In this document: piece by piece, positions 1 to 64,000 of the stretch
How positions within the stretch are numbered: the stretch's first letter is position 1
Layout: each line of letters starts with the position of its first letter
DNA from: Ruditapes philippinarum
Lineage: Eukaryota
Reading direction: 5' to 3'
DNA: 64,000 nucleotides
Assembly: GCF_026571515.1 (NCBI RefSeq)
Contig: NW_026859203.1
Coordinates: 248,001-312,000 of the forward strand
Notes under the pieces: generated by a model
What the model saw: only the letters and a program-made list of their open reading frames with translations
Told to the model about the DNA's origin: nothing
Databases searched by the model: none
Program-made: the position numbers and the translations under genes

Positions 1-1872
1 GGAGAAGTGACTTCCTCGCGAAAATTAGGGAGAAGGGAAACAACCCAATGTGTATGCATTAACATGCATGGCTATACATCCTTTAAATATAATATAAACT
101 CAATTAACATCACTTATAATATTTCTCCAGTTTATTAATTTATAGTAGATTAATTAATAGTAGTATTAATTAAAAGTAGATTAATTAGTAGTAGAAATGG
201 CATCTAAATGTTTTTGAGCTGCAAATATGAATATAAAAAAATATTTTTGATATCTATTGAACAGCTATTTATAAGCTTTCTCAAAATATGTGTACATGTA
301 TATATTTTCATGTACATTTGTTGATAATGATGTGTAAGGAAAGATGTGATGATAAAATCAAATTCATATTTTTTCTTTCCTCACTTTTCTTAGAAGATGA
401 AGTCACCTTGTATTTTGATTAATAAAATCTGTTCTATTCTGTTCTGGTAACAGAAATTTCTTTGAACGTCCTGAATGTTGTAATGTCAGATTTATATGCA
501 TATAATTATGCTTATAAAACAATTTTCAAACATCAAAGAATATGTAAAATATGTACTGCAAACATTTGTGCACATTATATTTGATCACTAAAATTACATA
601 CATTCATTTCTTATTGAAAAATTTGACTGAGAAATTGTAGAAAATTAATTTCTAATTACCTCCCTTTATTTTCATGAAAATGTTAAATTCGGTAATATCT
701 TTAAAAATAATGCTTTTTAAAATTTACAAAATTGATAAATCTTAATCTGAGCGTCATATTTACGACATTAAAACAAATATGTATATTGAAACAATAAGAA
801 CTCTTCTTCTTGACAAATTTTGTTGTTATATACGTTACATGATATACGACCGATATGTAGTTTAGCCGGGATGTCTTGCCCACGTGCGTAAACTGTGTCA
901 AATTTGGCATTTCTAAAAACAGAACAATGCCAAACACCCCCACTGTCTACAACATACCAATCGCAAGATTTTTGCGAAATGGTTTTCTTAAATATCAGAA
1001 TCAGTAACTTTCTTTTAGTTTTACTGCTAGGTTTGGGCATTTCGCCCTGTAGCCATGACGTGAGCGACATAACAATTTTACAGTAAAAATTTGATGTTAA
1101 CAGACTGAAATCATTCAAAACTATGATTAAGTTTTTAATCCGGTCGCTGATCATTAATGAAATTGATTATTTTTAATTGACTAACAGTTTTGTGATAGCC
1201 GTGAAAAATCCATTGCACATCGCCTTTACTCGGGTTAAAAACCCACCATCGAAGTGCATCGTGTATATCAATTAGGGAAGATTGCACGTGTTTAGATAAT
1301 CGGGGAAAAAACAATGTATAATTATCTAAACTCGCAAACTATCGCACAATTATACCGTTTCGGGCCGATGCTCTCATTATTTACTGTTTAGAGTAGGCGG
1401 TCTATCGCTTCGCTTACAGGTAGAAGGGAAGTATAAAGCGACGCTCTGATTGGATAATGATAATTAGCGGTCGTCATATGGGCGGATACAATCTCTGTTC
1501 TTTACATCGCTAAGTAATTACTATTTGGAATTAAGATTTTATCGGCGATGTTGACTTCTCTTTGATCAATCGGAAGAGCGAAATTGGAATATACACGGCG
1601 AAGTTTTCGCCTGAATCGCCCTTCCGGATGAGCCCTGTAAATTAGTCTGGTATTAGTTATGTCATAATTTATGCATTTGTCTTCAAAAGTGCCCAGTAAA
1701 TGACCGAATATGATCGCATTACAACTCCGCAAGTTCTTAATTAAAAATTCATTAATTACACAAATGACATTTCATTAAATTTCAGCTATATTGCATACAT
1801 TTCTTCAAAAAGTTGTATACAATTTTAAATCATGCATGTTTTAAAACATTACAGGTTTCATTTATTTCTTAC

Positions 1873-4702
1873 TGGGTTCATAAATTCTTTCAATTTGGTA
1901 ATGGCGTTTGCAAGTCTTCCATAGGCATCAACTGTCTCAGCAAAACACTCCACCATTAAATGTAACTCTTCATTCAAATGTGCATACTTGCCGCCTTCTT
2001 TTCTAAGCTCTTCTTCCTAAGAGTAAGAATAAAATTGAAACAGTTATAGAGATTAGGTATTTTCACTATTTTGTATGGAAGTCAAAATACAACTTTTTTT
2101 TACATTTCACTGCTTTTATCAGGAAAAATTTCACTTTCAGTGCAGTTTTATGCAAAATATGCTAAAACCATATCTATATGATATTTCAATGTCATAAAAC
2201 TGATGTTTTTCCTTTTTAAAAAATGCAATATGTTTTAAGGCATAAACACCCTATCTAATAATGTATGTGAATACTAAGATGACATACCTTTTCATTACAT
2301 TTTCAACATCTAGTAATGGACCATTATGATATATGTACTTGAACTTACTAAATTCTTTGTCACACAGTCACCTGAACTTCTTAAAATGATTCTAAATCAG
2401 GTAGTTAGGAGTCCTAAAAACAAACTTTAAAATATATTTTACCTTAACTTTATCTCTCATTGATCCTTTGCCAAGAATAGACAGCTTGCACCCTGTTTCT
2501 TGTTGGAGCTGTTTAAGGGTACTTCCTTTTGGTCCTAGCAACTTTCCAGAAAAGTTCACCTATAGAAGTTAGATGTAACAAACTATTATATCTGATGACT
2601 GCTAGCATATCTTAACAAAAAAATGCCGGTCATCCTTGTAAAATTATTATAATTTATGCCATTTGCGATATCTATTTCAAATTGTTGAATTTGGTGGCGC
2701 AAACTAAAATTGACACAGATGGAACCCTCACTGCTCAGGGATTTTTTCCAGGATTTTGGGAACATGACCCATACCCATGGAATTGGGAATTTCAGCAGTA
2801 TTTTGTTAAAAATTGGGAAAAAATGCATGACTGAAATTTTGCAGTGATTAAATGGATGTAAACAATTACTGTCTATGATGGCATTTTCAAAGATTTAAGC
2901 ACTATTACAGTGATGAAGTCCTTATTTGCAAAGATTTTAGAATTTTTAATCAATATTTTTATTTTGTAACTTTCAATTGGGAATTTTTTCCTGTGGATTG
3001 AGAAAATAATATTGGGAATATGACCCAATATTGGCTATAAAATTAGCCAAAAAAATCCCTGCTGTCTTCACATCTACAAAAACAAATGACAACATTTTCT
3101 AAGATATGATTACTATACTATTAATTGTTAATTGAATGACTTAAATTTTATTGCTTTTACCTTTGGGAATTCTTTGACTGGAATCCTTATCTTTACAGCA
3201 TTGCTGTGAGGCTTGTCATGATGAAGCTCAACCATAGGTACATTTTTGTACTTGTCTCCAGATTCAACTCTCTTAGTTTCTAGAATAAAGAAAATGCTTA
3301 TGTTCATTAACCCTTATCAATGAATTTGGTGATAAAATAAGATATATGCAATGTTGCAACTAGCCTGTGCGATTGCATGATTTGTGCATATTTTTTGAAA
3401 ATCGTGAATTATAATGAAGTCAATATGGCGTCAGACGATATTTTCAAATTAATTCAGTTAATCTTCATCCTATCTTAAACCCTTTTGCTGTTTGTTTTTA
3501 GTCACGATAATGACTAGAATATGTACTAAATCGCATGTAGCACCCGGCCATTCGTCTGTTTCGAACGAATTCTTCAAATTTTCATTGGTTCTTGCTCACG
3601 GCGATATGAAATGAAAGGTCTCGATACACCGGTTTTATCATGTGACCAGAGTTTCCAAAATGTCTTTGCCAAAGCAGATTTCTGCACCGATTTGAACAAT
3701 TTGTTCGAAACAGACGAATGAAGAGCGCTTCATGACTATTTGCGCAGGTAGGTAATAGAAAAATTATGTTGCGATATTGTTTGCATGAGTTTATTTTTAA
3801 ATTGTACCTTCCCCTTTTAAAATTGATATTTTACCCGTAGAATTTGGTGTTGCGACATCACGTAAGCAATTTTGTGACAGAAATTAACGGTTTGGAATAA
3901 ATTTCTTAAAGTGGACTAAGGGAATCAGAATAGAGTTGGTGTTTATCAATTGTGGATTGAATAAGCTATGCAACGCAGTATAGTTTGTGGAAATTCTTTA
4001 TTTAACAACTCTTTAATTAGAGGAATTTCTCAGGAAAATCTCGCATGAATCTGTGGGTGATCGAAAATTCTCTATTTACCGAGTGATGCCACTTGTCTAT
4101 ATTTATATACATATTATAAGGTTTAAGGTTATGACTTAAATCTCATTTTAAGGTCACCATCAAGCAGCATATAACAGCCAAACACTGTGTGAGCCCCCTG
4201 TGGATGCAATACTGTACATGGAAGGAATAAATTTCTTCCCAATATTTACAAAACACTAACCAACACACAAGTTTTTATGCTGAAGTACAATTTTTCAAGT
4301 CTTATATTTAACTTTTCTTCATCTTGGGTAATTGACTTATTCTGATCTGAATTTTGTTGTAGATCTAGACTCCACTTCTGGCGAGTGGAAGTGGGGACAG
4401 GAACCCCTAAATATCAAGTACATTATCATATTATTGTCGTTTATCTTCAGCGTCCGCTACATCAACGTGTTCCAAGTTATAGAAGCAAGAACTGGGAGAT
4501 GAAATCAATCATTCTCATCAAATGTTAGGACAAATTTTATATGGTCCGGGTTTGTACGGCGTGGTTGCATGCAAATTTTACAGTGAAACATACCTTCTGT
4601 AAGAAGACGTGTGGCGTGTACAAAATCATTATTATCAATCTTCGATAGCTCAATTTTTAATTCAGAAACATAAGGAGACTGGCTTGTATCAGTGGAGTCC
4701 AT
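1873..4702 (-). CDS. KHDRBS: KH domain RNA-binding signal transduction-associated protein (Sam68/SLM-like STAR protein), 3'-partial
   Basis: Exons 4594-4702, 3161-3279, 2443-2559 and 1873-2016, all GT-AG and in phase. They encode QUA1 ([27 protein letters not shown]) and a maxi-KH domain ([11 protein letters not shown]|[39 protein letters not shown]|[25 protein letters not shown]...KEFMNP). Downstream exons were not found and presumably lie left of position 1. Confidence 0.93.
2736..3061. mobile_element. hAT-like MITE in KHDRBS intron 2
   Basis: Terminal inverted repeats CAGGGATTTTTT...AAAAAATCCCTG with internal repeated GGGAA(C/T)ATGACCC. No clean TSD seen. Confidence 0.5.
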
Positions 4703-5911
4703 GATTTGATGATTTCTATGCCGTTGTCGACTCTTTGTTCACAGGTTCCGTGGTTCAAAATGGTGTCACGCTAAAGTGGGTACTACTTTCTTAAGGTCAT
4801 CGATTAATAAAGTTAAAAAGATAGCATGAGATATCAAAATGATATATAGATGATTTGAAAACATAATCATATTATCCAAAATTAAAGTAATTTTATTCTA
4901 TATAAAAACTATAAGTGAAATAAAGCCTAGCTAATAAGGAACTATTTTATCACAATGAATCACTAAAATTACTACACATTCAAATTCCGTTTACAATCGC
5001 ATCTCCTCGGCTCTTTCCGTTAAACTTCGGATAATAAGGCGGCTGACGGAAAGGGACGAAAGTTGCGCTGGTGTTTAATCGAACAAGAGCAATTAAAAAA
5101 GATTTTTCTAAACTATAACATCTTCTTAATGTACATTGATCTGTATGATTGGGATGTTTTAAATACAGAAATTCAGAACTGCTGGGAAAATAGAACGCTG
5201 CAATGGACAGAAAGCTGTCTGCTAATAGCCAAAATTTATATAAAATTATCTTAGAAAGGAGTCAAATTATGCTTAAAACCATGTCATTGGTTTTTTTACT
5301 AAGCTGAAAATGTCTGTATATGTTTGACAGACACTGGCTACCTATAGATTCATTCAATATGTGCCCACTGATGTCAAACTTATTTTCTGAATTAAACTGG
5401 ATGCAAATAATTATAAAAAGGCCATACAAAATAAAAGGCGATTTTAGCATACAATTAAGTCCCTTAACAATCTCCTCCCTGAGATAAATAATAATAAAAG
5501 AAAAATATGATAATTCACAGTCTGAAACATGTTAGAAGTATTCTGCTAAAAAACAAGAGCTTATTTTAACAGTAAATGTATGATTAATGTGAAATAAATT
5601 CTCTTTAAACTTGTTCTGGGGCTTATCAGTAAACAGCTTTTTGCATGAGTAACCTGAAATTGACCTAAGATTCTGCAAGGCGTCTATACTCGTAGAAAAG
5701 GGTAGCCAATGTCCCTCTTAAAATCAGATAGCCTTAATATTATGCTTCGCTGGTCTTTCTATCAGTAGTATAGCGACAGACTGTTTTAATGTGGAAATAT
5801 CATGGCCTGTGGCGCTATCGAGTGTACGTCTTTCTCTACAGAAAATGATCCCCGAGATGCAGCCTTATACATGCCATCTCGAATTCGTGTCACGTATTGC
5901 AATGTTTCTGC

Positions 5912-5947
<36 letters not shown>

Positions 5948-6206
5948 AAGCAAGCAAGCGCGCGTGTGTGTGAGTGAGTGTGTGTAAAATAACATACACC
6001 GTATATATTTATTGATTCTTTGCCAAAAGCTCTTCTTAAGGCTTTAGTACAAATAAAAGTATTTCATATTACCGGTCATGTTTCACTGTCGTGACAGCGC
6101 ATACATACATCTTGTTAACTCATATAAACAACTTGACTGTTACAATTGATTGCCATCTTTTCAGATGTTTTAAATCTATTGAGACGTTCAGTTAACTCAT
6201 AGAAGA
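4703..6206. promoter_or_regulatory. Divergent (head-to-head) intergenic/promoter region between KHDRBS and the C-type lectin
   Basis: The ATGs at 4702 (-) and 6207 (+) point away from each other 1.5 kb apart. A YY1-like CAAAATGG motif lies at ~4757-4764, just upstream of the KHDRBS ATG. Confidence 0.45.
5913..5985 (+). repeat. (TG)n microsatellite upstream of the lectin
   Basis: About 17 TG units followed by CAAG/CG/TG units. The corresponding tract in copy 2 (~11521-11560) is much shorter. Confidence 0.9.
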
Positions 6207-8842
6207 ATGAAAATGTTCAGAAATGTTGAGCTTTTGGCAATATCTTTGCTATTTTGTGTAGGTTCGGGAAGGGAGCCGTTATGTTCCCGATACCATTACG
6301 AGGAACAGATACTTGCAAAAGTTTTACGACTTGAGCACAGAATGGATATGTATGATGAAACGAAAGGTAAAACTTTACTAGAATTAATTAAACTGTTACT
6401 CATTTCTCATTTTGAATCTTTATACAATATAAGTACAATTAACAAGTTTTATTAGGATACTTCATTATAACAGACTTCATATTCTTCAGCCAAGAGTTAC
6501 TTCCAGCTTTAAATACTTTTAGATGTCTCAAAGTCAATTTATACTAAATACGATTTTTCAATTCATTCACTTTATTTTTTTGTAAATTTTTCTGTTTTAA
6601 GTTCCCCAGCTGATCTATGTAAGAAGCTCAAATTTGTGTTTAAAGGGATATGAACCTCAGTTGAGTTCCTAAATTATTGTTCAATAGTCGCCGTAGCCAT
6701 AAAAAACTGAGTAGTAGTATATATGCACGACAGTTACAGACAAAAAATATTTACAATTGGCCGAGCAGCGATTGAAAGGCCCATTAAGTCCCAGAATTGT
6801 TCTTTTTTTTATTTCTCAAAAGCTCAAATATCTGGAGACATGTTAAAATTTCCAAAAAAAGAACTCATTGCCTAATTTCCTGGACAATCTTTTGCTTCGG
6901 TTATTTTTCGGCAATTAGTACAGTTACAGTGATTTATTTAGTATTTTGTACGGAGGTCAAAATAGTTGATAATACTACTTTGTTTACATTTTGCCACTAA
7001 GTCTTTATTGCAAATAATTTCACATTCAGCGCCACTTTCTTCATGTGATAAGCTTCTAACATGTCTAAAACCATTATTAAAACATTGTAAAGCCCATATT
7101 TGCCCTTTCTAAAATAGAAAAAATAATAGTTTCTGAGGCATGATTTGCCTTTAATCTAAATGATATGTTAGCGTCAATTTTTTAATGCGCTATTTAATTT
7201 GATTTCAATCGACCTTAACAATATTCTTTATTAATTTACGAGGTACTTTATTACCTTTTACAGGTGATTCATATTTGCTAGTTCGAAACTCTAATGATAC
7301 ACGTGTCCTTTTATTTGGAGACAGTAACTGTTTTGACAATTGTCATTCAACACTGATTCCAGAAATTGAAAATGTGAAAAGTTATTTGATTTGAAGTAAT
7401 CTTTTTCATGCATACATTTTAAATTACTTTAAATTATTTTAATGTATTCACAGTTCCGGTGCTAACTCAATGTCCTGATAGCTGGCTATCGTTTAAAAAC
7501 TCTTGCTATCTTTTTGTTGACGAGAAAGCTACACATCAAAATGCGAAGGTAAGTATGAAAATAATGTCTAAATGACAATAAGAAATTCAAAGTTATTGAC
7601 ATAAAATATCACATGAAATTATTCAATAAACGGCATATTTAAAAAGACTAGTATTATAATGTATGTTGACTACCTAATACATGCGTATATGTATCGGTGT
7701 TTTATCGGAAATGGAAAGCTCATACTTTATAGATAGAAACATTATTAATAGATTTATATTGTATTTGTACCTATTATTATTATTATTATTCACTAGAATT
7801 TTGTTCTGATATGCCCTAGCTACTGAACGTTCATAATATTATTTTGTTGCAGCTACAAAACGTTTCAAAATTATAGAGTTATGAACATGATTTACAACAA
7901 AATAGTTAATTGAAAACCAGAAGGACTTACAACATGGAAAAAAGAAACATATATGGTTCCATTTGTTTAAACTTGTTATTAAACTAATTAACACACTGTA
8001 TATTCTATTTGTCCGCTAGCAACAAATGGCCAATACCTTATAATTTCAAACATCCACAAAATATGCTTTCGAGTCCATGCTAGAACATTCCTTTAATCTT
8101 TTTTTTTGTCAGCTGCATTGTCTAATGCATGGTGCTCATTTAGTACACGTCAACGACGAAGAAGAGAGTGCATTTCTTTCTTTGTACCTTCATAAATTCA
8201 AAGGTCAGTATTACGTGATGAAATCTGTATGTACCTACAAATTGTGAAATGTAGTATCCTAGGCTATCTCTCAGGATAAATACTCGTTATATCTACATAT
8301 CTATATCTACATACCTATATCTACATACCTATATCTACATATCTTTATCTACATACCTATATCTACATACCTATATACATGTATAAAAATGCTAAAAAGT
8401 GCTGGAACAATAAAAATAATTATACTAAAAATAACTGACATTAACTGGATTTTCTCAATTTAATTTATTGCCTACCGGTTTCTACATACATATATATATA
8501 CATACCTATATCTACATGCCTATTACTACACAACTATACCTATCTATATCTATATATCTGTATATCTATATCTACATATTAATATCTTCATTATTCCATT
8601 TAGATAATCAATACTGGATCGGCCTAACCGACACTAAAACAGAGGGGAAATTTGAATGGGACGGTCATGACACTGCAGTTTCGTTCACCAACTGGATATC
8701 TGGCCAGCCTGATAATTCTGGTGGAAAGGAAAATTGTGTTCACATGCACCATTCTTATGATTACAAATGGAATGACAATGTATGCAGTGCTTTGTTTATG
8801 TTTATTTGTGAAAAAAGAAAATCTCATACATCAGTATCATAA
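6207..8842 (+). CDS. Secreted perlucin-like C-type lectin (QPD/WND, galactose-type), 194 aa
   Basis: Exons 6207-6366, 7454-7548, 8113-8203 and 8604-8842, GT-AG, 585 nt in frame. Signal peptide; leader CSRYHYEEQILAKVLRLEHRMD; CTLD motifs CPDSW..F.NSCYLF, HC...GAHLV, YWIGLTD, NW..GQPDN..GKENC, WNDNVC, FICEK. AATAAA at 8850 and 8987. Confidence 0.93.
8290..8580 (+). repeat. 14-bp minisatellite (ACATACCTATATCT)n in lectin intron 3
   Basis: Two tandem blocks at ~8290-8380 and ~8480-8580. The array is expanded in copy 2. Confidence 0.8.
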
Positions 8843-9843
8843 CAAAATTAATAAAATAAGGCAATATGAATGTAATAATAATTCCCTTCTAGAATTATTG
8901 TATTTGCAAGGATTAATATCACCTTCAAACTAAACAGAAACATTAAGATTTAATACAAATTCCATGAGCATCATATAATAATTATAAATAAACATAATGA
9001 TTAGATTTTTTTCCAATACAGTAGTACTAGAAATGTACAATAATAATGACTTAGTAGCCGTTATAGAAATGCCGAGGTATTTTCCGACGATTGTGTAATT
9101 TTATAAGTGAAATACAATGATTTTTTTATCCTCGTTTGTTACAATTCATATGTTTGAGGTATTGTTTTTACGTATTTCACCTACCTTAAATACGTGAAGA
9201 GGCTTTAAACATACATGTACTTCTTTTGAAACTAATTTTCCTTGCTAGAAAATTGATTGAATAATAACATATCAATATTAAAATTATCACTAATTTTACG
9301 TAGATCCAACCGGACATCTTAGTTCATTTACACACATGATTTCATATTATACATATAAGCATATAAATTCATTAAATAGAGTAAAATGAGTATTTTCTTC
9401 GATGTTAATGCTTTATCAATAGACACATTCATCATTGAGTTTACACGATAATTATTCATTTCACATAATTTTAGAGAAATCGGTCATATGAGCTAGTTTA
9501 CGCAATGCCGATTGTTTCATCAGGCTGTTGCCTGTAGTTATTATAATGCACAGGTGTTCCTCTTACAGTCAAGCTCGATTTTTACCATATAACAGATCAA
9601 TCATTTCTGTATTAATACCCAATAAAAATGTTCTGTCATTGTAAGTTGAGATAAACCCTCCTACTAAGAAGCGGTATATTCTTTTAATATTTCATTTCTA
9701 GACAATCTGAACTGATTAATATTTATGTATATTGCCAAAACAACACGATGTTTGAGATTTTGCTTGTCCTGAGGTATGAACATCTTTTGCCAAGTTATGC
9801 CATTTTTACTTGTTTTATTTTCTTTTTACTAAAACACAGCAAA

Positions 9844-9980
9844 TCACATTTCCTCGTGTTCAATAAAATTTGTTTTTAATTCATCTGCTCTATTAAAGTA
9901 TCTTTTAAATAAAAATACACCAACAGCTCCAATCAACAACCCAAGTAGAAATGTACCAACACCAATGCCAACTGTTGTTC
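9844..9980 (-). other. Duplicate terminal (TM + tail) exon of the large membrane-protein gene
   Basis: 137 nt identical to 19065-19201 except one synonymous change (GGC/GGT). The ccag acceptor and TGA stop are intact. Confidence 0.85.
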
Positions 9981-10223
9981 CTGGAAACAGAAAAATAAAA
10001 TACAAGGTAGAAAGAGATAGACTGAGATCATAGTACTTCAGAAAAAAGAGAAAAGTCCTAATAATAATAATAATAATAATGGAATCAAATGGTTGAAATG
10101 AAATTTAGCACATTCTGTTTAATTAAACATGATCATAGGGGACAATGATCAAAGCATGCTGTCATTCTCTACAAATTGAAAAAAAAACATTGGCCAGTTT
10201 TTGAGTGGACTAAAATCAAATGC

Positions 10224-10406
10224 TTAACTCTCATCCAGCTGGGACCAAGTGATTAGCCTTTGTCACCAGTAAAGGGTCATGCCAAACTGCACACCTCTTT
10301 AGTCTGACCGAACTCTATTCCATAAGCTGACCAAATTCAAAAATTCATCCTGATATCAATAAACTTGCTAATGTAAAGTTTAAAAAATCAGCAGATTAAG
10401 AGTTGA
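10224..10406. mobile_element. Degenerate piggyBac-like MITE (counterpart at ~19458-19622)
   Basis: TTAACTCTCATCCAGC...GCAGATTAAGAGTTGA. The copy-2 version ends in AAGGGTTAA, consistent with TTAA target sites. Confidence 0.45.
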
Positions 10407-10693
10407 TTATATAATATATAGTAATGATATAGTTTACTTCCTGTTTTTTTAGATCTTAATAGAGGATATTGAATGAGTGCAGGTTCACTACTGAATTTAT
10501 TGAACAAATTGAATAAAATTATATTATGCGAGCCTCTGGCGAGTAAATATTATTTTATTCAACAAGTTCAATAAGTTCAGTAATGAAACTACACGAATAT
10601 AACATTCTATTTATCACATAACCAAAATAAAGAATGTTTAAAATGCAAAAGAATCATTTTCATCGACGCGCCTATAGTGTAACGCGAACATAG

Positions 10694-10833
10694 AGAATAA
10701 TAGGTTGGTGCCGTGGATGGAGAAAGTTTATTGGCTCACCCAATAAATTCCTCCGCCTCTTTCGGCTCACCCAATAAATTCCTCCGCCTCGCCAGATAAA
10801 CTTTCTCCATCCACGGCACCAATCTATTATTCT
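10694..10833. mobile_element. 140-bp MITE at the duplication junction
   Basis: ~36-bp TIR AGAATAATAGGTTGGTGCCGTGGATGGAGAAAGTTTA and its reverse complement (1 mismatch). The interior has the direct repeat GGCTCACCCAATAAATTCCTCCGCC twice. Confidence 0.75.
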
Positions 10834-13004
10834 ATTTATCCTGTCACCGTTATTTTAAAAAAGAATTTTATTAGGCAAACTACTTTTAATCACAAATCGG
10901 AAATGTTTCTATATAAACAAAGTAGGCCCGAAGCGTCTGTATATGCTTGACAGATACAGGCTTCCTATAGATTCATTCAATACCACTTATTTTCTGAATT
11001 AAATTGGATGGAAATCTCTGAAAGAGTAAATTATAAAAAGGCCATTTTAGCATACAAAATAAAAGGCGATTTTAGCATACAAGTCCCTTAACAATCTCCT
11101 CCCTAAAGATAAATAATAATAAAAGAAAAATATCATAATTCTCAATCTGAACCAAGTTAGAAGTATTCTGCTAAAACAAGAGCTTATGTTAACAGTAAAT
11201 GTATGATTAATATGAAATAAATTCTCTTTAAACTTGTTCTGGGGGCTTATCAGTAAACAGCTTTCTGCCCACACTATATAAAACATGAGTAACCTGAAAA
11301 TGACCTAAGATTCTGCAAGGCGTTTATACTCGGAGGAAAGTGCCCCTTTTAAAATCAGATCGAGCTGGTCTTTCTATCAGTAGTATAGCGACAGACTGTT
11401 ATGTGGAAATATCATGGCCTGTTCGTGACACGTCTAGCTTTCTCTACAGAAAATGATCCCCGAGATGCAGCCTCATACATGTCATCTCGAATTCATGTCA
11501 CGTATTGCCATGTTTCTGCTTGTGTGTGTGCAATCGCGCGCGCGTGTGTGTGAGTGTGTGTAATATAACATACACCGTTTGTATATAAGGCTTTAGTACA
11601 AATAAAAGTACTTCATATATTACCGATCATGTTTCACTGTCGTGACAGCGCATACATACATCTTGCTAACTCATATAAACAACTTGACTTTTACAATTGA
11701 TTGCCATCTTCTTTTAAATCTATTGAGACGTTCAGTTAAATCATACAAGAAGGAAAATGTTCAGAAATGTTGAGCTTTTGGCAATATCTTTGCTATTTTG
11801 TGTAGGTTCGGGAAGGGAGCCGTTATGTTCTCGATACCATTATGAAGAACAGATACTTGCAAAAGTTTTACGACTTGAGCACAGAATGGATATGTATGAT
11901 GAAACGAAAGGTAAAACTTTACTAGAATTAAACTGTTACTCATTTCTTATTTTGAATCTTTATAAAATATAAGTACAATTAACAAGTTTTATTAAGATAC
12001 TGCATTATAACAGACTTCATTCTTCAGCCAAGAGTTATTTCCAGCTTGAAATACTTATAGATGTCTCAAAGTCAATTTATACTAAATACGATTTTTCAAT
12101 TCATTCTGAGTATATTTCTACTTAATGTTTTGTAAATCTTTCTGTTTTAAGTTCCTCAGCTGATCTATGTAAGAAGTTCAAATTTTGTGTTTAAAGAGGT
12201 GAACCTCAGTTGAGTTCCTAAATTATTGTTCAGTAGTCGCCGTAGCCATAAGTAAAAAAGGTTATAAACTGTGTAGTAGTATATTTGCACGACAGTTACA
12301 GACAAAAAATATTTACAATTGGCCGAGCAGCGATTTAATTCAATTCAATTCAAAAGCTCAAATATCTGGAGACATGTTAAAATTTCCAAAAAAGAAATCA
12401 TTGCTTTAATTTCCCCGGGCAATCTTTTTCTTCCCGGTTTTTTTTCCCCCGGGAAAAATTAAAGGGGAAAAATTTTTTACGGAAAAGGTCAAAATAGGGT
12501 TTATAAAAAACTACTTTTTTTTACATTTTGCCCTTTTTTTGGGAAAATAATTTTCAAAATTCAGTGCCCTTTTCTTCATTTTGTAAGCTTTTAACCATGT
12601 TTTAAAAACCATTTAAATTAAAAAAATTTTAAAGCCCAATTCACGTTATTGCACTTTTTTAAAAAAGAAAATTTATTTCCTGAGAACCAAACTGCCTTTT
12701 TTTAAAAATTGTCATTCAACACTGATTCCAGAAATTGAAAATGGTGAAAAAGTTGTTTTGATTTGAATAACCTTTTTCATGCATATATCGCTAAATACTT
12801 TTTAAATTTTTTTTTAATGTATTCCACAGTTTCGGTGCTAACTCAATGTCCTGATAGCTGGGTATCTTTTAAAAACTCTTGCTATCTTTTTGTTGACGAG
12901 AAAGCTACACATCAAAATGCGAAGGTAAGTATAAAAGTGATGTCTAAATGACAATAAGAAATTCAAAGTTATTGACGTAAAATATCACATCAAATTTTAA
13001 TAAA

Positions 13005-13905
13005 TTTAATAATAAATAGGGGTTATGACCCTACTATCTTAAGACATACCGCATGCTTAGTGTTCAACCCATTTACAGTTGGACACTACGCTTTCCTCTT
13101 TTGATTACATCTGACGGGCCAAGTGGGAGACTATAGTGATGGACAGTTCTTAAAGGCCCTTTGGGAACTGAAGTTGCCTAATGTTTGTCTTCTGTCTTGC
13201 TTCGTCGGGCCCTTGTAGTGATTTTCTTGTTGCTCTGTCTTCCTTTAAGATGCATCGAGTACTTTTTGTTATGGTCATTGGGTTTAAACTTTTATATGTT
13301 TCTACAGTACATGATCATTTTTGGTGTTTTACTTTATTTAACCTTTTGTAAGCCATAACAAGCTGTTAGAATTTCACTTGGCGGGGATTTTCATTTTAAT
13401 TTACACTGTCCTCGTTTATAGGAACATGGTGGGCTAAGAGCGAGGTCTTGGTTGCACCATTAACCGTTTAAACTTCCCCAGCAGTCATTATTATGCTGCT
13501 GACCGTATTCAAAGGCGGCGCCCCCCATGTGTTCCTCAGATGTATCTATGTGTTCGGTACTGTTTTGGTGACACTTTGCTTGTGTCACTCTTGTTGTTTT
13601 CTCGTCTCGGTTAAGATCTTCCCCATTGCCTCTAGTTTTTATTCCTTTGATTATCCCCACCGCCTCCGGTCTCCTGTCCCTTCCCCTTTTGGCCTATTTT
13701 AACATTTTCTTTTTGAATTCCTAATCAGTTACAAATATATTATCATTAAAGTGATTTAACCTGTCCGTGCTCTGTCTTTGCCCTTTTTTCCTGTTTTTGT
13801 TTGGGGTCCCCCTGGGCTCCTTGCCATTGGTTCTTGTTGCTGGGTCATGTGGGGGTTGCGTTCATTGAACGCCGCCTTTCCTTGTTGATCTTGTTTATCA
13901 TATTT
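13005..13905 (+). mobile_element. 5'-truncated retroelement 3' end (Penelope-like/LINE-type) in lectin copy 2 intron 2
   Basis: Absent from copy 1. Starts with the ORF C-terminus RGYDPTILRHTACLVFNPFTVGHYAFLF* (13018-13104), resembling the TACLVVNPITV tail I recall from mollusc RT-encoding repeats. A long 3' region ends GTTCATTGAACGCCGCCTTTCCTTG...TCATATTTT, which recurs at ~24477-24523. Confidence 0.6.
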
Positions 13906-13950
13906 TACATAAACGGCACATTTTAAAAACTTTTATTTATGTATGTTGAC

Positions 13951-16510
13951 TAATATTTTGACTATCTAAATAGATCAGTGGCGTTCCTGCCGATACGCAC
14001 GGACGTATATAAAAAAACCAGAGTTTCGAAAAAAAATAATAAATTCAAAAAATAAAATGTAAAATCAAGAATTTTGGCGCAGATTGATCAACAGTTGCTT
14101 AGGATGCTCGGTAGGGTGGTGGGGACGGGGTTGAACCCATCCAGATCTTAAAATTGAGCATCGTTAATAAATACATGCGACTTTCCGCTTATCCATCTGT
14201 GCGGATCCAAATGTGAAGAAGGAATAGCAGCTAGGTCAGTCACAGGGTAAATTTTCAACCTTTTGTTCAAATTTTAGAAATGTGATTCTACCCTCCTAAC
14301 TTTCTTCTAAATTTACCTATTTGTGTTCCGGATTTTTATAGAGTCTTCGTCGAGATATTCTTTTCGAAGAATGGTTCTGGTGTTGGTTCTGGTGTGCCCA
14401 AAACATGCAATGCGTATGAAGAAAATGTCGCTAAACAGACACAAAATACAGTTACCGAGTTTCCGCAAAATCTTACCACCGAACGATGCTTAACATTCAA
14501 ACAAACCCTTTTTCAAACATTTATTGTGATTTTACTTTTAAAATTAAAAAAAAAAGTCATTTAAAGGGACCTAAATGATCCCGCGATACAAGATTTAAGG
14601 TGTGAATACTTTAAGCTGATGTGTTTGTATTATCGTCATACAGATCATTTTAAGAATATATTTTCCTTTATTGTATTTCATGTTTAGAAAAAAAAGAAGA
14701 AGAAAAAACAAATAAAAGAAACTTTTTAGAAAAGGAAAATAAAATAGATAAATACAGAATCCCTAAAGAAAGCCCAACACGGCAAAATTGAAAATGTTGC
14801 AGGCTCGGTTTGATTGAGCCTGTTCATGGACGGTACTGGAAAGTGCAAGTTACCGGCAACGCCCCCTAGCACCGGCTTAAGCAGAATTCAACATTTAAAC
14901 ATGAAATAGTAAAATTTTGAATTTAGAAACCTCCGCAGATGTGTTCATACGGCGGTTATCATGGAACCTTCAATGTGACACTTCCGTGCCATTCCATGAA
15001 AAGCGGCGTATGGTCCCCAAGTAATAAAAAGCGTGTGCCCTAAACGAGAAAACAATGGGCGGAACTAAATAAAATGGAATTTTGAAAGGGGATCAGTGGT
15101 TATGAAGCCTGCGTTACGTGCGTATCACAGATAAGACGTCAAAAGACAAATTTAAAAAGCAGGCAACATATCCTAAGGGTGATTCAACATTATTCAAGTA
15201 GGAATATTGGAACCACCCAACTAGAAAATGCCGAAAAGTTGAAACTAAAACATACCACAAGCACAACAATAATGTCGTGCTGAACGATCTTCAAGGATCG
15301 AAATATAACATCATTGATTAAATGTACGGGGAAGACTTTTTACAGCCGCCACACGGCACAAATAACACGGATGTGATCATAAAATAGATAAATACAGAAT
15401 CCCTAAAGAAAGACCCAACACGGCAAAATTGAAAATGTTGCAGGCTCGGTTTGATTGAGCCTGTTCATGGACGGTACTGGAAAGTGCAAGTTACCGTCCA
15501 CGCCCCCTAGCACCGGCCTTAAGCAAATTTCAACATTTAAACATGAAAAGTAAAATTTTGAATTAGAAACATCCGCAGATGTGTTTCATGACGCGGCTTA
15601 TCATGGAACCTTCAATGTGACACTTCCGTGCCATTCCATGAAAAGCGGCGTATGGTCCCAAAGTAATAAAAAGCGTGTGCCCTAAACGAGAAAACAATAG
15701 GGCGGAACTAAAATAAAATGGAATTTTGAAAAGGGGATCAATGGTTATGAAGCCTGCGTATCACAGAAAGACGTCAAAAAGACAAATTTAAAAAAAAGCA
15801 GGCAACATATCCTAAGGGTGATTCAACATTTATTCAAGGAGGCAATATTTGGAACACCCAACTAGAAAATGCCGAAAAAGTTTGAAACTAAAAAATACCA
15901 CAAGCACAACAATAATGTCGTGCTGAACGAAAATCTTCAAGGATCGAAAATATAACATCATTGATTGAAATGTACGGGGAGACTTTTTACAGCCGCCACA
16001 CGGCACAAATAACACGGATGTGATCATAAAATAGATAAATACAGAATCCCTAAAGAAAAGCCCAACACGGCAAAATTGAAAATGTTGCAGGCTCGGTTTG
16101 ACTGAGCCTGTTCATGGACGGTACTGGAAAGTGCAAGTTACCGTCCACGCCCCCTAGCACCGGCTTAAGCAGAATTCAACATTTAATCATGAAATAGTAA
16201 AATTTTGAATTTAGAAACATCCGCAGATGTTTCTAAAAAACAGGGTTTCCGCAAAACCCTTCTCAATTACAATTGAGAAACGTGGCTATGTTTTGTTTTT
16301 CTAATAGTAAATAACTTTTAGACTATCTAAAACAGTGTTCGCGTTAGACTTCGTTCAAGTTCTCATACTTTCAATACTTGATGTTATTTTCGTAAGTATA
16401 GGTAAAGCTAATATTTCTACAGTAACATGACTTTTCATCGCTTAGATATCCCATAAAGCGACCCTTCGCCGAAAACCCTGCACTCGGCTATACTAAAAAT
16501 AAGCCAAGGT
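13951..16510 (+). mobile_element. Helentron/HINE-like insertion with ~640-bp internal tandem repeats
   Basis: Absent from copy 1. Tandem units begin AAAATAGATAAATACAGAATCCCTAAAG at ~14741, ~15380 and ~16028 (last one partial). Terminal imperfect hairpin CTCGGCTATACTAAAAATAAGCCAAG. No TSD seen. Confidence 0.6.
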
Positions 16511-17227
16511 ATACATGCGTATATGTAACGGAGTTTCAGCGACAACGTAAAGCTCATACTTCGATTGAAATCTTATTAATAGGTTTATGTGTTATTATTA
16601 TTATTATTTGTTTTATTATTATTATTATTATTCAATAGAGTATTGTACAGGTATGCGCTGTAGCTACTGAACGCCCCTAGTATTATTTTGTTGCAGCTAC
16701 AAAATGACATATATTACAGGATTAGAAAATCTAATAAAGACGTTTCAAAATGATAGAGTTCTGAACATGATTTACAACAAAATAGTAAATTGAAAACCAG
16801 AAGGACATACAACATTGAAGAAAGAAACAGATATGGTTCAATTTTGTTTGAACTTGTTATTACACTAATTCACACACTGTATTGTATTTGTCCGCTAGCA
16901 ACAAATGGCCAATACCTTATAATTTCAAACATCCACAAAATATGCTTTCGAGCCCATGCTAGAACATTCTTTATGAAATATAAATCTGTAGCTACTTACT
17001 TTTTTTAAAAAATGCTCTAAACTTGTTACCATGTTAATCTTTTTTTTTCCAGCTGCATTGTCTAATGCATGGTGCTCATTTAGTACACGTCAACGACGAG
17101 GAAGAGAGTGCATTTCTTTCTTTGTACCTTCGTAAATTCAAAGGTCAGTATTACGTGATGAAATTTGTATGTACCTATAAATTGTGAAATGAAGTATCCT
17201 AGGGTATCTCCCAGGATAAATACTCGG

Positions 17228-17540
17228 TATATCTACATTATCTATATCTACATACCTATATCTGCATATATATATATCTGCATATCTATATCTACACACC
17301 TATATCTACATACTTATATCTCCATACCTATTTCTACATACCTATATCTACATACATATATCTACATACCTATATGTGCATACCTATATGTGTATATCTA
17401 TATCTGCATATCTATATCTACATACCTATATCTACATACTTATATCTACATACCTATATCTACATACCTATATGTGCATACCTATATGTGCATATCTTTA
17501 TCTATCTGCATACCTATATCTACATACCTATATACATGTA
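17228..17540 (+). repeat. Expanded 14-bp minisatellite (ACATACCTATATCT-like)
   Basis: About 20 degenerate units. It produces the spurious YIYI/STYLY ORFs at 17165-17596 and 17374-17577. Confidence 0.85.
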
Positions 17541-19064
17541 TAAAAATGCTAAAAAGTGCTGGAACAATAAAAAATAATTATACTAAAAATAACTGACATT
17601 AACTGGATTTTCTCAAAATTTAATTTTATTGACCTACCGGTTTCTCAATACCTATATTATAACATACCTATATTACTACCTATATCAACAATATCTGATA
17701 TCTAAGCCATATAATTCTACATGCCTATTACTACAACCTTTTTTACCTATCTATACTGTAATCATATCTACATATTAATAATCTTCATTTATTACCCCTT
17801 TAATAATAAATTACTGGATCGGCCCTAACCCGACAAAAACAGAGGGGAAATTTTTGAATGGGACGGCCATGACATTGCAGTTTTCGTTCACCCAGCTGGA
17901 ATCTGGCCAGCCTTGATAATTCTGGTTGGAAAGGAAATTGTGTTCACATGCACCATTCTATGATTACAAATGGAATGACAATGTATGCAGTCTTTGTTTA
18001 TGTTTATTCTCGTGAAAACAAAAATCTCATACATCAGTATCAAACCAAAAATTAATGAAATAAGGGCAATAGAATGTAATAATAATTCCCTTCTAGAATT
18101 ATTGTTTTGCAAGCGATTAATACCACCTTCAAACTAAACAGAAACATTAAAAAACGCAAATTCCAGAAGCATCATTTAATAATTAAAATAAAAAAAAAAA
18201 CTAAGGGAATTAGTTTTTTTTTTTTTTCCAATACAGTAACTGGAGTACAATTTTAATAAGACTTAGTACCGTTATAGAAATGCCGAGGTATTGCCCGACG
18301 ATTGTCTAATTTATAATTGAAAAACAATGATTTTTTATCCTCCATTTTGTTACAATTTCATATTTTTTGGGGTATTTTTTTACGTTATTTCACCCACCTT
18401 AAATACGTGAAGAGGCTTTAAACATACATGTACTTCTTTTGAAACTGATTTTCCTTGCTAGAAACTTGATTGAAAAATAACATATCAATGTTAAAATTAT
18501 CACCAAATTTAGGAAGATCCAACCAGACATATTAGTTTATTTACACACATGATTTCATATTATAAATATAAGCATATAAATTCATTAAACAGAGTAAAAC
18601 GAGTATTTTCTTCGATGTAAAATGCTTTTATCAATAGACACATTCATCATTGAGTTTAACACGATAATTATTCATTTCACATAATTTTTAGACCAAATCG
18701 GTCATATGAGCTAGTTTACCGCCAATGTCGATTGTTTCATCAGGCTGTCGCCGTAGTTATTATTAATGCATAGGTGTTCCCTTTTCAGTCAAAGCTCGAT
18801 TTTTACCATAAACAGATCAATCATTTTGTATTTAAAACCCAATAAAATCGTTCCTTTATTGTAAGTGAGATAAACCTCCTATAAAAGCGGCATATTCTTT
18901 TAATTATTTCATTTCTGGACAATTCTGAACTGATTAATATTTATGTTATTGCCAAAAACCCAACACGATGTTTGAGATTTTGCTTGTCCTGAGGTATGAA
19001 CATCTTTTGCCAAGTTATGCCATTTTTTACTTGTTTTATTTTCTTTTTACTAAAACACAGCAAG

Positions 19065-22000
19065 TCACATTTCCTCGTGTTCAATAAAATTTGTTTTTAA
19101 TTCATCTGCTCTATTAAAGTATCTTTTAAATAAAAATACACCAACAGCTCCAATCAACAACCCAAGTAGAAATGTACCAACACCAATACCAACTGTTGTT
19201 CCTGGAAACAGAAAAATAAAATACGAGGTAGAAAGAGATAGATTGAGATCATAGTACTTCAGAAAATAAGAGAAAAATTCTAAAATAATAATAGTAATAG
19301 TAATAATAATAATGATGAAATCAAATGGTTGAAATGAAATTTAGCACATTCTGTTTAATTAAACATGCTCATAGGAGGCAATGATCAAAGTATTCTGTGC
19401 GTCTACAAAATGAAAAACAACAACCGGGCAGTTTTTGAATGAACTTAAATCAAATGCTTAAGTCTTATCCAGCTGAAACCAAAAGTGATTAGCCTTTGTC
19501 AACCTGCAAACCTGTTTAGTCTGACCAAACTCTATACCTTAAGCTGACCAAATTAAAATATTCATTCTGATATTACTAAAGTTGCTAATGTACAGTTTAA
19601 AAACCGGCAGATTAAGGGTTAATTATATAATATATAGCATGATATAGTTTACTTCATGTTATATAGATCATAAATAGAGGATACAGAATGAGTACTTGGT
19701 CAATACTGAATTTATTGAACGAGTTGAATGCGAACCTCTGGCGAGCAAAATGTTATTTTATTCACGGGTTCAAAAAATCAGTAAAGAACCGACATGAATT
19801 TTAAAAAATGTTACACATGCCCAAAATAAAAGGACTTTCAAAATCAATACAAAAGAATCATTTTTATTGACGCGCCTATAGGTAAAATTTAAAATTTAGC
19901 GCGTCTTTACACNNNNNNNNNNNNNNNNNNNNNNNNNNNNNNNNNNNNNNNNNNNNNNNNNNNNNNNNNNNNNNNNNNNNNNNNNNNNNNNNNNNNNNNN
20001 NNNNNNNNNNNNNNNNNNNNNNNNNNNNNNNNNNNNNNNNNNNNNNNNNNNNTTTGTTAACGCAAATAAATAAAGTCAAAATATATGCACGGCTGTGCAA
20101 CTATTTTTACGGAGTCGCAAAATTGGCACGAGTATTAAAAAGACAATATAATGGCTACTACCAGATATCCATCGAATTATTTGTACTTGCAATATTTAAG
20201 ATCTATTTTCAATATAAAAATATCTCTAAATCTATTAGCTCAGGTATAATTTAACAATTAATTTCATTAAAGAAGTTTTTAGCTCATTACATGTACCAGC
20301 AAACGTTCCTAGTAATATCTCTTAAACTAATTTGTAAATTCTTGAAATGATGATAATGATATGTTTGAAAAACAAAATGCATTTCCGTTGATTTTATTTC
20401 TCAGTGTATATTGTTATGTATAATATAATGACTACCTGTAGAATTTTTAGACCCATTATTAGTCTGACGTTGTAATGACGAACAAGGCAAATTGTTTGTA
20501 GATGTCATAGATTTAGATGATTTAACTGTAGGTTGAATTGTAGATGTAGATTTCATTGTTACCATAGATTTCTGTGACACTGTTGGTTCTGTAAAGTTTA
20601 CATTTTAATGTCACGTAAATTGTGGTAAAATAAAATATTCATGGCCAATATCGTTGCAAATAGATATAAGCTTATCTTTTCAAACCTTATGGTTTGTATT
20701 ATTTTACGTATAAAGCAGAATATAACATTATATACCGTATTTTCGGTTTTAATATTTAATATTTATTTATTCATTTAACGTGGAAAATTAAAGTGGTATT
20801 AATCACAATTTATTCACAATATATATATCTTTTGTTTAAAGTGGTAACCCCACTAAGGTAAGTACATATCATACTTTTATTTGGTGTGGATGAAACTAGT
20901 GAGCTTTGACTCGTAGAAGATGTCCGAGATGTCTTAGGTTTCGTGTTTGATGATGGGAAAAATATCCCTGAAAGAGAATCGTATACAAGTATTAACAAGG
21001 AAACGTCTACGAAGAAAACGCAAACAGTTAGAAAATGAGTCGAAAATGAGCCTTCCCAAAAAGTAATTTATCATAATGTATACAAACTTACGAACGGCTT
21101 ACTTTTTTCAATACTATGTTGAAATTCTATTTAGGGCAAGATTGACCATTTATTTACTCTGCTGATATGAGGCTGAATTTATAAATCATATTTACCCTAA
21201 ATCAGTCTTGCAATTTCATAATCAACCAATAAATCTTTCTTACAATTTTACATTCAACCACTTAACTACTCATTCACTTAATCATTGAATCACTAAATAA
21301 CTAATTCACCAAATCACTTATTTACCACTCCTTCACTATATCGCCTCTTAAATGCCTTTACCGAATCATTCATGGATTTATTTATTCATTCATTCATTCA
21401 TTCATTAAATTAAACCTTACTTGATTCATTCATTCACTTTCGCTTCTTCACTTTATTACTCATTCACTGAATGATTTCACAATTAAATATATCCTTCATT
21501 AAATCACTCATGAATTTGTTTCACATTTAATACTCCTCATCACAAATCCTTAATCACAAAACTACTCTTTTCTAAATCTTGCTTATTCACAAAACTTGCT
21601 TATTCACTAAGTAATGATTAATGCTTTCTTATAAAACTTACTTTTATATTTGTCACAGAACTCTCCAGAACCTGTTGTCACAATACCATTGCTACCAGGG
21701 AGGTAGCAAGTTGTTGCTTTATCATTGTAATAAAACTCTGTAAATAAATGATAATATCATCAATTACATACAAATCTTGATTGCACAAAACTGGTATTTT
21801 GTTAGAGAAGACCTTTTATATGAAAACAATGCCATGTAATTTTCACTTGAAGCGATCATGAATAAAGATCCAAAATAAATGAAAAACACTGAGCGCATGT
21901 AAGAAACAAACTAAGACATGGGTAATACTCGTAGGGTAATACTCGTATTATCATATCTAATGAAAATTACTATAAAAACAGTTCAATTCTGTAAAAATAC

Positions 22001-25000
22001 ATACATGTAATAACTTTTGTTTATCTAGTTTTGATATGAAGTAATTAAGTACAAATTATAGGGGACAGTTAATTGTTTCATGTACCTTTACAATCAGTGT
22101 TCTGTAACTGAACACACTTTTTTGCACAGTCACTTTTGGTTACCCCTTGGAATGATAATACAGACGTAAAAGTATATGTCCCTGCGTTTATTGACTGGAA
22201 ATCCTTGTCGAAGTTGCCTGTAAAGTATATATATTGTCGTGTTAAGTAAAAAAATATTTCAGACATAAAACGCCTTGCAATTAAAAAAAACAACAACAAA
22301 AATATTAAGTAATAATAATAATAACAACAAATCCCCGACAAACAACAATAAAATACTGTAAGTTATAGTATCCAAATGTCTTATTTCTACTTTAAAAAAA
22401 CACAAAGTGTTATAACAGACAAACTTTATTTTATAAAAAACTTTCGATTATATCATATTATAAATAGGATGATTTTCATGCCTAAAAGAATAAATACTCC
22501 GATACCGAATTTCAAGTAAATTCTACTTATTTTGATGTATATTAACTTAATGCAATGTCATCAAGCAAAATCAGCACACCTTGCAATCAATGGAGATGTT
22601 GATCGAAGCTAACTAGTGTAATTAAGAAATAAAAACATTGGAAACAGCCCTGGCCAAACTAGCCAATACGTATGGATATTTTTTGTCTTTTCTAGTTTTT
22701 TTTTTACCTTAGAGCTCCACATGCAGGGGCATATTTGTTTCGGGATTGCTTTTAAGCATTTGATAAAGGTCTAGACATCTAACTTGTTTGTAAACTTTCA
22801 GATCATTCAATCAACTCTCGTTTTTTTCCATCATAATAATTTTCTTTGTAAAAAATTACTTAAATATGAAAAGCGTTTTGAACTCGAATTTTAAACTAAG
22901 AATCAAATCAATTTAATTCGGAGTACATCATTTCTTTATTACCCCTTTTCCATTTTAAGTGCCCCTATCGATCAACGAAAGACTTTCGTGTTGTTTTTTT
23001 TTAAAATGCTTTTGACGTCAGTGAAGCTCATTTAATCACAAATTTTAGAGTAAAATCTTATTGAATACAATCTAGTACGGTGTAGAACAAATATTTGTTG
23101 TTTTTAGTCATTTTGGCTTTCCCAAGAATATTAATAAAGTACGGATTGCTTGATGATAACTAAAAGGGAAATGATCCTTACTCATAAAGAGATTACAAGC
23201 TGTAAATGTCACATTTTTCTGTGGCCCAAATGTTCTCTCGAAATAATGTACACATTGTCTTGTATTAGTACAATATTCAAACATTCTACATTCAATGTTA
23301 CTGGTACATGACTGGGCACACTTTTCATCGGTCTCTAGTGTTGCAAAAGGTATCGATGTCTTGTCAAATGAAACTGTGCCCTCTATTTTAACATATTCAT
23401 TTATATAATTTCCTGAAATTACAAAACAGTTACATAAAATAATACTGCAATATTACTCTGAGAAATATCAAAAAAATTATTTTGAGAAAAGTTGCATATT
23501 TGAAATAACATTGATTAATTCAGAGTTGTTTTACAGTCGTCGTTTCTAATTTTAGCGGCAAATTATTAAGATAACATACTAACATTTGGTAATATAAGCA
23601 GAGAATTGCTTGTTTGTGTAAGAGTCAATTACAAAATGATAAATGAATATTAATCAGTACTGTTGTATGTTGTACAATTCGGGTTGCTTTGTATATCTTT
23701 GCTATCCAACAAATCAGGGTGTGTTTTACTAATCACACACAAATACTGGTTTCCACAATAACTGAATCCTCCACACTGGAACGAATTCTGAGTTAGACAG
23801 GCGCTTGCACAGCTACTTATATCTATGTACGACAACGTATTGTCTTCAGGAACGACAGTAGACTGTGAGTACATGTTGAAACTAAGGAGAGCATTATCTG
23901 AAAATAACAGAACCAGGGTAAGTAAGGTTCGTGGTTGTTTAACGTATATAGTTTAATATTTATGCTATGGTTATAGTTAAATTTAATCTTATTTAACATA
24001 AGCCTGCTTGTTTGATATACAAAAAAGGAATAATGATAGCGTGTTTCAAGACCAATTTAATAAAAAAAAATCGTCAAGAGATAAACATTCACATTAATTA
24101 TTTTTCATTTATAGATATTAAATACTTCATTATGTTTAAAACCAGTTGACGATTCTTTAGTATAGTCATTTGTTAGTTAATTTCAACATTAAATTTTTCA
24201 TGTAGTAAAGTAATTCAATCTATAACTACATATGAGAGTTTTAAACTCATCAAATATATCTTCGGCTTTGCTTGATAATTCAGGCCTACTTTAAGTATAC
24301 AATGTACATTCAAGTAAAACATGTTTCTCATATTCTAACTGTATCAAAAATACTAACTTTCATACAATTACAACAATGTCTCTTGTTAATATGGAGCACG
24401 TGTGCAGTCCCATTTCTAAAGTTGGTTATTGCACCCATATGCGGTCTATTTAAAAGTTGATTTTCAACACAGGTTTGTTCATTGAACGCCGCCTTTCCTT
24501 GCTGATCTTGTCTATCATATTTTTGCTTTAAACCTCTTGAAAATATGACCCGTAAAATATCTCTTTTTAATGAATCGTACGCATTTTTATTTTCAATGAA
24601 AAACGGTAGACATTTTCTTTTTGTGCCTTGTGTCTATAATATTTGATGAAAAATAATCTATTGTACAACGCCCTTTTCTCCTTCGAATAAAACTTTGCCA
24701 GACCCAACAACCTCTATAAGACATATGATATATGGAATTTGAAGTGGAACTTTTAGGATCTGGTTTTACGATACTTTCCTCAAATATTTATCAGTATTTA
24801 AACAAATATATCTTTTGAAAAAAAATGTTGTTTTGCGCCAATTAATCAAAAACTCATAGCACTAGAGTTCTAGAGATCTTATTTTGCCTTCCCAACATCT
24901 GTTTCTAAAAAACAAAACGAAAGATTCATAAAACTTACATTAAAGGAGACAAAACATAAACTTAAATGAGTCATAGTTTAAATATTCGAACACAGGCCAT

Positions 25001-28000
25001 AATTGTTTTTTTTACTAAGTGTGTCGTCTATTTCGTTTTTTCACAGAAAGGAACAATACTGAGGTTTTTTGACATGGCGGGACGGGAAGCTGTAGACATG
25101 AATGAAATAAACTAAGTCAAGTAAACCCAAGCCAGCCTTCACTACATGTTTAATTTTTGAAGCGAAGGTTGGCATTTGTTTAGTATATTGTTTTTTGAGG
25201 CCCTTATATGGAACGCCGTGACTGTCTTATGCTATCAATGTTTTTGCTATCTTGTGAAATGATGATATTATTTTGTCATTTAAGCATATTAACATGTGCA
25301 ATTTACATCATATCTTGTCTAAAGACAATGCTGACTTGTTCAAACAGCATGTTAACTTGTCGAATAATCATTATGACATGTGCAGACAACATGTTAACTT
25401 GTCAAAGTATCATGATGACTTGTGCAAACGACATGTTAACTTGTCAAAATATTATGATGACTTGTGCAAACGACGTGTTAACTTGTCAAAATTTCATGAT
25501 GACATGTGCAAACAGCATGTTAACTTGTCGAATTATTGTGATGACATGCTCATAATACCTTAACAAGTTAACATGTGTTTTGCACAAGTCATCACGATTT
25601 TTTGACAAATTAACATGTTGTCTGCACAAGTCATCATGATAATTTGACAAGTTAACATGTCGTTTGCACAAGTCATCATGATATTTTGACAAGTTAACAT
25701 GGCATTTGCACATGTTATCACGATACCTTGACAAGTTAACATGTTGTTTGCACATGTCATCATGAAATTTTGACAAGTTAACATGATACTTTGACAAGTT
25801 AACATGGCGTTTGTACAAGTCATCATGACATTTTGACAAGTTATCATACTGTTTGCACATGTCATCATGAAATTTTGACAAGTTAGTATGGCATTTGCAC
25901 AAGTCATCATTATACTTGGACAAGTTAACATGTCGTTTGCACAAGTCATCATGATACTTGGACATGTTAACTTGCTGTATGCACATGTCATAACGATAAT
26001 TCGACAAGTTAACATGCTGTTTACACATGTCATAAAGGAATTTTGACATGTTAGCATGGCATTTGCACAAGTTATCATAATACTTTGACAAGTTAACAGT
26101 ACGTTTTGACATGTCAGCATGATACAAGATAACATGTCATTTGCACAAGTCATCACGATTCTTTGACAAGTTCACATGTTGTCTTCACAAGTCATCATGG
26201 TTATTTGACATGTTAACATGCTGTTTGCACAAGTCATCATGATACTTTGACAAGTTAACATGCTGTTTGCACATGTCATCACAATAATTCGACAAGTTAA
26301 CATGTCGTTTGCACAAGTCATCATTACATTTTGACAAGTTACCATGTCATTTGCACAAGTCATCATTATACTTTGACAAGTTACCATGTCATTTGCACAA
26401 GTCATCATTATACTTTGACAAGTTACCATGTCATTTGCACAAGTCATCAAGATACTTTGACAAGTTAGCATGTTGTCTGCACATGTCATCATAATAATTT
26501 GACATGTTAACATGCTGTTTGTACATGTAAGCATGTTCCTTTGACAAGACATGATGTAAATTGCACATGTTAACATGCTCATACGACAAAATAATATCAT
26601 CGTTTCACAAGATAACAAAAACATTGATTACATAAGACAGTCACGGCGTTCCATACCCTTAGCTGAAGACTGATGGAAACGACCGAAAAATTGGGGTTGG
26701 AGTCGGTTTGTTACAGGGGTACGGGGTACGGTTGTGTTTTTGGGAGGGAAAGATGCAAATTATAAAAAGAAAAGGCAATTCACGAAAGAAAATTTGTTTT
26801 AAAATGAAAGGGTTTTTTTATGATTAAAAATGTTGTGAAGAGGATGTGTTATATTTTTAATAATTAAACATTTTGTGACGAGGATGTGTTATATGGGACA
26901 TGGAAGGCAGATGCAGTTACACCATGTTTATAACATGGCTTCGAGACCGAGTGTCTAATTACCTTTACTATCGTGAAGTTTGTCTGATAGAAAAACGTCT
27001 TTGATATATTTTGCAGGGAAAACTTTATTCTGTAAATCATAATGAAATATTGAACTTCTAAGCTAGTGTATCATTATTATCTCAGCCTTTGTTAGCTTGA
27101 TGGTTGTTATTTTAACACCTTAACTATATGCATACTACTAATTACTATTCAACATAAATTTATGTCTTAAAAGCCTAGTAATAATAGACTTTACTATCTC
27201 TAACTATTTCGTTATATTTACGAGGGGTGATTCAGAAATCATAGAATCAACAATTAATCATTTAATGTTCATATAACAAACATCCTCTTATACAAGAAAA
27301 GAAAAAAGAAAAAAATTACAGTATGATCAGCACGTGCATAACTATAGCAGCATAGTTATCTCGTACAACATATTAGACAAATGCCATTACATTATATATC
27401 AAGTTCTAAGTCATAGCTCACCTTTTCTGTCCCAGGTATAGGAATTTTCATTGTAAGATTATTCTGGAAGATGGAATTTTGTAAATTCAAAAACGCTATA
27501 AGATTGGTCGATTCAGTCGTTGATTGGTCCACGGTTCCTAAAATAAGTAATAGATATATCTTATATGAAAATAGCTCAAAGTCTGTTTGTAGGAAAGTAA
27601 AGCCTCGAATTGCAAAATTTTTTGATTTCCTTAAAATACATGTTATCCAAAAAGATAATTTTACTTGGTATATATTTTAAAATAATTCAGTATGTCACAA
27701 CATTTTAATGAACGTAAATAATTTTTAAATTGTCATTCAATTATATTTTATTGCAGGAACAGATTCGGACATTTACACAAACTTACTTGAATAAGAAATA
27801 CATGTTGTATGTTCTTGATTTGCACCATCCGGTACATGTTGTATGCTTAGCAAACACTGGTTGCTGGAGGTACATACATAAAAACTGTTACAAATGAAAT
27901 CTGTATTACTAAAGCACGTAGCGGCACACTGGCTTGGACTTTGGGGAACAGTTACAACTTTGTCGACATGTTCTGGAACATATCCACTCTTCAGTCTGGT

Positions 28001-31000
28001 GAAATATACTGTAAGATGCATAAACAAAAATGAAACATAAATTTGTATGTTATTTAATGAATAACACATAAATAATTTCGGATTTAATAATGAAATAAAT
28101 AGCGCATTCATCAAATGTGTTAAGTTTCAGTTCATTTAGATATGTTCAGGAAAAAACTGCTAAGAAGGCCAGATTGGGTATTTCGTGAACAAATCAAAAG
28201 CACTATTTTTAGTTATGCAGCCTAGTAAGGAAGCTTCTTTCATTGCAGCATATTGTTTTTGTTGTATTTCTTAATATTGACAATCATATTTTTCTAGTTC
28301 TTCCTTATATAAAGGTTGACAAAATAAAAGAAGCAAGTGGTAGTTCCGTAAAAACACAAATATGATGTAAATGTAAGTTCTATTTTTAAAACACATGAAG
28401 TCATACTTTTTCACAAGAGAGAAATAATCAAATAAGTCTAATTTGTCTAATGCTAATCTCTGACCATTCCTCAAATGTCACTTTATTGTACAGATGAGCA
28501 AAAAGAAATTGACCAGCTGAGTGTAGATAGTCTGTTTAATTAAGGTGGTAACTTGGTTATACAAAGGCATTCACAAACGTTTAAAATAAAACAATATGCG
28601 AAAACAGCTATCAATTTCGTTTATAACTAAAATGTATTAAAAGTGCTTACACAATTTGTTCGGTTGTTCAACAAGAGAACTTGTTAGATATATATTATCA
28701 TTATCATGATCAAGACGTGTTTGTTGAAATCTGTGTATAGATGCACCAGATAACTTGGACATTTTGAATGTTGCTTCTATCAGAAATATTTTAGTACTGG
28801 TCCGTAGATATTCTTCATATTTTCCTGCAAATCGTCGAAGAAAATAGAATTTTATCAAAAAAAGATTATGTTCTTTTCCTGTTCAATGGCGTCTAATGAG
28901 CTGATTATTAAATAACTTTAATTGTTTGTCATTTGCACAGTTAATAAAGGTATTCTCAATTAAAGACATCTTAGATTGCTAAATATAACACTTGCGTTGT
29001 CAACTTTGACACTTCAAGAATTTAAGCTTTTGGAATCCTACCTGGAAAAGTGATTTGAAACTGCTTTGTATTTTGTGTTTTGTAGCAATGTGGCACGTCA
29101 AAAACAGAAAGATCTGGATGTCCTACATCGAAGTTGTAGAAATTATATTCCATGTAGTATGTTGGCTGCAGGATAATTGTATAAATATAGTTGCTTATTA
29201 ATAAGGATTGTTTACACAGCAATATGTGAACGCTTTTAGTTTTGGAAGCAACGAAATCTTACATGAAAGATAATTACACGCGCAACGGCTTAGCATTAAC
29301 CTGTACGTTTTCAACTTAAAAAAAGTATTAACACAAAAGAAAGAGCTTAAATTCATCTTAAATAAAATTAACTGTTTGGGATTTGAAAAATATCAGTTGA
29401 AAAATGAGATGAACTAAAAAATATAAGCAACACAAATATACTGAAACACTTTAAGGTGTTATAACAAAGACAAAAAGAAAATAAATTGAATTGTGTGAAT
29501 TTAAACCTGAAGGACTGTCACTTCGAGTCTAACAGGTTGACCGATTGCACCTCCTAAATATCCATCACTGATTTCCATCCAATCATCCTAAATGCAATAT
29601 TTTATATAAACATTGTATACTTATATAAATAAATCAATGACAAACGCGAAATAGTAATATATTTAATAATAATACGGCATTTAAACCTCTAAATATGACC
29701 GTTAGCATATGGAAAGTACAGTTCATATATTATTTCACAAGGTTACTTAGATTCAGCGTTTTGATGAAGCACACATATATGGATGAACCACATAAATAGT
29801 ATTTATAAATGTAATTAATATATGATATATACTTTATGTCATTTTATCACGTGGTGATTAAAGAAAATGGCTTATATACACCTTGCTTAATAAACCAAAG
29901 AATATGTAAATACGTTTACCAACATATATAACAATGAAAGAAGATGATTATTTTTCATTAAGGAACTACGATTGTACATGTTTGAATAAAGGAATAATTT
30001 TAACAACATTTGTTTTCCCCCTTTTAAACTTGTTTTGAAAATTATTAAAGGAAAACTAATTTATCAATATATTACAAGTATATACTTACAGAAAGAAAGG
30101 AATATCGGAATATTGCATTTACGGGTTTGTTATTAAAGATATAATCTTTCCGTAAAGATTCAAATACGTTGCATGCCATTCCACGGACAGTTTGCTGCAA
30201 AATAAACATTACAGTATTAAACGCAACTGACATTTTTTGTACTATTTTAAATTCAGGAAAGTTAAGACGATGTACGACATATTACAATCATGACAATATT
30301 AAATATGAACTAAAGTCAGCAAAAGGCAAGAAACATGAATATTAAATTCAGGAGTAGAAGCATAAATAACAAATTCAACAAATTCAAAATACAATTCAGA
30401 GAACAAGCATGAAAAATAGTCAAAGAGGAAAAATCAGAATACAAAAATAATAAAATTTCAAACTAACTCACTTGACCAACAAAAAAGTACGAGTCGTCAA
30501 TAAGGAATAGTTGTAAGGGGTCTTTTATGAAAAGTTTGTATGTTGAATTAACTGACTGATTCGGAGACATATTTGCACCAAAATCAAAGTCCCCAATCTG
30601 AGTTACTGTGCAGTTACGATATGCTTTATCTGTCACGTATTTCATACCTACAACAATAAACATATGACAAATAGTGACCTTACTTAACTGATAATACACA
30701 ATGATAGCTTGCCTTTCAGACAACATTATACACAACAAATTATTCGATTCTGTGATTTTAAAAAATTGTACTGTCTGCAGATGATTAGTATTGAATTTGT
30801 ATATATGTAATGCCATAAAGTGATTGTAGATTCTATTATGAGTTAACGTTTAAAAATACTTAATGATATATGTTTGACTGTATTATATGCTTTTTGGTAA
30901 GCATGGGAATATTGCCCGGATGTATTTTTGAAATCTTGTATTTGCAGCTAACTCAAACAGGCAATGAATTGTAATACTACGATAGTTTAAGCATATCCTT

Positions 31001-34000
31001 AAACGTACCCTAGTATAAATACTTATTTTTTTATTTGTATTGTGCAGGGCGTTATGATTTCTACTGCTCAGAATGTTTACAAATATAAGTACATGTAGAT
31101 AGGTAATACAATATTTACCTGTATTGTAATCTTCTACTATAGACAAGGGATGGGTAGTATAGTATGGGTATATAGCGCGTCCATAATGTGGGTCATAACG
31201 GATCATTTTATAGCCGTCATCATAACGTACCTGCAGTGTAATTTTATACAAACATGACATTCAATTAAAACAATAGTATTTAGTGTCGATATAAAAACAA
31301 TCTAGTGTGAAAAGTCATATCGATAAAACGAATGTGCTGTTATTCTATAAACAACCTGACGTTCAGATATAGTTACTAATGTTAGAGTTGCATACTTTTA
31401 TAGTGTACACGTGCTCATCTGCAGGTACTGACACCTCAACGTCGTAGCTGTAGGCGCCCGACAATTGGGCGGGTACATTCACGTCACGAGTCACCCAGCC
31501 TTAAAATGAAAATAAATACTTAAATCAATAGCTATAAGATTATTACAATATGTATTGCTATGAATGTTTAAGCGATTATTCCCGTGACATTTACATGTAT
31601 GTAACCGCTGTAACATTTTTACTTTGCACACTATGATAAAACATAACTAAATATTTTAAATTTCACCTAATAAGGTGAACTTCAGTCTGTATGGCGGGCT
31701 TACTGGTAGTTCAAAATTCTGTACCAACGCTGCCTGTCTGTGGATACCAAATGTTTATTTGAGTATTTGAGATTTTTTTTTTGAAAAATTCTTTTAAAAT
31801 AAGATGATGATGTCAAAAAATCAATTTCATTTTCCCTCGGAAAAATGCTTTGTTTAATTAGAATGAAACGACATCGTGTAAGCAAATACTTACCAAACGT
31901 CAATGTTACATCAACGGCCGTATATACCTGAAAAAATATACAACATGTCTGAAACCATAACATTGTTAAAAAATATACTTTCCTGCTGAAATACAGTTCC
32001 CTTCCATTCCTGCTGCTACACTACTTACATTTTATCAGGTATTTGAATAACAAAGATTGATTTATCAAATCAAGAAATTGAACTTTTTCCGACAAGCAAT
32101 TTTACTTCATGAGTGAAATATCTTGTCTTGCAGATTTATTAAAAAAGGTCTTTGCTTCAGAAAACAAATTTCACTTACTTTATCACCAAATCTGTTTAAT
32201 ACTAAAGTATTATTATACACACTTGTCCTCAGACGTTTATAAGCATCAGCAATGCTCTTTTCTGGTGGAATGCCGTCAACGTTTCCTATATTCATACGAA
32301 CACGTTTAAAAATCTTCTAACGTATAAACTTACAAAAAATATTTAACATTTTAGAATAAGAATATGCTTAATTTCAAGCGACACATAACAACTAATTCTC
32401 TAGGTACTGCAGTAATCTATGTGCTTTAGAAAAGCATATGTAAGTCTGATTGCAACGGTATCAGCAACAGTGACAGGTCTGTCCCAAAATATTTTTACTA
32501 AAATTAACAACCGATTGCCTCTAAACAATAGCAGTCTGTTATTGAGATTATTGTCTGTACCTTAGATTTACAAAAAGAAGAGAAAACGGCCATTCAAGTT
32601 TTGTCAGTGTAAATGGTAAATGCCTTTTTTAAAGTTTTTGCTGGGTTTAAGACAAAATGAATGACGGCTTTCCAGCTTTTTTTATTTAAGAATACAGAGC
32701 ACTCCCTTGTAGAACCGACGACCTGGACGGACGGATAGCTTCCTCCCGCTTACATTTTCTTGTTGACAGGCATGTGTTTCAAAACTAACATCATTAACCA
32801 CTTGAGCACAGATGCCACGAAATGACTTAAGGGGAATAAGGAACGAAAAATAATGTACTTGAATAATGGTCGCATGTTTTAACGGTGTTAAGTACAACAC
32901 CATCATCACTGTGCATCTTGCTGAGATGACACGATGAATCATCACTGCAGACATCAAAACTATTACAAATAAAACTCGGGTTGTTTACACAATCACTCGC
33001 ACATTTTACCGGACTTGATGTGTTATATATTATCTGATCGTCACGTCTTTCCATTGCCTTGCCAACGATTTTTGTAAATTGTGCTGAAATAACAAGATAT
33101 GTTTATACGGTATAGTCTCTGCAGAGCAACATCATTTGTGAGACAGATGTTTTGATTAATGCCGAGAAGTATTGTTAATGAGGTTACAATTATCGTGAAC
33201 TTTTAATTTGTGAGTTACTGTTGCAGTTGTTGTAAAGAGGTTGTTGCTCTTCAGAAAGATTTACATAGGTTATATTGTGCCGCATGTTTACACCGGCATA
33301 CATCACCCTTACTCCTACGGTATTTACGTATACTCCAGCCCATTTATTGTGCTATAACCTTTCAGAGAACTTCATAAAATATCTGTTTAACCAGTTAATC
33401 AGAAAAACTATTATACGTCTGCGCAATTTGACTTTGAATGTTGCCTGCTTAATTTTAGTATTTGATACGTATTCTTACTTCTTATTTATTGTTTAAAAAT
33501 ACATTAATGCAGAAAAAGTACTCAGAAGGTCAAGTGTTAAAAAAATATAACTAATGGTAAAATCAAATCAATTACCAATCATGTATAGATGTTTCGTGAG
33601 TATTTCCCATCAGTCAAACAACAGATTTTATCAGTGATTAATAATGTATATATTTTTGTAGCAAATATCGTCATTTTCATCTAAAAGTAAACCTTAATTT
33701 TTGTTTCAAGAGGGTTTTGTTTCATATTCTAATTACCCGAACGAACGAACAAACAATAAACAAGCACATCAACAAATATTCTCTATACTAGTATGTAAAG
33801 TGATATTAAAAATAATTATTTAATTGATAGAATGTTAGTATTGTTTTGATATCGAACTATTGAACTCAGTAATACCAGTATAAAGTACAGTAAAAAATCC
33901 CATGAGACACTGTACACGATACGTACTTACAAAGCGATAAAAATCTGAGGTTGAAAAGGGTTTTAATGATAAATTTGTTGATAGCTCGTTAATAGTTCGT

Positions 34001-37000
34001 TTTCTGATTCTGCATTTTTCTCTCCAAGTTTATATAGGTAGTAATTGTAGTCTATTGAGCAACAAACATGTGATTTTGGTTTTCCTAATCGTTCATTAAT
34101 AAGTACCTAATCTTGGTTCAAATATTTATGTATGTAACTTACAAAACACATTGTCTTTCACATCTAGTGTCATTTGACTTTATTTGTTCGCTTTGGTATT
34201 AAATTGACATTATGCTAATTTTGTTTCAAATTTAAGTTGAGCTGAAGTAACGATATATTGTTAAAGAGGTGATTGACCAACAGCTTATATTTGAAAATGT
34301 TAACGATAAAATTCAAATCTGCCTAAAAAATAAAAAAGACAGCCTAATCTTTTATAAATTGAACGTTTCAGGTAAATTCCAATGGATATTAACAGAACTT
34401 TCCTTGGGCCACGTGGGTTATTTATCGATAAAGCGAAGTAAATTATAAAATTGAAAGGAGGGCCGGCAAAATGTAATTTTATTTTGATTTTTATGAGTTC
34501 ACTCACTTTATACCCTTGAATAAATGAATTGTGGATGATTAAGTTACAAAATCTCAAAATATTGGGCAACATTGACAAGAGCCATGTCAACATGGCCATC
34601 TCCCGCCGAATGTGTTTGCTCATTGGAAGAATGTATATGTAGTAGAGCAGAATAATTCAATTTTAAGAGGTCTTTTGGTAATGAAAACTGATGGCTGAAG
34701 TGATAACAGATTTGAAACCTATGTGAATACTAATGGCTGAAAATAACAAAGGGTAATAACTGAAAAATAATGCAGGGTAGGTTATCATTCTTGTGTGCTG
34801 CACCCCTCCTCAGTAACATGTATCCACCTATGAAGTTTCAAGTTGATACCTCAAATAATTTTGAGATAAGCTCCGGACAAAATAGTATGAAAAAGAACAA
34901 AGGGCAATAACTCAAAACTATATAGGGAAGAGTTATCATTCTTGCGCACAGCATTCCTCCTCAATAAGATCTATCCACCTATGACATTTTATGTTGACAT
35001 CTCAAACACGTTTGAGTTATGCTCCTCTCAGGTGAAAAAATAAATACGAAAAATAACATAGGGCAATAACTCAAAATTTATGAAAGGTAGAGTTATCATA
35101 CTTATGCACTGCACACCTCCTGAGTGAGATCTATGCACCTATGAAGTTTCATGTTGATATCTCAAAGGCTTTTTGAGTTATGTTCTGGACAAAAATTAAT
35201 TTTGAAAAATAACAAAGGGCAATATCTCAAAAATTATGCAGGGTAGAGTTATCATTCTTGTGCACTACACTCCTCCTCAATGAGGTCTATCCACCTATGA
35301 AGTTTCAAGTTGATACCTCAAATACTTTTTGAGATATGCTCCGGACAAAAATGTCGGACGGAAGGACGGAAGGTCGGACGGACGGACGGAGACTTTTTAT
35401 ATATCCCCCGCCGCCTTTTCGGCGGGGGATAAAAATGCCGCAGGACCTGTTTGATTGAGCCTGTTCATAGAGTGGTTATTTAAAAATACCGTCCATACCC
35501 TTATGATACGGAAGCATATTTTATTTCTACCATATAATTACACTGACATATAAAGGTTCTGTGCCCTGCAATAGTCTCAAATCGCAACATTTAAGATCAC
35601 TTGTTTCTTTTGATTGTAAACTAATGGCTTACCATCTTACACAAGCACCATTTCATAATCTTACATGTTTAAGGTAGCCCTCCTTAAGTTGCTTGTTGAA
35701 ACATATTCGGTATCACATTTGTTTCATTTTTTTATCGTGTTCCATTGTTTCTACTTGCTTCAAAAATACTAATCAGAACTTTCTTCTCATATTTTTGCCT
35801 ATCTTTTATTTTTACGGACATAATAAATTTTTAATATTTCTGACATCATGTCGAGAATTAATATGTTTGTTACGATATAATTCTATGATATTTTATCATT
35901 TATGTTTTCATTTACAAGGACTACAGTGGATATAAAGATGTAATTTCTGTATTATAATGCGGTAATGTGGCACATGTCATGGTTAATACTCATATATCAA
36001 TATTGTATATAACAGCTTGTCTGTGACCATTGTATGCTCTGTTATAACAGAATTAATCTATTATTCTCGAAGGAATCAGTAAGAGCAATCCAGGGCTATG
36101 ATTTAAATAATTTCATTTCTTGATTTTGTTTTCTCTATTTACTTCAAAGTAATTTGTTAAAATGTTAAAACTCCAGTTTCATTCTTTTATCTCATTAATC
36201 ATTATGATAATATTAAAATAACTGAACTCACCAGAATATGCTGTTTTATCCAATAATGTTGCACTCACAAACAGATTGGCATCATCATAATCTATATTGA
36301 TGTTAGAAATTCTCAGTATTGAAACCTGCATGTTTTCAGCAAGAATGAGATGCGACCATTCTTTTATTGTTGGAACCTCCTTTGCAACCAATGTACCTAT
36401 TAAAATGGAATAATTTAATACCAATCGAACCAACATAGATAAGCTTTGTAAATATATTATATCAATTTGATAATTGCATTATACAAATTAAAAGTGTCGA
36501 TTGTGAATATTTTGCAAAGGACATCAATAAAAAAAGTTTTTTTGTTGTTTTTTTTGTGGTTAGTATGAAAAATTTAGATTTAGTTCAGGCAAGAATCACG
36601 GTTTAAGATAGTTCGTGTTTGCTAAATGATAACTCATAGTACTGTTTAATAGATGATTAAAATTCAAAGTCAAACTAGAATTTAGCATATTGACCTATAG
36701 TTTTGTAGATTCAAGTTAAAAACAGAATATAGCGAATTTGTATTTGGAAAGGTAAACAAAAGAATACTCTCTTACCTGGAAACTTAAGTTGAAAACTGAT
36801 TTTATTTGCTTCAAAAAAGCATTTGCTGATATCAAAAACATCGAGACTAGGCGGGTTAGGGTCGAAGTCGACAAAGTTAAAAGTGGTACTAAAGTCTCTC
36901 TGAAAACATATAGATTATGTACCTGAATATTGTCTTTTTAATACATAATACAAAGTACATGCATGACATAAAAGTACTGTAACTTGATCATATAGATTAT

Positions 37001-40000
37001 TGTCATTTAAGGTAATACACTGTATATACTGTAATGTATCAATAATATGTCAAGAAATTAATGTTGACCCTACCCAGATACGCGTAATTACTTCTTAACA
37101 CTTTCTGAAATTTAAATATTTTTGTTATATCTCTGAATTGAAAGTGTCTTACTAGTTCTTTAAGTTAAACAATGAAATAAATTTGTACCTCGTAAACATA
37201 GATTTCCATTTGTACAGGAACAGATGTGCTTGTCATTCCTTTATCAGAGTCGTGAAAATTTGACCATTCTTTCTGAAATAAAATAATAAGTCACAAATGA
37301 CTTTAATTTTATATGACTTTTTTGGGAATGATAATATGTTTGGAATTTTTAGCATTCATATTTTACTGAAAAAGAAATCCTTTTATAGTGCGTACTTATT
37401 TTACTTTTTGTTAAAATGTTACAATGGTGTTTCTAACTTTAGAACAGACCATAATTAATTTCGAGATATATGCTGTTTTACTAGAAGTTTTCAGTGCAAC
37501 ATTTTATTACTAAATAGCATTGCTTCTGTGTGCTGACATTGCTAATGTTGGCCGTTGTGTTAAGAGACCAACATAAGACACTGGCAAATGGCATTGTGAT
37601 TGTGTTTTATGCCAAAACAATGCCTAATTGATTCTCCCTTTTCTACCTTTTAAACACATGCACTGTAGCAGTTTTCAGCGCAAACATCCCTGTAGTTTCA
37701 TATATCGCTTTCTACCTAATACGACAGATAATTTAATAATTCTCTTAACACCACTTATCTTCACATAAAGCCATCAGGAATAAGCCATGGAAACGTTTTA
37801 TTGTGAAAAAGTATCCAAAATGAATTGAAATATAACGTATGCAAGAAGAAAATTTTATAAAATATGTATATGCACCTAGAAAAAAAAATGACATGAATCT
37901 CCGGCGACTTCATCATATTGCTCGAGAGACAGGATAAATTAAAAAAAAATCATTGTAAGCTGTCGTTTTGTAAAGGAAGCAATCTGTTTCTGTTGATAAT
38001 TTAGTGAAAAAACTATCAATACATTAATGAAGAGCATATGCTAATTTTAATCAAACGTCTAATTGATTGGACATAAACAGATAAGATGGAAACATTTCAG
38101 AACGCCCAAAATGGCAAAATTAAAAATTTTGGCAGTCACGGTTTGTTTAAGCCTTACATGAACGGTAATTGAACATCCAATGTAACGTTTCTGGACCCTC
38201 AGCACCGACTAAGCAGATATCAACAATTAAATATGTTTAGTGTAAACGTTATAAACACATGTGTGTCCAGCACAAGAAAACAAGTCAATATCAACTTTTG
38301 TCATTCTAAATATAGAAGCTTAATATAAATTATCAAGCAAAACATATCAAGAAATATGAAGAAACATGCAGATATTTTGAAAACGTAAGACTATTTATTA
38401 AAACTTTATCCCCTATCAAATTTTCATTTGACTGAGTACCACCTCGTCGTTTCCTCGCGAGGATACATCATTTTTTTCACTTGGGGACCATAACCCGCTT
38501 TTTATGACATTGCACCACACAAGAGTCACATTTAAGGCTACGTAAGAACACATCTGCGACAGGCGCTTAATTTAAGATAACACCATTTTCAATTAAACAT
38601 ATTGCATTATGCTCAAATCAGCACTAACCAAGTAAGCCACGTTTTCAACTTTCTCGTCTAGGTAGGACTTTTAAGGTTTCCGTTTTAACTATTCTGATAA
38701 ATAAATTCATAGCCAAACTAAATACATAAAAATAGGCCAGTGAAGAGCGAAGGGCTAACAAATTGTAAAGAAGTAAAACATATTTTGCCAGGACGACATA
38801 CATGCGCTAAAGGTACTTACAGATGTAAAGTAGAAAGTGATGGTACAATTTTGGTTGCTTATAAAACCGTTGATTGTAAGGTTCTTCGTTTGGGCAATGT
38901 AGGTATCGCACAGTATCCCCCTCACTGGATTCTACAACGTTTGTAGAAAACAAGAAGATGAGAGCAACAAAAGTTTGATGACGTCATTAATATTTCAAAA
39001 AGATTAAAAGGTGAAAGCTGAATTGTGGAAATGTTTGATTATTTAAAATAATGCAAAAGATAGAAATACGATATATCCTATATAATTGTATGCGTCGTGT
39101 TTACATTTTTATTACATTATAATACTATATATAAATATGCTACAATTAGCAAAATTGAAAATAAAACATGAAGTATGTACCTGTCCAATGTAAGTGTAAT
39201 TCCAGTCTAAATGAAACAGCTGAAGGGGATTTTTCAAATCAATTATAAATGACCCATTGTACTTGTTAGTATTGAGGGACGTGTCTATTAAATTGGTGGA
39301 CAATGATGTCGTCGTACAATTACCGTAAGATTTATCGATCACATATCGAACACCTGAAATCATAAAATCTTCTTAGGTTTCTCAGACTATAATCTTTATA
39401 ATAATGCTTACTTAATCGTAAACTATGAATTAACACATCGTGATTTACAATTAATAAATAAAAAATAAGTTTTATTGCGTTGACGTTGACGAAAGTGTCT
39501 GTTATTTTGTAGTTACAGAAATATATTTGACAATTATGAAATTCTTTAAAAAGTGTGCTTTATTTTGAGATGATAAGTTGAACTAACCTGTTTTATAGTC
39601 ATGTATCTCAGTCAGTGGGTGCATTGTATATATCGGATATAGAGGTATGAGTGGATGATAATCTCGTCGGAATAATTGGAATGACCCATCATACCATGTC
39701 TATAAAATACAGTTTAACCTTGTTGAGGAATGAACAAAGGAAAATATAATTATCTACGGAAATATTTTGATTGATTATATTTTTGTTTTGTATATAAACC
39801 TTATACATTGTAATCATTATAAATCTTAATTTTGTTTGATTGGTAATAAAGAAGTGATTATTGTCATATCACAGACTCACATCTTCAAATGTAATGGCTG
39901 ATAAATCTGGATATATTCTCTCTGTTCTGTAGTAGAATCTTTTCGGTAAAGTTGGTAATGGCTTCCCTTGTTTTCTTCCCGGACAGAAAACATTCGGAGG

Positions 40001-43000
40001 TGTCTAAAATGTTCAATAGAATAGATTTATAATGGGTTTTCTTCAAGGTTAATCTCTTTTTAAACAGTATAATGTTTTATGTCTGAAATTTCATTTTACA
40101 TTTGAAAGTTTAATTTACTAGTAATTAATGCCATTCCTTTTTGGTTATTGTGCAAACACCCTAAATATTGGTTTGATGTGTACTTCGTGGTTGACCGCGA
40201 TAGGTTTTAATTCTGTTATATGGGAAAATATATATGTAGCAATCAAAAATTATCACATACTAAAAATAAAAATATTATTCAGTACTGAAATTGGTTATGC
40301 TTTTACAATTAATTGTAAATGTGTCAGAGTTAAATCGTATACATATACATGTACAGTGCGTTAACTGGAGTGCAGGTATCAGTTACCCGCACTCCAGAGC
40401 AGGCCCATTGATTGGCTTATTTTTGCTGGGGTTTACTTATTGTGACGGCAGAGAACGGGAAAAGCGATAGAAATATCATATTCAGATGCTCGTTCATTGG
40501 TTCCTTTTTTCTAGGGTTTCATATTGTGACAACAGGGACCCTGTTTGACTATGATACAAGAAAGAAAGAACATCAAAACACTCGGCAATCTGATAAATAC
40601 TCGGGGGCTACGCCTCCTCGTATAAATCAGATAGCCTCGTGTATTTACTTAAATTTCAATTTACAACACAATTCATGGGTCAATCAAGTCTGGCTCAGAG
40701 GATTGATGAAAATATCTAATCAAACCATTTTGGAATATGTTTTACTTATCACAAATTAAAAAGAAAATGCAAATCCAAGTAACCAATAAAAATAAGGAAG
40801 TAAAATTGTATAATGTTAAAATATTACATATAACCTGGAATACTGTATCATCTATGGCGTCACTTCCGGGTTTGTAATTGAAGTAATCATAGACATGGTG
40901 CATATTATAAACAGTCCCATTGACAAACGTTTTATAACCTTTGACTTCCGCTTTCAGAGGAGCAGACGATACTGTTGATGAGGTAGACCAATTGCTTGCT
41001 GGAAAACCAGATAAAATAATTTTCAATATATAAGTAGAAGCTGTTATTGCAGTTTTATAGTGTGACAAAATATTGAAGTCATATATTCTATTTTTTATTT
41101 TATTTTTTATTCAAACTTAGAATATATGATAGTGATGTAAAAGTTTTAGGTTTTCAATTTATTTTGACAAATTTAAAACATGACACATCCTGATAATTAC
41201 CGCTGAAATAGTAGTCTATTGTAAAATTATTCCACGATGGGATGCTGAGACAACTTTTCCAGTGGTTGGCGACTATACCGCGAACGTTCTCCTGGCCAAT
41301 GTAAACCTATAATACGACAAAGTTACTTATTTTGCATATCAATAATAGATTTAATTGAGACAAAATATGAATATATAAGTATATAAGGTTTTAGTTTGTA
41401 CTTAATATTATTTTAATATTTCACTTTATTATATAGTGCCAACGATTTAATAATGGCACAATTTTGTGAAAGAGATGTGACACTTTTAATTGTCTCTCAT
41501 GAACAGACTAAATCAATAACATCTTCTCCTATCTAAATACTCTCTTTTCATAATCATTGATGAATATCCCTCTTTAAAAATTCAATATACTGGATATGCT
41601 TATTTATTTATTTATTTATTTATCTATTTCAATTTACCTCTCCAAACCGTTTTCCGAAATGTAGAACTGATTGGGTATCATTGATATGAGGTTTTCCCTG
41701 TGACATATACATCCCAAACCATTGTACATAATCACTTGTAGAAAGCGTACTTGTTGTACACGTATTCCCTGTAAAATTACAGTCACACACAATGGTCAAC
41801 ATCAATTGTATGTATATAGAAAGATTAAAAATATGTTTTGCAATGTGGTAAAAAAGGTGACGGCAACGGAGACAGTGCTTCTAACAGTAATAAAGTAGGA
41901 TTTGGAAGTGATAGAGATGAGCGGAGTGTGTCTGATGATATAAGTTTACGCATCTTTCAGCCAAGTAAACATGGGACCCAGATCTGTTGTATCTACTAAG
42001 TCATTTAATCTCCGTCCTGTTTCCTAACATGATTTCTGTCGAGGTAAGCTAAGGAAACACATTATCTGGAGTAATTCATCAAAGTTGTAAGCATACACAG
42101 TAAAAGAGTAAAATAACTATGAATAAGATGTCGAAGTACTTTATGATGGACCTCGTGATGTCTATAGATATTAACGTTGTAGTGTTGAAATTTGCAGATG
42201 TCGTTATGTGATGTTTGTGAAAAAAATGCCACTTATATAAACAATCAATAAATGATACATTTCTCTAATACACAAGACAACATCAATGGCAATATGCCTT
42301 TTTAATTGTTTATATTTTTATGATAAGATTTATTATAACCGTATACCTGAAATTTCGTATATCTCATCTGTTATGAAGTTGAAAATAAGTTGTCCATCTA
42401 TTCCATGTTCAAACAATGTTATTGTAGCTCTGTTACCTGGGTAATCGTAGTACCATTTAGCAGATATTGTCTTCTGTTTGTCTATTATGTTTACTTCAAC
42501 ATTTGTTTGAAATCCATCAAGAAGATATGGAAAGGCTGGACCTGTAATAAAAGTATGTTTTAAACATACCTGAATATGAAACCATTTTGGACATTTTTTA
42601 ATGAAACCATCTACTGGTAGGTGAATTATTTATCATATGACAAGTGACGTTTTCATATACTAGTACACTGAGAGGTATCTGTATCTATCTTCCATTTAGT
42701 CAAACCCCTGCTGGGAACCTAGACTGTATTTCCTAGAATAGTTATAAATTCTAAACGCTGAAAATCAGGAAAAGGGAAAATCCATCGAGAGCAACCAAAA
42801 CAAATGTCAAAAGACTTGGTTTGATTGAACATTTCTAAGGTCCCCCTAGCACCGGCTTTAGCATTATTCAATCTTCAACACAAGTAAAACTATCCCAAAG
42901 GACCAGAAAATACATTAACAAGGAGATTTTTAAAGTATGAACTAACAATATTTAGAGATAGTAAGGGAAAAGTTTTGAAAAATGTCACACAGCATGTCAA

Positions 43001-44209
43001 CCTTCTGTTGTGAGTATTAAAATGTAAAAAAAATTCTCAAGAGGGTGTAGCACACTTATTTATTTTACCTGTTGCTGCTGTCGGCTTTATTTGGTCACAT
43101 ATACTGCTTGCACAAACCGTATGTTGATTAAGTAGAAATATTAGCAATGACACTTTCAGTGCTAACAATATAGGCCATTTGTAAATCACCTAAATGGAAT
43201 ACAAACATACATGTTTTACACATTGTAGCAGCAATATATGAACGAAAGTCAATTTAAACAGAATTTCTTTACAATTTTTGACAACAAGTATTGTTTACTA
43301 TCAAAAATAAACATTACGAAAACTTCCTATACATGTATATTGTCCAACAATATTGACCTGGCACTTCATTATCGTAAAGGTCATTGTATAAACACTGGTA
43401 TATAACGAATATATCGATATACTTGTTACCTTCAAACGTCAGTGACGTGATGTGTTTTAGTATAGATGCTGTTCTACCGATCTAAAGGTTTTTGGTTCGA
43501 TTCTTTACCAATACCACGTTATAAAGATACACTATTTTTTTTTAATTTACATGAAATAATTAATTTGAAATCGTTTTACAATATATCTGGATAGTGATTG
43601 TATACAATTATATTGTTTTTATTTCATTCCATTAGAAAGTACAGCGAGTTAATTATACAAATCAATGATTTCAAGTCCATTTCACTGGCAGTGTCAGTCA
43701 TACTGCCCATACTGACGGTTTCCATGTCAGCGCTCGTGTCATCACTAGATGTATCAGCAAGGTTTATAATTATTTTCTCCACGTCATGGTCTCTGTAGCA
43801 GTCATGTGTGTTGCTTTAGCATACACGCTTTATATGCAGGTATCAAGTATACTACACAGATAGTTAACACACAGTGAAAATAAGAATCCCTAAAGAAAAT
43901 CCAAAACGAAAAATTTGAAAATGTTGCAGACTCGGTTTGCTCGAGTTTTAAAAGAACGATATTTTTAAGATAAAAAATAAAAATGGCTGCACCAGGATTC
44001 AAACCTACGAGTTTACGTCTATTTTCTTGCAGTGAAAGACTTTTACCGACTGCGCTAATAGAGATTCTTACATTAGACTATTTAGCAACTGGTGATTTAC
44101 ATTCATATCGATTTACAAATACATGTAGATCGTAACGTCTAATATTGTTGGACAATACACACCCCTGCCCATCAATGTTTTAACAAAAAATACTCACCGT
44201 ATATATCAT
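19065..44209 (-). CDS. ~1448-aa type I membrane protein with 3 ependymin/LolA-like repeats, 2 SEA-like folds, 5 PAN/Apple domains, S/T stalk and TM
   Basis: 33 GT-AG exons, all in phase, 4347 nt including stop: 44198-44209, 43069-43189, 42347-42541, 41638-41768, 41201-41306, 40835-40998, 39881-40003, 39588-39699, 39181-39353, 38821-38931, 37189-37272, 36776-36899, 36232-36396, 32859-33083 (PAN1), 32179-32285, 31894-31927, 31396-31499, 31119-31230, 30472-30647, 30090-30194, 29507-29587, 29042-29165, 28651-28824, 27787-28008 (PAN2), 27422-27537, 26963-27029, 23661-23897 (PAN3), 23182-23412 (PAN4), 22086-22217 plus 21642-21737 (PAN5), 20875-20967, 20436-20588, 19065-19201 (TM). Signal peptide WPILLALKVSLLIFLL; PAN motifs CAxxC..F.C.SF..C; TM VGIGVGTFLLGLLIGAVGVFLF; tail KRYFNRADELKTNFIEHEEM. 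The 12-nt first coding exon is the least certain. Confidence 0.88.
19663..20208. mobile_element. TIR-type DNA element spanning the gap (left part also at ~10449-10680)
   Basis: The left end ATAGATCATAAATAGAGG and the right end CAATATTTAAGATCTATT are imperfect inverted repeats. Confidence 0.45.
19913..20052. other. Assembly gap (140 N)
   Basis: Run of n in the last intron of the membrane-protein gene. Confidence 1.
21260..21610 (+). repeat. Degenerate (ATTC/ACTC)n microsatellite tract
   Basis: Perfect ATTC core at ~21384-21405 inside degenerate TCAC/TCAT repeats. Confidence 0.7.
25207..26655. mobile_element. Non-autonomous IS3EU-like foldback DNA transposon with 42-bp internal tandem arrays
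   Basis: Termini TATGGAACGCCGTGACTGTCTTATG...CATAAGACAGTCACGGCGTTCCATA (25 bp perfect, over 140 bp imperfect). 6-bp TSD CCCTTA at 25201-25206 and 26656-26661. The 42-bp unit ATGACTTGTGCAAACGACATGTTAACTTGTCAAAGTATCATG switches orientation at ~25553-25565. Confidence 0.85.
34575..35432 (+). mobile_element. HINE (Helentron-associated element, pearl/BIV160-like) with ~155-bp satellite monomers
   Basis: 5' ACAAGAG start and subterminal repeat TCTCCCGCCGAA. About four monomers AAATAACAAAGGGCAATAACTC... at ~34741, ~34892, ~35050 and ~35207. (GGAC)n microsatellite. 3' palindrome TCCCCCGCC...GGCGGGGGA. No TSD. Confidence 0.85.
38095..38240 (+). repeat. Dispersed fragment of the ~640-bp repeat family
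   Basis: GGCAAAATT...CGGTTTGTTTAAGCC...AGCACCGACTAAGCAG matches the unit at 14741. Other fragments: ~35433, ~42760-42875, ~43880-43950, ~47000-47420 (-), ~49715-49785 (-), ~61858-61925 (-). Confidence 0.65.
43984..44063 (-). mobile_element. tRNA-derived SINE head / tRNA pseudogene
   Basis: On the minus strand: box A TAGCGCAGTCGG and box B GGTTTGAATCC. The cloverleaf is degenerate. Confidence 0.5.
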
Positions 44210-44739
44210 GATATTCTTTGATTACCGTTCTTTATAAATTCCAGATCAATATCCCTAAACTATTTAGACTAGCTTGGAATGGTAGCACCTATGTATCAAA
44301 TGAAGATTTTATTTTAACTTCATTTCTTTACATCGTGACACTGTGTAAAATGTACATCATATAAAATTTTATCAAGTTTATAATAACATAATTTTATACA
44401 GACGGGTATGTAACGTTTGATAAGATAATTATAAAAGGGATAGAATCTAATCTATCGTGTACAGATATCATTGTTTACCTTTGTTAAATATTATAATTGT
44501 TCACTCATTTTATGAGTTTCGGATTAAAATGTGTAGCAAAAATATGTTAAATTGTTTTAAAATTTTATTTCAAAATTTCGGTATGTTCTGAATCTAGGGG
44601 ATGTGCTGCTTTATTCTATTTAGAAATTGAAAATATAATTTGATAGAAATATAAATTAGTGATTGATGTTTTTGATTTTTATTTTATAATTTTAATTTGA
44701 TAGCATCGAATGATTATTTTTTATATGCCATACCTAAAA

Positions 44740-46600
44740 TAAACATTTGATTTTATTGATATGTTTGCGTTTTTGAAAACAGAAAATCTGCACCATGATA
44801 TTTTTAGGATAACATCGACGGCTAGTTTGTAGATATTGTTGATAATGTTTGGTATTTAGATGTTAAATTTTCTTTTTGATAGTCTGACAGATCCAGTTCT
44901 GTTATATGGTTCAGATGTCTTGGAATATATAGATATAAGATGTTGATTAACTCAAGATAAAATGTTAATATGTACTTGGTGTAAAAATTAAACCCTTAGT
45001 TGTGCAGTCTTTGGGGAACTTAGTAAATTGTCTTTGTCAGTGTTATATAAAGAAAGGTCTCTAAAGCTTTGAAACAAATAAACAAGCGCATATTATTATA
45101 TATGATGTAGGATTTTCATATTTGATTGAAAACTAACTTTTACGTTTTTTCTAAATTTAGCTTGATTATTAAACAACGCATAATAGGCCAATTTTTACAA
45201 AATTGGCATGAACAAATAGATAACTTGCCAAAACTCTATTACTTTAGGAGTTTTAAATTGAGAAATATCTAAATGCAATAGAAAATGACAAGAAAACGGT
45301 TGACATGTTTCAGACTGGGTTCTCATTCTTTAGAAATTGAAACTGAGATATATATACGTATATATATATAGAGAGAGGAGGATATTTGTCTGTTTTATGT
45401 AAGATGAAATTTTATTTCATCGATTGAAATTTAAAAACAGTATTCTCACGAGTGGCGTAGATAAATAAAATAATATCTTACACACAAAAATAACAACAAT
45501 TTTTCTTTTTTATTTTATCCTATTTTTTTATTTTTAAATACAAATTCAAATGAAATTTCCTCGATATCAACTTGAATATCAAATCTGTTTTTCCCCACTG
45601 GTACCCCTCAATTTCAGACGTATTTCCCATAAATATATGAAGTCTTGAGCAAAAAAATGAGTCCAAAAATCAACGTTAAATGGTGGTGATATTGTCTATT
45701 TTATACAAAAAAAGAATGATTGCTTGTTTTAATAATTGAAACAAACAATTCTAGAAGAAGAAGAAAAAAAAAATTGCAACATGATGAGCTTAATTCCGTT
45801 ATTTTTCGCGGAAGTTTATATGAGACTTATTGTCCTTTGAAAACCGAAATTTTAAAGTTGTGCGTTTCATGGAAGGAAAATTTAAAATGTGTTTGATTCC
45901 GAGGGATTTCATTTGCACTTGTTAATTCGACAAATATTCATAAAAAAGAAAACTCGGGCTGGTGACCGTCACTGCTTTTTACACATTGCATTACAGTAAT
46001 TGCTCGTATAGAATACCTAATATGCCCAAATGTCACCAAGAGAAGTTTTGTATGCCGAAGGAAGTGTATTTTTCAGACTGCTTAAATGAAGTAAAAACAA
46101 TAGACTTATAGACTATGTTTGGTGATAGGTTAACTGAATTAATTGATGTAATTTTTTCTATTACGTTTAAGATTTAATTTTTTTTATCAATTTCAGCTTT
46201 GGTTTGCCCTAAACAGCCCTGACAATGTCGGAATTGAAAGCTATGGTAAAATTGAGGTATCACATGAGGAAAATCTTTAAAAAGTTGTCTCTTCGTTGAA
46301 AAGTGTAAATTTATATTTTGATAATTTTCGCTGTGAAATTATCAAATATAATTTATGGATAAATCAGTAATCCACTCAAAAGCATAAAATAAATGGGTGT
46401 AAACAGAAATGAGAGAACGTGTAAACTTTGTATACAAAAACATGGTGGAATCAGAGTATCACCTTTCTGCTGTGTTGTCCATTTTATTCAGAATTAAGAA
46501 AAAATGTTTATTCATAATACACCCTTTCCTACATTGAATCAGTTTTATCACAAGAATAAACACATATTATGACAAATACTTGGAGTCTTGGACAAAGCCT
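44740..46600 (+). mobile_element. Degraded LINE ORF2 3' end, interrupted by a ~1-kb insertion (~45380-46390)
   Basis: Broken frames give LFDSL..PVLLYGS, LGVK, VFGELSK, FRLGSHSLEIET and, after the insertion, RTCKLC...MVESEYH...CPFYSELRK. These are typical of non-LTR ORF2 C-termini. Confidence 0.65.
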
Positions 46601-46696
46601 TTGATATAGGAATACCATAGAACAAATGATGAACATAAAACGGTAATGTTACATGATTATTACAACATTGCAATGCTGGTATTTGTTTGTTTTTTT

Positions 46697-46727
<31 letters not shown>

Positions 46728-49141
46728 TAAAACCGATATTTGAAATGTCTTTGTATCAGGAATTTATATGTGTCTATATCTGTACAAGTTTTTGTATGTA
46801 ATGCAATGTTTGTCTATTTGCAACTAAAATTTGGACTTTGGTGATAATATTTAATTACATGTTGAGCCAAGTCACCAGGCAGAACTAATCATTTTTAGTA
46901 TTCAAAAGTCATGTTCAATCCTGAACTACCAAAGTTGGACTTATATCAAAGTTTTCTCATTGAGTCGAGCATTGAGTCGAGCACTTTAAATTTTTGAAAA
47001 TTGAATACTGCTCATGCTAGTACTAGGGGGCGTGAGTTGCACTTTTTCATTACTTCATGTAAAGACTCAATTAAACCGAGTCTGCAATTTTCATGTAATT
47101 TTGCTGATTTCAATGCTTCCGACGAATCACTTTTTCCAGATATTTATACATCACAACAGCAGGTGTCAAGTGTTGCGTGGCAGCTCAAAAAGTTGCTCCG
47201 TACTTCACTTCAGTATTATTATATTTTTCTGGGTCCTTTAGAATCATTGAGTACAGTACTTTAAAGTTTAAGTAATTGAGTGCCACTCAAGCCGGTGCTA
47301 GGGGACGTGAGAAATATTGCATTTTTTCGTTATCCCTCATGTACAGAGTCAATTAAACCGAGTCTGTAATTTTCATGTAATTTTGCTGTTTTCAATGCTT
47401 CCAGTGGATCACTTTTTTCCAGAATTTCTTAGTTGTTTTACACAATTATGTTACATACTTTTGTATGCTCATCTATTTCTGCACTGCATGTTAAGTCTTT
47501 ACATTATCTACGTTGTTAACATTGCTTTTAATTTGATTTTAATAAGTACCTGTGTATTTAAATCAGAAATACGTTAACAGTATCTGTTATTCTTTCCTCA
47601 CCTCACTGTTATAGTGAATTTAGAGTGTATTGACAATGATTCGCGTGTTGATCAGAGCAATGTCTATGATAAAAACCCCACCGGGACTGTCTATTGCCAA
47701 TTGATTTTAGTTGAATATCAATTACCAAACCTTTTAAATAAAAATGTTTTTTTTTTAGTTTTATTGCTTTACAATTTTGTATTGTCCGTTTTATTGTATT
47801 TATAGAAATTAATGATTGTTAAGAATCAATATACATGTATTACAGTGTAAGTAAACATCGTTTTAAATTCAGTAAAAGCTTTTATTCGATAGGCTATAAA
47901 GCGGTGATTACAATTAAACAATAATTCTTATAATTAATGAAATTTAATACAGTACTTGGTATTTGGTATACTAGAATTCTTTGTTATATTAACGATTTAC
48001 TCAAATAATGACTGAATATGTTTTCATTTAATTCTGTATTTGAATCATATTATGGTGAAACTTGGGAAATCTTAAAAAGCTGAACAGCTGTCCAAAAGCT
48101 TAAAGATATAAAATTTATAAATCATACATAGATCAAGTTGGACACTTAAAACGTAAAAATATGTGGAAAAAATAAAGAAATATACCAAGAGATCTATGTT
48201 TATTGTAAATACTCGGGTATTCACCTAATTGCACATTATGTTATATAATATATATTATATGATTTTCATAATCTGTCATAAGTTACGTCCTCATGCACTG
48301 AGATGACACAGAAAGATATAATTCAACTTATACAACTGATAGGCTGATAGTGGTAACATATCAAGAACAAATGCTATTGTGTTATAATATATTCCGGTCA
48401 TTTTATTCGACATCATCTATTTAGTTGTTTTCGTATTTGTTACACACCTTCTTTTTGAATAAAAACATACTAGATGATTTTTAGAACGCTATCACTGAGT
48501 ATATAGTAATAATTCCCTTTTTACAAAGAAATTGCAGTGTTTGAATTTTTAGTACAGCAATCAGCTAAAAGCTATAATAATTAGAAGCGATCGTTAGATG
48601 CCTTCTGTTTAGACAAAGCGTGACCATTATATCACAAATGTGACCATTGTATCACAAATGTAGAAATAGATTACCGTCAGATTTATTACGCAGTTCTGAA
48701 TTGTCCTAGTAGAAATAAATTCCCAGAAACAAACAGACAGTTTGACAATGTCAATATACTGAGTAAGAAATCACTTGATTTTCCGTTGTAATTCAGTCTC
48801 TGGTGAGTTATTTAAAGCACGATTACTCTTCAAAGAACAATCCTTAAAGCAGTTAAGCATTTAATGTGACTTGATTTTTTCATTCAATTTAAAATAGCGC
48901 ATATTGGAGGAAATTACAGCGTGTATCAAGCACTTCTATAAGGATATAGGGGGACAAAAATATTGTTGGAATAGACATTGTGGTGACAAGTTGCTTTTAA
49001 AGGTTTGAGAAAACAGTGCATATTTATATATTAACTGATACATAATATTGTTAAGCTGTCTTTAAAGAAAACATTTATACAGGAAAACGTTTCAAACAAA
49101 AACTACTGTTCAACTGATAATACTTACTGGTTTTTACAAGA

Positions 49142-49303
49142 ATGCATAGACTCCGACGACTACGGTCTCGTTTACAAAAGTATGACCTTGCTAAAGAAAT
49201 CGAGTGTTACACTATTGAACTCCCGAATCCACTGGCAAGACTGAAAAAGAGAGGTGATTGTGACAGTACTGACAATATCTCGCGGAATCAAAATATCTTC
49301 AAG
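49142..49303 (+). CDS. Putative first coding exon of an unidentified gene (copy A)
   Basis: ATG to AAG|gtaaga, 54 codons, MHRLRRLRSRLQKYDLAKEIECYTIELPNPLARLKKRGDCDSTDNISRNQNIFK. Compared with copy B: 4 synonymous changes, 1 amino-acid change, no indels, while the flanks have indels. Confidence 0.5.
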
Positions 49304-49844
49304 GTAAGAGTTAGATAAATAAGAAGTGTATGAATTGTTGTTTCGTTTATGTCCTTTGTATTAAAACATGTCTTGCACTGTCATTCTATTAGAACTACTA
49401 TCACTTCTTTTGCAGATTTTTATTTAAATTTTGATAAAATAACAGTTATAATGATTATAAACTGATTAAAATGATGATGATGATGCTGTTGAACATCAGA
49501 TTAACAAATGTGGTGGGTTTGATTGTGATTTATTGATTAATCACAGATTCCTTATCCTTAATACTTATTTACACTAGGGAAAGATTATAATTGGGCTTTG
49601 GCGTATAAATATATCTGAAATACGTTCGATTTATTTAGGCAAACATTTGTAATTATTTTATTTTGATTAACCTGATAATTAAAGCTGACCAATAAAGTCA
49701 AACACTTTCCAGCATCGCCCATGAACAGGAGCTTGCAACATTTTCAGTTTTGCTGTTTTACGCGTACTTTTGGGATTCTGTCTAGTGATAGATCCATACT
49801 CTGACCTTTAATTTGGAAAACAATTTATTTAACTATAGGATGAA

Positions 49845-50110
49845 AAGACACTTAGATGTAGATTAGCATTTTTATAAACCGTTACATGATCGGAAATATG
49901 AACATAACTGTCAATGTTGTTCTGTATTAAACTTGGAAGATGAATTTCATTTCATTCTTATATGCCCATGTTATACAAGTGCTCGTAGCCTTTATATTCA
50001 CATATATTATTTTGTAAATCCAAGTATGCATAAATTCATAGCGCTGTTGCAAATTAATAATAGAAATGAGCTATATAAATTAGCAGTTTATTATAAAAAG
50101 CTATGATTAT
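49845..50110 (+). mobile_element. LINE 3'-end fragment (also at ~62245-62530)
   Basis: Translates to CQCC...LEDEFHFILICPCY...R..YI...PSMHKF, a non-LTR ORF2 terminal Cys/His motif. Confidence 0.6.
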
Positions 50111-53100
50111 CAGAAATTCAATATCAAATAATGTTCAATGGTTAAACAATTTCGACTTTATCATATTATTTTTATATTTGTTCATCTTCATTTAACTGAG
50201 GCTTAATAACGACCAATTTGTGTTTGATTACTAGCATTCATGTTTATCTTGCATTGATTGATTGCACTGAAATGTATTTTTTACTCAGAAATTATGCTAT
50301 ACATAATGATGTGCTAATGATGTGTAAAAATCAAATAGATAATAATTCTGTTCCCGAGCTCCATTGTTTTTAACCAGAAACATTGGCATGTGCTCTTTTG
50401 TTAGGTGAAATTCTTATTGTAATTCTATGGATTGAATAGACAAGGGTCATTGAGGGATGTATGCGTTCGATTTAATTCATGGGATCAGATATGTTTATAT
50501 CAAAAAAATTACTGTTGTTTTATTTTTTCGTTGAATATTTCCTGTCTCAGGCACGTATTTATTTCTTCGAAAACGCATAAGAACATACATATTAAAAAAA
50601 AACCCGATTTGATAATATATGAACTTCAGGACAATGAATGATTATTTCTCTTCATGTTTTACCCATTACTATCTGAAATCTTGCTTAGTTACCGAATATG
50701 TTTCACTTAAAACAAAAAAAAAAAAAAACAACAACAAAAAAAAAACACTCAAACAGACACGGTTTGTTAAAAACTCAAACAGACACGGTTTGTTTAAGTC
50801 TGCTGATGAGAGATAATGTAACAGTACTCTATCTCTTAAGCCTTCATGCACCGGTTAAAGCCTTATGCAAACTTCAACACTAACGTACTGGAGTCGATGA
50901 TCCCAAAAGACTTGAAAAATAAACATCGAAGTAAAATACGGGTCAGCATTTTTGCTGTTGTTGGGTGAAAAATCTGGAAAAGAAGTGATCCCTCGGAAGC
51001 AATGAAATAAACAATATTATATAAAACTTGCATAAGACAACTATATAATCTTTTGCACTTACACATTTCATTATTTAAAAAACTATATTAGGAAGAGTTA
51101 TTACTATCGTCAAAAGTAACAATGCTCATTAATCTCGCTTATATTCTGACAAGTTGTTGCAAGCGAAAACATATATTATATAGACATTATAAATTTGGTT
51201 TCTTTAAAAGTTTAGATCACTAATTATATATCAAATATATAAGAGAATGTGGGAAATGAGTCATGTCTCAGAACGATTTTACATCTTTAAATGGGGAGGT
51301 AATAGATCATTTTCAGACATCATTTTTTTCGCATGTAATAATAGCAACTATTAATGGGAAATTTATTTCTATTTGGTTGACAGAAATCTTGAGCGATATT
51401 GATTATAAAAGTCCTTTAGCAGTGAGTATAGTAATAATGTTTCTCCTAGTGTTATGTATTCCTTTGCCCCTTTTCAAGTTGTGTCTGGTTCACGTTCCGT
51501 GGTCTTCGATAATACACGATATTCATATTATGATAATGGTGTGTCTTGCTATTTTAGCGTCACGTCGAGTTTCATAAAAACAATTACTGTACAATTTCTT
51601 ATTGATTTCCTTCAACAAATTAAAAAATAATTAAAACTTATATCAGATTAAATATGATGGTTAATACAGAGAGGATCCCGTTGTGTGCGTGTAGGTCAGT
51701 ACCCAATTCGAACTTTTACGAATCTCTGGAGAAAAGAATGTGACAAATGAAATCATAATCAAACTAAGTATCAGCTTTGTTCCCAATGCTCAATACTCAA
51801 TGTTCTCTTTAATAATGACGGAAAAAGTAGCCACATGTCAAGAGACCACATTTCAGTGGATTAAGCTTAATAGGAGGCCATTATGTAGAACGTTTGCCAC
51901 TTAATTTTTCAATTTTTGTAGATATTAAAGAATACAGAACATTCTTTAAGATAGAGACATAAATGAGACGGGTAAAAAAAATTTGCACAAAATTTCTGTA
52001 GGAGAAAAAAATGCGATTAAGTTGTCAGCATGTTATGACAAACAACCTTACCTCTTACCTCAATAATATGATGCTTCCATGTGGTTTTGTTTGTTTGTTT
52101 CCTGCATAACCAGTAATTACCAATTTCAAGTAATTTATTTGTATTATATATGAATCAGCGGTTAGAGACAAATGACCATTAGACCTGATGTCCGAGATCA
52201 ATTCTGACGAGAAAGTTAGCCGTGCTCGAGGATTTAACCAACAAACCATAGATATATAATCTAATGCTCTCCCTTTTAAGCTTAGCGGGCGAATGAAATA
52301 TACTTGTATGTATCGTTATATATTTTTCACAAGTTATAACAAGATAAAGCCAGATTTTATTTTGTTTCCTTCTATCAGTTTATTCGACGTTTTCTGAGTA
52401 ATAAGGATATAGCGTGATTCCCAGTAAACATAATTGATATATCATGTCTTCAGGCACTGTTATAATACGTTTGCAACATAATTTGAATATTGGACAAAAT
52501 TACCACTGCATGCAAACCCTGCATTTTTTATTTTCGTATTTTATTAGCTTCTCCTACTGTTTTAATGTCGTGTTATATATCAATTGCTAGTAATAAGCAA
52601 TTTATTTAAATTTGTTTTAATTTTTCCGTATGAAAAATTGATTAAGATTATTTAGTTAGTTTAAGTATGATGCTTTCAAATACCATGATGCAAAGCATGT
52701 TGCTTTAAAACAAGACAAAGCAAAAAAAAACTAAATAAAACAACAAACAAAAATAGCAAATACTTATAGCGACTTGAAACGATTTTGAGTCTATAAGAAA
52801 TGAATGTTTTGCAGTTTTAAAGGCAATCCGTTTTATATTCATAAGGTATTGTTTTTTTTAAATACATGTACTTATTAAGACCATTAACTTTTAATAAAGC
52901 AATTTATGTTTGTATCATTTTTGACTAGAAACGTTTTTTATCATGTCACTGCATTGATTTTTGTTGATAAAGTGCGCTTGATAAAATTAGCGTCATCTGT
53001 CACCCTCAGCTTTATCAGACACCTCATCAATACATATTGAAAAAAATAAAGAGAATAGAATATTTTACCTCTTACTAGTTTTTAAAAAATTAAACTGATA

Positions 53101-53296
53101 AATTTTAAATCAAATACATTTTTGGATTTTAAAGTCTCTCTTACATTTGACTTAAACATTTGGGGCTTTTTCTTAAAGATTTTATTCTCGGCATATTCGT
53201 GAGCGCGTAATGAACCTGTGATGTTCTTTACAAAATTTTGTTTCATTTGCAATTTAAAGGAAGAAACAACGCATTTTAAGATTGCAAACATGATAA

Positions 53297-53417
53297 ATAG
53301 AATACCAAGCAAGTATCTGATATAAAATTCATCAGGCTTGGCACAGCCTTGCCTTTCTTTTTTTCTTAGCTTTGCCTGATGAATTTTGTGATATCAAATA
53401 CTAGCATGTTATTCTAT
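53297..53417. mobile_element. 120-bp palindromic MITE
   Basis: ATAGAATACCAAGCAAGTATCTGATAT-AAAATTCATCAGGC and GCCTGATGAATTTTGTGATATCAAATACTAGCATGTTATTCTAT form an imperfect inverted repeat. Confidence 0.6.
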
Positions 53418-56159
53418 ATAAAAAGTGTAAGTCCTTACGCGTAACTCTTTAAATTAATGTATCATGGGTTGACATTATGCCATACGGTGACAAATATCTA
53501 AAAGATTATGTTTGTCTTAACCCTCCTGGAATTGATAAGATATGTTAATTAAAGTCACTCTCTTTCTTAATAACATGTGAAAAAATCATTTGCATTGAAA
53601 CAACCATGCAAACCACATTTCTTAAAAGAAATAGATGAGACTTAAATGTTTTGATATATTGCAATATTAAAAGATTTTACATAGCTTACAATATTTTTTT
53701 TTAGAATTTGATTAAATTAAAAAAATGCACATTTGTCTTTTAATCCTTGGAAACAACTTGAAGCTTATGAAACTTTGCTACTAGTATAGAGCTAGGAAGT
53801 CCTGCACATCAGTGCACTCTGATCATGCCCTTTATTGTTTGTAGTTTTATCTCTGTATTTTAATATTAAAACTGGCAATTGAAATAGTTGTGAGTGAAAA
53901 CAGATCTATTAGAAAAATTTAGCAGCAGCTTAATTGTTAATTTTACTTGTTTACAATTTTGTTCCAGGATAAATTGTAAATTTGCCACAAATATAATAAT
54001 ATACACTAGTTCTTCTAACCAATGTAAGTTGGTAACATTAGCACCTTTTTGGAGTTTTCATTATTACATTATATCAAGCAAAACAAAATTGTCTTATGCT
54101 CAAAAGTAATGGTAATGATACTGCATTACTTGGTCCAAGTAATGGTAATATACTGAATTACTTGCCCAAAATCAAGTAATGGTACTGGTACTGATACTGT
54201 GCCAAAGCCCACAGTAATGGTAATGGAATGCATTCCTTTTGCAATGTAATGGCCCCAAGCCTGGTACTGGTACAAATCTTGTCAAATTCGGATAGTCAAA
54301 ATGGTCGAAATGTAAATGAGATAGTTTGTAAAATGATTTATTCAAAATATTGTGATGATTACAGTAAAAGCATTCATTTTATACAAACATACACTTTGCC
54401 AGAGTAGTTATTGGCCACTTCTTTTAAGGACAATGTTCAGGATGTCTTAGTTATATTTACATATATTTTTTAACATTTTGTTTTGAGCGTATCTCTGTTA
54501 AATTTTCATATTGCACAAATGTTATTTCTCAATGATCGTCAACGGTTGTGCTCGCCAGACAAAAAGGGCATATACTAATTATTGACAGTTTTGTGAAGAT
54601 TTATATGACAGCGTGGCTGTATTTGAAACATCGTAAAATGTTAGGAACAATTTCATAATGAGCAGTTATACATTCTTTCCATTAGATTTTCAAAACAGTA
54701 CACTTGTCCCGCCGATAAAATTGAAGCAACTGAACTGTTATCATGAAACAATCTTCAGACTCCCGGATAATGTTTTCAAGTATTTGTTGCACTGTATTTA
54801 TTAGTGGATTTATAGCATCTGATAAGAATTGTTGATATTGCTCTCACGACAAAACCATGCTCGCCAGCTTATTCAATAAACGACACAACCATCGTCAATC
54901 TATAATATCAGCAACAAGGTCAATCAGTGGAACATGCTTTACGTTGTTATCTTAAATAATATTTCCTCTTTATTAAATCGATACAATTTTTTTACTCTTT
55001 CTCATTTGTTTGCATAAATTCAATTTTTGTTTTCATAATATATCTATAAACATAATAATAAACAATGAAAGTATTTACTGTTATCAATTTGAATAATGAA
55101 AAACAATCAAATTTTCGGGGGAAATCCTAAGTTCTGGTTTCCAAGATTTAAATTTTTAACTTTATTTATACTTTATTTGAAACAAATTTCAGTTCCATTT
55201 CAATTTATTTGATCTAAAAAGATTTTTTGTTGTGGCTTTGTGTCTTTACTCAATTTGACTTTAACAACATGTGGCAGATGTCGATATTTTCCATCGGAAA
55301 GAAACTTATGCAGAAGTGCTCTGTTGGTGACCAGGTTTGATAAAGTACTAGTAATATTTACTGTTTCATTCATTGTTGATGAACAAACTTTTAAAATTAT
55401 TTAATACAAATACAGCAAAACGTTACACTGCGATATAATGAGTTGGTATACGAGCAATAGAAATCACATATGCTGTCATGGTGTTTGTTTACACGATGCC
55501 ATCGATTTCAAAATGTTCGATTGCAGATAACCGTGCCTTTTTTCCTGATTTATGATTATTTGTCAATTATGCAAATACTATGATTATCAAATATAACTCT
55601 TAATAAAGTGGGAAAGATAAATTATTTTCCAATAAGAATATTTTGATGATAACTTATAGCAATTGATATAAAGAAAGTGTTCTGTGAGAACCGAAATCTT
55701 TGACTATAACTTCTGATGTGTAATTTATTGTTATTATTATAAATTATGTATATAGAATGTTCTATCACACTATCTTAAAAGTTGTCATGCTATGTATTTA
55801 GGTTTTGCTATCCGGTGCTGGGGGCATTGATAATGATATGCATTAATCACAGCCAGCTGCATGACTTGCAATTAAGCCATGTAAGTCAGCTTTCTCATTT
55901 AAATAATGAACATTCTATATGTCAATTCGCCTTATACCACTTTATTTGATTACATAATAACATTAATTGACGAAACTCGTAAAGATGCATAAATGTGACT
56001 TTCATTTAAAGATGCCCTGCAAAAAATGTGCTATAGAATCTTAAATGGGAAATCAAAAGTTTTAATTCAATGTTAGGTGCCTAAAATATTTGAAACGAAG
56101 AAAATTCTAAAGTAAATATGATTTTTTAGCAATAATAATTGCATTCATGGATAATTTAA

Positions 56160-56795
56160 CCCTTTCCCACATGAGCATATTGTGAAAAATGGCCGTTTTC
56201 ACTGAAAACCCTCCTGTTACAAGTTCAAACTGCTATGAAACTATGAAAAATGCTTCAATACTGATCAAACTTGGCACAAATGTTGACTGGACTATTGCCT
56301 TTGTAACAACATGCTCAGTCTCTTAAATTTCCTGTTACCATGGCAACGAGGGGACATCTCAAAATTGCTAAAAATCACTATTTTGCCTCGCTTTTTTCGA
56401 TCAAAATTTATTTCAAAGTGCTGCAACTTCTCAAGGGATTGAGATAGAGTCAAAGGCTTTTCAGCGTTGGTTACAGGTTACCTTATGATCGACCTGGGGT
56501 CATTTTTAGTCTCTCACAAGTCCAAAATTTACTTGGCGATGAGGGGGACTCGCCCCCCTTCAAACCCCCAAACAGAAGGGGGCACATCCCCCTTCTGGCA
56601 ACCCCCTGATGTATCTTTTGGATGGGGGGCGGCGCCGAAAAAGTGCTCACTTTTTAGCAACATTTCTCAAACGAAAACATGTGTTTGGGGCCCAAATAGG
56701 ACATATTTCAAAATTTCATAATTTTACTATTTCAGGCCTACAAAAAAGGGGGGGGGTCGAAAGTGCGTTGTTTCGCGTATATATGAGGTAAAGGG
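56160..56795. mobile_element. piggyBac-like non-autonomous element
   Basis: TTAA|CCCTTTCCCACAT ... ATGAGGTAAAGGG|TTAA, with TTAA TSDs at 56156-56159 and 56796-56799. Confidence 0.7.
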
Positions 56796-59472
56796 TTAAC
56801 AAAAAATTATGAAAAACTTTGGAATCACCCAAAATCTAGTTTTTCCATGTTAACATGTGGTCTTTCACCTAATTTTCGTGAAAAATTGTTGTTTTGTAAC
56901 ATTTATAATTTTTTTAGTTAACATTAATTTCTATTATCTGAGACATAAAGTAGATCAAATCAAATAAACTTTTGAAACAAATTTCATGTGGTAAGTAACT
57001 GTTTTCAAACTAGAATTCACCATTATAATCAACAACCATTTACACGTTTTTGATATATCCCATCGAGTATTATTGATTCTGTAAATGCCTGCCGGGATAT
57101 TTTTAATTCGAAATAAGCAGGGCAATGCATTGAGAGGATCAGGAAATATTACTCAACTCACGACATCAGTAATAAATCTATATCAATTCACACCAGTCGG
57201 TTTAAACTCTACTCATTTAATCAAACTTTCAATATTAAAACTTTACTTCAATATCTAATTTGTAAAAAAAATCTGACAAATACATCGCGTGTTGATCGGA
57301 GCAATGTCTTTAAAAAAAACTCCCAGGACGTCTTTTCCCCAATGTTTTTGTTGAAATAAATTTACCAAATTTTGTTTTTTATTTTTTGTTGCTTAAAAAT
57401 TTTTGTGTGTTTTTTTATTTTTAGAAAAAATGTTGTTAAGATTCAATATATTCCTGTGTTAGTAAACATCGTTATAAATTCAGTAAAAGCTTTTATTCGA
57501 TCGTCTATAAACCGGTGAATATGCTTTTTAATAAATAAAATCTAATACAGTAGTTGGTATTTGCTTTACTAGATTCTTTGTGATATTAACGATTCACACA
57601 AATAATGACTGATTATGTTTTTCAGTTAACACTTATTTGAATCATACTATGGTGAAATTAAAAGAGACCCACAGATGTCCAAAAGCTTAAAGATATAAAA
57701 TTTATAAATCATATAAATCATATATATATCAACTTGCATTTAAAACGTAAAAATATGTGAAAGATAATATGTATTACATGATTTTCATAATATATCATAA
57801 GTTACGTCCTCATGCACTGAGATGACACAGAAAGATATAATTCAACTTATTGGCGACGCCGGAAAGCGGCGTCGTCTCTTATGGAATGCTTTTTATTTTG
57901 GCCTACGGAAGGAGCTGTTATTATTAGCAGTTAATGTGAATGTTCTGTTAATTAGTTTAATTTTGATTCATAAAACTCAAGTAAACAAATATGTGTTATA
58001 TTTGTATTTACCAAGTTTGCTTCTTTAAAAAGAAGCATCGAGAGGTATTTTGCATCTGTGGAAAATTTTGTTCAGTTAGTACATACCTACATGTATTCTG
58101 CTACAGGAATCTTCTAATCACTATATGAAACTTATTATTATTTTCTATGTGTTCGTATATAAATTGTTAATAAAAAAAACTGGTAAAAATGAAAGGTAGA
58201 AAACTAAAGCTAAGCATATAGGTGCTCATGTCCATATATTGAAACAGAGAAAGGATAACATCTTGTAGAATTTTAAACACTAAATATATATTCAGTTAGT
58301 TATATAATAATGTCTAATGAAAGGTTTATAGAGGGACAGTATTTGTTACTCAAAGAGATATGCATTTAATGTTTAGACACTCAGATTACTCAATCTTTAT
58401 TATGTGATATAGACTTTTTGAGATTTTTTTTAGTTTTATACTATACATTATAGTTCTCTTTCTACAAATTTATGAATTCCATCCAAATACCAATGTGTAT
58501 AGGATGATATATTTATTTTTAAAGGAAACTGGGAATTATAAATGTTATGTGCATACATGTATATCTTAGTATATGGATATAATGTGACTTAAAATATTTC
58601 TGTATTTAAAGACTTACAGTTATGATGGATGAGACTTGCATTTAAATTTATAAATGAGATTACTCTACATGTTATAAGTGTTTATGTTAGAATTTCATAT
58701 TTATTTAATAGAAACTGGGAATTATTAATGTTATGTGCATACATGTTTATCTTCGTATATTGATATGATGAGAATCTCAGTTATGACATTATTATTAAAG
58801 GGATGAGACTTTCATTTAAGTATTGATAAGTATATAGATTAAAGGTTTATACCCAGTGTTAGCTGGCTAATAAAAGTATATATAATAGAGTTAAAAGAAT
58901 TCTTGTAAAGGGTGACTTAGCCTGGATGTTATGGTTTATGTTCTGAACTTGTGAGATTTTGCAGGTTACAGAATGACCTATCCAGAAATGAGGTTAAATT
59001 AGTGTCCATTACTAGTGATGCCAGAGTCCATGGTGCAATTCCACCATGAAAACCGACAAAATACAACATTCCGGAACCGGGCGCCAGATGAAAACATGAA
59101 AATACAATCTACCATAAAGTGTTTAGTTTAATACATGTTTCCGCCCGGTGCCTCCTGCTGCAAAATAAAAATCAGCCTCCATAAAATTTCTTATCAAAGA
59201 AAGAAAGGTTAGTTTTTTATATGCACAAAACATAGATATTGTCATGTATTAGTACAGTTATTTTCACTTTTAAATTGGCCTGTTATAAATAATGTCAAAA
59301 CCAAAAACTGTCTCAGCCCTTTTTTAGAAAAAATAATTTAACAATATATAAATTGTTATTTGATTAAGACTATGAGTATGTAAGTGTTGTTCTTATTTGT
59401 GTAATTCAGAATTAAACTACCTGTTAATTAAAAAATCTAAAAGTATCTATCACGGTTTAGAGAAAATGTGTA

Positions 59473-59545
59473 AGCGACCAGATAGCTCAATCGCTACAGC
59501 CGAGGTATATTATTCTGTGGGTCACAGGTTCGAGTTCTGGTCAAG
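59473..59545 (+). mobile_element. tRNA-derived fragment (second degenerate copy ~59694-59750)
   Basis: Box A TAGCTCAATCG and box B GGTTCGAGTTC. Confidence 0.45.
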
Positions 59546-59754
59546 TTGAAAGTTTTTCTCATCATGTGACTGCATATAACCCTGAGTTTCATTCACTATG
59601 CTCTTTAAACATCAGAAATTCAAAGACACAAATCAATATAATCGGGAAATATGTTGTGGTTTAGAACTGTTCATTATTAAAGAGAAAATGTGTAGCCAGC
59701 CAGATAGCTCAGTTGATATTCTGACAGTCATGGGTTTTAGTCATAGCCAGGCAG

Positions 59755-60385
59755 TTTCAGTCAGGGTTTAGAAGTGGTTTTTCAACTGACACATTTTTGA
59801 TTCATTTATCAGATTGTGTTAAATTTGAAATGGGAAAAGGCAGTATTGTATGCATGATACTTTTAGATCTACAAAAGACATTTGATACAGTTGATCACAC
59901 TAAACTACACATGAAGAAGTTCTTCTTCTTTTTCTTCTTCTTCTTCATGAAACTGCAAGCATCTGCCATAAGTAATGACATTCATACATGGTTCTGTCTT
60001 ATTTCTGATGGACAGCAGCTGGTGGATGTGGCTTGTACTCATTCTACTACTGCCCAGAGTACTTATGGTGTCCCCCTAAGGTTCATTATAGGTCCTCTTT
60101 TATGTCTAATATATGTCAATGACATGTTAGCAACCCTAAGCAATAAGCTTTATTATATATGCTGATAACTCAGGTATCCTTGTATCTGGTAAAATAAATC
60201 TGAAGAAATTCTCTCTTATGGCATGAGTCATATTAGTGATTGGTTAATTGAATATAAATTTTCTTTGCATCTTGGCAAGACAGCGTCTATTCTTTAAACA
60301 GGGCCTAGCTTCAATGTCACTTGTAATGGTACTGCTATAAAGTACACATCTTCTGTTAAGTATTTAGGTGCAAAACTTAATAAAA
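59755..60385 (+). pseudogene. CR1/L2-group LINE reverse transcriptase fragment
   Basis: FQSGFRSGFSTDTFL...ILLDLQKTFDTVDH...YGVP..FIIGPLLCLIYVNDM, then frameshifted YADN and VKYLG. A (TTC)n insertion lies at ~59919-59946. Confidence 0.85.
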
Positions 60386-61223
60386 TTTTTTGGCGTCGCC
60401 TTTGATGCTTTGCACAGCTGATAGCTGATAATGGTAACATATCAAGAACAAATGCCTAATATATTCCAGTCATTTTATTCGACATCATCTATTTAGTTGT
60501 ATTGGTATTAATTTTGTAACGCACCTTCTTTTTGGATAAAAACATACTAGATGGTTTTTAGAACGCTTTCACTGAGTATATAGTAATAATTCCTTTTAAC
60601 AAAGAAATTGCAGTGTTTGAATTTTTAGTACAGCAATCAGCTAAAAGCTATAATAATTAGAAGCGATCGTTTGATGCCTTCTGTTTAGACAAAGCGTGAC
60701 CATTATATCACAAATGTGACCATTGTATCACAAATGTAGAAATAGATTACCGTCAGATTTATTACGCAGTTCTGAATTGTCCTAGTAGAAATAAATTCCC
60801 AGAAACAAACAGACAGTTTGACAATGTCAATATACTGAGTAAGAAATCACTTGATTTTCCGTTGTAATACAGTCTCTGATGAATTATTTAAAGCACGATT
60901 ACTCTTCAACGAACAACCCTTAAAGCAGTTAAGCATTTAATGTGACTTGATTTTTTCATTCAATTTAAAATAGCGCATATTGGAGGAAATTACAGCGTGT
61001 ATCAAGCACTTCTATTAGGATATAGGGGGACAAAAATATTGTTGGAATAGATATTGCGGTGACACGTTGCTTTTAAAAAATTGAGAAAACAGTGCATATT
61101 TACATATTAACTGATACATTATTGTGTTAAGCAAGCTGTTCTTAAAGAAAGCATTACTACAGGAAAACGTTTCAAACAAAAACTACTGGTCAATTGATAA
61201 TACTAACACTGGTTTTCACAAGA

Positions 61224-61385
61224 ATGCATAGACTTCGACGACTACGATCTCGTTTATTAAAGTATGACCTTGCTAAAGAAATCGAGTGTTACACTATTGA
61301 ACTCCCGAATCCCCTGGCAAGACTGAAAAAGAGAGGTGATTGTGACAGTACTGACAATATCTCGCGGAATCAAAATATATTCAAG
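61224..61385 (+). CDS. Putative first coding exon of an unidentified gene (copy B)
   Basis: Same 162-nt ATG..AAG|gtaaga exon as 49142-49303, with Q12L. Confidence 0.5.
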
Positions 61386-61580
61386 GTAAGAGTTGAATAA
61401 ATAAGAAGTGTATGAATTGTCCTTTCGTTTATGTCATTTGTATTCAAGCATGTCTTCTGTTGTCCTTCTATTGGAAATACATTTACATCTTTGGTGTTAT
61501 GTCACTTATTCTTTTCCAGATTTTTATTTAGATTTGATATAATTACAGTTATAATGATTATAAACTGATTATATACTAAA

Positions 61581-61640
61581 ATGATGATGATGATGATGAT
61601 GATGATGATTATGATGACGATGATGATGATAATGATGATG
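61581..61640 (+). repeat. (GAT)n microsatellite
   Basis: About 20 GAT units, versus about 5 at the paralogous site ~49471. Confidence 0.85.
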
Positions 61641-64000
61641 AACATAAGATTAACAAATGTGTTTGTTTTGATTGTGATTTATTGATTTATCACAGATTCC
61701 TTGACATTAATATCTATTTACACTAGGGAAAGATTGTAATTGAGCTTTGGCGTATAAATATATCTGAAACACGTTCGATAGGCAAACATTTGTAATTATT
61801 TTATTTTGATTAACCTGATTATTTAAGCTTACAAATAAAATCAAACACTTTCCAGCCTCGCCCATGAACAGGAGCTTGCAACATTTTCAGTTTTGCCGTG
61901 TTACGTATACTTTTGGAATTCTGTCTAGTGATAGATCCCTACGCTGACCTTTAATTTGGAAAACAATTTATTTAACTATAGGATCTCGGGAACGGGACTG
62001 CATATCTCCGGACCTATACCGGCTTTACATATTGTTTGTCCCACCTTGGAATACTTTTTCGTATTATCCGATAGTGTGGTCTTTAAAAATTATGATCTCA
62101 ATCTAATATATGTAATCAGCTAATTTAAAAATGGGCCAAATTTATTGTATATTAAAAAAAGAATTGTTGGCCAATTTTAAAAGTAACAGACAGATCGTGT
62201 TAAATTGTAATTATATTCTTTGAAGCCACACACTCGCATAATACGAAAAGACACTTAGATGTAGAGAAGCATTTTTAAAAACCGTTACATGATCGGGAAT
62301 ATGTTAGAAATAGAATACACAGAAATGAACATAGCTGTCAATGTTGTTCTGCATGAGACTTGGAAGATGAATTTCACTTCATTCTTATATGCCCATGTTA
62401 TACAAGTGCTCGTAGCCTTTATATTCAAATATATTATTTTATGAATCACAGTACATATAAATTCATAGCGCTGTTGCAAATTTATAATAGAAATGAGCTT
62501 TATAAATTAGCAGTTTATTATAAAAAAAAATGATTATCAGAAATTCAATATCAAATAATCTTCAAGGGTAATACAATGTCGACTTAATCATATCATTTTT
62601 TTATATTTGTTCCTCATATTATTTAACTGAGGCTTAATTAACGACCGACTTGTGTTTGATTACTAGCATTAGTGTTTATCTTGCATTGATTGATTGCACT
62701 GAAATGTATTTGTTACTCAGAAATTATGCTATACATAATGATGTGCTAATGATGTGTAAAAATCAAATAGATAAAAATTCTGTTCCCGAGTTCCATTGTT
62801 TTTAACCAGAAACATTGGCATGTGCTCTTTTGTTAATACGTCGTGGTGAAATTCTTATTGTAATTCACTAATCTGATAATATGAAATGAAAAGATAAGGG
62901 TCATAGAGGGATGTATGCGTTCGATTTAATTTATGGCATCATAATTATATGTTTATATCAAACAAATTACTGTTGTCTTAATTTTCGTTGAATATTTCCT
63001 GTTGCACCTTCATCTTCTCAGACACGTATTTATTTCTTCGAAAACGCATAAAACATACATTTTCAAAACCGATTTGATAATATATGAACTTCAGGACAGT
63101 GAATGATTTTTTTTCTCTTCATGTTTTATCCATTATTATATGAAATCTTGCTTGGTAACTGAATATGTTGCACCTGAAACAAAAAAAACCCCTCCCTGCA
63201 CCGGTTAAAGCCTTATGCAAACTTCAACACTAACGCGCCGGAGTCGATGATCCCATGGACTAGAAAAATATAACACCGAGTAAAATAAGGGTCAGCATTT
63301 TGACATTTGCTGTTGTGGGTTGAAAAATCTGGAAAAGAAGTGATCCCTCGGAAGCAATGAAAAAAAAACAATATAATATAATAAATTTGCATAAGACAAC
63401 TTTAGAATCTTTTGCAGTAACAAACTTTATTATTTAAAAAAACTAAATTAGGAAGAGTTATTACCATCTTCAAAAGTAATAATGCTCATTAATCTCGCTT
63501 ACATTCTGACAAGATGTTGCAAGCAAAAATATGTACTATATAGACATTATAAATTTGGTTTCGTTAAAAGTTTAGATCACTAATTATATATCAAATATAT
63601 AAGAGAATGTGGGAAATGAGTCATGTCTCAGAACGATTTTACATCTTTAAATGGGGAGGTAATAGATCATTTTCAGACATCATTTTTTTCGCATGCCATA
63701 ATAGCAACTATTAATGGAAAATTATTAATTTCTATTTGGTTGACAGAAATCTTGAGCGATATTGATTATAAAAGTCCTTTAGCAGTGAGTATAGTAATAA
63801 TGTTTCTCCTAGTGTTATGTATTCCTTTGCCCCTTTTCAAGTTGTGCCTGGTTCACGTTCCGTGGTCTTCGATAATACACGATATTCATATTATGATAAT
63901 GGTGTGTCTTGCTATTTTAGCGTCACGTCGAGTTTAATAAAAACAATTACTGTACAATTTCTTATTGATTTCCTTCAACAAATTAAAAAAAAATTGAAAC

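What the first reader, a model, noticed from the sequence alone, without database searches (positions are those of the whole stretch)
19065..44209. Giant cell-surface protein combining ependymin/LolA-like repeats with PAN/Apple domains: candidate lipid or glycolipid capture receptor
Seen: a complete 33-exon ORF (~1448 aa) with a signal peptide, three ~200-aa repeats and five Cys-patterned PAN domains. The repeats share P.LP..F...E, (W/Y)YD, (H/E)DY.TG..Y..D....NC, (Y/F).GQ..VRG (followed by C in repeats 2 and 3), W......P...E(V/I), F.(N/D)FD...P...VFD...C. A Ser/Thr stalk, one TM helix and a 20-aa tail follow. Knowledge: this motif order resembles ependymin-related proteins (EPDR1 adopts the bacterial LolA/LolB lipid-carrier fold), which are usually small, soluble and single-domain; PAN/Apple domains bind proteins or glycans. 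Inference: a membrane-tethered multivalent lipid-binding scavenger or adhesion receptor without a catalytic tail. I recall similar uncharacterised invertebrate surface proteins (ESP9-like / LolA-like metazoan repeats), so the family may exist in databases without a known function.
Basis: partly seen in the sequence, partly recalled or inferred. Interest (0 to 1): 0.8.

Follow-up and report, generated by a model that had tools for sequence, protein, structure and literature searches.

The report
Clam surface protein with LolA-like cups
This is a real, expressed Manila clam gene for a 1448-residue membrane-anchored surface protein carrying three ependymin/LolA-fold "lipid cup" domains and five PAN/Apple domains; databases already list the family, which occurs in molluscs, a brachiopod and an annelid, but nobody has studied its function.

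Summary
On the minus strand, 44209 to 19065, 33 exons with GT..AG introns give 4347 nt, or 1448 aa. Each exon translates exactly to successive parts of RefSeq [quoted passage not shown].

The N gap (19913-20052) lies inside the last intron. Spliced RNA contigs from two studies join 20436 to 19201 across it.

An AlphaFold model of repeat 3 of the Mactra orthologue finds EPDR1 and sponge EPD-BCP1 as its ten best PDB matches (E about 1e-8). LolA, VioE, RseB and LprG follow. The three repeats are homologous to each other (hhalign 98-100%).

Pfam Ependymin stays below threshold (21.8 bits against 32.3). Pfam 38.1 files the repeat under PF25898, LolA_2nd_metazoa.

Five PAN domains, a Ser/Thr stalk, one TM helix and a 20-aa tail are confirmed.

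Long-form orthologues occur in bivalves and gastropods. Shorter forms occur in a brachiopod and an annelid, and a chiton has a form without PAN. A short tail motif is shared by most of the tails compared, across three phyla.

Lipid or hydrophobic-ligand capture remains an inference: no pocket or ligand was tested. Verdict: a catalogued but unstudied family, of moderate interest.

The parts
44198..44209 (-). exon 1 (ATG, MIYT), phase 0
   Evidence: donor GTGAGT
43069..43189 (-). exon 2: rest of the signal peptide and the first Cys of repeat 1
40835..42541 (-). exons 3-6 (42541-42347, 41768-41638, 41306-41201, 40998-40835): repeat 1, LolA/EPDR-like, 4 Cys; P0112 residues 32-250 together with the start of exon 7
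36776..40003 (-). exons 7-12 (40003-39881, 39699-39588, 39353-39181, 38931-38821, 37272-37189, 36899-36776): repeat 2, LolA_2nd_metazoa/EPDR-like; residues 251-486
   Evidence: (Ependymin 21.8 bits at 313-351)
36232..36396 (-). exon 13: N-terminal half of alpha/beta module A (helix plus beta hairpin)
   Evidence: topology taken from the model
32859..33083 (-). exon 14: PAN domain 1, a symmetrical phase 1-1 exon nested inside module A
   Evidence: (PAN_1 E=3.4e-8)
31894..32285 (-). exons 15-16 (32285-32179, 31927-31894): C-terminal half of module A
29042..31499 (-). exons 17-22 (31499-31396, 31230-31119, 30647-30472, 30194-30090, 29587-29507, 29165-29042): repeat 3, LolA_2nd_metazoa/EPDR-like; residues 664-897
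   Evidence: (PF25898 precomputed on the exon 19 ORF)
28651..28824 (-). exon 23: N-terminal half of module B
   Evidence: (MA~MB E=3e-46)
27787..28008 (-). exon 24: PAN domain 2, phase 1-1, nested inside module B
26963..27537 (-). exons 25-26 (27537-27422, 27029-26963): C-terminal half of module B
   Evidence: (the RNA contig runs from exon 27 into 26965-26994)
23661..23897 (-). exon 27: PAN domain 3, phase 1-1
   Evidence: PAN_1; joint 23660|23411
23182..23412 (-). exon 28: PAN domain 4, phase 1-1
21642..22217 (-). exons 29-30 (22217-22086, 21737-21642): PAN domain 5, split by an intron; 5 Cys instead of 6
20436..20967 (-). exons 31-32 (20967-20875, 20588-20436): Ser/Thr-rich stalk with one membrane-proximal Cys
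19913..20052 (.). assembly gap, inside intron 32 (20435-19202); not filled
   Evidence: spliced contigs X1 and X7 skip 19201..20435
19065..19201 (-). exon 33: TM helix, 20-aa tail (…TNFIEHEEM) and stop codon

Best explanation
Shown: this is LOC132755602 of the Manila clam, a type I membrane glycoprotein of 1448 aa. From N to C terminus it reads: signal peptide; LolA/ependymin-fold domain R1; R2; alpha/beta module A with a PAN domain nested in it; R3; module B with a nested PAN; three further PAN/Apple domains; a Ser/Thr-rich stalk with one conserved Cys; one TM helix; and a 20-aa acidic tail. R3 plus module B is an old internal duplicate of R2 plus module A. The gene is transcribed and spliced as modelled at its 3' end.

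Inferred: each of the three cups offers a hydrophobic groove like those of EPDR1, the sponge carotenoprotein EPD-BCP1, LolA and LprG. The protein would hold hydrophobic ligands (lipid, glycolipid, lipoprotein or carotenoid) at the cell surface. The PAN domains would bind protein or glycan partners. The short tail, whose motif recurs in other phyla, would couple the protein to sorting or uptake and not to enzymatic signalling.

My odds: architecture about 0.95; hydrophobic-ligand capture as the function about 0.4.
For: Gene model: all 33 exon translations match P0112 exactly and in order, and they are colinear with the Mactra orthologue from residue 3 to 1371.

Transcription: RNA contigs of two studies show six joints (exons 27 to 33) at exactly the modelled splice sites. 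They then continue upstream into exon 26 and for about 1240-1290 nt beyond. RNA runs hold 14-18% of the words of 20053-30052, which matches the exon share of about 17%.

Fold: the AF2 model of R3 of the orthologue P0002 has pLDDT 74, pTM 0.72 and 11 strands. Foldseek ranks 1-10 are all EPDR1 or EPD-BCP1 (E 1e-8 to 1e-7, target TM 0.55-0.68), followed by LolA, VioE, RseB and LprG.

Sequence trace of the same relationship: a profile of R3 puts EPDR1 first in the PDB (E=0.2). That alignment places the YD...R motif on the stretch of EPDR1 that holds D70/R77, and the NC cysteine on the cysteine of TKQC, which is C113 by my count from D70 (residue numbers from PMC6363788). Ependymin hits are sub-threshold but recur at the same motif in six relatives.

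Ligand precedent: EPDR1 binds GM1- or BMP-containing liposomes and has a groove of about 3200 cubic angstroms (PMC6363788). EPD-BCP1 binds astaxanthin (PMC10470211).

Conservation: the same domain order occurs in bivalves and gastropods. The tail motif is shared with Lingula and Owenia.
Against: Pfam Ependymin is below its cut-off. R2 and R3 lack the N-terminal cysteine of EPDRs.

The fold was predicted on an orthologue that is 50-73% identical to the window's repeat 3 exon by exon, not on the window's own protein.

The 5' half rests on the RefSeq model and on colinearity with orthologues.

Some members of the LolA superfamily bind proteins and not lipids; RseB, for example, binds RseA.
Confidence: 0.45

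Rival explanations
1. It is an adhesion or matrix-binding surface glycoprotein. The LolA/EPDR-fold domains act as protein-protein or matrix-binding scaffolds and the PAN domains bind glycans. No lipid is carried.
For: PAN/Apple domains are typical of adhesins and matrix proteins (HGF, plasminogen and the SML-2 lectin are the structural matches). The mucin-like stalk and short tail fit a passive surface protein. RseB, a member of the LolA superfamily, binds a protein (PMC6363788).
Against: The unifying property of the LolA/EPDR superfamily is a hydrophobic pocket (PMC6363788, PMC6608618). Three copies of that fold kept since before bivalves and gastropods split argue for a function in the cup itself.
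Confidence: 0.25
2. It is an immune pattern-recognition receptor. The cups would recognise microbial lipids or lipoproteins, and the PAN domains would add glycan recognition.
For: Mollusc EPDRs are reported to respond to pathogen challenge (PMC6280359). This genome is rich in PAN-containing lectin-like mosaics (earlier notes of this scan, unchecked). Paralogous loci exist.
Against: Bivalve and gastropod orthologues show the same long-form domain order, and short forms occur in a brachiopod and an annelid. That is unlike fast-evolving immune receptor families. No induction data were seen here.
Confidence: 0.15
3. The 33-exon model wrongly fuses two or more neighbouring genes, for example secreted LolA-like proteins and a separate PAN membrane protein.
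For: I read RNA only for exons 26-33. Short RefSeq models containing only R1, or only R1-R2, exist in gastropods (P0099, P0093, P0120).
Against: One RNA contig links the TM exon through all three terminal PAN domains into module B and runs about 1240 nt further. All phases fit, with no stop codon over 33 exons. The same order is predicted independently in more than 10 species.
Confidence: 0.03

Closest known systems
Ependymin-related proteins (EPDR1/MERP, fish ependymins, sponge EPD-BCP1; Pfam PF00811)
   Same: They share the 11-stranded curved sheet and are the best structural matches. They share the YD...R motif, and the NC cysteine lines up with EPDR1 C113, whose partner C210 lies in the C-terminal tail like the repeats' last cysteine. 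Both are extracellular and N-glycosylated.
   Different: EPDRs are soluble, single-domain proteins of about 213 aa with their own signal peptide (PMC6280359). Here three copies sit inside a 1448-aa membrane protein. The Pfam score is below the cut-off. R2 and R3 lack the N-terminal cysteine and carry an extra one after VRG.
Pfam PF25898 LolA_2nd_metazoa (with PF25897 LolA_1st_nematode and PF25899 DUF7959), Pfam 38.1
   Same: The database's precomputed annotation puts PF25898 on this protein, on its exon 19 ORF and on its orthologues. Atlas clusters named 'Metazoan 2nd LolA-like/PAN domain-containing protein' match at 0.97.
   Different: These are catalogue entries only. I found no paper and no function. 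The nematode and PAN-less mollusc clusters lack the PAN domains, and the internal duplication is specific to the long form.
Bacterial LolA/LolB, LprG, RseB, VioE (LolA superfamily)
   Same: The same fold class appears further down the same Foldseek list (E 3e-7 to 1e-4). The superfamily's common theme is a hydrophobic pocket.
   Different: The bacterial proteins have no disulfides and are periplasmic or cytosolic. There is no detectable sequence similarity. The matches are weaker than those to EPDRs.
PAN/Apple domain proteins (plasminogen N-terminal domain, HGF N domain, apicomplexan microneme lectins)
   Same: Five PAN_1 domains are present. Four have the six-cysteine pattern and their structural matches are as expected.
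   Different: Here PAN is an accessory module. Two copies are nested inside another domain. No kringle, protease or lectin partner domain is present.

Membership tests
Ependymin-related proteins (PF00811) | LolA-type curved antiparallel sheet of 11 strands | tested here: met
   AF2 model of orthologue R3: 11 strands, pLDDT 74. Foldseek top 10 are all EPDR1 or EPD-BCP1 at E about 1e-8. R1 and R2 are tied to R3 by hhalign at 98-100%. The window's own repeat was not folded.
Ependymin-related proteins (PF00811) | Match to the Pfam Ependymin model at its gathering score (32.3 bits) | tested here: not met
   P0112 scores 21.8 bits, E=2.1e-4. Exon by exon there is no hit. The own-genome scan with PF00811 hits other contigs but not this window.
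Ependymin-related proteins (PF00811) | Conserved cysteines: the three universal ones (alignment positions 23, 94 and 186 in PMC6280359) | tested here: inconclusive
   The 94-like (NC) and 186-like (C-terminal) cysteines are present in all three repeats. The 23-like N-terminal cysteine is present only in R1, which has 4 Cys in a profile-1-like arrangement. R2 and R3 lack it and have a cysteine after VRG instead. Disulfide bonding was not tested.
Ependymin-related proteins (PF00811) | Asp/Arg pair conserved across the superfamily (EPDR1 D70/R77, VioE D38/R45) | tested here: met
   In the R3 alignment of 10 species, D40 is nearly invariant and R47 is invariant, seven residues apart. This motif aligns to the EPDR1 stretch that holds D70 and R77. 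The window has it in R2 (YDGSFQLFR) and R3 (YDDGYKMIR). In R1 the spacing differs.
Ependymin-related proteins (PF00811) | Small secreted single-domain protein of about 213 aa with its own signal peptide | tested here: not met
   The repeats are internal domains of a 1448-aa type I membrane protein.
Ependymin-related proteins / LolA superfamily | Open hydrophobic groove that binds a hydrophobic ligand | not testable with these tools
Pfam PF25898 LolA_2nd_metazoa | Match to the family model | tested here: met
   Precomputed Pfam annotation on P0001 (the exon 19 ORF of the window), P0112 and its orthologues. The name comes from Pfam 38.1 through the Atlas. The model is not in the local Pfam copy, so I could not re-run it.
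PAN/Apple (PF00024) | Pfam match above the cut-off and the six-cysteine hairpin pattern | tested here: met
   PAN_1 finds 5 stretches at 72.4 bits against a cut-off of 21.4. PAN domains 1-4 have six Cys; PAN5 has five.
SEA domain (proposed by another first-stage note for modules A and B) | Beta-alpha-beta-beta-alpha-beta sandwich recognisable by sequence or fold search | tested here: inconclusive
   The model of a Haliotis relative gives strand, long helix, beta hairpin, [PAN], helix, three strands, at pLDDT 70-90. Foldseek finds only PAN matches and nothing at E<=0.001. Pfam finds no SEA domain.
Bacterial LolA/LolB lipoprotein carriers | Periplasmic carrier of the Lol pathway, without disulfides | tested here: not met
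   This is a metazoan multi-exon gene for a disulfide-bearing extracellular protein. The LolA matches rank below the EPDR matches.

The most novel reading that the evidence does not exclude
The protein stands for an unstudied class of type I membrane receptors found across lophotrochozoans, and possibly protostomes. On a mucin-like stalk it displays tandem EPDR/LolA-fold cups followed by an alpha/beta module (probably Pfam's DUF7959). It would act through a short cytoplasmic motif (..F-V/I-N/E-K/H-E..) that recurs in molluscs, a brachiopod and an annelid. That would make it the first membrane-anchored hydrophobic-ligand receptor of the ependymin superfamily. It may also be the 'missing' relative of ependymins in nematodes, where canonical EPDRs are reported absent.
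Probability: 0.3. Interest if true: 0.65.

Novelty: new member of a known kind. Interest (0 to 1): 0.4.

Why it matters
Ependymin-related proteins are widespread, and their biochemical role is still unsettled. All studied members are small soluble proteins. A conserved membrane-anchored protein carrying three such domains, with a tail motif shared across phyla, would show a second way in which animals use the LolA fold: as a cell-surface receptor and not as a soluble carrier.

The gene also gives a clear case of exon shuffling. Phase 1-1 PAN exons are nested inside another domain, and a chiton relative lacks them.

For bivalve biology, the protein is a candidate for lipid, carotenoid or microbial-lipid handling at epithelia. 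As it stands, however, the gene is already annotated and the domain is already catalogued. The value of this report lies in the characterisation, not in a discovery.

Tried and rejected
Scans of single exons against Pfam found PAN but no Ependymin. Profiles built from exon triplets found nothing in the PDB.

A word search with the R3 alignment found no single-domain relatives of 130-413 aa. This search only sees relatives that share exact words.

A profile of the full-length family found only PAN structures in the PDB.

I first placed exon 4's acceptor further upstream by analogy with R2 and R3. I rejected that because there is no AG there. RefSeq agrees with 41768.

A first dynamic-programming gene model missed exons 2, 10, 20 and 21 and invented small ones. 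I replaced it.

All whole-protein work used database proteins returned by the tools (P0112, P0002 and others). Scripts only checked phases, single split codons and exon-by-exon identity.

Instead I folded a whole stored Haliotis protein by its id. That left the module's fold unassigned.

The pdb_via and pdb_via_wide libraries were absent. The Atlas could not read new sequences.

The read-laying output showed letters that some reads carry across the N gap. I neither used nor repeat them.
Full report
**What is there.** The window is AT-rich (about 30% GC) and comes from a 1.4-Gb genome. The coding signal of the finding lies on the minus strand.

I built an exon chain from open segments, splice-site scores and reading phases. 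I corrected it by hand at exons 15-16 and 24-27. RNA contigs and the database protein settled three boundaries.

The final model has 33 exons between 44209 and 19065. All introns are GT..AG. The coding length is 4347 nt, which gives 1448 aa plus stop.

The word search with a Mactra orthologue returned P0112, RefSeq [quoted passage not shown], 1448 aa. Each of my 33 exon translations occurs in it at 100% and in order. The genome is the Manila clam, as earlier notes of this scan had said.

**The gap.** The N run 19913-20052 lies between exon 32 (20588-20436) and exon 33 (19201-19065). I laid two sets of RNA contigs and two raw-read RNA runs on 18700-24699.

Contigs from two different studies (X1, X7) join 19200/1 to 20435/6, with CT..AC at the ends of the skipped part on the + strand. 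They show five more joints at exactly the modelled sites: 20588|20875, 20966|21641, 21737|22086, 22216|23181 and 23411|23660.

At 23899 both contigs continue into letters that match 26965-26994, which is exon 26. They then run on for about 1240-1290 nt. That is the summed length of exons 17-26, but I did not see those letters.

The gap is therefore intronic and the frame is continuous across it. It sits in a repeat that is transcribed elsewhere. I did not fill it.

RNA runs hold 14-18% of the sampled words of 20053-30052, which equals the exon share. The raw-read runs gave almost no depth on the exons.

**Anatomy (P0112 numbering).**

- Signal peptide: 1-31.
- R1: 32-250.
- R2: 251-486.
- Module A: 487-663, with PAN1 at 542-617.
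- R3: 664-897.
- Module B: 898-1090, with PAN2.
- PAN3, PAN4, PAN5: 1091-1321.
- Ser/Thr stalk: 1322-1403, 44% S+T, with one Cys.
- TM helix and 20-aa tail: 1404-1448.

Pfam finds five PAN_1 stretches (E=2.7e-20). Every PAN unit is a symmetrical phase 1-1 exon, or an exon pair for PAN5. This is the classical signature of exon shuffling.

Profile-profile comparison of columns cut from a 12-species alignment gives:

- R1~R2: 98.1% probability.
- R1~R3: 98.9%.
- R2~R3: 100% (E=5e-69).
- Module A~B: 100% (E=3e-46).
- Unrelated control pair: 0.2%.

So R3 plus module B is an internal duplicate of R2 plus module A.

**What the repeats are.** Sequence alone gives a weak but consistent answer. Exon-level scans miss Ependymin. 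Whole proteins give sub-threshold Ependymin hits at one and the same motif: 21.8 bits in P0112, and 16-26 bits in five relatives, against a cut-off of 32.3.

A profile of R3 from ten species ranks human EPDR1 first in the PDB, but only at E=0.2.

Structure settles the matter. I folded R3 of the Mactra orthologue, which is 50-73% identical to the window's repeat 3 exon by exon, with a ten-species alignment. The model has pLDDT 74, pTM 0.72 and 11 strands. Its ten best Foldseek matches in the PDB are mouse, human and frog EPDR1 and the sponge carotenoprotein EPD-BCP1 (E 1e-8 to 1e-7, probability 1.0, target TM 0.55-0.68). LolA, VioE, RseB and LprG follow.

The HMM alignment places the repeat's YD...R motif on the EPDR1 stretch that holds D70 and R77. 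These are the Asp/Arg pair that Wei et al. found conserved between EPDR1 and VioE. It also places the "NC" cysteine on the cysteine of TKQC, which is C113 by my count from D70. Its partner C210 lies in the C-terminal tail, as does the last cysteine of each repeat (PMC6363788).

R1 has four cysteines, including an N-terminal one, like "profile 1" EPDRs. R2 and R3 lack that one and carry a cysteine after VRG (PMC6280359).

The database's newer Pfam annotation files the repeat under PF25898. The Atlas names this family LolA_2nd_metazoa (Pfam 38.1). The protein's nearest clusters there are "Metazoan 2nd LolA-like/PAN domain-containing protein". The local Pfam copy lacks that model.

My reading is that the repeats are a divergent sister branch of ependymins within the LolA superfamily. 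They are not ependymins in the strict sense.

**Modules A and B.** Another first-stage note on this window called these SEA-like domains with PAN inserted. I folded a whole stored Haliotis protein that contains one such module.

At pLDDT 70-90 the model shows a strand, a long helix and a beta hairpin. PAN follows, then a helix and three strands.

Nesting is supported in two ways. The two halves flank a phase 1-1 PAN exon. In the chiton relative the halves lie 15 residues apart with no PAN at all.

The fold itself stays unassigned. Foldseek finds only PAN matches and Pfam finds no SEA domain. The module may correspond to Pfam's DUF7959, which travels with PF25898 in the Atlas clusters. That is a guess.

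**Family.** An exhaustive HMMER search with an alignment of exons 9 and 19 found 90 proteins.

- Long-form orthologues (1300-1480 aa) occur in Mercenaria, Mactra, Mya, Mizuhopecten, Saccostrea, Tegillarca, Solemya, Haliotis, Pomacea, Littorina, Lottia and Aplysia. All are labelled uncharacterised or "Apple domain-containing".
- In the orthologues scanned, the R1, R2 and R3 profiles each score best on their own repeat in most cases. The triplication therefore predates the split of bivalves and gastropods.
- A short form (R1-R2-module(PAN)-PANs-stalk-TM) occurs in Lingula (761 aa) and Owenia (1001 aa), and as paralogues in Haliotis and Saccostrea.
- A chiton has (R1-R2-module) twice and no PAN.
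- The clam genome holds at least seven more loci with such exons. None lies in the flanks of this window.

All the orthologues whose C-termini I compared have one TM helix and a short tail. The motif ..F(V/I)(N/E/K)(K/H)(E/N).. recurs in Ruditapes (TNFIEHEEM), Lottia (IQFIKHEDE), Haliotis (VHFVNKEND), Lingula (LSFVNKENSE) and Owenia (VHFVNNPQ).

I found no paper on these genes or on PF25898.

**How it probably works.** The architecture is shown. The function is inferred.

The LolA/EPDR fold binds hydrophobic ligands in its concave face wherever it has been studied. Examples are lipoprotein acyl chains, triacylglycerides, PEG or lipid in EPDR1 together with binding of GM1- or BMP-containing liposomes, and astaxanthin in the sponge protein (PMC6363788, PMC6608618, PMC10470211).

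Three such cups held on a glycosylated stalk, next to five PAN domains, suggest capture or presentation of hydrophobic molecules at the cell surface. A short tail whose motif recurs across phyla, and which has no enzyme domain, points to sorting or uptake. I put this at about 0.4.

The rivals are a pure adhesion or matrix role (0.25), an immune receptor for microbial lipids (0.15) and a mis-fused gene model (0.03).

**Limits.**

- I could not inspect a pocket, because no coordinates are handed out.
- The fold was predicted on an orthologue, not on the window's protein.
- RNA evidence was read for the 3' quarter of the gene only.
- Tissue of expression is unknown, because run names are coded.

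**Verdict.** The family is already catalogued (RefSeq, Pfam 38.1) but has not been studied. It is a new member of a known kind, of moderate interest. The interesting side points are the tail motif shared across phyla, the nested PAN insertion, and a possible link to nematode LolA-like proteins.

Noticed in passing
window 25292-26548 (intron 26): A 42-bp minisatellite of about 30 copies lies in two blocks of opposite orientation (25292-25548 and 25563-26548). It stays open in several frames on both strands, so it produces false ORFs of 150-216 aa (MMTCANDMLTCQ...).
   Followed up: partly
window 24477-24524 (intron 26): About 12,000 reads of one RNA run match only 31-48 letters here and then continue into unlike sequence on both sides. 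This looks like a short word shared with some abundant RNA or repeat. Rfam finds nothing in 19000-44300.
   Followed up: partly
window 19700-20110, around the N gap: The flanks of the gap belong to a repeat with very high contig depth (751 in X1). Many reads bridge 19912 to 20075 with fewer letters between than the 140 N written. The gap is therefore probably shorter than written. I did not fill it.
   Followed up: no
window 22086-22217 and 21642-21737 (PAN5); P0112 residue 1388: PAN5 of the clam protein has five cysteines where Mactra and the family consensus have six (…FYYND… against …FYYC…). Most relatives compared have one membrane-proximal cysteine in the stalk. Either cysteine could make an intermolecular disulfide.
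   Followed up: no
P0112 313-351; relatives P0005, P0113; PDB 8rnu: The hairpin IHDFNxGxxYxID...NCxVxP also draws weak BRICHOS hits (Pfam 19-22 bits in two relatives; ITM2B in the PDB at E=0.9). This is probably a local resemblance and not homology.
   Followed up: no
window 8435-8839 (+): An open segment carries a C-type-lectin-like motif (WIGLTDTKTEGKFEWDG), possibly an exon of a neighbouring lectin gene.
   Followed up: no
window 59725-60162 (+): An open segment carries a reverse-transcriptase-like motif (LLDLQKTFDTVDH), probably a retroelement remnant.
   Followed up: no
own genome: C12113:60-73 kb, C8340, C9577, C9217, C8096, C6977, C11773: These are further loci with LolA_2nd-like exons. 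C12113 has two copies of the domain within 12 kb, so it is probably a second long-form or tandem gene. Canonical ependymin exons lie elsewhere (C9375).
   Followed up: no
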